From Moniliella sp. 'wahieum' (taxonomy: Eukaryota), in contig RSEE01000038.1 of assembly GCA_003971905.1 (NCBI GenBank), positions 248,001-312,000 of the forward strand: a DNA stretch of 64,000 bases, given 5' to 3'. Every line of letters starts with the position of its first letter. Position 1 is the stretch's first letter. The notes beneath the pieces are model-generated. The model saw nothing but the letters and a program-made list of their open reading frames with translations. It ran no database searches and had not been told where the DNA came from. The position numbers and the translations under genes were made by a program. This document shows positions 1 through 64,000 of this stretch, in pieces.

Positions 1-604
1 GCCTGAGCGCCTTTTAGGGCAGCGCTCAGCCAGCCACTCAGCTCTATTATAGGTAACGTTTTTGCCATATATCATGCACATCATGCATCATGGCAGTAGT
101 GGCGCCACTAACACCTCCCATAGCTTATCCGGTTCCCAAAACACGATATTATTTCCACCGATTCTCAGCCCGAGCAGACACGGCTCACACCACAGCAGCA
201 TCCCGGTCGCCAATTAGTAAAGACGCGCCGCAGTCAGCAAAACTGCGTCATTATAAAAGCGCTACCACACACTGTTGGCCCCAGCCGGGGAGGCCCTCCA
301 GCTCGACTATCTGTTCGATCACCTCTGCCCGCGCCGAGTTCTGTACCGTTGCCACCATTGAGTTGAGTCCACCTCATTTTTGGAGGGAAGTTAGTACTTA
401 GTGCCTGCAGCACGAGTGGGCCGTATGCAACTCATCATCTTTTGAGTGCTGCTTCCGAAGGGCCAACCCTAGTTGACGACTATAAATCTGACACGGGAAG
501 GACAGCTTACGTCAGTCGCCCTTTCCGCCCCTGCGGGGGGACAGCGACGCGATGTCGTTAAAATCGATGACCGTATCTCCCTTCCTCCATCTGTCCTGCA
601 CAGA

Positions 605-1456
605 ATGGCGTCACATCTACTCCGCCAGGCGGTTGCGTCGCCTGCCAGCCGCTTGCCGGTCCACATGCACATCCGTTTGGCCCACGGGTCGGCTCGGATG
701 CTGGCCGCCTACTCTTTCCCCTCCTCCACAGCCCCTGCTGCATCCTCCCCCAGCAGCCGAGCCAAATCCGCCGCCGTCACCACCGCCAGTCAGGCAGGTC
801 CTTCGGGTACCCAGCCACCTGTGTCCCACGCCCAAGGGCCTGAGTGGGTTGCCAATGACTTTTCCGGCATGTCTCAGCAACCCTTTCCGCGCGAAACGGC
901 CGATGTGCTGATGGCGCCACTCGATTCTAAGGATGTTGAGATCACGCCCGGTACGTTGCCCGCCGTGTCTTGTCCTACTCAGCTCTGCCTTGCCCAAAGC
1001 TAACCCTTTGCTGGTGGTGGAACTGCGTCCTGTGCCATACAGACGGCCTGCTGTACCTACCGGAGATCAAGTACCGCCGCATCCTCAACCGCGCTTTCGG
1101 TCCGGGTGGCTGGGGCTTGGCCCCGCGCGGTCAGAGCGTGGTGTCGGCCAAGGTGGTAAGTCGGGAATGGGCAATGCTCTGCCTCGGGCGTCTGGTTGCT
1201 GTGGCCCGTGGGGAACAGAATTACTTTGACCCGGATGGGATTCCTACCGCGGCAGAGGGAGCCAAGTCGAACGCGCTGATGCGCTGTTGCAAAGACTTGG
1301 GCATTGCGTCAGAACTGTGGGACCCACGCTTCATTCGTACCTTTAAGGGGGCCATGCGGTCCAGGTCTGGACCGAGAGCCGCGACGGTAAAAAGAACTAC
1401 TGTGGCGGCGTAAAGATAGCCCCCGTTTACTTACCCGTGGCGGGAACAGTGGTTGA
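605..1456 (+). CDS. MGM101: Mitochondrial genome maintenance protein Mgm101 (Rad52-like)
   Basis: ATG at 605 opens an Arg/Ser/Ala-rich presequence-like N-terminus. Intron 951-1042 (GTACGT..GCTAAC..CAG) joins VEITP to [30 protein letters not shown]...[24 protein letters not shown], the Mgm101 signature. The 3' end is frameshifted, so the stop is approximate. Confidence 0.93.
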
Positions 1457-2049
1457 GTTTGTACGCCATTACATGCCATTGACTACCACCGCTCTACTCG
1501 CCTTTTCTGGACAGCAGTTCGAACCACACTCTCCATGCGAAAGGCTATAGTGTCGCCAGATAGAGCAATGTAAGGAGGTTTGCGGAGCCTGCCGCCCGAC
1601 ACCGACTGAATGTCGACGGGTCGGCCTACTGGGGATGGACATTCTGTAGGGCTCAAGCCGCCTATTAGCCCTATGTTTTAACACGGATAAGAAACAATCT
1701 TGGTGACGTGGGGCACGCAGCACTGATGAAGCCAAGGAAGAGATGTACTAACATGGACCTGAGATTAACTGTCTTGATCCCACCAAAAGATGTTCGTAAT
1801 ACGCTCTCAATACATTTTGAGATGGGCAATCCTGCCGCAACTTATACACATCATCACACCAGGTCGGTTGGCTTCACTGGATCGGAAGCAGAAATCGCGT
1901 GAGATAAACGTAATGCAGGATTAAACGTTCCAGTGATGCATCCAAAAGAAAGGTCAATCTTGGTGGAATCTCGTTGCAGAGAGAGAGTGGAATACGCCCG
2001 TGGGGGAAGGGGTATAAACTCAGTGAAGGGGCCGCATCCTCAGATCGCC

Positions 2050-3787
2050 TCAGGCCACTACAAGTGCGGCTCGTCTGCCCAGGCCTTCCTTGGTAACCTG
2101 GTCGCCCTTCTCGTCTGCTGCGGCTTGTGGCACCCCGCGGGCAATGAGTTCTTCCCTCTGTTTGTCCGAAGCGTACATGGCAAACTCGTGAATCTTCTCC
2201 CCTGACGGCTTGACGCCAAGCTTGTGTACCACCGCATAGCAAAACGGCAAACTGGCTCCCAACAAGGCCATGTTGAGCCCTGCCACACCATCGAGTCGGA
2301 AACCCGTCGAGTTGAGCCCGTACGATACAGCCTGTCCTGCAGACTCGACACCGCGAATGATGGCAGTGAGCCGGATCAGATCAGCTGGGTTGTCCGACAA
2401 GCCTGAGGCAATCCAATAGTTCACTGTCGTTGGGTCAGTATTTGGTTGTTTCAGGCACAACGTGAAGAGGGGAAAACATACTCTCATACATGGTTGAAAA
2501 GATGATTTCCAACATGAGGTAGACACCGAACCCTTTGCCCCAGATCGAGCTGCCATCAACCCAATCGTAGTGCGGTGCATGGTTTTGTGGAACTGGTTCA
2601 TGACTACAATGGCGTAGATCCAGTATCCCATGGCGCACCCATACACCAAGGCAAAGCCAGCTTTGGCGCGGCGGTTGATTGTCCACTTGCTGTAATCGAG
2701 CAACACACCCAGCAGCAGGTTTGAAATCATGGATACAATCGCCCCATGAGGGATGCAAGCGCACGGCTGCGCACGGTAAAGTAGGTGGCGTTGAACGTGC
2801 CGCATACGACTCGGAAAAGGTTGATGTCCAAATCATGGGCAAGAGAAGGAGGACCTTGGGCTGAAGCAGCGTCTTGGCCATCAATTTATCTCTACCAAAG
2901 GATGCTGCGTCGTAGTGAGCTCGACGGGGGTCCCATCTTTGCGCTGTACTTTCTTTGGCATGGAGAGAAGGCATCCCGCCAAGGGTCCTGCTGCTGCAGG
3001 CAATGAAGACCTTGTATGTGGTGAAGGAGATGGCACCGCCACCAGACGATTGTGAGTTGTGGTTCAGGCCCAGTGAGATGAGCCCAGCGAGTACTTGGCC
3101 CGCTACACGGTAGCACAGCCAATACGATAAGTACCGACCTTGCTTCTTCCGTTCCGGGTAGCCCATCACCAACGCCCCCTCGGTCGCCCAAAACGTACCT
3201 GCCGTGATACCAAAGGGTGGCACCAAGGAGCACGAGCCAGTTCTTGTTATACTTGGAAAGAACGTAGAGACCAGCCGCATACGGAGCGTACCCGCATGTA
3301 CCAAAGATAAGAGCAAACTTGATGTTCGTAATCTTGACCAGCGCGGGCTGCAGGAAACAGGTGACGACCATCAAACAAAACCTATTAGGCCCATCAAGCA
3401 TTGAGGTTGGTCAGTTTCACAGGTGGGGGGGACATCACGTTTCACAAGAGGATGAGAGAACGTACGTGATGGAGTTGGATGCATTGACTGTACTAATATC
3501 CATTCCTCCTCCTGCACCGAGGAGGGAAAGGCCCGCCCCAGAGACCTGGGGCCAAAAAGAGCAAATGCCAAGAACGGTAATGTTCCAAAAGACCGAACGG
3601 TAAAAAAGTGACGCGGTATGTGCCGTCGGGCTTGAGACGGCTTAGCGCCCGATCGGGCTCAATGGCCCCCGGTGCCCGCAAGCGAGGCAACATCGGGCGA
3701 CGTGGTGGCCAACTTTTCGTCTGAATCGGGCTGCGGAGCCGTTGGCCCAGAGTCGGAGGGAGGGTTGGACCAAGGAAGCTTCACCAT
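2050..3787 (-). CDS. UNC-93-like (DUF895) MFS membrane transporter
   Basis: Segments such as IFGTCGYAPYAAGLY, GITAGTFWATEGALVMGYPERKKQGRYLSYW and RLTAIIRGVESAGQAVSYGLNS are typical of fungal UNC-93-like MFS proteins. Introns at 3382-3465 and 2424-2481. Several frameshifts. Confidence 0.85.
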
Positions 3788-4171
3788 GCCACAGTATGTG
3801 TCGTGACTGTTGTAGGTTGGAAGGGCAGAAGGTTGAGAAGAAGGGGAAGAAGGACAGAAGAAGATGGATGCGAAGGAAAAGGAGAGCACGCGGCGCCAGA
3901 GGTGGATCTTCCAGTTAAATATGCACTTGTGCTTTTGTATATGGCGACAGGAGAGGAATTCGTTCTGAAACAAGAAGCCCCTCGCTCCACGGTTTGCCCA
4001 TAGCCGACGGAGAGGAGAGTGTCTCTCAATGGGCATCCGATGGGCGCAAGGGTTGGTTATCTGTTTTGAGACTGTTCCTGGGGATCATATATCCTAGCTG
4101 CTCGTTTTGCATCAGTACTCTGTTGGCTGTGCGTGCTCGGCGGCGAAGATGGTGATGCCGGTGCGCCAGCC

Positions 4172-4202
4172 AAGCTTCAAGCTTCAGGCCTCAGGCCTCA
4201 GG
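4172..4202. repeat. 7-bp-period TCA+palindrome array (AGCT, AGCT, GGCC, GGCC)
   Basis: TCA at 4177, 4184, 4191 and 4198. Confidence 0.85.
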
Positions 4203-5860
4203 ACCAATGTCCGTGACGGGAGAAGGGGGCGCAGTGGGCAGTGGAGAAGAGATTGAATAGCGAAACGAGACTGGGCTGGTGGCGCCGGTGGCGCCCCGAG
4301 GCGGGATTTGCCCCACATTTTTGTCCTCCCGACGCAATTGCGCAACCGGCTGACATGTGACACTTTTTAATCTCAAGCTCGTCATTGGCGTGATGATCGA
4401 TGATTCAGGCGAACCCCCCGCCCGCCCGCCATCAAGTTAGGCTCATCGCTGAGGAAATGCAATTGCCCGTACTTCCAATGGCACACAGTGAGTACTCAGT
4501 CTGAGTTGCAGCAAGCCTCCCTAATTAACCTATTGACGGTCTGAGTGGGCGACACGGGCAGTGTGGAGGAGGGGTCATCCGGTCATCGTGATCGATGACC
4601 TCAATGACCCGGCGCTTGACAGCACGTCCTCTTTTTTATTCACACAAGCACGTCTTTTCATCTCTCAACACAGAGAACCTCTCTCTGGTGTGTGTGGCAT
4701 CCGTCGGGACCTGACGCTTGCGTCCGGCATCTGGGTATAGGCGCTCGATTCACGTGCGGATGCTGACCAAACGCTGGATTGGAGAGGGTGGTGCAGAGCG
4801 GCCACCTCTTCGACTCGGGGGGGGGGCGGGTTGCTGTTGCGCCACCCGACAGGCACAACCATACGGAAGCTGGCGCCTGGCCAGTGTGGGAGGAGGGACT
4901 TCTCCTTCCCGGCACCATGCCTCGGTCACTCCGTAGCTCGGATAACGCCTCCCCCGTACTCAGGTACTCGCTGACGGCAAAAACAGTGCAATATAAACAC
5001 AACCCGCTTTCTCCACTTTCTTCGCCCGCTGTTGGGTGTTTTCTTCTTTTGTACCTCCCCCTCTGCTCCTTCCAGATGCGATGCTGGCCCACAGAGTGTA
5101 CAGTATATCTATACTGTTCTCCTTGTGCCTGCCCACATATGCGGCATTCGCCCCCTCATCTATCGTCCTCGACCTGCTATTTTTGGCCTGTTTTGCCTCC
5201 ACTACTACCTGCTTTTGCTTGCGTGCTTTTGGCGCGTGCTGCGTGGTCCTCTGATACATGCCAATGCATGACCAACCATTGGATGTCCCTGCTGAGAAGC
5301 TGAGGGCCTCAGTCTAAGGCTGAGAGTGTGTGACTGAATAGACAGATAGATAGATAATACGAGAGAGAGAGAGCCTCGAGATTCAAGCCCCTCTCGAAAG
5401 TCCACCTCCTACGCGTTCTCCGTTCTTCCTTCCCACAGTTCGTACGTTGCAGGGGCCGAGATCACAGAGATGGGCCCTCTGTACATCTGCATCAACGGAC
5501 GAACGGAAGGACGAATGAAAGATGATGGGAGGACATGTGGCACATGGTAAGGCAAAAACTCCTGAAAGCAAAAACATATAGCATATATACTTCTAGGACA
5601 ACGAACGTTGGGGTTGCAAATAAGCCGTCCCGAACAAGGGAACGTAGGTGATGAGGTAGGGAAGTCGCGGAAGTAGGAGAGGTAAGGGAGGTACTAGGTA
5701 GGAGAGAAAAATAGGTAGGGAACCATGGGAGAAAAAAAGAAAAAGAGGTCCAAGGCGGCACCTAGCACGAGCAAAAGAGCAAGAGCAAGAGCAAGAACGA
5801 CGGAGGGTATCCGCGGTCCTTGTTGTTTTGTTGTACTTTCGTTTGGGTTCCCGGAGGAGG

Positions 5861-8800
5861 TTACAACGCCGACGCATCATTCTGCGCTTCCGCCGACGGG
5901 TATAGGCACTCTGCATCATCTTGGCTGCGCCAGCCCCAACATGGCTTCTTCCTGCCGCGTTCGCGCCGCCGCCGGCGCAAATACCGCTGCCGCTGCCGCC
6001 GCTGCATCGGGGGTGGCTGGGAAGGGAACGAAGGTGGGCTGCCTGACCCTGCCAGGGGAAAATTCGAGTTTGGAGGGTGCATGGGCGAGGTGGTGAGGTG
6101 GTTGGACCAAGTAGTTGCGGGGGTTGGGGAGGTTGGGAGCGCTGGGAGCGCTGGGAGCGTTGTGATCGAACCGATCGCGCGGCGAGGCACGCACCGACGA
6201 TCGAGGGTGGAGGCGGCGGAAGCGTCGTCGGTCGTTCGCCCTGGTTCTCCCAAGTGCGGAGGTGGGGTGTCGAGGCCGTCGGCTTGACGGAGCCAAGTCG
6301 TCGGAGGCGAGGTGGCGAGAAAGGCAAGGAAGGCTTGTTCGGACGCGGAAAGCAGATGTGCTCGACTGAAATACAGCGACCAAAGTGAATTGCGACAAGG
6401 TGGTAGGCGTGGTTTTGATAATAACTGTTGACCATTGCCCCAGCTCGGAACAGCCGGTCAGAGCCGGGGGGAACGGCCCACGGGACTGTTGGAGTCCCCC
6501 CGCGGCGGGCGGGAAGGTGGTAAAAGAACGCAGGAGGCCTCGGTGGTCCGAGAGGTCGTGCGCTTCTGCGTTAAGGGGCAGAGTGGTAAGCAGGTCACTT
6601 CCCATGGCGGGCGATGGACCCCAGGTATGCGCCACCATGGTCCAGGGCGTGTCGGTGGGGAGCAAGTGAGGGCCACGCCGAGAGACGGGTTTACGGGCAA
6701 GGTAGACCAGGTCGGCACCCAGGCCGTGGCAGAGCGCACGGGTAAGAAGTGTACCCACTTGGTTCAGCGCGGGCGCAGGTTGAGGGACCGTTGGGCTCCT
6801 CCCTGGGACCCCACCCGTTCTTGAAAGGCGGAGCGAACGTGTTCCTGCTCCAACTCGGCTTCCACTTCCTCGTCCAGGCCAGCGGGGACACCATCGAGGG
6901 GAGACGCCAGCCGGACCACAGACCGGCGTACGCCTGAGGCCAACAAGGGCGCATCGTGCATGAACCCCAACGAGCTGATCCCGGCTTGGAGACGGATGGA
7001 TTCTACGAGCAGCAAAGTAACGCACAGGCCACAGACGTGGTTTGGGACGTGTCAATAGAATTCCCAGGCCAAACATTGGGAAAGAGGACAAGGATGGGGA
7101 CGTACGGTCTAGCATCCGTTGCTTGGTCAACTGGGCCCAACTCAGATCCGCATGCTCCAGTACAGTCGACACGTCCGTCGCTGCCTTGGCCAGCGCCGTG
7201 ACGTGGTCCGCGGACCACCACATTGGGCCACTGTTGCTTTGGCTTACCCAGGGTTGGGTCCCCGTCACGCATACCATCGCCACTACTTCGCCCGACGAAG
7301 CCAAAATAGGCAGAGACGCAAAGAAACGTGCCTCTTCCACGCCAGAACCGCCGCTTCCTTCTTCCTTCCCAGCGGAAGGATGTGCAAAGCGGCAGTCCGA
7401 CCTGAGATCCGGCACCACCAAGCCGGCCTCCTGATTGAGCAGCGTATGCGCCTCGGGACTGAAGAGCCGAGAACGGCGAGTGCTTGCCAGGGTCGAGGCG
7501 GGACCAAGCCCAGAGACAAGCGGAACAGCTTGACGGTCATCCACCACAGCCAGATAGGCCGTCCCTTGTGCCGCTGGCCAATGGGTCTCTAGCCGAGCCA
7601 ATATCGTTTGGAGCGTTGAGTATACAGTTTCGGTGGCAGATTTGAGTTGGGAAAGGCGAGGGGAGGGGGAAGGGGCAGAGGCAGAGGCATGGTCGTACAA
7701 TGCGCGCAGGGGGCGATGGAGGTGCATCTGAGCCACACGCCGTCGTTCCCATCTGAGCAGAAAAAAAGATGGTAAAAAGTCAGTCGCCTGTGATGGCCAG
7801 CGCAAACAGAACCAAAAGAGTCGTGCGTACATTAAGAGCGGCGCCGGGATTCTAGGATCCGGGAGGGAGGCCAGCTCTCGTATTAGTTCAATGTGTGTCC
7901 GGAACACGGTACTGGCCGTTGCGTCCTCCAGCGCATCAGCAAACGATTCAGTGTCATCAAGGGGCGTGTCAATCGAAGAAGCAAGACGTGTGCTGGGTCC
8001 TGCTTGAGAGCCAAATTCGGACCCAGCTTGCGAAGCTGCACTGCGCGTACCGTCCCGCTCGCGTCGAGGCGTGGCGTTTGAAACGTCCCACGGGCCATCA
8101 TGAACTTTTCTACCACGGAGGCAGCTGCCACCTCGAGGAGAGTACTGGCGTACTCGGTTGGGTGGGGCATGCCTTCATCCCCATTGTTGGCTGGGAGGGG
8201 AGTCCCTTCCTCTGGAAAGGGGGGCAAATCATTGGCATCCAAGACGCCGAGACTATAGAGAAAAAAGCTCTGCTTTGCTCAGTTGGCATAGAAACTGCCT
8301 CCCTGGGCCTGCGGGGGTGTAGGGTAGGGTGTGGGCACGTAGGGGGTGCGTTGGGGTTGAGGGTGAGGCAGAGGTGAAGGTTGGGGTGGAACCAGGATCA
8401 GTCGGCTCCACTGGGTTCAACGCATGAAAGCGGTTGTGGATGCTGGCTAGGTGAGCCCAGGAAGGGGCTGCTTTGGTCCGCGCTGCTTCCATGTCAAACA
8501 CAAATGTCGAACCGGTCGAACCGGTTTTGCGGTTGGGCGGGAAGGCAGCAGTCGTAGTTGGCTGGGGGGGTAGGACGAGGGGGGGTGGGGAAGGGTGGTC
8601 CGCTTGGGATGGGGTGGGGAGGCGCTCACGGCAGAAGCGGCAGAAACAGCGCCGGCGGCGCCAGAGTGAAGAGGCTGTTGGCCGAGAGGAGGCGGTGGTA
8701 ATGCCGGTCGGTACACTGGAGCCGGTACTTGGAGGTATGAGGAAGTGGGAGTGATGGGGGAAGAAGGCAGCTTGGCATCCGTCGCGGGCGACGTCTTGGA

Positions 8801-9338
8801 CTTGTCCGTCTGTGGGGCGCGGGGGGAATGATGGGAGAAGAGAGGCGGGCTTTTTGCGGCCAAAAAAGCGACGGGCCGACGAAGAGGTGTCAGGGTGGGA
8901 CGAAGGGGGTGGCTCGCTGATGCCCAGCATGCGTCTCCAACCGCCACGAGATTTGGGCTGATTGGCAGCTCGGTCGGGAGCGGGAGCGGTGGGCTTCGAA
9001 GGAGGCGAGGTTGAGTGGGGGATGGGGCAGCTTTTGAGTGGCGGGACGAAGGTGTGGGTGTGGGTGCAGGCGTGGGCGTGGCCGTGGGCCGCGGGGGACA
9101 TTCGTACCGTGGGAGCGGCGGGAGGGCGGAGCCAAGGGTGCGCCAGTCGGCTGCCTGGTCTGTCGCGAGGGTGGGTACGGTGCTAGCCACGTCGAGGAGG
9201 GGGGCGAGCTGGATGTCGTGGAGCAGGGCGGGGGGGCGCTCGGGCGGGGGGGGGGAGAAGAGCGGCGATTACCTCGGAGGGCTGGGGGGCGAAGTAGGTG
9301 GCGAGCAGCCGCTCGGCAGCGGCGTCGGCAGCGGCCAT
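5861..9338 (-). CDS. GAF-domain-containing protein with a long Pro/Ser-rich N-terminus
   Basis: ATG at 9338 (MAAADAAAERLLATYF). Chained frameshifted ORFs. GAF-like core EAHTLL..LVVPDLRSDCRF..RFFASLPILASSGEVVAMVCV at about 7250-7460. Intron 7753-7830. Both ends are approximate. Confidence 0.65.
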
Positions 9339-12300
9339 GGGGAGGAGGCGGCGGTAGCGGCGGAGGTGGTGGAGGGGGGGTTACCGGTTACCCCCAGCAA
9401 AGGCAAAGGCAGCCCACGACAGGCCCTCGCCCAGCGCCGCCCGGCAGACGCTCCCCAGCGCTTGGATGCCGCCGAAGCTGCAATACAATTAATACCCGCA
9501 GCAGCGCCCCCCCGCAGCACCCGGCGCGGCACGGCGCAGGTGTGGGTGGGCGCCCGTTTGTTTGTTTACCCCGGCTGCGGGTGGCCAGGTGGCTTGGCGC
9601 AGCACACACCGGCGCTGTGCCGGCGGCGCCTGGGCCTGCGGGGACGCTCGCGCACGCACTGGGCAGGCAGGCGACGCCGCAGGACCCTACACGCCCAGAT
9701 CCAGATGAGGCCCAGCAGCCGGCAGTACGTACCCGTTGGCCCACTCGCTTCCTGCATGCTGGGCGCTGGCTGGCACGCCCACCTTCAACGTCAACGTTCA
9801 ACTCAACGTTCAACGCAGCCTTCGGCGCCGAGGCAGCCGAGCGCTCCTGCTATCAAAGCATCAACATACCTGGCTTTCCATATACGCAGCAACCGGTGAG
9901 CATGCTGCACAGCCGGTGACCGGTGACTGCCTCGCCGAAATGTCCCTGGCAGTAGGCTGTGTGCATCTGCGCGTTTTAGGCGCCCAGTACGTACCCAAGG
10001 TTACCAGCTTATCTTTAAGCTTAGGTTTTTTGTGGGCAATCATGCATCCGATTAAAGCCGTTGAGGTTTGTCCAACGCCCAATAAAAATCGGATGAATAG
10101 TGGCCCAAAACAGCTGTCCCAGGGGGAAGAGCATAGCGGGCGAAGAAGTTGGAAGCTTGAAGGCGGGGTTATTAAACGTTAATCTTAATCATTTTCACCC
10201 CCTCGTCCCGCCAAACAGACCAAAGCTCGGCCTTGCTCGGGCAGACAGCAGCATTATATTGCTGCAGTTTGTGGGCAATAAGGCAAAACACATCCATCAG
10301 CACCACAGCAATTAAGCACAGGTCTGGAACAAGCCAAAAGGACTGGACAAGAAGAGCGAAAAAGACGTGCGATTTTATATGAGCGCAGGCCTGAGAGTGT
10401 GGTACTTCTACTTCTATATATGCTGTGCTTGTAATACGGATCGTCTGCAGTAGCTCCCATCCCGATCGCCCCATAGTACGCGTTGTGTACGCGTCTCTCT
10501 GACCAATAAAAGCTAATCCTGCGATCCGTTCGATTTTTCAACTCCCATTCGAACCATTTCGGTCCCCATCCCCCTTCCCCTCAATACTCAGTGGATACAG
10601 CAGCAGCCTCTCCTACGGCGCGCAGGTACCTCTCCAGATATGATTAATCAAAAGTAGTGCCCCCTCACCCCCTGCCCCCCGATGAGAGATGATGGCATGA
10701 TCGCAACTCCATCCCTGGCTGCCACCTGTCGTGCTCATCCGGCGTAGGAAAAGGTGGAACCCCCCCTCCTTATTGTGGATCGGGAGGGGATATATCGAAA
10801 CTCTTGGACGGCTAGCCGGAGCAAGTCAAGGACGGTATTATATCACCGGCTGACGGTGCCCTTGTATCTCCATCGGAATGCGCTGCGTAAAGTGCCTGCC
10901 GCTAGTTGCAGTGTTACAAGAGTCGTCTTATATTCGCAAGGCAAAGGGCACAGAGAATGCGAGGGTGAAGAAGACAGTGAAATACTAGTATGACCAATTC
11001 GTTTACCAGGGTTGGTCGGTAGGAAACAAAAGATGGTGGACAAAACCCACATGTAATATAGCCATGACAGTATAAGAGTCCCATATATCATACCTATTAG
11101 ACCACGCAGGTAATACCATAACCTAGCTCGGACAAGTAGCAACACAGATGAGGTATAGGAGCTCTGCAGAGAGTAGTTAGACCCAAAAATCCCGATCCCG
11201 CGATGGGTGGCGGCGGTGGTTATGCAGCATCTAAAGAGGTGTTACCTCTGTGGTAAGAGACCACACGCAGGAGGTGCCATGCCGGGAGCATTGCCAAAGA
11301 AGATGTTTGAGTACGGAAAAAAACGAGAGAACAGCGAGGTTGGTTGTTGGAGAGGGTTCTATATAGTCACTTACCAGTCTACCACTACGGCCGTCAGTAT
11401 AGCACACCCTCTCGTCCCCTACAGTCTGTTTGGAAAGTAATGGCTTGAGCCGGAGAGGGCCCTACCACCGCTGACGACACCATTAGCTTCATCCGACTAT
11501 GGGCGGGCATGAACAATTTTGGTTTTCGTGAGCGAGCCTGGAAGGTGCATCTTCGACAAAGCGACCGAGAATAGTGCAGCGCATCTGTGCCCAACATGTG
11601 CCCTGTCATTTTATAAAAACTCTTCTTATACTTCAGTCTGAACTACTACGTAGCAAAAACAGGCGGTCTACACAGAGTATATGTATAGTCAGTAGATTAA
11701 CAACGTTACACTTCACCAGCTTCCCCTCAATCCCGGACCGAACCAGCTTTTGAGGGCTGAGTCTCGTAACCGAGCTCGGGGACTAATATATATGACGGCT
11801 GGCATATGGCTAATGTCAGAGAGTAGCTCACGAGACGGGGCCCGCGTCCTGCTTCTCTGATACTAATGTCATTGTCGTATGGCCCTGTAGTACCCCAACT
11901 GTCCTTTCTCCTCTCCCCCCCTTTGGATCGGAGTCCCTACTAACCTGGGCTGCGGATTTTCCCTTCTCCGCACAAAGTTACACTCTCCTCCTTGTCTTCT
12001 CATCGGTCCCTTCGACTCTTAGCTGATCCTACATCAACTCTTTTGCCAAACATTCACGACAGTTATCGCGGGTCTATAGCTAGCGATGCTGGCCATGGGG
12101 AATGGAGATTGTATTCCAGAGAGGTAAGGAGAGCTAGACCTATGGGCCGTGCGAGGCTCCGGGCTCGGAGGCCAGTGGAAGCATATGTGGAAGGACCTGG
12201 ACCCACCCCCGGTGTACTGTGTGCATTGCATCGGGCCACGTGTCACATGTCACTGAAGGTCGATGGGCTCTAGACCACTGGTGGTCAACAACAGTTTTCT

Positions 12301-13614
12301 CTGACGCACCTCTGCTGTGGAGAGTGCAGTAGCCCCCTCATCTTTTGTGAGCAAAAAAGGCTATTTATACAGGCACTATAGTAACTAGTGACGCGAGTGA
12401 CGCTCGTATTAGGCAGCACCAATTAAGTTTAAGGAAATCCGGTCTCAGGCCGAGCTGTGGGATACTGAGTACTGAGGACACGTGGCCACATATTAGGATC
12501 GTAGGTACCTTTCGTTTGAGCCACTGCGCGGTCTTGTGCATCAGAAGATGCAGCAAAACCGTGTCTACCATACGAACCACTGAGATCTGAGACCAGAGGA
12601 AATGTTATGCGCCTCTCCGAAGCACATCGTTTTCGCCCGCCGCACCCCCCCCCCCCCCCGCGTGGCGCCACTGCCAAGCTGGAGGCTTCAATAAGTGAAA
12701 AGCTTCCACTTTATCCATGTGTCGATCACTTCATCAACAACATGGACGAAATGCGTCTATTGAGAGGTACGTCTGGCCTCCTCAGGCCTGAGCCTCAGGG
12801 TTAGGGTTAGGCCTCAGGGGCCTCAAGCTTCAAGCCGCCTCAGAGGGCCTCAGGCCTAGTCTTGTGGCAATATTCTGTAGGAGACATCCGTTTTTCATTC
12901 GCGTTTGAAAGAGAGACCCCTGGGATACGCGCTACGCGCAGGTGGGATCCTGAGGCTGAGGCTCAGGCTCAGGCCTGTGAGGGACTTGAACTGCTTCCAA
13001 CGACAGTAATAGTGATCGATGGGTCGATGCGTGACGCGCGTGATGATCGCCGCCGCACATCCGGAGGTGCATAGCAGCCCATCCTGTGAGTTTCTGCCAC
13101 CGTCCCAGATCTCACTGTGGCAGTGTTGAACGTTCGTTGAACGTTCATTAATGATTAATGATTGTTATTTAATGATTCGCAGGGAGGTGTGCGTCTGCGA
13201 TGGCCCGATTGAATACATCAAGGGGCCGGTGGCAAGGAGAGGGACGATGGCCGCTGGGCGCTGGCCGTTGAAAGAAAGTATCACCCGTCGTTGCGCTGAT
13301 CTCGGGTTGCCAGAGTGTCAGCTTCTCAAAGGCAGCCGCAATTTAAGTGAGAATCTCGTTCCACCCCAGGGGGTCATGACCCAACCCGCCACACTGCCCC
13401 CATGCCGCGCTGGCCGGCATCGCCCCATAGCAGCCAGCCGCGCATTTGATGCATGATAGACAGGGCCAGGTGGAGCAATTATTGCCTCTTCTGCCTTGGG
13501 GCGCCGACGAGCACTTTCTACCGCCTCTTCGCCTCTTGCATCTTCCTCTTCTTGGCCTTTGGGTCAAAACTCCGTCGCTTCCCTCCCTCCCACCACCCCC
13601 ACCACCCCACCGCC

Positions 13615-15516
13615 ATGACCGACTACCTCGACGACCCGCAAGCTAACCCTGACTTCCCCATCCCGGCCGTTCCTAGCGGCCAAATCAGCCCTTCCACTGG
13701 CCACCCACCTGCAGTGGCCGCCTCGGACCTCGCCAGCACCCACTTTGACATTGCCATCGTAGGAGCTGGTGTGGTTGGTGCTTCGCTCGCCTACGCACTC
13801 GGCCGTAGCGGTCGCACCGTGGCCGTGGTCGAACGGGACTGGAGCGAGCCCGATCGGATTGTAGGGGAGCTGTTGCAACCCGGGGGCGTGCGCGCACTCG
13901 CGTGCCTCGATTTGCTGGACACCATGGAAGGAATCGAAGCTGTTCCCGTCACCGGATACCAAGTGTTCAATGGCGAGGAGAGCGTCCATATCCCGTACCC
14001 TTCCGCTGACGCCGTCGCGAACCTCAAGCCCCACACGCGTGGGTTGGTCGGAAAGGATGGTCGATTGGAAGGCCGTGCGTTCCACCACGGTCGGTTCATC
14101 CAGAAACTCCGCGCTAAGGCATTGGCTCAAGAGAACGTCACGTGTATCGAGGCTACTGTGCGCGACTTGGAAGAGGACCCGGCGTTGGGCCATGTGACAG
14201 GGCTGAATGCGGTGCGCAAGACCGGCCCTTCCAAGACGGAAGAACAGCTGGCCATCCGGGCCGATATGACCATCGTGGCCGATGGCATCTTTAGCAAGTT
14301 CCGCGGGGCCTATGGTACCACCATCAAACCTCAATTGCGCAGCCACTTTGTCGGGCTCGAGTTGGACCACGCGCCCATGCCTCAACCGCACCACGGCCAC
14401 GTCGTTCTGGCGCCCAGTGGACCCGTTCTGCTCTATCAAATCGCCGAATCCAAGCCTGCCGCCGATGGCACCATCGCTGTCCACTCCACTCGAATCTTGA
14501 TCGATTTCCCGGGCGACCAAAAGCCCAGTGCGACCAAGGGCGATTTGCCCCAGTACATTCGTCATCACGTCGCGCCCTACCTACCTACCGGTCTCGACCA
14601 AGCTCTGCTCAAAGAACTCGATCTGATCGAGCAGGGTAAAGGATCCAATCGGCTGCGCACCATGCCCAACTCTTTCCTTCCCCCGAGCGTGCAAGGTCAG
14701 TCCCGTTTCCGCCGTGGCTGCGTCGTGGTAGGGGATGCGATGAACATGCGCCACCCCTTGACCGGTGGCGGTATGACTGTCGCATTCTGGGACGTGGTGC
14801 TGCTCACCAACATTCTCAATGGCGGCGCCTGGTACCCCGGCAAGGGCAGCCCACTCGAGCGCAAACCCGGTAAGCTGGATCTTCGCCGTTGGGATCCTCA
14901 AGTCCGCCCGGCTTTGCTCCAGTGGCACTGGGACCGTAAAAATTTGGCCAGCGTGATCAACGTACTGGCTATCGCGCTCTACAGTCTCTTTGGCGCGGCC
15001 GACGATAACTTGCGCGTCCTGCGCGAAGGCTGCTTCAGGTACTTTGAGCGGGGGGGTAGCTACGTTGACGGTCCGGTCCGTCTCTTGTCGGGCACCACGC
15101 CTTCGCCTGCACTGCTCTTTTACCATTTCTTCAACGTGGCTCTCTACAGCATCTATGCCCTCTTCTTCCTCCCGCACCGGCACGTGGAACGGGGCAAGAC
15201 GGTGGTGCGCAAAGCTACCTTGGCTGAGTACCCTGCCTTATTCCTGCGCAGCATCATGGTTCTCTACACGGCTACCACCGTCTTTTTGCCCATTGTCTTT
15301 ACCGAGCTCAGAATGAACCGACCCGACTTTTCGCATACCCCGCGCAAGTCGGGTGGGTTTGTTCCTAAAGACGCTACGGGTCCCTGCACCTTTGCTCGGT
15401 TCTTGATCTTGGTCTGCTTGGCTATCATTACCTCGGCCTGGACCATCTTTAACCCCGATCGTCGTCCTGAGCTCTTTGCTTCCTCCCGCCTTAACATAAC
15501 GGTGGCCAGCGCATAA
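13615..15516 (+). CDS. ERG1: Squalene epoxidase (squalene monooxygenase)
   Basis: Intact intronless ORF with FAD motif DIAIVGAGVVG, DRIVGELLQPGG and GDAMNMRHPLTGGGMTVA, plus C-terminal hydrophobic helices. Confidence 0.97.
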   Translation: MTDYLDDPQANPDFPIPAVPSGQISPSTGHPPAVAASDLASTHFDIAIVGAGVVGASLAYALGRSGRTVAVVERDWSEPDRIVGELLQPGGVRALACLDLLDTMEGIEAVPVTGYQVFNGEESVHIPYPSADAVANLKPHTRGLVGKDGRLEGRAFHHGRFIQKLRAKALAQENVTCIEATVRDLEEDPALGHVTGLNAVRKTGPSKTEEQLAIRADMTIVADGIFSKFRGAYGTTIKPQLRSHFVGLELDHAPMPQPHHGHVVLAPSGPVLLYQIAESKPAADGTIAVHSTRILIDFPGDQKPSATKGDLPQYIRHHVAPYLPTGLDQALLKELDLIEQGKGSNRLRTMPNSFLPPSVQGQSRFRRGCVVVGDAMNMRHPLTGGGMTVAFWDVVLLTNILNGGAWYPGKGSPLERKPGKLDLRRWDPQVRPALLQWHWDRKNLASVINVLAIALYSLFGAADDNLRVLREGCFRYFERGGSYVDGPVRLLSGTTPSPALLFYHFFNVALYSIYALFFLPHRHVERGKTVVRKATLAEYPALFLRSIMVLYTATTVFLPIVFTELRMNRPDFSHTPRKSGGFVPKDATGPCTFARFLILVCLAIITSAWTIFNPDRRPELFASSRLNITVASA

Positions 15517-16462
15517 CCGGGGGCTATCTTGACCCTGGACAGCCGCCTCAAGGGGCTGGTATTATGTCGGATTTCCGCGCACTGCTGCTCCGCACCCGTA
15601 CAGGTTGATGTTGTGTGTCGCTCTGTGCCCTTGAATCCATTTACGCGTCTCGTTCCCTATGAGAAAAAGAATTAAAGCACGTACGACTCTCATTTCTAAC
15701 ATCATTGGGCGGGCGGGGGAGGGGGTGGAGGGGACGAGTGGTATACCATGGAGTCACGGCCATGTTCGCTTCCCGTTACTTGGATTCATACTGGGGTCGC
15801 AGCAGTCAGTACTCAGTTCTATTTCGTCCCGGTTGTGTGAAAGTGGAGTTGAGATATGAGATCGTCCCATCGTTTTGGAACACCAACACTTGTAGCCAAA
15901 CCCAGCTTGGGTGGCTTGTGCGTGGGTGGTAGAAGGCCTGTTTGATATGCGGCAGTACTGCGTCCACCATATCTGACCGTATGTTCTCGCCACTTGGCAT
16001 CAGATGCGCCTTTGAACGCCTCGATCTGGCTCATCATGCAGTGGTGGTTCAAGCTTTGCTTCGTCGATCATGGCCTAGCGTGAACAAGGATGTCGCGCGG
16101 ACGAGAGAGAGCTCAATAATACTGCTCGTCGAGGGCAGCATGACTTGCAACATCCAATGTGAGGCAAGGCAACTGGCAAGGCAATCAGATGGAGGCTCTG
16201 CCACCTGCAACAACAACTCACCCCTTTTCCCTCTCTGCAGTCTGTGGCACTTGTGTCTCATTTGAATTGGACTCAGTTTACCGAGGGGGCTAGGATGCCA
16301 TCCTTGTTCGGCTCCGAGTCAAGCTGTGGCCGTAACTAGTTGCCGAGTATGCAATAGTGGTGTAGAGAGCCGAAGGGGATATACGACACATTATAGTGGA
16401 AAGAGGAAAGCGACAGACACAGAACGTTCAGTCGTGGGTTGCGAGAGCGGGGAGGAGAGGCC

Positions 16463-17149
16463 TTATTCGTCGAATTGACTCAAGCCCTGGCGGGCTTGCT
16501 GGATAATGTTGCCAAAGTATTTGAGGCTAGCGATTTGGCTTTTGATCACCTCCCAATCGGGGCCTCGGCGGCCAGTTGGTCGGCAATGGCCTGTTCCGCC
16601 TCGGCCAAGGGCGGTTGGGCGGTTGCCAAGACATCCTGGAACGCTTCCTTGTCCTCCGCCTCCTCCAGCTGCTCTTGCAACTCGAACACATGCGCCAACA
16701 GCACCGGATCAGTCAGACGCGCTTCTTCGTCAATGTTGGCAGGAGTGTATGTCTCGAGCTAAAAGAGAGCAAAGGAGTTAGGCAATGCGTGATGCGGGGG
16801 GCTGGGGGAAGGGAGAGGGGTGCGTACAAGGTAGGTAGCGCGGGGCAGGGGGTCCCGTAGTGTTTCGTAGCGCGGTTGACAACGGCTGAGCGCTCTGCTG
16901 CAGCCTCCTGTTCGGCAGGGGTGGCGTTGACCATGCGGTCGGGGTGGGTGAGCGCCTGGGCTCGGCGCCAGGCTGCCTTGAGCGCCCCGGGTCCACCGCC
17001 CATTTGGGCGAGCGAGGCGCTGGCGAGGTGGGCGCCAGCAGCTGGTAGTAGGGGGGGAGTCCCGACGCGGGTGTCGCATGCAGCGCGCGCACCAGCGCTA
17101 CACGCGCCTCCAGCGCCAGCGCCGGGCGTGCGAGGCGGAAAGGCAGCAT
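16463..17149 (-). CDS. JAC1: Mitochondrial Fe-S cluster J-domain co-chaperone (HscB/Jac1)
   Basis: Presequence-like start, then LKAAWRRAQALTHPDR...SAVVNRAYETLRDPLPRATYL. Intron 16759-16827. C-terminal exon reads LTDPVLLAHVFELQEQLEE...LKYFGNI. Frameshifts in exon 1. Confidence 0.9.
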
Positions 17150-17687
17150 GGCGGGGAGGATGCGGGCCTTGCTGAACGCACCGAGCCTGCGACCGAGGCT
17201 GATGTTGCTCAGCGTAGTCCGAGCCCAAGAAGCCACCACGTGCAATTTGAACGTTCAGTCTCCAGGGTGTGTCACATGTGACATGAGGCATCACATGCAT
17301 TACAACACGACATATCACACTCAAGGGAGAGCTGTCCCAGATCTCATGCATCATCATGCATCATGCATCATGTCCCTTCCGCTCGATTTCAATTTCTCGT
17401 GTCACATGGACATTTCATATTGCACAAGAGGCCCATCGAGCATCGAGGCCAACCATCTCAAACTCCGACGCGAATCGCTGTACCGAGGGGGTCAAAATAC
17501 TACTCCGGCTTTTGCTCTTGCCGCGTAGAGTGACTCCCCATCCATCAGCCATCTCTGGCGTGGAGCGTGGACTAGCCAAACTGTACCGACCTGGTTGCGA
17601 TCAACTACCTACAGTTCGCTCGGTCCATTTCCTGCTGCTGTTTTGGGACGGCGTAGTTGCTGATGGCGTTACAATACACGACTTAAG

Positions 17688-18155
17688 CTATTCCCGTGCC
17701 TTCCGGCGTACACTGGCAGGCGTAAAAACAGCCGCCTCCTTCTGCAGGTCCCGTAGCACTGGTGCCGCCGAGGCAATCACCGCCCTTGCTGGCAGGAGCG
17801 CGGGTGGTTGCAGAGGCGGGAGGGGAGCGGGGGCTGGGGCTGGGGCGGTCGTAGCCGCAGAGGAGGACTCGTTGCCACTCCAATAGGATGGGGGCTCGTC
17901 CTTTTCGGTCCAGCCTTCAATCCTAGCCGAAGGGGGTGCAGGTCCCGGCGGAGCGGAATGGAGCGCAAGTCGAGCTTGGGTAAAGGCCTCGGTGCTGGGC
18001 GGGCGCTGAGGTGGAAGGGAGCGGGTTGCTGCAGGTCCTGCCATTCGCCGCCGCCAGAGGTGGTCAGAGGTTAGAGACGGAAGCACAAATTAAGGAAACG
18101 CATACATACGTGGGTCGTACTCGTACGCCGCCGCGTTGGCCTCCTTGCTGGCCAT
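17688..18155 (-). CDS. Short Pro-rich protein with a WBP11-like C-terminal motif
   Basis: MASKEANAAAYEYDP plus intron 18038-18109 (GTATGT..CTAAC..CAG) splices in frame to an ORF ending SAAPVLRDLQKEAAVFTPASVRRK. This resembles the C-terminal motif of fungal WW-domain-binding protein 11. Confidence 0.6.
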
Positions 18156-18260
18156 GCTTGCCGGCAAGGCGCTCGGTGCGGGGAGGAGGGGTACGGCGGT
18201 TGTGGATGGATGGAAGAAGTGTGGAGAGATGGCAGCTGCAATGGCAGGCATTAGCCGGCC

Positions 18261-18291
18261 TGAATATTGAATGTTGAACGTTGAACATTGA
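18261..18291. repeat. 7-bp-period TGA array (ATAT, ATGT, ACGT, ACAT)
   Basis: TGA at 18261, 18268, 18275, 18282 and 18289. Confidence 0.85.
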
Positions 18292-18609
18292 AATAGCCCT
18301 GCGCTCTATTTCTGGCCGTCTGGCCGTAATTTCCCACTGAGACCTAACCGGTCTGAGATCTCGGGATGTGAGCCTCTCAAGTGTAAGTGTGTGTTAGCAT
18401 GTACTAGCCTGACTTGTCACTGTGACAAGCTGACCAGCTGCATGGACAGCTGAGTTCGCGGCAATCGCGATCGAGTAGAGGTCCTTCCTTTCCTCCCGCC
18501 ACCTCACTTTCCTCTCCCATGGCTCTCCACTCGATAGCGGGCGCAAAAAGTTGTCTGCTGCACCCCGTACCCCCAAAAGCGTGGCGGCGACCATGGGGTG
18601 CAGGTCGCA

Positions 18610-20978
18610 ATGGACACCGTGGCGCTATGCCTCCCGCCACACCCCTCCTCGCCCCCCGGACACGCCCGCCTGGCTCTGGTCCCTCGTGGCACCTTCCACA
18701 CCCTCCCTTCCCGCCTTCCGCCGTTCCTCCTGGCCAATTTGCTTTTCACATCCCCGCTCCTGCATACACGACCAGCGGAAATCTCATCAACAGCCAAGCC
18801 TTCTATTGGCGTCCATATCACACCCACGTCCTTCGCCACTTTATCGAACCGTAGGCGCCCACTCTTCCAGCCATGTCTATCCTAACCCCGAGTCAGAGAA
18901 AAATGCCGAGATGGACTCGATAACGGGCGAAGGATGGTTGCGTTCCAGATTTGTCGGCTCCTGGGCTCGCATCTTTGGCGGTCCATTTTGACCAAGCAAG
19001 AGACCGCGTCACACCCGAGATACGCAACGGTGCACTCAATGTACTGTACGACTACTGCGAGAGCTCCTCGCGCTCCGTTCGCTTCATTGGTTACCGCAGC
19101 TTGGTGGAGCTTTCCTTTGCCGATCCGCTTGTGGTGCGACGCAACGTGGATGTACTGATCCAGTTGTTGGTGATACAGCATAAGGGAAGAGCGGTTGATC
19201 AAGGCGGGATTGCGCACTTTGCTCAGCCTTGAACCTGAGAAGACACTGGAAATGCTGCTGGCGCCGAATCGCTTTCATCCCCCAACATACGCAAATCCCT
19301 TCTTTATTTTTCGCAGTGGCAGTGATGCCGTCTCCCGGGAAGGAAACGTCAGATGGCATGCCCGCCACAGAAAAGGACAGCTTTCCTACCCTACTGGCTT
19401 CTAACCAAGAACTTCAGGCAACTCGCCCTTCGTCTCGCCGAGATCTCATCCTTCCATCTCAAGAGGAGAAAGAGGGAGAGTATGGTGGAGTCGTACGTGG
19501 TCACACTTCCCGATCAGAAATGGGACTTGGATATTGTCTCTCGGTTGCTTTTCGGTCATGAGGGGAAAGCGGCCTGACTCACCTCTGGAGCGAAGAGCCC
19601 AGTTCGTATCGCGTCCAAGCGGCTAGGCAAGCGCTGCTCGACTCCCTCCTTTTACGGGGAGCAGAAAATTGGTGATGATGATGCTTTATTTGCGCTCTCT
19701 GCCGCCCAATGCGCGCGTCGGACCAAATCCAGGCGAGACGGAGGCAATATTGGAAGTGTGGAAGGACACACTTCCTCGTCTTAGTAAGAATGAGGACCGC
19801 ACTAATACTGATCATGCGGTGACCATGGACCGTTCGGTTGGGCTCGCACGAGACACAAAAGGGCCATCATACGAGTGCTCCAGTACCTCCGTCAGGAGGA
19901 ACCTTTGTTCCTGTCACGTTCACCCGCCGGGGGCAAGAGGGCGGCCAAAGTGCAAGTTATCTATGAGAGTTTCCGCATTGGTTGCCTTGGGGACGATGGG
20001 GATTCAACACTACAGCTCGTGTCGCCCGGGGTGAAGGTATGCTTGACCAGACTGGCAGCGCTAGCGGCGCTGGCCCGCCGACAGGTTGCTCTACGACACA
20101 TGACCGGCGGAGCTTATGATACGCACCTTGTCCAGCCGTTGTTTGAAGGTTTGATCAGCACCCCCATCCCGTCTGGGGAGGGGGCGCTGAGCATGTACTT
20201 GCGCTCGAGTGCGCGGAGGCGCATTTTGGGGTCTTTCCATGGCTTTACCTTTGGTATGTTATCTCTCTTTGCTTTGATACACACCCTGACTATCATATCC
20301 CTTGCCGATGACTAGCGCTCCCAACAGTCGGTACCCATGGCGTCGGTGACGGATAGCCCTGCGGCACAAGAAGTCTTGCAACGCTGGCTAAAATGGCTGC
20401 GCACGGATCGCCAGTTACACAGGAGGTGGCCAAGAGAGGGCCAGCGAGAAGGTTTACCTCTCAATCTTGCTTCGAACCATTGAAGAGATCAGTTGCCAGT
20501 TACTCCTCCCTGCCTACCAGCGGACCGCACTCGACTTACCACCCGTCTGGATTGGCATCTCGGCGCCCCCTCTCGACCCAAGTGCCCAGCTTCTCAATGG
20601 GCTTTCACTTGATCTACCCAGACGACCATCTCCCCCCTTCGCGACAGCTGCGGTAAGGCCGCTGAACATCCGTGGCATAGCCGGGGCACGAAGCGATCCC
20701 ACGTCGAGGAAAGCGTGCACTTGGTGAATGGAACTCTAACCCCCACAGTGGTATCAATCAAGGGCAGTGCACGTACGATTGCCTCATTGCCCGTGGCCAA
20801 GCCCCCACTCAATCCGCCGCAACCTTCCATCGCCGCTGCGCATTGTGCCCAGCTTCAGCCCGAGGCCCCACCCCAAGGTAAATTGTTGGGCAACGTGGAG
20901 CCAAAGCCCACTGGCCAGAGTTTGATCCAGGAGTGGCCACTAGCCCTCCCCCACGGACGCAAGAAGCAAAGGTGCTAA
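18610..20978 (+). CDS. Apoptosis inhibitor 5 (API5)-like ARM/HEAT protein
   Basis: NGALNVLYDYCESSSRSVRFIGYRSLVELSFADPLVVRRNVDVLIQLL..LIKAGLRTLLSLEPEKTL matches the N-terminal pattern of the API5 family. Many frameshifts and a probable intron near 20254-20327. Start and end are approximate. Confidence 0.65.
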
Positions 20979-22106
20979 AAGTGTTACACGGATTACAGTT
21001 CGGTCGTATTACATGCCGTTATAGTCGTCAACATGAAGAAGGAAGATCTCGAAAGAAATGCACATGTTGCTGCATTCATAGTAGAAGTTTATGAATGGAG
21101 GGGAAAGTGAGACGAAATACAGCAGTGTGATTCTTTTTCCGCGAAAGGAGGCAATGGGGAGGAGGAGGAGGATGAAGAAGGGAAAGGGAAAAAAGGGGAA
21201 GAGGAGACGACATGTCATACCATACTATCGGCCTATCTACTGAGGATGGTGGGAAATAATGCGGCATTATGAATGAGGATGAAGATCCTTTCAGTGTACA
21301 GCAATAGAATGTGACCCACTTGGCCACCTTAATTTCGTAGACCACAGCCATTTTCTTTTCAAGCGGAAGGGGCGGGCGTCGAGCAGCTGGTTTCCTCCTT
21401 GAGAGGGAAAAGGCGGAGAGACAAGGGATGTATGTCCCAACAGATGTGACAGGTTGTTGGACCCGTGGTCCCGTACTTAGGCCAAGGTGCCTCATCACCC
21501 TTCACCCCTGATTTGTCCTCCCAAGCCTCCACGTGATACTCAGGCTTGTTTGAAACCCCTGTCTCTAGGTTGGCACAAGGCTTAGACCCGAACCACACCA
21601 CCATCGCGATTGCATTGCTCTACATCTCCAGAGGTTCTTCACCCAATCCCTTGGGTTCCTCCGGTCTTACACGGGTCAAACGTGACCGTACTGACCTTCA
21701 GCGTATATATCTTTCGTCTTTACTGTTCGATAGCATCCCCTCTCTTCGTGTGCATCTGGACCACCGCACCATCCATCCTCCATTGAGAATATGAGACACA
21801 TGTCGCCGCAGAATATACATACGTGTGTTGTGCACGTTTTCATATCGATTACATTGCTTGCTGCCGGCTTGAGCGCTTGAGCGCTCAGGCTGAGCGCCAC
21901 TGAGAGGGCTGAGCCTCAGCTCTGGGGCTCTGGCAGCTCTCGCCTACACAATAAATCGCATTTGCGTCTCTGCGAGCCGGTCTACTCTCAAAAGTTTTTT
22001 CACCCGGTTGTGGCTCTCTCAGTGTGTTAAACTGCATGAAGCAGGCTGAAGCTTGGGGCTTGTGGAGGTTGTGGAGGTTGGACGCTGGAGCGTTTATTAT
22101 GGCAGG

Positions 22107-22158
22107 TGACCGGTGAAGCTTGAAGCTTGAAGCTTGAAGCTTGGAGCTTGGTACCTGA
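22107..22158. repeat. 7-bp-period TGA array (CCGG then AGCT x5)
   Basis: TGA or TGG every 7 nt from 22107 to 22156. Confidence 0.9.
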
Positions 22159-23350
22159 AAAACGTTGCTGAGATGTCGACGCTAAAAGAGTCAATTAGGT
22201 ATCGGCTATTATATATGCATCTCAGGGACTATCTTACGGCAAACAAGACTGTTGAATGTATGATGTGGAACAAGGCAGACAGAGTGTGACATGTGACTAC
22301 GCCAGGAAAGACATCATCGGTGATCGATAAGGCCCAAGCCCCCTGCCCCACCCCCCTAAGGCGTAACCCGTAAGACCTAAGGAAAGGGACAAATCAGAGA
22401 AACAGCGACGAGAACGGTCATGACACGGAGCGAAGACCTGGTGGGTCAGTCTGGAGGGCGTCCGGTCGCTCCGTGCGGCATTGATGGTTACGGTCACCGA
22501 CGGTCATCGGTCATATCGAAGTCTATAGTCAGCACGGCGGAGGACGATGGAGTAACTAGTAAGGCGAATGACTCTTGTGCATGACCCTCCGACCCCTAGT
22601 TCCTCAGGCCTGCGACATCTGAGATGAGCAGAGATCCTCGAAGTCGAGAGGGAGTGCGCACAGCGCGCGAGTGTGGAGCCTATTACGTATGCGAATTAAG
22701 CGAGCGTCACCGGCTCACCGACTCACCGAACAACCTGAAGTCTGTGCGGGGGAATCTGACAGCACTATCTCCAAGCCCAGGCTTGCTGTGGCTGGCGATA
22801 ATTGATAAGGCTTGGCGCTGGCGTGCGCTTGCCGGACGTGTTTGAGTACGTACGTACTGTGTTCCTTGGTATACTTTAAGCGGGCTTGCCAAGACGCACG
22901 TCTCAACTACATCGATCATGCATCAGGTCGATCAGGGCTCCAGCGCGCTCCAGCCCCAGGAGGCCCCAGGGCTTCAGGTTCCTCAGCGCCTCAGCGTCCA
23001 GCCTCAGGGCATCGTTGTGCCGAGTGCGTCCTCGTGCGCGGCGGGGCAGACGGCGGAAATGGACGTCCGGATTTGCCGAACGGCGTTTGCACCGCGTGAC
23101 AAAATTTTTATGCCGGCACCGGGCCAGTGCATAACCCGCGGCCTCATGTATCGGCGCACTATCAGCCAGGCACCGATCCAACGGAGATTGAACGTTTGAA
23201 CGTTGACATTGAACATTGAAGATTGATTACGATTATCGCCTTCGTATCACCTCACACTCGCCTGTGGGGAGCGCCGGAGCGGAGCACCTTCCGTTACCCC
23301 TACCTTCTCCATCACCCATCACCCTCCATCACCCTCATCCCCCCATCAGC

Positions 23351-24925
23351 ATGGACGCCGTCCAGAAGACCCGCACCCTAAAGGACGACGGCGACCTCGA
23401 CGTTGAAGTCGTCGAGAAAGATATTACTGATCCCGCCTCCTCCTCGGCCGCCTCGTTCAGCACCGGTGCCAAGGGCTTGGGCCTCTTCGCCACCATCGGT
23501 CTTCTGTTTGGCGAGATATACCTCTTGCCATCCTTGCTGAACCGTGGAGCTATGCACAATTGGGCTTTGTGGGTGGCGTGCTGGCTAATGTACTGGTCGG
23601 TGCACTCAATCTGATCACTTCCCTTACCCTCTGGCGCTACTTGCCTCGCTCATCCATCCCAGCGTGGCGTACCCGACATTGGTGCTCACCTCTTCTCCTG
23701 GAATGGCAATCCAAGTCGGTTTGGATGGTATTTGGGCATGTTTCTGCTCATTGTCAACAACGTTTTTATCATGGGCTTTCACACCCTCACTGGTGCTGAA
23801 ATTCTCAACACGTTTGCCTACCACCCGGGCAATGCTTGGTGCACCGTCGCCCTCGCCTCCTTCATCGCCCTTGTCTCCTTCCTGGGCAGCTTGCCCCGAC
23901 GATTCGAACACATTGGGGCGATGGGTATCTGTTCCTCCAGTATGTCTTCTTTTCCGGACCCTGCACAGTCTCTTGTAGACTGTACTAACACCTCATCTCA
24001 GTTTGCATGTGCATCTGCGTTCTCCTCACCCTCATTTTTGTCGGGCGGCAGCACCAACATCCTGCCACGCTCGCTGCCGGGATGCTCCCGTACATTTGAC
24101 AGCCATCGCCCCCCGCGGGCACATCATTTGTTAATGGCAACAATGCTATGCTCAGCATCATCTTCCTCTTGTGGGGCAGATTGTCTACCCTTCCTTTCTG
24201 GCTGAAATGGAGAATCCGCGACGGGACTTCCCTATTGCCGTTGTGGCCCTTACCATTTTCGAATTGGTTGTCTTCTCGGGCGTGGGCGCGTTCATATATG
24301 CCTTCTCGGGCCAGTACACCCAAGCGCCTGCCGTTGCGATTATCAAGAACGAAACCCTGAAGAAGATTGCCTTCTCCTTTGCGATGGTACCAACGGTCGT
24401 AATTGGTTGTATCTACGCCTCGGCCACGGCCCGTGCGCTGTTTGCGGCTATCATGGGCGGTAGGCCAATGGACCACAAGTCGCACCGTGCGTACGCTGTG
24501 TGGGTAAGCATCCTTGTGGTACTTTGGGTCGTCGCTTGGGTCCTGGGCAATGCCATTCCTTCCTTTGGAGACATCGGTGCGTCTCTCTTTCACCTCTGTT
24601 TTTCACTTCCTCTCCCCTCCTTCTTTCGGAACTGTGCACTGACCCTTTTCGCTTTAATTTGCCCAGTCTCTCTCACTTCAGCGCTGTGCGACTCCAGCAT
24701 GGGATTTATTTCTGGGGTCTCGCTTACCTCCAACTCCACCGGGGCCAACTGTGGGTCGGGCAAGGCTGGTTCCGTCGGACTTGCACGGTGTTCAATGCGA
24801 TGCTGATCCCTTGTGGCCTCTACATCCTTGGCCCTGGTATCTATACCTCGGTGCAACAGATCGTCGACGACTACAACACTGGTTCCAAACACCACCCGTT
24901 CACCTGCAAACCAAACAACATTTAG
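23351..24925 (+). CDS. Amino acid/auxin permease family transporter (Aa_trans, Mtr-like neutral amino acid permease)
   Basis: Multiple TM segments with motifs FLLIVNNVFIMGFHTLTGAEILNT, GQIVYPSFLAEMENPRRDFP, TLKKIAFSFAMVPTV and GLYILGPGIYTSVQQI. Introns at 23940-24001 and 24577-24666. Confidence 0.92.
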
Positions 24926-26204
24926 CCTCGCTTCCCTCATCCTGGCTCCCTGTTGATCCTCTTGGCGCAATGAGGACTGCCCCCGTCCTTTTTTTCGGTG
25001 AAAGTGCTTACCCTGCCGTCTACTTCTGCTTCTCCCTTTTCTGCTTCTTCTGCCTTCTCCCCTGCCTACCCCATCTCCTTCGGCCATCCTCGCGACTTCT
25101 GCCGTGAATAATCCGGCTATTTATGTGTTGCCTTTACTCTCCCGCGGGGTACGATCGTGTGGGGTTAGTACCTGCGCCACACATACTACGTAGGCCTACC
25201 TTGGTTCCATAGCCCAGCATGCTCGGTCGCAGCGTCGCCAGTGAATTCCAAAAGGGCACAGGAGATGGCTTCTGAGGACTGTATGCCATTGAGAAGAAAG
25301 ATGGACTGGCGGGTTTTGTATGGCTGTCACCTCGTATTTCGAGAGGGGGGGGGGGCGTGATCGCGGACAGACAGAGGTCGGTCTGAGTGTCAACAACTGA
25401 CATCCAACAGCTCAGGGGACGCGGGTACCATGCGCCCAGTAGGCATCAACCAAGTCGTTACTTTGTATGGGCAATGACGTATGGGATGCACCGCATATGA
25501 AGCGGCTGTGTGTAGTGGGATGAACGTTGAGGTCAAGGAGAGGAGCCTGCAGGTTTGTTTAAACCATTCGGGATGACTCAAATGTTGAACGCTGATGTGC
25601 GCTACGTCGACGCACCGCCCCAAAGAATGGTTACGAACTACTAGTACGATACAATCGGAGAGAAAGCTTGTGTGTCCCAGGCCAGTTCAATCCGTGTTTC
25701 AGCCAGCGGAGCTTTCAGCGTATAACCAGGGATTCTAAAGGGTACTGAAGGGGAAGAAGGGTGGTGCATAACAGGGATAGCTAGGGATGAGGATATCATT
25801 GGAAAAGGAACCATATGGAGATCCCAGTCAAGAGGGGGATCCTGTGTGCCATAGTAAAGGCAATCGGTATGAGTAGTAGCTTCCTGGAAGGAGGGAAGAA
25901 GAGGAAGGCAGATCAAGGAAACCAGGGATGAAACAGAAAAGACAAGGAAGGTGAGGGTGAATGAAAACGAAGGCAGGGATGAGACAAGGGGGGGTGAGTG
26001 GATGGATGAAACGGGAGAAGAACATAATCGGGATGAGGATGCGGAAGATGAGGATGGAGAAAGCCCAAAGCATGGTGAAAAAGCCCAAAAGCCAAACCAA
26101 GTAAAAAAAGATATGATGAACTGAGCAAGCACACGAACGAGACAAGTGCATGTTATACTGTGAAGGAGGGGTGGGGTGCACTGCTCATGGGGACATGGGT
26201 ACCC

Positions 26205-29200
26205 TTAAGATACACAGAGCAGAGGCGATTGGCGACTTTGCGCTGAACGGCGAACGGCGCACGGCGAACGGCGCACCGCAAACGATGTTAGGTGTGGAAA
26301 CAAAATGTTGAGCGCTATCCCCGGCACTTCAACCCCGACGGCGTACGGGAGGGAGGAGGGAGACGTGCGCACACCCAGGACCGAGGACACAGGACCCGTC
26401 GAAGGCGACAGCTCGGTCCCGAGCGCGTGATGATCCCATCCTGGCCCCATCCCCGAAGCAAGGGTATGACATGGCGAGCGGGAGTAGGAGCCCGTGGTAG
26501 TGGTGGCGGTGAGGCAAGTCGACTGGGACACACCCGAGCCCAACAGCGGGGTCGACCGCAGGCTGCCACCCGAGACCGATCCCGAGGCCGATCCCGGGGC
26601 CGACCCTAATCCCAATAACGTAGATCCCAACGTTGAGCTTAGCCCGAGCCCAGACCCCGACAGCGACCCGCAGGCCGACGCCGACGGAAGAGAAGCCGCC
26701 GACCCTTCGGGCGACAAAGCCCGAGCGCGACGGCGGAACAAAGAAGCCGGATGCGCACGGAAACTGAACCCGGCCACATAGTTCCGTAGTTGTTATACTC
26801 GGGTCTTCGTCCGCATCGGCAAACTGACTCTCTCGGTCCTCCGACCTACGTTGGCCGTATTCCTCTGCATCGTCAAACGCGCCACTGTCCAGAGGCGGGG
26901 GCGAAGCTGGGGCGTACCACCGCCCCGTAGGCGATATGTAGGATCGAGGTGGGAATGGGATCGTAGCCGGAGGGGTGGATGTACGTGTAGGTGAGAGTGC
27001 GGGTTGGGTCGTGGTGATGTCGAACAGGGGAGGCGAGCCAGAAGCAGGTTCCCACACGGGCAATGGTGATGTCAGTGCTGGGGATGGCGGAGCAGAGCAG
27101 GGGTCAGGACGAGAAGCAGAGGACTCCAGGGAGCGGCGTGAAGTTTCTCCCTGATCTGGCACAGGCGTAGCGCATGAGGCCTTGAGTGAACGAGGCGTGG
27201 TGTGGAGGGGGTTGCAGTAGGCAGCAGCTCTTGGGCATCCTGCGTCTTCTCGGGGAAAGGTCGCAACGAGCGGGCCGAGTGGACATGGCGCATAATGTGC
27301 AATTTGCGCCTCCGACCACCCTTTTCCACCAGAGGGGGATCCTGGGTCGTGGTCGGATCTCCAATATGGCCGTGGAAGGAAGACTTGGGCGACGGCTGAG
27401 CGGGCGTGTCGACCGACGTTCGACGTACGCGCCCAGCAAGCCGAAGAGACGAGTTGGAGTTGGGTCGAGTTAACTGTCGGAGACGTGCAGGAATCAAAGA
27501 GGCAAGGGACCGCTTGGGATCGTTCTTGCTGTCGGAATGGGATGAACTGGTGATGGAACAGGGGGTGGTGGTGATCGCACTTTCATCCGAGAGAGACGAG
27601 GCGGAACTTGGGTCGGAGCCGATGGGGGCGGTTTCCAACTGGGCGAAGGTTGTGTGGAGGGTTGTGTAGATGCGGTGGAAGAGTGGTACAGTTACCATCA
27701 GGTGAGAGAGAGAGCGGCAGTCATCGCGTTGGGAAGACAAAGGCAGTAGTGGGGACGGACTAGAAGTACGAATGGGGTCGGGGAAAAGGGACTGGAGAGC
27801 CGGTCGTCCCCCTTTCCCACGCGAAGGAAGCGACTCGAATGGTCGTGAAGAAGTGGTGTCATTGCCGGAGACTGCTGTACCCAAAGAGATGGTATTCGGC
27901 TCGTCTACCGTGAGCGTGGTGGCAGTGCGTCTAGCACCTGGGTCGCATCTGCTGGTCCCACTGATGCGGACGTAGCAGAACGTCCTTTACTGTACGACCG
28001 CATCCGGACCAGTTGGCTCTTGACCAACGTGCCCAACTGAATGGACCCTTGTGATTCCGCCCGGGAGCGTGAGCCGGTTGGAATGTCCATGTTTTTCCAA
28101 GCCGGGCTGGAGTTCAAGCCCAAAGATAGGGTAGGACGGTGGTTTGACCATTGAAGCTCAACGCGCGCAGCTTGCTTGTCGACACGCTCTTTTTCCCAAT
28201 CCGCAGAGAAGGGTGGGCCGCCTTGATCGCCTGGTGGGGGGCGGCGCGTCGGAGGTGTAAATGGGTACATACGGATCAAGTCCCGGGTCGGTGGCGTCGA
28301 GCCAAATGGTAGGATTGGCCATACCAGAAGTAATCCAAGGATGGGATTTGATCTGGTCAAGTGGCATGCGAGCGTCCGGATCCTTTTCCAGCAACCCATC
28401 AAGCAGGGTCCAAAGCGCACGCGCATCTTGACCCAATCTCCCTGGTCCACATCCTCCTCCTCATTCTCCAACGCTTGCATCACCGTTGGCGACGGAGGGA
28501 AGCCCCAGGGTCGGTCCTGTAGTTGCGCGTAGCGGCTGATGCTGATGGAGGACACGCGTTCTTGTTCTTCAACGGCCGATTGGACCCGGCTCGCATCCCA
28601 TCTGCGTGCGCGGGGCCCCACAAGTACCTGATCGGCTCCCATGGTGGCAGGAATGGCATAATCGTACCATGGAATCACTGAAAACAGCGCAAACTCACTG
28701 GCCGAGTCAAAGGGGAGGGTAGCAAAGAGCAAGCAGTACAACGTCACGCCCAAGGCCCAAATATCGATCGCCTCGCTGATTCGAGGCGGCTGTTCCCGGC
28801 AGCTTGGCCTGGGTTCGGACTCGGGAGGAGCAAGGGCACCCAAAGCATGGCACTGTTGCGTGCTCAATGGACACGCATCAGTCAAGCACAGTTCCGGTGC
28901 CAAAAATGCAGGCGTGCCCGCGGTGCGCGACAATTCTTGCTGGTCAGCCGCATCGAGATCGGCTGTGTGTGTTGACACTGGGTTGCTCACCAAAAGAGGC
29001 TCGGCCATCTCGTCGTACTCTAGTGACTGCCCACCGCGCTGAAACAGGGGCGCACTAAAGTGACTCACACCAAAGTCAGAGATCTTGACGTGAGTACGAC
29101 GGGCGTCGGTCCAGAGTAGATTGGCTGGCTTGAGGTCCCGGTGGATGATACCGTTGTAATGCAGGTACTGCAGCCCACACACCACATCCCTCCCGATCTG

Positions 29201-30046
29201 CCGCACCGTTTCCACTGGCAAAAGGGGGTGGCCAGTCGTCTCACGCCAGCACACTTCGCCGCCCGATAAGTATTCCATCACTTTTTTCAGTAGTGGTATT
29301 GTTGAACGAAAAGGAAGATGTTACGTTGCAACAACGGTCAGTACTTCTTCAATTGAAACCCACCCTAGGAAGGGGACACGTACCCATGAAGATTTTCTTG
29401 CTCTGGGGATCGTCCATCACTTCGAGTAGACGGACGATGAATTGGCTGGAACACTTGCGAAGAATAGCTAGTTCGCGAAGGACTTTATCGTCCGTCGCGC
29501 GAGGAGCAGGGGCAGGGGTGGGCAGAGCAGGCAGCGGAGAGGGGCCCCGGGCGTACGGCTGACGGGGAGACGACGTAGGACGTGGTCGCTGCCAAGACGG
29601 CGGGGGGAGGAACGGTTGACAATCTTGATGGCAGCGGTTGTGCCGGTGGTGGTGTCGCGGGCCATGCGGACGCGACCATGGACGCCCCGCCCAGTTCGGA
29701 GAGAAGGAGGTACTGGTTGACCATCCGATGGCCCGATGTCGGATGGGACCCCATGGCAATCGACGAGGTCTCCCGCACGCGGGCCGGGGGAGGGGAGGGG
29801 GCGCGCTCAGGCGGAGCGACATGGGCCGATTGAGGCGTACGGAGGAGATGCTGCGGGAGGAGGTGGACGGGCAGAAGGAGGGGAATCAAATGCGGCTTGG
29901 GGCCAGGCCCACTGCGTGGGGCAGACCGTGCACGGTCTCTTGCACGGTGTGTGGGTTGGCGTTGAGCAGTCTAGCTGACCAGTGAAAAAGATCAAGACGT
30001 GCGAGCTGAGCGGCAGAGCGCTGCTGCGCTGATCGCAGCATGCCAT
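26205..30046 (-). CDS. Ser/Thr protein kinase, CaMKK/Sak1-Tos3-Ssp1 (Snf1-activating) family
   Basis: VNQYLLLSELG, AAIKIVNR, RELAILRKC, LLEVMDDPQSKKIFM, then intron 29281-29383, then VMEYLSGG, HRDLKPANLL, VKISDFGVSH, TAGTPAFLAPE, DIWALGVTLYC. Long S/P-rich C-terminus. Start and stop are uncertain. Confidence 0.9.
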
Positions 30047-30491
30047 GCATATGCCACAGACATCACCGCTGGGCCTGACAAAGCCGAGCCGCAGAACACA
30101 AAAGCGCCAGGGCACTCCTGTGCCTGGGCAAGGGGAGCCGGGGCAGCAGCCTGGACGCTATAGTACGTTGGATGTTGGACGGGAGGCAGCCGACGCATGA
30201 TGCAGAATGCATGATGCAAGGTGCTGCCTCAGACTCAGATGTGAGTACTGAGTCTCAGACCGCAGCCCCCCCCCCGCAGGCCGCAGAGCACAGTGGGCGG
30301 GGCGGGCGCCAGGGCTGCTGCGCCAGTCGGCACAAGCGCCATGCAGCGTGCCGCCTGCAGGCCACCCAGCGTCCAACGCACCCCATGCCCCACACTGCCG
30401 GCACGCGCCCTCGGCCGACGTTCACACCCTCCCACGCCCCTGGCCCGAGGCGCTGGCCTGAGCGCCTGAGTGCCTCAACTCCCCGACATGC

Positions 30492-30535
30492 TGACATGTC
30501 ACATGTCACTGTCACATGTCACCGGTCACCGGTCA
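30492..30535. repeat. 7-bp-period TCA array (CATG units then CCGG units)
   Basis: tgacatgtcacatgtcactgtcacatgtcaccggtcaccggtca, with one 1-nt slip. Confidence 0.88.
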
Positions 30536-30649
30536 CCGCCGCAGATCTCACCCCTGCCTGAAACCCCGCCAGGGCGCGGGTGGGTGCGCCACCACTTCCA
30601 AATTAGCGCCAGACCACACCGCCCTCCTCCAGTCCCGCCGAGAGCGACT

Positions 30650-30687
30650 TGAGGCCTGACGCCTGACGCCTGACGCGTGACGCGTGG
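30650..30687. repeat. 7-bp-period TGA array (GGCC, CGCC, CGCC, CGCG, CGCG)
   Basis: TGA at 30650, 30657, 30664, 30671 and 30678. Confidence 0.88.
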
Positions 30688-31191
30688 CGTATGCAATGAT
30701 CGAGACAGGCGACAGGCGACCCTTGACGATCGCGTGACCGTGCGCGTGACTAGTGACTACTGGGCAACCCCACCAGCAAAGCGTTGGCCTGCGCTAGCTC
30801 TGTGCCTCTGTTTACACGTTACCAATGTTTACCGGATAGACTAAGGCAACTAGGGTCCACACTGCTTACATATCGATCGCCCCCCCTTCGCTCGTTTCTT
30901 TTCAGCCGCGCAAGAATCCCCAGATCCCCCCCCATCGACCATCGACCATCCTTTTGACCAACCAACCCGTTTCCCTATCGCTGGGCTTACAAGCCCACAG
31001 CAATACCTCTTTTGGGCCTCTTCACATGTCACATGTCGCCCCCCCCTTATTCCTTTCCCACAACAAGCCAGCAAAACCAGGCTACTCCCTCAAGGGGGTT
31101 TGGTAAGTCCTAAAGTCGTAACTGAGTACTACGGCCCGCCCCTCAAGCTCCTTAAGCAAGGTGCCGCCACCGAGGACCATAATTTTCTTAG

Positions 31192-31215
31192 TAACTAGTA
31201 ACTAGTAACTAGTAG
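31192..31215. repeat. (TAACTAG)3 array
   Basis: TAA at 31192, 31199 and 31206 with CTAG cores. Confidence 0.85.
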
Positions 31216-31274
31216 TTCATCATGCAGCGTATGCATAACGAGAAGACCACCGGGCCTACGGCCCGGTCTGCTGT

Positions 31275-31356
31275 GTCGCCACCTTAGCCACCGTTCCCCC
31301 GTCGCCACCTTAGCCACGTTCCCCTGGCCCATCATCGCCACCGTAGCCACCGTTCC
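31275..31356. repeat. Three copies of a unit of about 24-26 bp (TCGCCACCTTAGCCACCGTTCC)
   Basis: Copies start at 31275, 31301 and 31334. Confidence 0.8.
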
Positions 31357-33789
31357 AAGCTGGAACCCATCCACGCTGGAAAACAATACCACCGATACGT
31401 GCTGGCTGGCGTGGCTGGCGGCGCCCCCGGTGGCTGCGCCACCGGTGGCTTACGCAATGCTGATGTAAAACAGTGGTGCACACCCCGTTCGGGATTCTAA
31501 TATAACATTGAGATGGTAAGGGGCAGCGGAGGTGCGGTCTGGTGTGGTGGTGTGGTGGCGGGCATGTTTTGTTTGGTGTCACATGGCAGGTCTAAGTCGA
31601 CCTGATGCCCTTACCAGTAGACCCTGAGGCTCAGGCTGGGGGGGGGTGACGCGGAAGCGCTGAGGGGAACCGGTGACCTGGGACACCTTTGCCTGTGGAT
31701 CATCGACAGTCATAGCCCCTGAGGCCTGAGGCCCCGATTACAGATCTGAGAGGGCCTAAGAATCCTGCCGGCCTGAGGTCTGCCTGAGGTGAGTGACTAG
31801 TATAGTGACTAATAGTGACTAGCCTGATGCTCAGGCCCAGGCCTGAGGCCTGACTAGCTGACTAGTGAGACCGGTGACCTGGCCTGGAAGCGCGCGCTCC
31901 CCGTGATCGCGTGACCGGTCCCGGTCCTGCCCTTAGAACTCCCATCCTTTTTGTCGGTTTGTCTGCAGCTGCAGACTAGCTAGCTGATATATATTTTTGG
32001 TAAAAGACTTCAAGCTTCACTACCTTACCGATCACATTTCCGAGTTAGTTGATGTCATTTTTTGTCTTTGTGTGTATACGGGTGTGGGTGGGGTTTTTTT
32101 TGGCAAAGCGCCTCGTTTCGCGAATATACTTGCGGTGTCATGCATGTCAGCCCGACTTGTTACGCTCTACGGTGGACCCCAGATGGTCCATTCAAGCGAA
32201 GGCCCGCCGGCTCCGCACATGCCCAGTAGAGCGTGCTCCGCAGGCCAACCAAGGGTGATGATGGTTGGTTAAATTAGGTACGGTGGCCCGAAGGGCCACA
32301 TATGCATCCGCGCGAGACAATAGTCGCCCCCCACCTAAGTCCAAGTCGGCTGGCCAAACTAGGCCACGGAGCTTCCAGTGTCTTTGCGACGACTGTCGCA
32401 TCTGTCCCCGTTTCTCCTTTTCCTTTCTCGGTCGCGCCTGCGGCGACCAACCCCTCTTTTGACGTGTCTTCCTTTCTACACACCTCTCTTGTATCCGTTT
32501 CCCTTTTGATCTTGCCTGTACCACTGGTTGATCGGGATCATTTCCCCGACCTTCCATTCTCTCATCATCTACCGTCTCCACGGTCACCCCCTCCCGCTAT
32601 ACTGTCCGACTACTCCTGTCCGTTTTCCAGCCAATTGATCCAGTACAGGCGGCCTCCTCTCCTCTTAGCTCCCGCCTCCTCTGCCGACCTCGTCCTCCAG
32701 CACTCCATCAGTCCAGGGCGCGAGCCCTCCTTCAGCCGCGTCTCGATTTCCAGTCTCTGTCCGGTCTCAGTTAAGGCAGTGTTTGACCGCCACTGCCTCC
32801 TTTCGTCCCTAAGTCCCGGAGGCTTCAGACACGTTACTACACACAGCCAAGCCGGTGCAGACGCAGCCTTGTCATAAAAGTGCAGCCGCCCTACCAAGAC
32901 CTCTCTTCGTCCCTATAGCTCCGCTCGAATCCACCAACTATAGCTCAAGCCCGAAACTACCGTGAGTCAACCTACCGTCTCCCAAGGGACGTACCCCCAA
33001 ACCCCAGGAGAGCCCCCTGGCGGGGCCCGCCCCGTAACATGGCTACTGCCCTCAAGGGCTGAACCTCGGATCGGACGAAGCTTGTGCGACTGAATCACCC
33101 AGAAGACTCGTGCGAAGACTGGTGCGATCAGCGCCGTGAAGGCAGGAAAGAGCTGGTGACTCAGGATCAGCACGTCCCTATAGGATAGTTGTCAAAACCA
33201 TTGTAGTTCTTGACCATCTCGATCATCAGATAACCCACCACTCTACCCATATCCCGCTGACCTTCCCTAGACCATCCCACCCTCCTGAGAATTTTTCAGA
33301 CTATAGCCTCGATCTTGGACCCTTATCAGGCGCTCAGGCATCCGTCCAAGTCACAGTAGAGACCTCCTCTGACGATCAGACCTCAGCGAGGCCTTCTTAT
33401 AGGCTGAGAGCTGAGGAACCCTGCTAAACCACTTTTACACTGCGCGGTATAGTATCATAGGCAGTTCATCGCGTGAATCCAAAACGTCCCTTCGGTAGGC
33501 CTTGTTCAGAGTCGATTAATCCGTCCTTAATCCAGGAGATCTGCAATCTTATTGGAGAGTTCTATTCGGAGATCAGCTTCTGGGTTACTTGATTCGAAGG
33601 CGCGGCAAGTGTGTGGGGCCCATTGATCCTGTTGAACCGTTTGAAACTGTAACGTTGGTGTCCACATGTAAGTGTTGATGGCGTCGTAGGAGAATGGAGA
33701 ATGTGGTTCTAGGGGAAGGTGCAAGAGGCTCTACATAAGCGGTATGGTCTAATGTGGCCTAAGAGAATACGAACAATGAGGTATAATCT

Positions 33790-33935
33790 CTATATTGTAA
33801 CCATGTCATTGACAGTGTTTACTAAAGCTGGGACAAAGTAAACCGACCTACTCATCCGGAGCGTGTGTTGCTTTTTGTTGTTGGCGCCAAAAAACCGTTT
33901 AGAGAACCAGGGAATTCGCCAGCAGATCATGGATG
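33790..33935 (-). other. Dispersed diverged sequence, copy A (homologous to 49705-49855 on +)
   Basis: Collinear shared blocks TGCTGGCGA, TTTGGCGCCAACAAC, CCGGATGAGYAGGYCGGTTT, CTTTGTCCC, CTGTCAAYGA and TGGTTACAAYATA. Confidence 0.75.
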
Positions 33936-36245
33936 CGGGCGCAAAGGAACCGACGGAGAAGAAATGGATGTAATAGCGCACAGGTAGAGAGAAATAAGAG
34001 GCCACAAATAAGTCAAAAAGTAGAAGTGACTGGCCTTTAGCCCCCCCCTTCCCATAAGGAAAGTGGCGGAAGGAACTTGTTGCGATATGCACGGGCCATT
34101 ACACGGTGTGGTCTTCATGATATTATACAGAGAGAGACGTTGATGGTCGCACTACAGTATGGAGAAAGAGACAGTAGATGGGAGGGCTTTTTGCTCGGAA
34201 AACAGGAGTATAGCATTATACGAAAATGGCGGATATGAAAAGGATCCACAGCAGGCGCTCGTTGGTGTTCAACTCCCCCGCACGTATCGATTCGTTTGCG
34301 AAGTGTTGACTGTGATCCTCCGGCTCCCAGCCGGTAGACCAAGTTCGCTTCGGTTCCATCGGCTTCCACGCTGCAGGTGTCCCAGCATGTCACTGTCCCT
34401 TGCCCAGCATTCTATACTGTCCTCTGTTTGAACTGGCCCTGTGCCTAGTCCGGCCTCCCATATAGATGCCCCTGTACCCAGACCCAACTCTAGTTCTAAT
34501 CCATCGCCTTCTCCTCATCCTTCTACCCGTCCGGCTCCCTATAGACTAACAAGAAGCCCTCATTTTTCCTCCATTTCTGGGTCATACTATATTACCAAAA
34601 CTTACCGCTGAGTGTTGTCATTTATTGTTTCTTTAGTGAGCTACTGTACAGAGTTCCTCTGAGCTTTCCCTCTCCCCCGTCAGATCGATCCCGTCTCTTC
34701 TTTTCCTTTGTTCTCTTCTCCACCGTATATCGCACCTACTATATATTTTTGAAGAATTGACAATTGGCTCGTTTTAGTTCTCTACAAAAAAGGTGATGCC
34801 GTCTAATTGTGATACTAAAAGGAGACCTCCTTCTCCCGACACCCACCGCTTTCTTCATCTCTACCAAGTTCTTCATTCTTCCGAGCCTCCCCGTCCCAGC
34901 GACTTAGTGCCGTGTGCATACTTGCACTTACTCTGCAGAGTGCTATCACACCTATATATGTTTTCTAGTCTCTGCTATGGTACGCTTATCATTCTGGGCC
35001 CGTCTTGATGCCGAAGTGCTGTGTGCGTGAGCCGGGCGGTATCACAGCAAGGATGGGATGTGGACCCATCTTCGTCGGTCTGCTCTGGAGATCTGAAGTG
35101 GCTAGTTACAAGTCACACGGGGACTGTGGTACAGACCCGGGCGGTGGAGGAGGAGAGTGGATGAGAGGTACTTTTCCCCGTTTTCTTCCTCTTGGGAGCT
35201 TGACGCTGGAATGTCTTCTGCACGTGATCGATGACCGACCTGATCGGTGCCCATCGATGATCGATCATCATGCATCACAGACCAATGCATGTGGGTCGCG
35301 GGGCGCACGGGCGCACGGGGCACTGTTGATGCGCCACCCGGAATCGCAAGGGAACGCAGCGATAGGCACTGGGCGCTCGGGGGCAGCCACGCCGACGCAC
35401 TGGCGCCCACGCCGAGGGGGCGGTGGCGCGAGGGCGTAGCACGGGGGCAGCGCCCAAGCATGTGGATGCCGTCGAGGCCCGACGCCGCAGGCAGGAGCGC
35501 ATGTGCTGGAGCATGCGTGCTGCGGGCCGTCGAGTGGCATCCGCGTGCCCTGCAGTGCCCGGCCGGGGGTGGGCCAGTGCTGTCCCGTGCAGCCCACGCC
35601 ATCCCACGCCATGCAGCCCATCGGGGCGGGCCTCGGCACCGGCGCGGTGGCGCTGGCTGGGCGCGGGGGCTGCTTGCGACGCCCATCATTAACTACTCGG
35701 AGCTCATGTCACCGGTCACCTCTCCCGCCTCATGCATCATGCCTGCACGTGGCCGGCAGCTGCCTAGGTACGCAGCCCTGCTGCTCCCTCCCTCCCACCA
35801 TCGACTCCAGCTCTCCCTCCCCGGCTCCACCACCCTCTCCGCCGACTGCCCCCCCCCCCCCCCCCCCCCTCTGCCCATGCACACCCCCTCGGCCTCGGCC
35901 TCGGCCCCCTTCTCTCCCCCCTCGCCCTTACTCACCCCCCGAAGCCACCGAGGTCCTGGCCGACCCTTCCCCCCTTCCTCCACTCCCCCTACCCCCCCGC
36001 CACAACGCACCCGCAAGCTCCCCCCACCTTGGCCTGCCCCGCTCCGGGCCCCATGCCCCCTTGGGGCGCTTTGGCCTCCGCCGCTCCTCCGACACTCCGC
36101 GACCCTCCCCGCCTCTTGTTCCCCAGGCGCCGCGTCCGTTCCGACGGTCTTCCTATGCGTCCCATGCCGATTCCGAGTACGGCACCGCAGCCTCCCTGCG
36201 CTCCGCTTCCCTCGTCAGCCTTCGTCTTTCGGGCTGCCAGCCGTG

Positions 36246-39105
36246 ATGGCCCGTTGGCGCTTCCGCCCTTGGCTCCGGCATCGCTCCCCAGCCCCCGTTG
36301 CCACTGCCACTACCACCGTCGAGTCCCCTCCAACCTCGCGCTCCCTGCCCTGCTCTCACGCGCCCTCCTCCCCGACCCGCTTCTCGCATACTTCGTCGAC
36401 AACCCTCCGACCGGGCCCGCCTACTTTACCTGATCCCCCACCCCCACGTCGTTCCGACTGCCCAGGTCGTCGGCCAAGGTCGCTACCCACATGGTTCCGC
36501 CGCCCTACCCGTCCCCATACTGGGGGCGAAGCGTGGTGTGATGCTCGTCTCGCGCAAGATGAAAATGCCAGTAGGAAATGGACGGATGACTCTTCGCAGC
36601 AACAAGGACTACCCCAGCGAGCTGTTCAAGGCTTCCACCTGGCGGCCCTGCTGGATGGAAGTGGGCGCAGAATCAGTGTTGATCTACACGGGCCTCGATC
36701 GTTCCCCATCGGCCGAGGAAAGGAAAAGCGCGGTGCCCGAACCCAGTGCCCAGGGATCCAAGTCGAATGGTGGGAAAGCGTACAACCCTGGCGCGGAAGC
36801 AGCAGTAATGGTTCATGAGCTCCCCTGATTATGACCACGATCCGGATCCCTGGGGTACCTGCTGGCGCGGCAGGTTCTCAACACAGTTTGACGGCCAACT
36901 TGATGGGCCGAAGCGTTGGTGGTCCAGGTTCAGCAGCCTGGGTACCGTCCCCTCAAATTCTGATTCAACTTCCAACCCAGTTGGTTTGGATTCTGTTTCT
37001 TCCCATCTTCCGACCAACGACACTTCCAACGCCGAAGCCCCTGTTTTCGGCCGGACTGCCGCTGCATCTCCTCCAGCGGTATGTGTACACAACCGGGGAA
37101 AAGAATACCACAGCCACGAAGTTTTTCCCCTTCCTGCGTGGGGCAAGCAGTGGGAACAGCCACCGTGGCCGGGACAATGTGTTTGAGTGGTCTCTCTCAA
37201 CGACCGTCGCTTTGTTACCGCGCGCGATCCGGCAGACCTGGCAGAGTGGGTGCATGCTATCCGAGAAGGCATCGCCGATGCGCTGCTTCACATGCCCTCT
37301 CACACATCGGCCATACCGGACGAGGGTCGTACCGGCTCCTCCGCCGCGCAAGTGGACGTGGACGCCACTACCCAGGCGTCAAGAAGCGCTAGTTTGCGAG
37401 AAGGAAATGCTTCGGCTATCGATCTAGCCAGATCGCCTACCCCGGCAAGTCATTCTATCCTGGCTCGTCCATAACCACCAGCGACCCCTCCTCTCCGGCT
37501 CTGAGCTCCGCCAGCATTGAATACGATGTCTAGCTCTGACCTCCCTCCTACCACCGCAACGGCCGGATCGACGGGAAATGTAATCTCGGCTCCGTCCGAC
37601 ACTATCGCTCCAGGTTCTTACGTGCCACTACCTCTTTTGGTGATGCCCTGCCCGCAGGAGCCGGCCCTAAGCACAAGAATCCTTCTGCCTTGACGAATCC
37701 CGCTGCGGCCCCACCTTCCTTACCCTTCTCTTCCACCGCAGCCGTCCCCAGCTCTACACACCACCACCCCCTTATGTGGCCGAGGTGAGGGCCTTGGCCC
37801 AGTTGCCCGAGAACCGCATGTGTGCGGACTGCCATGCACCCAGTACGTCGTTTCTGACTCGTTGGCCACTATGCTTGTGCGTGACGCACCCATTGCTAAC
37901 TCTTGCATACGTTGGTAGATCCGCGATGGGCATCTTGGTCTTTATTTGAGCAACCTTGCTGTATATTTTTGCATCCAGTGCACTTCTGTCCACCGTGCTT
38001 TGGGCGTGCACGTAAGCAAGGTCAAGAGCATCGACTTTGATACCTGGAACGAGCCCCAAACTGCCGCCGCGCGAGCCTGGGGCAATGCACGAGCCAACGC
38101 CTATTGGGAACACTCGCTTCCGGCAGACTTTGTCCGTCATGCACCGTCACCCCATGCGACCCACGTTGTGGCCCAAGCTATGAGCATCCCATCTCCTCTT
38201 TACCCCCCACGCAGTGCGAGCGTGGCAAGGTCCCAATCCACCGTGGGAGCAGGAACAGATTCGACCCCTGCCTCTGGCCCTATTCTCTCCGCAGGGGGGA
38301 CGACAGCACCCACGTCGGAACCCACTTAACCCACAAATCTTCGCGTTGCAACCAAGCCCTCTCTGCACCACAAACCATGCTACCGCCACATCATCAGCAT
38401 CTCCCTCCGTGCTGCCTCGATCAGCGTGACCAGGACATGTCTGCCCCTCCCCTTGACCGTGGGATGGTAGAGGAAGAGGTTGTGATGCCCCACCGCGGTA
38501 CACCGCTTCTGGATCAGGAAGTGAAACGGACCTTACGCGATCGTCACGGGGGCACATTCTGCCTGTGTACGGTAGTGGCTTTGCGCCGCCGCGTGGCGCG
38601 GGAGCGCGTGAAGGAATACCCACTGAGATCACGCGCGAAGATGGGAATGGAAATGAGGTCCCTTCTCTTCCCGCCCCCCCGCGTTCCCGTCTGTGCGTGG
38701 ACGGACGAGAACGACGTCTCCTGCCCTTCCCCTGGTTTCGACTCGGGGCGGATCGTCGCCTTTGCGCTACCATCCCGAGACAGAGGGACTGGCTACGGCT
38801 ACGCCCACTGCAACGTCCACTCTATCCACTGGGTCTGTGTCTCCCTCGCGGACCATCTTGCCCGAAACGCGGGAAGCGGATCTATTTTGGATTCACAAGT
38901 ACGTGGAACGACGCTGGGCTGCGCCCGGCTCGTTGGAGACGTATGCCGCGCCCAACCCCGTAGTCGGGGGATCCACCGTCCCTCGCTCTTCTTCCTTCCT
39001 CCCTCCCAGGGCAAGGCGACAACGCGACCCGCCCCCTCCCACTCCGTTGCGGGCAGGAAGAAGTCTGCTCCCTTGGCGAGCGTGGCGGTGTCGACGATGC
39101 AGTAG
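36246..39105 (+). CDS. ArfGAP zinc-finger protein with an upstream PH-like region
   Basis: LPENRMCADCHAPN, intron 37843-37918, then PRWASW..CIQCTSVHRALGVHVSKVKSIDFDTW..WGNARANAYWE and later FWIHKYVERRW. The upstream segment DNVFE..RRFVTARDPADLAEWVHAIRE looks like a PH-domain C-terminal helix. Frameshifted. Confidence 0.88.
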
Positions 39106-39837
39106 TAAACCTTGGCTGTGGCTCTCCATCGTGTCTTGTTCCTGTTTTCTATCTCTACTGTGTCTTTGCCGTCTCATTTTTTTGTTTGTGCTGTCTCTTC
39201 TGTCTGCCGTTTCGGTTGTCCCTTCTCGCCTGGCCCGAGTCCGCTTGGGCCTCAGACTGATCTCCCTCTCTCGATACTGGGAGACATCGCATACCCATAA
39301 CTCTGTTATCGTCGCCCCCACCCCGTCCCTCCCCTTTTGTCCAATGCCACCTCACTTTCGTTTTTGTCTTCCTCCTTTGCCCCTCCCGCGACGTCCCCCC
39401 CCCCCCCCCCTGCGCGCGCCCCCAATTGGTGTTCTGTTCATACACGTTTTGCGCCAACTCGATCTAGGCGCTCACGTCCACAGTCACGGCTTCGCCCATT
39501 TACCTCTCTCCATTCTGTGATTGATGCTCCCAATCTGAGAAGTTTCAGATCGAACCCCTTAGGCCTTGACCCTTAACGTTTAACCCCGTTGACTGTAGGT
39601 GGGGTAGGATCGATCGTTTCTGGCAGCTCGATCGTCTTTGTCGTCTCTTCTTCCAACCCTTTCTCTCCCCCACTTCATCCCTCTAGGTTGAACCCTCTGG
39701 CATGTGAGTGTTATCGGTAACTTCCAATAGAATACTGTCGAAAATGGCGAGTGGCATTCAATATTCACGCTCTCGCACCCAACGCAACGGACGTGGCATC
39801 CCCCCGAACCTCGTGCAGGGCCCACCTCCCATCCACC

Positions 39838-40487
39838 TTAGCCCTCCGATCTGGCAGAAACATCTCACAGTCAGCACCACCCAAATAACGAATCAAAGGA
39901 CCCAGGGATCAGAGAACCAGAGGACCAAAGGACCACAGGACCTAGGCACCAAACAATCGACAGCAACGTACCTTGGGCATATCAAAGTGCTCCGTAAGCG
40001 AAGCAAGGTGATTGTTGAATGCTTCCACCCGATCTTTGTGGGAAAACGTAGCTTCCTTGGCCACCCGCTGTCCCAACCGACGCAATCGAGCTTCTTCAAA
40101 CTTGGCCTCGGACTTGGTGCGGTACCGGCGCCGGTCTTGCCGTTCCTCCCGTTCCTCTTGCTTCTCGCTCGGGGAGGGGGGAGGTGGGAAGAACCAGTGG
40201 GGCTATCGCGCAGAGCTGGTTCATGCTCGGTACCTGTTCCAGCAGCAGGATCGGAGGAACGGTGGGAAGAATGGGAAGACCGGTGGGACTGGTGGGAGCG
40301 GGATCCGTCCTTGGACTTGCGCTCGTCTTCCCCCGCCGCACGGTGGGATCGCTTCTTATGCGACTTGGATGTGGACGTGGCTTGGACTTGGACTTGGATT
40401 TGGACTTGGATGCGCCGCCCTTGATCCGGAGCGAGCCACCAAGAGGCACGTCGTACCGTCTGAGTCGTCAACCGCAGCGGGCGGCAT
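39838..40487 (-). CDS. FAM32A / DUF1754 family protein
   Basis: N-terminal GGSLRIKGG, a K/S-rich tract, and C-terminal SEAKFEEARLRR..RVAKEATFSHKDRVEAFNNHLASLTEHFDMPK. Intron 39851-39971 precedes a final IG(P)G-stop micro-exon that is 2 nt short in this assembly. Confidence 0.85.
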
Positions 40488-40889
40488 GGTTGCCACACGG
40501 TGTGGTGGGCCCCGAGACGACGCTTTCGTGCTCAAAGTGCGAACTGCCCCGACCAGGATGGACGTGTGACGGAGTGATGCGTGAAGGAGCACAAGCGGAA
40601 TGATATTCAAGCGGAATAGCGGCATCGGGGCGTGATGAAATGGTGATACCAGAGGCAGGCCGACGTGAACGACAAGTCAAACTCAGGGCCTCCTTGGACG
40701 CAACGCGATCGGTTCGCTCGTCGTAAGCTCATACATCCATCCTTTCTCTGGCTCGATCTATCTGGAGCGACCGATCACCTTTCCCTTCCTGCCTCTTCCC
40801 TTCATCTTCATCTCCCTGGCCTGGCCTGGCCTGCCCCCGCTTCCCTTCGCCTTTCTCTACCCGCCGAGTCAATTGGCACGATTGCATTC

Positions 40890-42118
40890 TTATTGGTCAA
40901 AGTGCTTGGCCAAGGCATTGGCCATGACATAATGCACCTCGGTCGCTTTGGCCATCAACGTTTCCACCGCCTACAAAGCAAACACCACAATAAAACAAGA
41001 CAAAAAAGGAACCGGTCAGCCTCCCATCGTCTGCCATGCTCGCGAACAGAACCCTCGAAAGCAAGAAAGCAAGCAAAAAAGGAGGAAGAGGAGTACACAC
41101 CGCATCAATCACTTCGTATTGAGTTCCTTGGCTGATGAGGTGACGAAGGGACGTGACACTGCCCAAAGCCGGCATGGCATTCACCTGCACCGTACCCCGA
41201 ACAAAGGCAGACGTAGCCTCTTGCAACGTAGGATCCACCACCAGGAGCGGTCGAAGCCGCTGCTCATGCGTGCCATCCAGCGCCCCCCGGTCCGGATCCG
41301 AACTGGGGCCCGTCGATGGCCTCAACCAAGAGCCCCGTGACCCCGGCCACCAAGCCATACATCTCGATGCCAGCTTGGGCCAGCGCTGTGCTCGCGGCCG
41401 TAACCGAGGCGGCGACCGTCGTTTCCTCCGGTCCATCGGCCTCGAGAACAGTGATGAAACATCGATGCTCGCTTTGGGCAGCAAGTCCAGTCGCAACGCG
41501 GGCAACAGCGCAGCGTGGACCAGCTCGGACAAGGTGGAAGATTCAGCGTCCTAGCCAGAGGGACAGAAGAAGACAAGGGAGGGCGATTCGGTTAGGACAA
41601 AAGGAAAAAACAATCTACCAGATCATAGGTGCACGTTCCACCCAGGTGAAGGGGAGGGGAGGGGAGGGGGACAAAACTTACCTTTCCTGGCCGTTTTCCT
41701 CCGCATAGAAGCGAATGGAGCATAGCGCACGTCGACATTGAGCTCGCCATGGCCCAAGTACTGTTTTCCGCGAACTTGTCGCGGGCCGTACACAGCGCAG
41801 GCCAACTTGAGTTGCCCAGCTTCGAGGTACGCGCTCCCGCTACCTTGTCCAATGAGACCACATTGAATAACTGCAATGAACATAATGAGTGGTGAGAAGG
41901 GGCCCTGCCAATACCAAACAGGATGAGGGGAGGGGGAGGCGGACATACACATTGGACGCAGAGCATCGGCCTGCCGGCCGTCGGGGCGGGGCAAGGCCGC
42001 GGTGGGTGGGGGCTTGGATACGTCGGCGCTGGGAGCCGATGCATGCGAGACCAGTCGGATGGACTCAGCACCAATGGGGGCATAGACGTCTCGGGCCCGT
42101 TTTACGCCTCCTGTCCAT
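40890..42118 (-). CDS. MTR3: Exosome complex RNase PH-like subunit (Mtr3/EXOSC6)
   Basis: MDRRR.. start, GLIGQGSGSAYLE..KLACAVYGPR, LNVDVRYAPFAS, ALLPALRLDLLPKASIDV and LLVVDPT. Introns at 41871-41948, 41551-41681 and 40971-41100. Confidence 0.88.
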
Positions 42119-42378
42119 GGCGGCGCTCATATTGACACACGGCAGTTCCTGGTGGGGTGGGAGACGGGAGGCGGCCATGCCCTGCAGTTTACGGAACGCC
42201 CAGACCCAAAAAAAAGCGTGGTCTCGCAACATTGCAAAAACGCACCCACCGGGCATGCTGACCTAATCGGTTTGCCGCCCGCGGAAGAAGGAAGAAAAAA
42301 AAAAAAAGAAACGGGCCAGTTTGGGCCACCCGAATCTTCAGCGTAGTTCGGCGGCTTGCTCTTTCCCTTCCCCCCACC
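42119..42378. promoter_or_regulatory. Probable compact bidirectional promoter (MTR3 / ZUO1)
   Basis: 260 bp between divergent start codons, containing poly(dA) tracts near 42208 and 42295. Confidence 0.6.
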
Positions 42379-43747
42379 ATGGCGACGATCCTGACGCTGC
42401 CGTTTGAGCTGGGCGCTGCCCCGGCGGATTTCAAGCCGGGCTCGACCAGCTCCATCTCCAAGGTGGAGCCTGTCGTCCTCTTCCCTGCCGGCCCTTCGTA
42501 CCTTGGCCACGTCCGTCGCAACCTCAACGCTCGTTCCTTTGCCGAGGACGACGAGAAGAATCGGCGCGTGTGGCGGCGGAGCTCGAGGGCGATGAGGAGG
42601 AGGACGACTTGGGTGTGGGCGAAGAGTCCGAGTCGGAGGATCTCTTGTCGTCCGACCCCAAGGAGTGGAAGCACCAGGACCACTACGCTGTGCTTGGTCT
42701 GTCCAAGTTCGCTGACAAGCCACTCCCGATCAGATCAAGATTGCGCATCGCAAAAAGGTCCTGAAGCACCCACCCTGACAAGAAAGCCGGGCGGGTGGTC
42801 TGGCGTCGGACGATGCCTTCTTCAAGTGCATTGCCAAGGCGCATGAGATCCTCTCTACCCCCGAGAAGCGTCGGCAGTTCGATTCGGTCGACCCTGCGTT
42901 TGACCACATCAAGGAACCCACGGGCAAGGAGCCGGCCGAAAAGTTCTTTGAGATCTGGGCACCTGTATTTGAGCTGGAAGCGCGCTTTTCCGAGCCGTCC
43001 AACGGCCCCGTGCCCTCGATCGGCACGGAGGAATCGAGCAAGGAAGATGTGGATGCCTTCTACTCGTTCTGGTACAACTTTGACTCGTGGCGCTCGTTTG
43101 GTACTGGACAAGGACGTCAACGAGGGTTCCGACTCGCGTGATGAGAAGCGCTACATGGAGAAGAAGACCGTGCTGAACGTGCCAAGCGCAAAAAGGAGGA
43201 CAATGCCCGCCTTCGCTCGTTGGTCGACAAGGCGCGGCTACCGACCCGGATTAAGAAGTTCAAAGCCGAGGAGAAGGCAGCACGCGAGGCACGCCGCAAA
43301 GTGCGCGCGCCCCAGCAGCAGCAGCAGGCTGGTCGTGGTGCGGCCGGTGCGCGTCTGACGCCGCAGCAGGCGCTGGCCGCTAAGAAGGCCAAGGCGGAAG
43401 AGGAGAAGAAGGCTAAGGAGCAGGCCGCGCAGGCCGACGCTGCTGGCAAGGCCGAGCGGGAGGCGGCCAAGAAGCAGCGTGAGGCGGCCAAGAAGAAGAT
43501 CAAGAAGGAGAAGAAGGCCATTTCGGCGGTGCTGACCGCGAACAACTACTTCCAGCCCGCTGGTACCGCCGCTTCGGCCGCTGTGATTGAGGCGCAGCTC
43601 AACGGTCTCGACGCGCTGGTTGAGGCGCTCGACCCGACTGAAGTTGCTACTCTGCGCGCTGACGTGGAGAAGGCTGGTGCCGCTGCTAAGGCCGAGCTGA
43701 ACAAAGCTGCCGAGGCCAAGGGGGTGGCTGCTGGTGTGTGGGCTTGA
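42379..43747 (+). CDS. ZUO1: Zuotin, ribosome-associated J-protein
   Basis: VEPV..AGPSYLGHVRR, DPKEWKHQDHYAVLGL, J-domain KHPDKK region, FYSFWYNFDSWRSF, RDEKRYMEKK and a charged RAC-head C-terminus. Frameshifts. Confidence 0.95.
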
Positions 43748-44528
43748 GGCCACGTGCATACAGATCAATAACAATGATCGATTATCGTTTTTGACGGCGC
43801 AGGAGGCAGACGAGGAGTTTGCGCAGATGCCATGATTGGGTCGAGCGGGAGCATAGGAGAGGTTCGACTGTCACATGTCAGATCGAAATAGAAACGAAAG
43901 AGAAGATCAGCAAGAAGGATGGATGCATCTTCGGACAAGAATGAGACCAACGGTTGTGCAGTGCCGTGACAAGTTGCCGAGTGCCCGGGTGCATGTCCAC
44001 CTACTATAGTACGGGTCGAGCCTGTCAGTCTGTCAGTGGCACGGCACGCTCGTCCGCCTCGTGCACTACAGACAGAACAAAAGCAGCACTTGGAGTAAGA
44101 TATTCAGATACTGCTGGGTGCACTTGGACCCACACAGGCTCGGCTTGTTACAGGAGGTCGACAGGAGGTGGGCTACTGGGTGGATCTACTCTACACCCTA
44201 CCCTATACAGGGGGTGGAGGGCTAGGGGGGGGAGCAGGAGGAAGCAGGAGGCCGGGGCTGAGTGTTGAATGTTTCCATGAGGCCTGAGGGCCCTCGTGGT
44301 TGGACGTGGGACAGGGGAGGACAGGAGGGACTAGTCCAGCATGTCCGGACGCCGCACTGGGTCTGCGTGCGGACTGTACGGACTTGGCCAGACAGGACGC
44401 TGGCGGGAAATGCACCAGCAAGGCTTGGCAAGCCACTGCAGGCCAGTGCCCGCTGGGGCGCGGGCTTTCACGTTTGCATGTTCCACCTTGGGCGTCGTCG
44501 GCCGGGGGGCAGCCTTCTGGATTGCTAA

Positions 44529-47586
<3,058 letters not shown>

Positions 47587-49704
47587 CGAGGGATTGAGCA
47601 ACTAAGCAAACTGAGGATGCGTATGTGAAGCGTATGGAGCGCCCATCCTCGTTTTCGCTCCGCTCAGGTTTCGTTTCCTCTCTCGGATCTCAGGGGTGAG
47701 GGAGGGGAGAACCGACCAACCAGTATAGGAACTGGCCCTTTCCTTTGAGTGGTTGGGTAGTTGGGATACTCGCTTCCCTTCTCACGCGCAGCCTGGCTAC
47801 CCTGTGATTCCCCCGTGATCCCCTCGTCATCTCGTTTTGGTGCCCCATGCATATTCCCCATCTATCTGCTCTGTACTCTTTTTTATTCTTCTCTGGCCAC
47901 GTTGGGCCGAGGTGTGCGCCGCGAGGTCGACCTGACTCTTGCGCTTCTTCCTGCGCAACCTGCGGGTCACATGTCATACAAGGGCAATGTATACAGTGGT
48001 GTCTCTTCAGATCCCTTAGACCAGAAGTCTGAAGCTTCATCTGAAGCTTGAAGCTTGAGCCCACTGGACCTTGCGCTCACCCTTGCTCCGTGTTTGTCTA
48101 TAGGGGAGTCGCGCTAGTGTTGGCACTGTGATGAGCGCAGTGAGTCCCCCGGTGATCCGTGTTCTGATACGATACCTATTCCATCGGTTGTATTACACCG
48201 TGGGTTTTTTGTGCTGGTGTGTGCCGGCCCTCCTCTTATGTTATCAACCAATTTGTTTTCTTCCGACCAAACCTAATCAACACCCTAATCGTAGCTGGAC
48301 ATCCCCTTTATTCTTGTCACCCTTACGAATCTACGACTCTCGCGTCGTCGCTTACACTCTCCAAAAAAAGGTGCGGATATAGTACGCTATTCTTTCTGCT
48401 ATATTCTTACAGGCATGTGTCGTCCTGGAGTCATTATAGGACTGAGCGCTGTGAGTCCGCGTGTATTTTCTCCTGGCTTCCCTCTCGGGAACACAGTCTC
48501 CCTTGTGTGGTGACTGTACTCCCAAGTTTTTGCGTGTCCATCCTTCTCCGTTTTACCCTATATAATACCGTGAGTTGTTTCCCTTTTGAACCCTGCCTAC
48601 TACAAGCAATGGTTCGTGGGTCTCCTCCACGTTCCATTGTTGTCTTCACCTTCCATACTTCAATCCATTGGCGGCGCCATCTTCTTCAATCTATACGGTA
48701 CAAACCGAATTTCTTCTCTTTGTTACCTCCCCTGCGCTTCCTTTATTCTTCGCCTCTCTCTTCATGTTTTCCCATCTCTTTTAGCTGCAGCTTTTTCCAG
48801 CTGCTAAGTGTTCGGCTTTTCCCGTATTCAATCCGTGGAGTTTTCAGTCCTTACTTTTTTTCTGCGTCTCAGCTTCAATGTTCCCGGTTCCCGCTCTAGA
48901 CTTCCAGGTTTGGGCAACCTTGTCCTCGGCTGCCACTTTTCCCATGGCCGAGTGGGAACAAAGGCTTCAGACACGGTTCTTACTGCCTCTACGTAGCCTT
49001 GCCGGACAATATGCAGCCCCTTCGGCCATACACTGTTGAGAAACATTTCCTTGTCCTTAGCCCTGCTCGGATTCAGCAGCAAACCCAAGCACGAACCTAC
49101 CGTGAGTCGACCACCCTTGCGGCCTTCAATGTAGGGATGCATCCCCCCAAAACTCCGGGCGGGCCTCAGGCTGCGGTCTGGGTGTGACATGCGACACCTG
49201 ACACAACGCCCACACTAGAGGGATTTCCCTGCGCGCCTCTTCAACCACTCGGTTCCGTCAAGATCTGAAGCCAGATATATACCGTCCGTTCGTCATGATG
49301 CTTGACGGGTCTACCCATCGTGGCATATGACCCTGTTGTAGTTCTTCATTGATGCCTTTGTTGTGTGTGTCTCATCATGTGTTGTTTACAGTATTGTTTA
49401 CAGTATGACTGCTTTTCTCCTTTTCCTCTGGGGTAGAAGGCACCACATTCCTTGCTGCCTGACTGAATCATCAGCCTCCAAAGCAATCCCCTTCCTCCAC
49501 AGTGGCTTTGTTAGTTGCGGCTGTGACACTTTGACCTCAAGGCGGCGAGCAAAAGATGTTTGGGGTCTGGAAAGAATGAAGTACTGAGTCTCAGTGGAGA
49601 TGGTTCAACGTTCACCGTTCACCCCTCAGATGTCTACCCCGTTCATTTTCGTATCCACACGCGCTACCTCAGGTGTGGGAACGGACGGTGTGGGTACCAG
49701 AGGG

Positions 49705-49855
49705 TCTTGATCTCTGCTGGCGACCCCCGGCCTCGTTCCGTAAAGGGCGGATTTGGCGCCAACAACCACAAAGGCCGGATGAGCAGGCCGGTTTGGGCAC
49801 AGCGTGTCTTTGTCCCACAGCCTTAGCTCTGTCAACGATGTTGGTTACAACATAT
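49705..49855 (+). other. Dispersed diverged sequence, copy B (homologous to 33790-33935 on -)
   Basis: Same collinear blocks as copy A. Confidence 0.75.
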
Positions 49856-50738
49856 AAGCATAAATTTTGGCGTTTGAGAAGAGTCATTTCCTTTCGGGCT
49901 CGTTTGTCATGGTTTGGCTGACCTCACTCCCATTTCCAATTTCTTCGTCCCGACCGTCTCACCGGTCACCCCTTCCCAGTTCTTCTCCGCTTCGCAACAT
50001 GCCATCTGCTATTGTTCTTTCCCAGGAACGAGGAACGATTCTTATACTGTCCCTTGGCCGAGTCCCCACTCTGGTCTACCTCCTCGCCTTTTCTCCGACT
50101 GTGACACACCCGATCGCACACATTGCACGGTTCTGTAATAGTTGCCACTGCATTATGTAGGAACTAGGCAAAAATAGGTTGTGTCATATGTCGTTCGTGC
50201 AGGTGGATACTACGCCCAACATGGATAGAGCCCGGGGCAAAGGGACAGGGAAAAGAACGATGAGATCGATGAGATCTGAGATCTGAGAGATGAGAGACGA
50301 GCGGTTCAGAAAAATTGGAAATGGGAGTGAAACTCACCAACTTATGAGATCTATGACAGATTGGATGGCCCGCGGTGGTTTGAGGGACTGAATGGTCCCA
50401 GCAAGAATCATTAATCAGCGCGCTGAGCTGAGGTTCCACGCTCAGCGACTCCCAGGTGCTTAAGTTAGTGAGCCTCTGGCATGGCCCTCGCAGCTAATCA
50501 CCGGGCAAATATTGTCACTTCTCTTTGCTGATCCTGTCTCCTTCTCTCTGCCGGCTACCAGTGTATCCTTTGTTTTCTTGGTGCTTGGCACTTGGTTCTC
50601 ACGTGTATCGCCTGACCCTTACCACTAGTACTCCTCACACTAGTCACTGTCAATGTCACTGCGCAAAAGGTGAAAGCTCAGGCTGTCGAGCGTTGTCGAT
50701 CTCAATGCATAATCGTCGTGGTACCTGGATGAGATCGA

Positions 50739-50797
50739 TGATCGATGAAGTTTGAAGGTTGAAGCTTGAAGGTTGAAGCTTGAAGCTTGAAGGTTGA
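50739..50797. repeat. Longest 7-bp-period TGA array (9 TGA in register)
   Basis: Cores TCGA, AGTT, AGGT, AGCT, AGGT, AGCT, AGCT, AGGT. Confidence 0.9.
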
Positions 50798-51772
50798 GAG
50801 GCCAGAAGATTATTGAAGCTAATAGAAGCTTGAAGATCCTGCGGGGTATCGAGCTCGTCCAGTCATACAGGGTTTGCTCTTCGGCATCGTTGCAGCAAAC
50901 TGTTTCGGCTTGTCGGCTTTTAGCGCTTAGCGCTTATACCCACACCTGGCTATACAGGCCCGTTTCTCCTGCGTCTGGCCCCACAGAATGTATCAAGTTC
51001 TCTACAAGGAATCGATACTTTTATCGAATTCATCTGTCTTCCGGCATAGGTCTCGGAGTGCCACCGGGATGCACTCGGTTCCGTCTGCCGATCTTTCAGC
51101 TTCTCTCTCGACTCTTTGGCCACCGAGCACCTGGGGGCACCCAGCGCCAGTCCCCTCAAGCCTGAACCAAGCTCAGGTCGATCTCGATCAGGACACTACA
51201 TATTCAAGCTTCATCTGTGCCTCTCTGTGCTTCAGGCTGCTTCAAGCTTCAAGCTTCAGGGCCTAGAATCCTTTGTGACAAATGTCGGCATCTCTATGTT
51301 CCTTGTTCCTCTTGAAGCTTGAACGTCAAACACCCTTCACAAGCTTCACACCACCACGAAATGGATCACCGGCACAGGAACAGCACAAGAGGTGGCCAGT
51401 ACTAGTACCATCCGTGTAGCATCCTTACTTTTGTGACTCTTGTCGGCACATCCTACTCGCGCGTGATGACGATGACATGCGATGCATGATGATGAATATT
51501 TAGAACGTTTCGTGCACCCCAACTTCTACGGAAAACAACCTGTTAAATCATGGCTTCCCGAAGGCTCAACGTACGTTCAACACGTTCAACAAACGTTCAA
51601 CGACTCAGAAGTGCACCAGTCACAGGGTCACCGCGGTCATACTCAGGGCGAAGCAGTGGAGAAGGTCACTACTGTGGTGTGGGAGGGTGGGGTGAAACCG
51701 GAGAAAGGCGATGAAATTGATGAAAGACCGAAGATCCATGATGAATCAGCGATCAGATCTCAGAATACACGA

Positions 51773-52018
51773 TGATTAATGATTAATGATTGATGATTGA
51801 TGATTTCGATGATCGACCAATATGATCTTGCCAAGAACGGGTGGATGGGCAGCATATGGTTGCGGAGGCCGTGGTTACCGGTTACCGGTTACCAAGCGAC
51901 GTGTGTAAAATTAGGTTGGAAAAGCTTGAACCCATTGAAGAGCTTGAAGGTGGTGACGGTGACCGGTGACCGGTGACTAAGTGACCCCAGTGAGCGCTGA
52001 GCGCTCGCTGAGTACTCA
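51773..52018. repeat. Cluster of heptamer arrays: (TGATTAA)2, (GGTTACC)3, (TGACCGG)2, (TGAGCGC)2, TGAGTACTCA
   Basis: Read directly at 51773, 51873, 51960, 51991 and 52009. Confidence 0.88.
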
Positions 52019-52637
52019 ACTGAGTGTACTGAGTATTGAATTGCCCTTTGGAGGGACCACTGTGATCGAATCAACTGATCGTTGAGCGGGGTTTGGACGT
52101 CGGTGGGAGTAGGCTGGGCGCAGGGAGAGGGCGTAGGTTGGGCGCCCACTATCCAAAATGCAGCGCCGTATACGGTTGGGGCAGCTTCGAAGCCCATGCA
52201 GGCCAGCGGGGCCAATGGGCCCAAGTATTGGCCACATTACACGTATAGATCGGTACATGTTCCACGTCAAACGCAAGGAACCAGCCAATGTCGGAAGGTT
52301 ACGCTTGCGAAGCCACGCGAAAGTGGGGAGAAGTGGGTGCAAGCCACACTAAGGAACAAACCGCGGCCCGGCCAGACTCAGTACTCATCGGAGATGGGAA
52401 GATTGCCGCCGCGTGCTGCTGTTCTGGCTGCACTGAGCATACTGGCACTGGTACACTGAGCGAGCCACAGCGGCTGAGGCTGAGGCGCTGAGGCCTGAGG
52501 CTGCGTGTGAGTGCCCAGATTGAGCACAGCGTCGTGCACTGCGCTGCACTCCCGATGTCCACCAGTATCACCCATCTCATAACGCAGATCCCATGCATCG
52601 TGTTTCATATGTCCGCGCCACCGCCATGCGCCGTGCT

Positions 52638-52675
52638 TCAAGCTTGACGCATGAGACATGACGCGTGACGCGTGA
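52638..52675. repeat. 7-bp-period array with mixed cores (AGCT, CGCA, GACA, CGCG, CGCG)
   Basis: TCA or TGA at 52638, 52645, 52652, 52659, 52666 and 52673. Confidence 0.85.
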
Positions 52676-52690
52676 CGGCCGCAGATCCAG

Positions 52691-52720
52691 GTGCAACTGG
52701 GTGCAACTGGGTGCAACTGG
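52691..52720. repeat. (GTGCAACTGG)3 perfect tandem repeat
   Basis: Three exact 10-bp copies. Confidence 0.9.
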
Positions 52721-53562
52721 GCACTGGGGCGCACACTCACGCTCTAGCCCCTTGCCCCGTCTGATGCTCCTGTCACCACACACTCACCCGGTGCTCCCTT
52801 GCTTCACCGTCACGCATCACTTGCTTCTCTAGTCGCCTCGCTTTCCTTTCCAGAAGAAGCTGGCTCCCACTGAAAGCGCAGCACATTATATTACAGCACT
52901 TGGTACGTAGCACTTGGGCCGGTGTGGCTGGTTTGTGGTGCGCCGACAGGCTTACTACGTGTCGTGCTTACTACGCTCGGCGGCACGTTACTGTTTCTAG
53001 GTACTCATCGGCTCGGCACTCAGGCTGAGCTCCAGCCGTTGGTCTTGGGGGACAGGCAAACCCTGGTCACGGCGTTCCGGAGCGCCGGTGGGGCGCGAGG
53101 TCTGGGCCCGAGGCCTGAGGGCGCTGCAGCCATCGCAGCAGAGGCTGATGCGGCTGGTGCACCACAACAGACGCTTCCCTTCATCGCCCCGTCGATCGAC
53201 TGTGCCAAATCACGGTGGCCTCACCAGTCGGCCAGAGCTGAACGAGTCTAAAGCTCTGCGCTCAGCCGCACAGCGCCCTTCCTGCAATTGCCCTAGCGCT
53301 GGCGTGCTGGCGCGCAGACATTCGGGCCAAAGCCAAACGATCGTTCAACGTGAGCCGCCGATCGACCCCAGATCAACCTACCTCTTTAATATTAGCATTA
53401 GCATCACATCCTCCTCCCCTCTTTTTCTCGTCGCTTTGCCTCTCCCTCTTCTTTCCCCCCATCCCCATCTCCAACCTCCTTCCCTCCCGCGTATCTGCAC
53501 AGAGCGGGCTACCTCCTACCTTACCTCCCCTACACACGTTCTTTTCCACACACTCTCTTCTC

Positions 53563-56500
53563 ATGCACCTCACTCCTTTCGTTACCCTCGCCCTGGCTAT
53601 CGCCGCCACGGGCGTGGTCGCGGACCCCAACGCCTCCCGTCTCCGTCGTCACCACGGTGTTCGTCGTGACCTTTCTTTCAGTGCTGCTGCTCGCTGCTGC
53701 CTCGGCTGCCCATCACCTTGAAGTGGGCCAAAGCTTGGACCTGCCCGGTTTGCAGATCGGTGGCGGATTCGACCTTCCGACTCGGAGCAATGGGACGTCA
53801 GCCGCAGCGAGGGTGTTGCTATCGGCAAGAACGGTGCGACGGCTGCTGCTGCGGCGTCCGCTTCGGATTCTTGGAAAGTGGCTGCCAAGTTCTCCGAGTC
53901 GATCATCGTGACCAACCCGTTCGGCGAGTTTGGCATTGTCCTTGGTGGCGGTGGCAACGCCGGCGGCAACGCGGGTTTCTCCGTCTCCGTTCTTCAGGGT
54001 GCAAGCGCTTCGGCGGCCAAGAGCGCCGCAAAGAGTGTGGCGGCTAGCTCCTCGACGGCTAAGAGCGCTGCGAGTAGCACTGCCACGAGCACCGGCACCA
54101 CCACTACTTGGGTCTTTCCCGTAGCTGGTCTACCTCCCTCCCTGACACCCTTCTCACTCCCACCACCGTCACCCTGCTTCGTCGCTGTTTCTCACCCGTC
54201 GCACAAGGGCCACTCTTCGGTCTCCGAGTCGCACAAGGTCCACAAATCGCACAAGGGTCACTCTTCGGTCTCCGAGTCGCACAAGGTTCAAATCGCACTC
54301 GGCCCACTCTCCGTCCAAGCCGCACCATTCTTTCGCCTACCACCTGTCGTCCTCTGTCGGGCACGTCAAGCCGGCTTCCTCTCACGCGGCCCCAGGTGGC
54401 CATGCCAGCGTTTCGCTCGGTGAATCCGCTAGTGCATCGGCCGCGGAATCGGTTGGTGCGTCGTTTGGCGCTGGCGGTAGCAAGTCGGTCGGCTTTGGCG
54501 GTAGCAGTTGTAGGCATTTCGGCTGGCAAGTCGGCCGGTGCCTCGGCCGCCTCTCGGCTGGCAAGTCGGCTGGCTTTCTCGGCTGCAGTCGGCTGGCTTC
54601 TCGGCTGGCAAGTCAGCGGCTATCTCGGCCGCTGGAGGTGCCAAGGCGTCGGCCCGGTTTCTCTGAAGGTGCCCACGGTGGCTTCTCTGTCGGTGCTTCC
54701 GAGGGTTGCGACGGTGCGGTCCTGGCTAGCCTCTCGATGCTGAACAACACGCTGCCAGCGCGCAGCGGCGGCCCAGGCATCCATTTTCGGCTGGCTGCTC
54801 AGTTCGGCGCCAGCCGTGGCGGGGCTTACAAGGCCTCAATCGCCGCTGCCCTCTCTGCTGCGGAGCAGGAAGCGGCCAGCATTGCCCTGGTTTCCACGCT
54901 GCCGCTCGGGTGCGTTGGCTGCCGGTGCGTCGCAGGCGCTCAAGAAGCGGCTAGCTTTGGCTGCCTTCTCTGTCCAGTTGCGTCCGAAGCGCTCACAGGG
55001 CTGCTAGCATCGGTGCCGGGGTGCAGGCCGGCGCCTCGGCTGCAGGTCACCACGCTGCCAGCATTGCCGTTTCGGAAGCTGCCAAGGCCTCCGCCGGGTT
55101 CTCGATTGGTCAACACCATGCCGCTAGCATTGCCGCTTCCGAGGCGGCTCAGGCTTCCGCCGCTCTCTCTGGCGCCGCGAGCGTTGCTGCCAGCTGGAAG
55201 GGTGGCATCTCGGCTGGTGGCCACCAAGCGCTTAGCGTCGCTGCTTCGCAAGCCGCCAAGGCGTCGGCTGGTCTCTCGGGCGGGGCTAGTGTTGGCGCCG
55301 GCATTGGTGCCGGCATCGGTGCTGGCATTGAGGGTGGCGCTGCCACGGCTGCACAACAGGCCGTCAGCATTGCCGCCGGTGCTGCCGCCAAGGCCTCGGC
55401 CTATCTTTCCGGTGCCATCCAGTGGGGCGCGGACCTGGAGGCTGGGTTGAAGGGCGACCTTTCGGCTGCCAAGAAGTACGAGGCGAGCATTGAGGCTGCC
55501 ATTGCTGCCAAGGGATCGGCTGCCGTCTCGGCTGCTGCCAGTTTCCAGGCTGGCGCTGCCACGGCTGCGCAAAAGGCCGTCAGCATTGCTGCTGCTGCTG
55601 TTGCCCAGGCTTCGGCCCATCTTTCCGGTACCATCCAGTGGAGCGCCGATCTCGAGGCTGGGTTTAAGGGCGACCTTTCGGCCGCGAAGAAGTATGCGGC
55701 GAGCATTGAGGCTGCCATTGCCGCCAAGGTATCCGCTAGCGTCTCGGCTGCGCCCATGTCGAGGGTGCCGTTGCTACCGCCGCGCAACAAGCCGTCAGCA
55801 TTGCCGCTGCCGCTGCTGCCAAGGCCTCGGTCTATCTGTCCGGTGCCGTTCAATGGTCCGCTGAACTGGAGGCTGGCCTGAAGGGTGACCTGTCTGCTGC
55901 CAAGAAGTACGCGGCGAGCATTGAGGCTGCCATTGCTGCCAAGGCATCGGCGGGCGTCTCGGCTGCGGCTGGCGTCGGCGCTAGCATTGGTGCTGGCATC
56001 GAGGGTGGTGTTGCGGCGACTGCGCAACAGGCTGTCAGCATTGTTACGATCGCTGCTGCCCAGGCCTCGGCTCATCTTTCCGGTGCCGTTCAATGGTCTG
56101 CTGAACTGGTGGCTGGCCTGAAGGGCGACCTTTCGGCTGCCAAGAAGTATGCCGCGAGCATTGAGGCTGCCATCGCTGCCAACGTATCCGCTAGCATCTC
56201 GGCCGCCGCCAGGTCCAGGGGGCGTTGCTACCGCTGCGCAACAGGCCGTCAGCATCGCCGCTGCCGCCGCTGCCAAGGCCTCGGTCTATCTGTCCGGTGC
56301 TGTCCAATGGTCCGCTGAACTGGAGGCTGGCCTGAAGGGCGACCTGTCTGCTGCCAAGAAGTACGCGGCGAGCGTTGAGGCTGCCATTGCTGCCAAGGCA
56401 TCGGCTGGCGTCTCGGTGGCTGCTGGTGTCGGCGCTGCCATCGAGGGTGGTGCTGCTGCGACTGCGCAACAGGCGGTCAGCATTGTTACGGTCGCTGCTG

Positions 56501-57127
56501 CCCAGGCCTCGGCTCATCTTTCTGGTGCCGTCAAGTGGAGCGCGGACCTGGAGCTGGGTTGAAGGGCGACCTGTCGGCTGCCAAGAAGTACGCGGCGAGC
56601 ATTGAGGCTGCCATTGGTGCGGGCATCAAGGGTGGCGTTGCTACTGTTGCGCAACAGGCTGTCAGCATTGCCACGGCCGCCGCTGCCAAGGCCTCCGCTG
56701 AACTGTCTGGTGAAGTCAAGTGGGGCGCTGAACTGAAGGCTGGCCTGCAGGGCGACCTTGAGGCTGCCAAGAAGTATGCGGCGAGCGTCGAGGCTGCCAT
56801 TGCTGCCAAGGCGTCCGCTGGTGCCTCTGCCGCTGCCAGTGTCGGCGCTGACGTCGAGGGTGGCGTTGCCACGGCGGCGCAACAGGCTGTCAGCATTGCC
56901 GCTGCCGCTGCTTCCAAGGCCTCGGCAAGCCTTTCTGGTGCTGTCAACTGGGGCGCGAACCTTGAGGCCGGGCTGAAGGGCGACCTTGAGGCTGCCAAGA
57001 AGTACGCAGCCAGCGTCGAGGATGCCATTGGTGCTAACGGGTCTGCTAGCGTCTCGGGCACCGCCGGTTGGGGTGTGAGCGGTGAGGCTGGGGCAGCTTT
57101 TTGGGCGCGTTTGGTGCGCAGTGGTAA
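53563..57127 (+). CDS. Large secreted Ala/Ser/Gly-rich protein with eight 62-80 aa tandem repeats; family not recognised
   Basis: MHLTPFVTLALAIAATGVVA is signal-peptide-like and is followed by dibasic RR sites. Chained ORFs with GCN-rich codons. Eight copies of KGDLSAAKKYAASIEAAI. Probable stop TAA at 57125-57127 after correcting a frameshift in the T/G run at about 57098-57105. Confidence 0.8.
55330..57030 (+). repeat. Coding tandem repeat, 8 units of about 186-240 bp
   Basis: Anchor (A/C)AGGGYGACCT at 55450, 55666, 55881, 56121, 56335, 56562, 56748 and 56976. Confidence 0.92.
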
Positions 57128-57575
57128 ACTCCTTTACGATTCTTTGCTGCCATTCGCTTCTTTTCTTGTCCTTGTCTCCCCCTCTCTGCCTCCCCGGTCC
57201 CTTTGCCCAATCGTCATCATTCATTTCCCTATCTTACGTGACTGCAATGCCTTTCTCTGACCATTGCCATCTGTCCCCCGTGCTTCGATCCACTTTCTTT
57301 TAAGTCATTGTGTCCTTCGCCAAGCTTCTCATACTTTTGCGCTATAGCCTGCGAATTTCACGGTGAAGTGCCAGGCACATTGACGAAATCCAATTTTCCT
57401 TCTTTTCGCCTCTGTTCTCTCTCGCATTCCCATGGATAGATCCAAACAGTTCCCTATATACGATCCTCTACACTTTCACTGACAACTCAACCACTCAGAT
57501 GTAAGCTCTGGCGTGCATTCAGCAAGCGTTTTGATACCGGTACAACATGGGCCAGGCACTGGAGCGGTATCCTCC

Positions 57576-59955
57576 TTACTCGACCGGCTCGACCGTCTCG
57601 GAGACGACCTCCTCCATCCACTCCTGCAGATCCTCCATCTGCTCCTGCTCGAGCACAACCTGGACAGGAACAAAGGACCAAGGCCACGCTTCTCGCGCTC
57701 CGCGTTGAGGTAGGACAGGTTGCCCTGGCGCCACGCATGCCACTCGCGCAGCTTGCGCTCGTACAATTCCTTGTTGCGCAGCGCAGCGTTCGACTCCTCT
57801 GCCGCATCCTCCTCGTCGAATGCTTGCCCAGGTCGCGCAAGTTGCGACGGACCTCCTTCTGCTCCTCCTTGCTGAGCTGCAAACGAGGACGCGGCCGCCA
57901 GAGAATTTGCTTGAACCGGTCGAGGTGGTGCTGCTGCAGTTGCTTGCCTTTCCAGTCCCAAATGGCGTACCCATGCTCCACCGGCTGCCGCCAAACCGAA
58001 CCCGAGGTAACCACGTACCGACCCGACGGGTCCCACTCCAAATCGGTCATGCCCACGTGCTCTCCCTCGCCAATCTTGCGAACTTCCTCAGCAGGGTCGT
58101 TGGCCGGTTGGCCTTGGCGCGTCTCCAGACCAAGTCGACATCGTACCACTGCAAGTCCGACTTGGACGCGTTGCCCATCGTGGCCGCGACCAAATGGCGG
58201 CCCTTGGGCGACCAGAACAGCGTGTTGGCCGTCGTGTTGTCTAGGACCTTGAGAAGCTTGAAGTCACCCTTCTTCTGGTCAAGGTAGAAGAGCGTGATCT
58301 GCGAACGGACCGCTGCCGTCGACGGCGCGGCACCCTGGGCAGGGTTGTTGGTGGTAATGGCAGCAAAGTGGCTGCCCATCGGTTCCCAAGCAAAGGCCGT
58401 GACGGGTTCCTTGAGCTCAAGCGTGTCCACAGGAAGTTCTTCTCGCGGGTCTTGAACAGCTCGAGGTTGGTAAAGATGCTCTTCTTGGTCTTCGTGTGCC
58501 GGTCGACCTTGACGCACAGGTAGTCGCCCTGCGGGTGCCAGTGCAGCTTGCAGTCCGAAACATTGAACAGGTTCTTCGTCCGCACAATCTGGCGGTCGGG
58601 AATCGACATGACGGCCACACGAGCAGGTTGGTTGTCCACCTCAGGCACCCAGTAGACCAGCATGTTGTCGCGAGGCTTCTTGGCCGTCTTAGCGCGCTGC
58701 AACGCCTTCTCATCAGGGTACTTCTCCCCACGGGCCTTGTACTCGGCCTCGGCCTCGCGTACCCGCTGGGCCTCGTTCCAGGTGTCAATCTGGTCCTTGT
58801 CTTTGTCCCCGAGCGGGCACCACTCGAAGTCGACAACACCCTCAATGTCGATGCTCTTCTTGTCAAGGCGCTGCATGGTGGGCAGTTCGTACACAGTGAT
58901 ACGCTTGCCAGGTTGGATACGCGCGCAGTACTTGCTGTCTCCGCTCCACTTGAGGAAGGGCCAAGGCATGTTCAGGACTGTTCCATTTGCCTTGGCACTC
59001 GCCGGCAGGTCCTCCTTCTCCACAGGGAACGTCGAGAGCAAGTGACCAGTCGACACGTCCCATACCGCCACACGGTTGCCCTCGTCCCGAGGAGCAAAGT
59101 ACTCCGGGCCCTGGAGCATGCCCTCGGGCACGTGGATCGGCTGCGGCGACCAAGTAACCATGTACTTCTCGTCTGGGCTGAAGTCGACAAGGGACACGCC
59201 GGGTGAGCGAAACGCTTGAAGCTAAAGTTGGGACCTGAGAACAGAGCAACACCCTGAATGCGGAACGTGGCGAGGTAGGTGCCCTGGACTCCATTGGAGG
59301 TACGATCGTCCAGCGCTTGCGCTGCTCGATTTCAGTGGGTTGCCAGTGCGGTTGTGCCACATGAGAGTGACAACGTCGTCCTTCATCATGACCAGCTGGT
59401 CGCGGTCTGTGGGTCGGAGAGCCACCAGCGGGCATGCTCCCGGGGCTGGAACTCATCCACCTTGGGCTCCACGTACTCATCCGACAGGGCGGCGAGCTTC
59501 TCAATGTCAGTGAAGCGGTTGACGTGCATCTGGTAGCGCTTGTCGAACATGACGCCATCCATGAGACGGATGGCGGCCGAGGCAGCCTGCTCGTTCTCTG
59601 TCTCAACAAAGACCCAACTGCAAAGGAAACTGCGTTAGCACCAGCCCCTGTTGAGGGCCACGGAGGGGGGGGAGACGTACCCCTTGGACTTGGGCTCTGC
59701 GCCACCCTCCTCAAAGGGCATGTCGAACTTGGCGGGGTCAAGGTCGAGCTTGAAGGCCTTGAAGCGCTTCACAATGGCGCCAAACAGACGATCTTGCTTG
59801 GAGGGGCCGACGACGGGGAGGCCAGAGATGACGATCACGTCGTCCAGGCCAGCGTGCTCGTCCACGGCATAGCGCTGTTCAATGCTGGAGTAGTCGATGT
59901 CGCTGATGTCGATGTCGTCGTCAAGGACGGGGTCGTTGAGGGCAGCGGGGGCCAT
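57576..59955 (-). CDS. PRT1: Translation initiation factor eIF3 subunit B
   Basis: RRM region (DVIVISGLPVVG..KSKG, intron 59618-59680), beta-propeller (VDFSPDEKYMVTWS, RTKNLFNVSDCKLHWHPQGDYLCVKVDRHTK, WDPSGRYV) and C-terminal ILWRPRP..EEVVSETVE. Confidence 0.96.
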
Positions 59956-60382
59956 GCTGGGCAGCACACAGGAGGCAGGCGATGCGGATGCGGCGTCGAT
60001 GGTTGAGGCAAAAGGAGGCGAGCAGGCGAGCGGACGCCGAGCAGAGAAAGACGAGCGTGGTCGTGGTGCCGAAGATTTTTGCACCACGCACGGCGCCAGT
60101 GTGCGTCGCCCACACTCCAGCGCTGCCCCTCGTGCGCTTCCGCCCATTCCGCCGTTTTTTTTTCTGGGTCCCGGGGCGAAACTTTCAAGCCGAAAGGGCG
60201 CGAAGGGGGTTGCCGTGGCAGGTCGCATGCCCACACTGACATCACGTGCCATTCACCCTATGACGCCCACGGCCTGTAACATGGAACACCTAGGCAAGTC
60301 CCGCGCATCTATAACGCCTTGCACTGCACATCGCTCCCATTGCGTGGCCACCCCATGCGGCTGCTCGTCCCGGCTGCTCCTC

Positions 60383-62976
60383 TCAGTGGCTGCAGTATTG
60401 GAAGACAAACGACACCTCTGGGTGCTGCATCTCTGCCCGGAGCAGGTCGTCGTGCAGGTGCTTGAACTCGGCCGGCCCAAAGTGGTTCCAGGTACTCGTG
60501 TCGCCATAGAGCATCGCCGGGGCGCGGATGCGCTGCCGGCCGTCACGGCAGCGCTTGCACTTGTACGTGTCGTGGGTCAGAGGAAGTGTGTTCTTTGAAC
60601 GTAAACAGCTCGCGCAGCTCATCCCCCCGGAAATGGCGCTCTGCATCCTGTGCGTCGTCCACCACACACGACGAAAGGGTTTGCTTGTGCGACTGGCTGT
60701 CGTCCACCGGAACCCACCAATACAGAAGAAAAGAGCACAATGTCAGTCCTGTTATACGCACCAGCACAAAAGTCACGTACCGTTGCAAAATCTTCTCTTC
60801 AATCGAACCTGTGCCCACAAACCGATAGACAAAACACGACTTCTTTTGTCCATCACGCCAGACCCGAGCGAGTGCTTGCTGGTCCGAGGCGGGGTTCCAG
60901 TCTGGGTCAAAGAGAACCAGCCGGTTGGCCCCAATCAAGTTGATTCCACAACCACCCGCTTTGGACGACAAGAGAAAGATAAATTCTTTGCCTTCGGGGT
61001 CATTGAATTTGTCCACCAGCTTTTGGCGCTTGGGAACGGCCATGGTGCCATCCAGACGGAAATGACCCCAGCGTTTCGCGCGGCACATGCTCTCAAACAC
61101 GTCGAGCGTTTGGGTATAGTTGGAGATGAGAACAATCTTGTCGTTCGTATTGTTTCGGATGGAGGTGAGAAAGCGCTCCAATACCAACATTTTGCCGCTG
61201 TACTCCGGTTTGCGCCGGTCACGAGGATCGTAATCGGCAGGAAAGCACTTTTCACTTCCTTCAAGCTCGGCGGGTAGATCCAACAAAGCAGGATGGTTGC
61301 ATAGCTTTTTCAGGATCTGAATTGCCTTCAGTGGTTGAGAGCCTTGTCCACGCAGCAAGGTCTTGATCTCGGGGCTGGTGATAAAGTGGCGATAGAGAGC
61401 CAACTGGAAGGGCGACATGCGGCAGAAAACGACGTGCTCGTACTTGACGGGGAGATACTTGCTCAGCAAGTCATTGGTACGACGAATAATAAAGCGCGAG
61501 ACGAGCGTCGAAAGCTCCGCCAACTTTTTATCACCTTCCTCTTTCTCCTTGTCGCTTGCACCAGCGTCGCGGCCCTTGAGGATGGCCAGCTCAAAATTCT
61601 TGCGAAACTCGACGCGAGAACCGAGAAGGTCTGGATTGGCAAAGTTGAGCAAGCTAAAGTACTCGCTTAGATCGTTCTGAATCGGGGTTCCAGAGAGAAT
61701 GACACGCCGCTTGACATTGAGTCGGTCCAACGTGGTTACGGTGAGCGATTCTGAATTCTTGAGGCGGTGGCCCTCATCACACAGAAGCAGTCCCACCTCT
61801 GTTTCCCCAATCGTGTCGGTCAGGTTACGAAGCGTCTCATACGACGCAATCAAAACAGGGGTGGTGACTTGGCGGCCCTTGGCCTGGCACCAACGTCGTA
61901 CACTCGCCACCAGTTCGTCCTGTTTCAATTTACCGTCCAAGGCAAACACGCCGGGGGCCGCCTCGCCCAACCACTTAACCAGCTCGTTGGCCCAGTTGCG
62001 AACGAGCGAGGCAGGACAAGCGATGATCACCTTGTCGATCGTAGGCTTGTTGGGAATCGGGCTTTGACGCAACAACGTCCAAAGCAGAGCAATGCACTGC
62101 AACGTTTTTCCCAGCCCCATCTCATCGGCCATAATGCACCCATACGCATTCTCCACCATCAAGCCGGTGCAGCAACGGTAAAGGAATCGTACCCCTTCCA
62201 CTTGATGGGGCCGCAGAACTTTGCCCAACCTAGGTCAATGACAACAGGCACTTTGACCACTTCCTTCTTGGATTCCCTCTTGATTCCTAGGATGTCGGCC
62301 AGACTCTTGTGGGGTCCTCGTTTGATTGGAACTGGGGCTGGGGGCATATTTTCCTTACTTTCTTCGCCGGCCGCTTGGGCTCGCGCATCTGCCTCGAGCC
62401 TCCGCTTGGCTTCAATCGACTCACGGTCATCGGTCGTAGGGTCAAACAGAACAATGGCATGGGCGCCCATGGGATCGTGCAAAGGACGAGGCGGGATCTC
62501 AATCGCGCGCCGCGTGCCAAGTGCAGCATGCGACAATCGGTTCTCAATCACCTCACCTTTCTTGTTCTTCATCACGGGCATGTGAAAGGAACGGCGGAGC
62601 GCATCAGGATTGGGCTGGTACACGGGCCACTTGCGTGTGTCGGCGTTGGTCGAACGGCCGGTGGCGTCGACACCTTTGTAGCCACTGCAATCGGCGTTCT
62701 TGGGATGTTCTTCTTCAGCGTCTTGGTGCCTTTTCCATCTGCCTCATCCGTCTCAGCTTCTCCGTCGTCTTCCCCATCTCCCATATTGCGATAATCGACG
62801 CGCTTGCGCTTGCGTTTGCCCGGTAGATTGGCACGGGCGAGCGAGGGGGGGCGGAAGGGCTTGACTTCGAACGACGCTTCGAACCCACCGCCGTTGGCGA
62901 GTCCTGAGTGGCCAGGCGAGAGCGGCGCGCCCGCGTCATCTCCCTTCAAGACGGCGGAGATAAAGCTGCGGCGCAT
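60383..62976 (-). CDS. RAD54: DNA repair/recombination SNF2-family ATPase Rad54
   Basis: RPLHDPMG..KVPVVID, LRPHQVEGV, GCIMADEMGLGKTLQC, LLLCDEGHRLKN, ILSGTPIQNDL, FDPDWNPASDQQALARVWRDGQKK and HDTYKCKRC. Intron 60697-60780. Confidence 0.97.
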
Positions 62977-64000
62977 GGGGCTGGAGGAGGAAGAACGAGG
63001 AGCAGGACGTAGTAATGGCGGTGGTGGTGGCAAGGGCCAACGTGCTGCGCCAACGCCCGAAAGCGGCTGTGAACGGCAGGCGAACAGTGATTGGCGATGC
63101 GTGATATCGGTCCTGAAAGCAATTTAAATTGGAGCGCCCGCTGCGCGCCCCGCGTGCCACGAGCCACTGGACACACCACGCGTCGTGTTTTCCTCGCCAC
63201 CAAAAGGAAACGCACAGCAATCGCTTTGCCTTCATTTTTTTCTCGGGCATTGTCGGGATAGCATGGCAGTGACGGCCTCCTACTATACTATGCGCACGCT
63301 TTTCCGTTCAAATGTGTAATGATTTGGAAAATTTGCGTAAAAGATGAGGTGGGGGGGCGTCACAAAACAGAGATCAAGAGCTGCTACTGCCAGTATATCT
63401 TCTTGTGTTGCTGCCTCGTGCGAAACACCTTTTTCCGTCCGGCGCCAAATACTATTCATCCCTCTTTCACGAATCCTTAACTGACCTTCCCATCTGTCCA
63501 CCGCTCCCGTGTAATGCGGCGGAATCGTTTGGATTGTTGACCCTTTGCGCTGGCTGAGAGTTACCCGGAATGTCTCCATTTCTTCCCAACAAGAATATGC
63601 GCCAGAAAAACAAGTAAGCTCAAGCTACTATGCTATTTTGCTGTTCCTTCACCTAAGGCCCCCTTTTGATCGCCTGTTTATATGGGGGGTATTGTCTGTA
63701 AAAGGTAGTGGCTTTTACCCATGATAAGTTATTTTCTGAGATCACAGTCCCCGCGTCGGAGGCGCGGCGTAATTCCACCCGGTTTTGACGGATCTCGTAG
63801 TTGAGAAGATGCGGCGAGGATGGGGGACGACCGATAAGAAGAGAAAGCGAGTAGTGTATTCACGCTGAGAGGTACAAGACTGAGTACCGAGGTGAGAGTC
63901 TGGAATAAAAGCGCGATAGGATCCTGTATATTCACGGTTATGTACATCTCTCCTCCTTCCTTTCGCCGACCCTCGATGTTGGGCTACTTGACATGATTCA

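Follow-up and report, generated by a model that had tools for sequence, protein, structure and literature searches.

Short 7-bp units are scattered through the non-coding DNA of this locus from a smut-related fungus, each consisting of TGA or TCA (sometimes TAA or TTA) followed by a self-complementary tetramer, and the question is what makes units of such different cores share one symmetry and one spacing. The original prediction held that symmetry and spacing are conserved and the core is free, and offered either a generative, hairpin-type process or readout of TGA-N4-TGA by a general promoter factor.

Palindromic-core heptamers

The window, i.e., the whole 64-kb stretch of DNA analysed, contained 152 matches to T[GC]A-N4-T[GC]A. 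A palindromic core was present in 89 of these, compared to 3.7 ± 1.9 (maximum 9) in 100 block-wise dinucleotide shuffles, and matches with a non-palindromic core were close to chance (63 observed versus 56.9 ± 7.6 in the same shuffles). The predicted excess of palindromic over non-palindromic cores was thereby borne out. The recount also returned the 14 of 16 possible palindromic tetramers first reported, with zero matches for AATT and TATA, and the described units lay at, or a few bases from, all 30 positions cited. With TAA and TTA units included, there were 105 palindromic-core hits grouped in 84 arrays. The 7-bp period is real, as T-N-A pairs with the same middle base peaked at 7, 14, and 21 bp (147, 80, and 70 versus ~38, 38, and 36); however, the description as repeated arrays applies to a minority, since 68 of the 84 consist of one core only. 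Enrichment of odd-centred heptamers was confined to TGA (2.1-fold), TCA (1.6-fold), and TTA (1.6-fold), with the other 13 centres at 0.8- to 1.25-fold.

The 12-mer TNAxy-y'x'-TNAxy, a five-base repeat around two inverted bases (5+2), occurred in 96 copies on both strands versus 0.4 in 8 shuffles, and 96 of the 129 such 5+2 strings begin with TNA. By comparison, 834 kb from 80 other fungal loci held 6 of these 12-mers, and 129 of 2083 cores (6.2%) were palindromic in this outgroup of metagenome loci, which includes no close relative (best identity to the window's squalene epoxidase 49%). Among 27 viral-collection loci with AGCT arrays, AGCT was the sole core in 25 and accompanied by a second core in 2, and the multi-core grammar was absent. 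An Rfam search of the window gave 0 matches, and repeated 10-mers in the window belonged to a protein repeat at 54-57 kb. A literature search, with most subscription journals outside its coverage, found no description of the palindromic-core heptamer pattern, nor of the heptamer pseudo-palindromic intergenic repeats (ATTCACG/ATTCGTG type) that the first reading associated with Ustilago maydis.

Distribution along the window

None of the 105 hits fell within the 18.3 kb of coding-like DNA; the 45.7 kb of non-coding-like DNA held ~2.3 hits per kb. One-mismatch copies behaved likewise, with 123 in non-coding DNA versus 8.8 expected and 1 in coding-like DNA. The earlier observation that coding regions are free of units thus agrees with the count, conditional on our coding model, because several hits fall in long stop-free frames without a Pfam match or coding signal (9015-9916, 35244-36815, and 39708-40421). 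The hits formed clusters:

12201..13550: 11 hits (8.1 per kb), upstream of squalene epoxidase
17201..18470: 7 hits
21801..23430: 10 hits
29901..32030: 16 hits (7.5 per kb), upstream of a kinase gene on the minus strand
49551..53400: 30 hits (7.8 per kb), the largest of the clusters

Units had been reported from nearly every large intergenic gap. Some large gaps, however, including blocks 32031-35100 and 48101-49550, are hit-free. These are old repeat relics with 0 hits at 221 TNA sites, within boundaries set post hoc with the data already seen, and a translated comparison between the two blocks gave no match. Positions 53401-64000 were also without hits.

An amplification, basecalling, or assembly artefact is an extremely implausible source of the units. 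Frame changes in the repetitive gene at 54-57 kb may hint at an error-prone assembly, but exact copies are absent from coding-like DNA and one-mismatch copies almost so (1 versus 123 elsewhere), and neither aged copies nor block-wise absence is expected from a technical process.

The core follows the neighbouring dinucleotide

The dinucleotide flanking a unit predicted its core in 41 of 53 single units, against a permutation mean of 7.6 (maximum 20 in 20,000 permutations). The match was with the right flank only in 21 units, the left only in 16, both in 4, and neither in 12, and it stopped at two bases (third flank base matching in 12 of 37). Because the flanking dinucleotide predicts the core, symmetry and 7-bp spacing appear as by-products of an insertion rule. 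This supersedes the notion of a free core and supports the hairpin-type, generative branch of the original prediction. Neither mirror form was favoured (left and right forms at 15 and 17 of 32 collapsed sites), nor TGA over TCA (14 and 15 of 32). An extended target consensus of these sites showed nothing clear beyond TNA except G or C adjoining the T on the non-templating side (27/32) and C at one further position (18/32).

The same rule was seen in 48 isolated TNAxy repeats, in which the filler was y'x' in 36. At the 46 sites that discriminate between the inverted form and the classic hAT form, the former fitted 34 and the latter 0; at the 42 that discriminate between the inverted form and plain duplication, the figures were 30 and 6. 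Exactly 5 bases were repeated at 14 of 36 isolated sites, and 15 single-unit hits had differing middle bases.

These results bear on the view that the units are selected promoter elements, acting through TGA-N4-TGA protein readout or as small hairpins or cruciforms, which we regard as very improbable. Clusters of 4-8 hits per kb in gaps upstream of genes, with none in the relic blocks or 53401-64000, are consistent with it, as are the hairpins predicted for arrays, which have stems of 5 bp and, in 7 examples, energies of -0.5 to -8.7 kcal/mol. Promoter-factor readout, however, predicted an excess of non-palindromic cores and no flank rule, neither of which holds, and selection for symmetry favours matches to both flanks, yet these were 4 of 53 against 37 of 53 matching one flank. 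The units may have been co-opted as promoter elements later.

A template switch during replication would also tie the core to its flank: a nascent TNAxy end would copy the opposite strand (y'x' + T) and re-anneal 5 bases back on a microhomology of T or TNA. No element would be needed to produce the 5+2 string in either of its mirror forms, and the 15 hits with differing middle bases are what a longer back-copy would leave. It is nevertheless quite improbable, as any X-N-X' centre gives the same microhomology, yet only TGA, TCA, and TTA are enriched; the 12-mers are rare in the other fungal loci; and the 7-bp edge shared by longer junctions (see below) is left unexplained.

Order of cores in arrays

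Arrays with more than one core carry the flank rule further:

4177..4200: mixed-core array AGCT, GGCC, GGCC; left flank CT gives the first core, right flank GG the rest
13138..13161: mixed-core array ACGT, TTAA, TTAA, predicted by flanks GT and TT; one middle-base change
22107..22137: mixed-core array of CCGG and three AGCT, predicted by flanks GG and AG
30512..30535: mixed-core array of CATG and two CCGG, predicted by flanks TG and CC
30650..30680: chain of GGCC (left-type), CGCC and CGCC (plain 7-bp copies), and CGCG (right-type)
50259..50293: locus with three forms in succession, namely 7+2 junction (one), 5+2 junction (two), and plain 7-bp copy (one)
50739..50797: 8 cores, the longest chain; starts with TCGA and continues with AGCT and the variants AGTT and AGGT (aged or slipped copies)
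51773..51803: chain TTAA, TTAA, TTGA, TTGA; the TTAA cores are right-type, the TTGA units plain 7-bp copies
52638..52675: chain running from AGCT (left-type) through two unexplained cores to CGCG twice (right-type)

In each of the 4 mixed-core arrays that are palindromic throughout, the left-hand core corresponded to the left flank and the right-hand core to the right flank. The chain at 30650..30680 would fit a single site with flanks CC and CG, provided that one flank base later changed.

Plain 7-bp copies and repeated variant cores in the chains at 30650, 50739, and 51773 indicate that slippage acts on existing arrays. Like slippage microsatellites, the arrays are short 7-bp tandems located in non-coding DNA, and they include slipped as well as aged copies. 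They differ in that their units appear to be born with flank-set inverted filler and grown by repeated insertion, with many units obeying one rule. As the origin, ordinary slippage from palindromic heptamers that later decayed is highly implausible: it copies 7 bases, but exactly 5 are repeated at many isolated sites; it does not account for predominantly inverted filler; and it cannot convert CCGG to AGCT in step with the far flank. Slippage alone is thus largely refuted by the flank order of cores and the inverted filler.

Junctions and the 7-bp width

A half-width model for 4-nt junctions fitted 85 cases with a 7-bp duplication, 0 with 3 bp, and 3 with 5 bp. The 7-bp model also fitted longer junctions (6 versus 0.1 at 5 nt, 6 versus 0.0 at 6 nt). 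Whole 7-mers with inverted bases were also found: four 7+1 junctions, six 7+2 junctions, of which four have non-palindromic 7-mers, and a single case each of 7+4 and 7+5. Among strings ending in TNAxy, 7+2 occurred 7 times, 8+2 and 9+2 not at all. Examples include:

12387..12402, plus strand: 7+2 junction, in which 2 inverted bases separate two copies of the non-palindromic 7-mer AGTGACG
13125..13142, plus strand: 7+4 junction
48028..48046, plus strand: 7+5 junction
51335..51350, minus strand: 7+2 junction with a non-palindromic 7-mer
51710..51725, plus strand: 7+2 junction, 7-mer GATGAAA twice with TT between; the sole AATT-containing case

Fits of 4-nt junctions at other centres also exceeded the shuffle (9, 17, and 17 versus 0.3, 2.8, and 2.6) and presumably represent these arrays read at a shifted position, together with ordinary microsatellites. 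The odd-centred scan exceeded the shuffle as well (35 versus 13.4 for k = 7, 60 versus 10.8 for k = 8), an excess ascribed to the edges of 7-bp arrays; TNA-led cases with k = 7 all had palindromic cores. An asymmetric 5-bp duplication was rejected, as with T at position 1 and A at position 3 it would not form a symmetric target.

Excision scars as the probable origin

Taken together, the 7-bp units are probably excision scars of a cut-and-paste DNA transposon whose flanks form hairpins of the RAG/Transib type. From the patterns above we infer the element, the hairpin, its opening position, and the joining step. The transposon would insert at a symmetric target ab-TNA-xy, mostly TGA or TCA, and duplicate 7 bp. 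On excision, each flank would be sealed as a hairpin with its tip between bases at the duplication edge, and a host nuclease would open each hairpin mainly 2 nt past the tip, leaving each side with a self-complementary 4-nt 3' overhang (left, x y y' x'; right, b' a' a b). One overhang would be retained and the other lost during end joining, giving TNA-xyy'x'-TNA or TNA-b'a'ab-TNA with a net gain of 7 bp. Both copies would again be nnTNAnn and thus a new target, so that repeated hits would stack into arrays that open with left-flank cores and close with right-flank ones, and slippage would contribute some plain 7-bp copies.

Leftover-end footprints do not fit. Tc1/mariner or PIF/Harbinger-type footprints comprise a 3-bp TNA duplication plus leftover element ends, with a core independent of the flanks; here the core follows the flank, and there are 14 different cores. 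Flank-hairpin excision footprints in general carry target bases directly duplicated around the junction and junction bases that invert the flank end. Both are found here, the latter in 36 of 48 isolated repeats and 41 of 53 single units.

For RAG-type palindromes, passages of PMC2175297 and the general mechanism place the centre between bases. The inverted bases at the junctions in this window share this between-base centre, at the edge of the flank, with the P nucleotides of V(D)J coding joints (RAG1/Transib). Passages of PMC2175297 describe hairpin opening by Artemis mainly at +2, leaving 4-nt 3' overhangs, which fits the dominance of 2 inverted bases here within a range of 1-5. They also state that most coding joints lose P nucleotides; in contrast, the scars keep one overhang whole far more often, and are germline, dense, and stacked in arrays.

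The CMCT clade shares the between-base centre. Its elements (EnSpm/CACTA, Mirage, Chapaev, Transib, Plavaka, and ESTA) duplicate 2-5 bp in the part of PMC12730594 consulted, and CNEST 2 bp in that of PMC12810828, unlike the 7 bp at nnTNAnn here. For Ac/Ds (hAT) in Candida, passages of PMC5873905 report flank hairpins, short palindromic insertions, and a few dominant footprints, features shared with the scars. The hAT palindromes described there have the complement of the element-adjacent base as their centre, a geometry that fitted 0/46, 1/42, and 0/42 discriminating sites versus 34, 31, and 33 for the between-base form. The hAT7 group of rust fungi has a 7-bp duplication as here (passages of PMC12730594), hAT elements otherwise duplicating 8 bp. 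Mutator-like Muta1 forms a flank-DNA hairpin, reported as 43+43 nt, that fits a between-base tip at gel resolution; the passages of PMC5499845 give long duplications of 8-10 bp for Mutator-like elements, in contrast to the 7-bp width here, and more than 90% precise excisions for Muta1 in yeast.

Several observations count against excision scars. Twelve of 53 single units match neither flank. Plain 7-bp duplications seldom stand alone: they make up 3 of 77 isolated cases, and two of the three are shifted TTAA-array readings. The outcome is more uniform than published footprints; Ds excisions in Candida, for example, gave 28 footprint types in 128 (passages of PMC5873905). No empty paralogous site representing the pre-insertion state was found within the window. 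In addition, the hit-free relic blocks require targeting to gene-proximal DNA, or some other cause.

Search for the element

Pfam searches of 433 stop-free frames (41 + 148 + 150 + 94, the last set being 94 of 132 short frames) found 0 transposase families, a search that badly decayed remnants could escape. A member of the CMCT clade would be expected to have a DDE transposase with C(2)C and H(3-4)H motifs, and CA..TG termini. None of 105 inverted repeats in the window was flanked by a TNA-centred duplication of at least 6/7, and no inverted ends with an exact 7-mer exceeded a 9/12 terminal match. One weak candidate for the source element was found:

49924..50330: candidate non-autonomous element, 407 bp, 19-bp perfect inverted arms (37 bp at 81%)

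The adjoining 7-mers (49917-49923 and 50332-50338) are both nnTNAnn and 5/7 identical, possibly a decayed TNA-centred flank pair, with one extra base on the right. Such a pair has a chance of 0.0019 per random position pair and was spotted after the fact; the arms start TCAC, not CA, unless the edge moves by one base.

A domesticated or abortive RAG/CMCT-like enzyme with no resident element might instead cut nnTNAnn sites in open chromatin with a 7-nt stagger, after which the ends would be filled, hairpinned, and repaired. This predicts the identical sequence rule and would suit the density of hits despite no transposase in 64 kb, their strong bias to gene-proximal gaps, their absence from repeat relics, and the very uniform outcome. 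We consider it unlikely, as no such enzyme was found in the window, the weak candidate element is present, and we found no precedent for fill-then-hairpin of both ends without an element.

Implications

If the units are indeed excision scars, the chemistry of an unseen transposase would be legible from the genome (7-bp stagger, nnTNAnn target, between-base hairpin tip), and would point to a CMCT-like group beyond the known 2-5 bp duplication range. The genome would hold thousands of natural records of fungal hairpin opening and joining, with +2 opening and one overhang kept. As the scars recreate their own target, they would represent a route to microsatellites other than slippage or inserted repeat sequence. 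A bolder and rather doubtful proposal is that this deep-branching lineage of Ustilaginomycotina has a RAG/EnSpm-related enzyme of an undescribed kind, specific for nnTNAnn and cutting with a 7-bp stagger, which has left tens of thousands of self-renewing gene-proximal scars, largely or wholly without a lasting element; the process would parallel, in the germline, the formation of V(D)J coding joints and would generate promoter microsatellites, some of which may have been co-opted. For motif finders, such arrays would not necessarily be binding sites. At 4-8 scars per kb upstream of genes, excision scars would constitute a large source of promoter change.

Palindromic heptamer arrays between genes

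The observation that intergenic gaps carry 7-bp periodic arrays, each unit a TGA or TCA (sometimes TAA or TTA) followed by a 4-bp palindromic core, is confirmed: the units were present at 30 of the 30 positions cited in the original prediction. Palindromic cores made up 89 of the 152 T[GC]A-N4-T[GC]A matches, compared with 3.7 ± 1.9 in 100 shuffles, and non-palindromic cores were at chance level (63 observed, 56.9 expected). The absence of arrays from coding DNA, also noted there, held as well: none of the 105 palindromic hits fell within 18,321 bp called coding-like by a codon model, which under-calls intron-rich genes. This coding-like DNA contains 9 of the 112 non-palindromic hits and 527 of the 2461 TNA sites; much of it (ten window stretches) also served to train the model. 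Odd-centred heptamers were enriched for TNA centres only (TGA 128 and TCA 97, each versus 60.5). A-N4-T hexamers were likewise enriched (337 versus 176.7), with other outer bases at 0.87-0.94x. Among hits with the same middle base, TGA/TCA to TAA/TTA stood at 76:11. An outgroup control covering 834 kb in 80 other fungal loci gave 129 palindromic cores out of 2083, the share expected by chance.

Cores follow the flanking bases

With a site written as ab-TNA-xy and complements as primes, the 53 single-unit hits whose two TNA triplets share a middle base had the core xyy'x' only in 21 cases, b'a'ab only in 16, both in 4, and neither in 12. Permutation of the flanks gave a mean of 7.6 sites with at least one match and a maximum of 20. 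Single units with differing middle bases matched a flank in 8 of 15 cases. The match ends after the second base, the third agreeing in 12 of 37, and cores derived from AA and TA flanks numbered 0 against a rough expectation of 7.5. The 12-mer TNAxy-y'x'-TNAxy occurred 96 times on both strands (0.4 expected). Four arrays combine two different cores, all palindromic (4177, 13138, 22107, 30512), and in each of them the cores at either end followed the flank on their own side. Of the 30 chains with at least two cores of any kind, many of the shorter ones include cores not predicted from the outer flanks; some of these chains are due to chance and others to ageing. The original prediction had suggested either a generative hairpin process or readout by a promoter factor; a generative origin by flank-templated 7-bp insertion is very probable.

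Duplication width and palindrome centre

A junction model, in which a left-hairpin prefix joins a right-hairpin suffix, was fitted for several duplication lengths. Four-base junctions were explained by a 7-bp duplication in 85 cases, by 3 bp in 0 and by 5 bp in 3; 9 and 11 bp, lengths that long arrays satisfy too, gave 49 and 59. The model also fitted six junctions of 5 bases (0.1 expected) and six of 6 bases (0.0 expected). At 12 places, among them the following stretch, whole 7-mers enclose 1, 2, 4 or 5 inverted bases.

50259-50293: 7+2 junction (7-mer duplicated around two inverted bases), 5+2 junction (TNAxy-y'x'-TNAxy) and plain copy, consecutively

The filler was y'x' in 36 of 48 isolated TNAxy repeats. 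At discriminating sites it prevailed over three hAT forms by 34 to 0, 31 to 1 and 33 to 0, and over plain duplication by 30 to 6; the palindrome centre therefore lies between bases, as it does in RAG and Transib. Ac/Ds palindromes centre on the complement of the element-adjoining base (PMC5873905).

Three-base junctions, seen as 6-bp periodic TNA repeats (12797-12811, 12950-12974, 47528-47542, 52472-52490), numbered 16 versus 2.6 expected. They may stem from ordinary hexamer slippage, or from the same process where repair left a shorter product. Directly after the last array lies a perfect 10-bp tandem repeat of 3.2 copies (52690-52721), which is not TNA-centred.

A proposed model of excision scars

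In the mechanism that we infer, insertion would duplicate ab-TNA-xy, excision would leave both flanks sealed into hairpins, and opening 2 nt beyond the tip would produce the 4-nt overhangs xyy'x' and b'a'ab. Retention of one overhang would yield exactly the two observed core forms, with a net gain of 7 bp. By analogy, the human enzyme Artemis opens hairpins in vitro mainly 2 nt past the tip (PMC2175297). Few cores switch from one overhang to the other within their four bases (unambiguous three-plus-one cases, 1 and 0), and plain 7-bp copies are likewise few (3 of 77 isolated sites), which suggests that one overhang is usually retained whole. Both new copies would be fresh targets, so that arrays would run left-type then right-type. 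Transposon excision is a reasonably likely cause.

Genomic setting and uneven distribution

The window is fungal, with Pfam matches to squalene epoxidase, two kinases, Rad54, eIF2A, MGM101, ArfGAP, RNase PH, and zuotin.

13450-15516: squalene epoxidase, single frame (Pfam)

This epoxidase has relatives in four proteins (P0001-P0004) with 64-70% identity; named Ustilaginomycotina hits share about 45-58%. In a quick tree of 38 of 121 sequences, with SH-aLRT support only, the five form their own branch (100) within a 31-row Ustilaginomycotina group (98), separate from Malassezia, smut and Exobasidiomycete rows. This Ustilaginomycotina branch is long, and no named protein among the database matches represents it.

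Elsewhere, the minus strand at 5919-9268 carries long frames (752 and 309 aa) without a Pfam family, the 752-aa frame having a strong coding signal. An Ala/Ser/Gly-rich repeat protein at 54146-57260 (7-9 copies of ~215-bp units) had no Pfam match among the frames scanned, and its coding-like signal switches frame several times, through introns or assembly errors. Short coding-like stretches on the minus strand at 16500-17200 gave no Pfam hit; their translation presumably resembles an Hsc20/Jac1-type J-protein, going by its motif. Long C runs (12645, 35849, 39395, 45013) measure 15-21 bp, plus one broken 41-bp run, and several are close to gene starts.

Hits are dense (4-8 per kb) in gaps read as upstream of genes, nearly absent from 53401-64000, and number 1 at 313 TNA sites in three low-GC blocks (10201-12200, 32031-35100, 48101-49550); these gap and block boundaries were drawn after inspecting the data, and three of the gene labels rest on Pfam hits below threshold. 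Diverged pieces are common to two of the blocks.

32820-33014 and 48962-49165: shared piece, 61% identity
33791-33926 and 49854-49713: shared piece, inverted, 65% identity
32552-32595 and 49934-49977: shared piece, 78% identity, overlapping the candidate element's left arm (see below)

A protein-level comparison of the two blocks gave no match. Judging by the 61-65% identity of shared pieces, they are old repeats, probably relics of one family. Old repeats should tolerate insertions. The scarcity of hits there could reflect later selection, an enzyme that acts without an element, or a preference for open chromatin such as other transposons show.

Search for the agent and comparison with known systems

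No transposase family was found among 433 frames of the window scanned against Pfam, and no element with matching ends and a duplication passed our searches within it. The best inverted repeat not composed of arrays is a weak candidate.

49924-50330: inverted repeat, arms matching at 19/19 bp (37 bp at 81%)

A nnTNAnn 7-mer abuts its left arm; the right-arm counterpart is one base off, and the two agree at 5 of 7 positions. Random position pairs show such a match with a frequency of 0.0019. The candidacy is weak because this likeness was noticed post hoc, the flanks are less well preserved than the arms, and a longer inverted repeat, since decayed, may also account for the outward likeness. 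An array lies just inside each arm, with flanks and cores that differ between the two.

Among known systems, the inferred process works like RAG/Transib coding-end repair. However, CMCT elements (the clade with EnSpm/CACTA, Transib and RAG1) have target duplications of 2-5 bp, unlike the 7 bp here, and hAT differs in palindrome centre; since both fail, the pattern is assigned to no known family. The CMCT lengths and a 7-bp duplication for hAT7 come from PMC12730594. Published work also describes flank hairpins, 8-9 bp duplications and mostly precise excision for Muta1 (PMC5499845) and TA duplication for CNEST (PMC12810828). Titles and opening lines of abstracts in the literature held no description of this pattern.

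The Ustilago heptamers mentioned in the original prediction may, from the letters given there, be read as plain nnTSAnn duplications. In the window, one-mismatch copies are abundant in non-coding DNA (123 versus 8.8, partly non-independent of the arrays), showing a process that either began long ago or has run for a long time.
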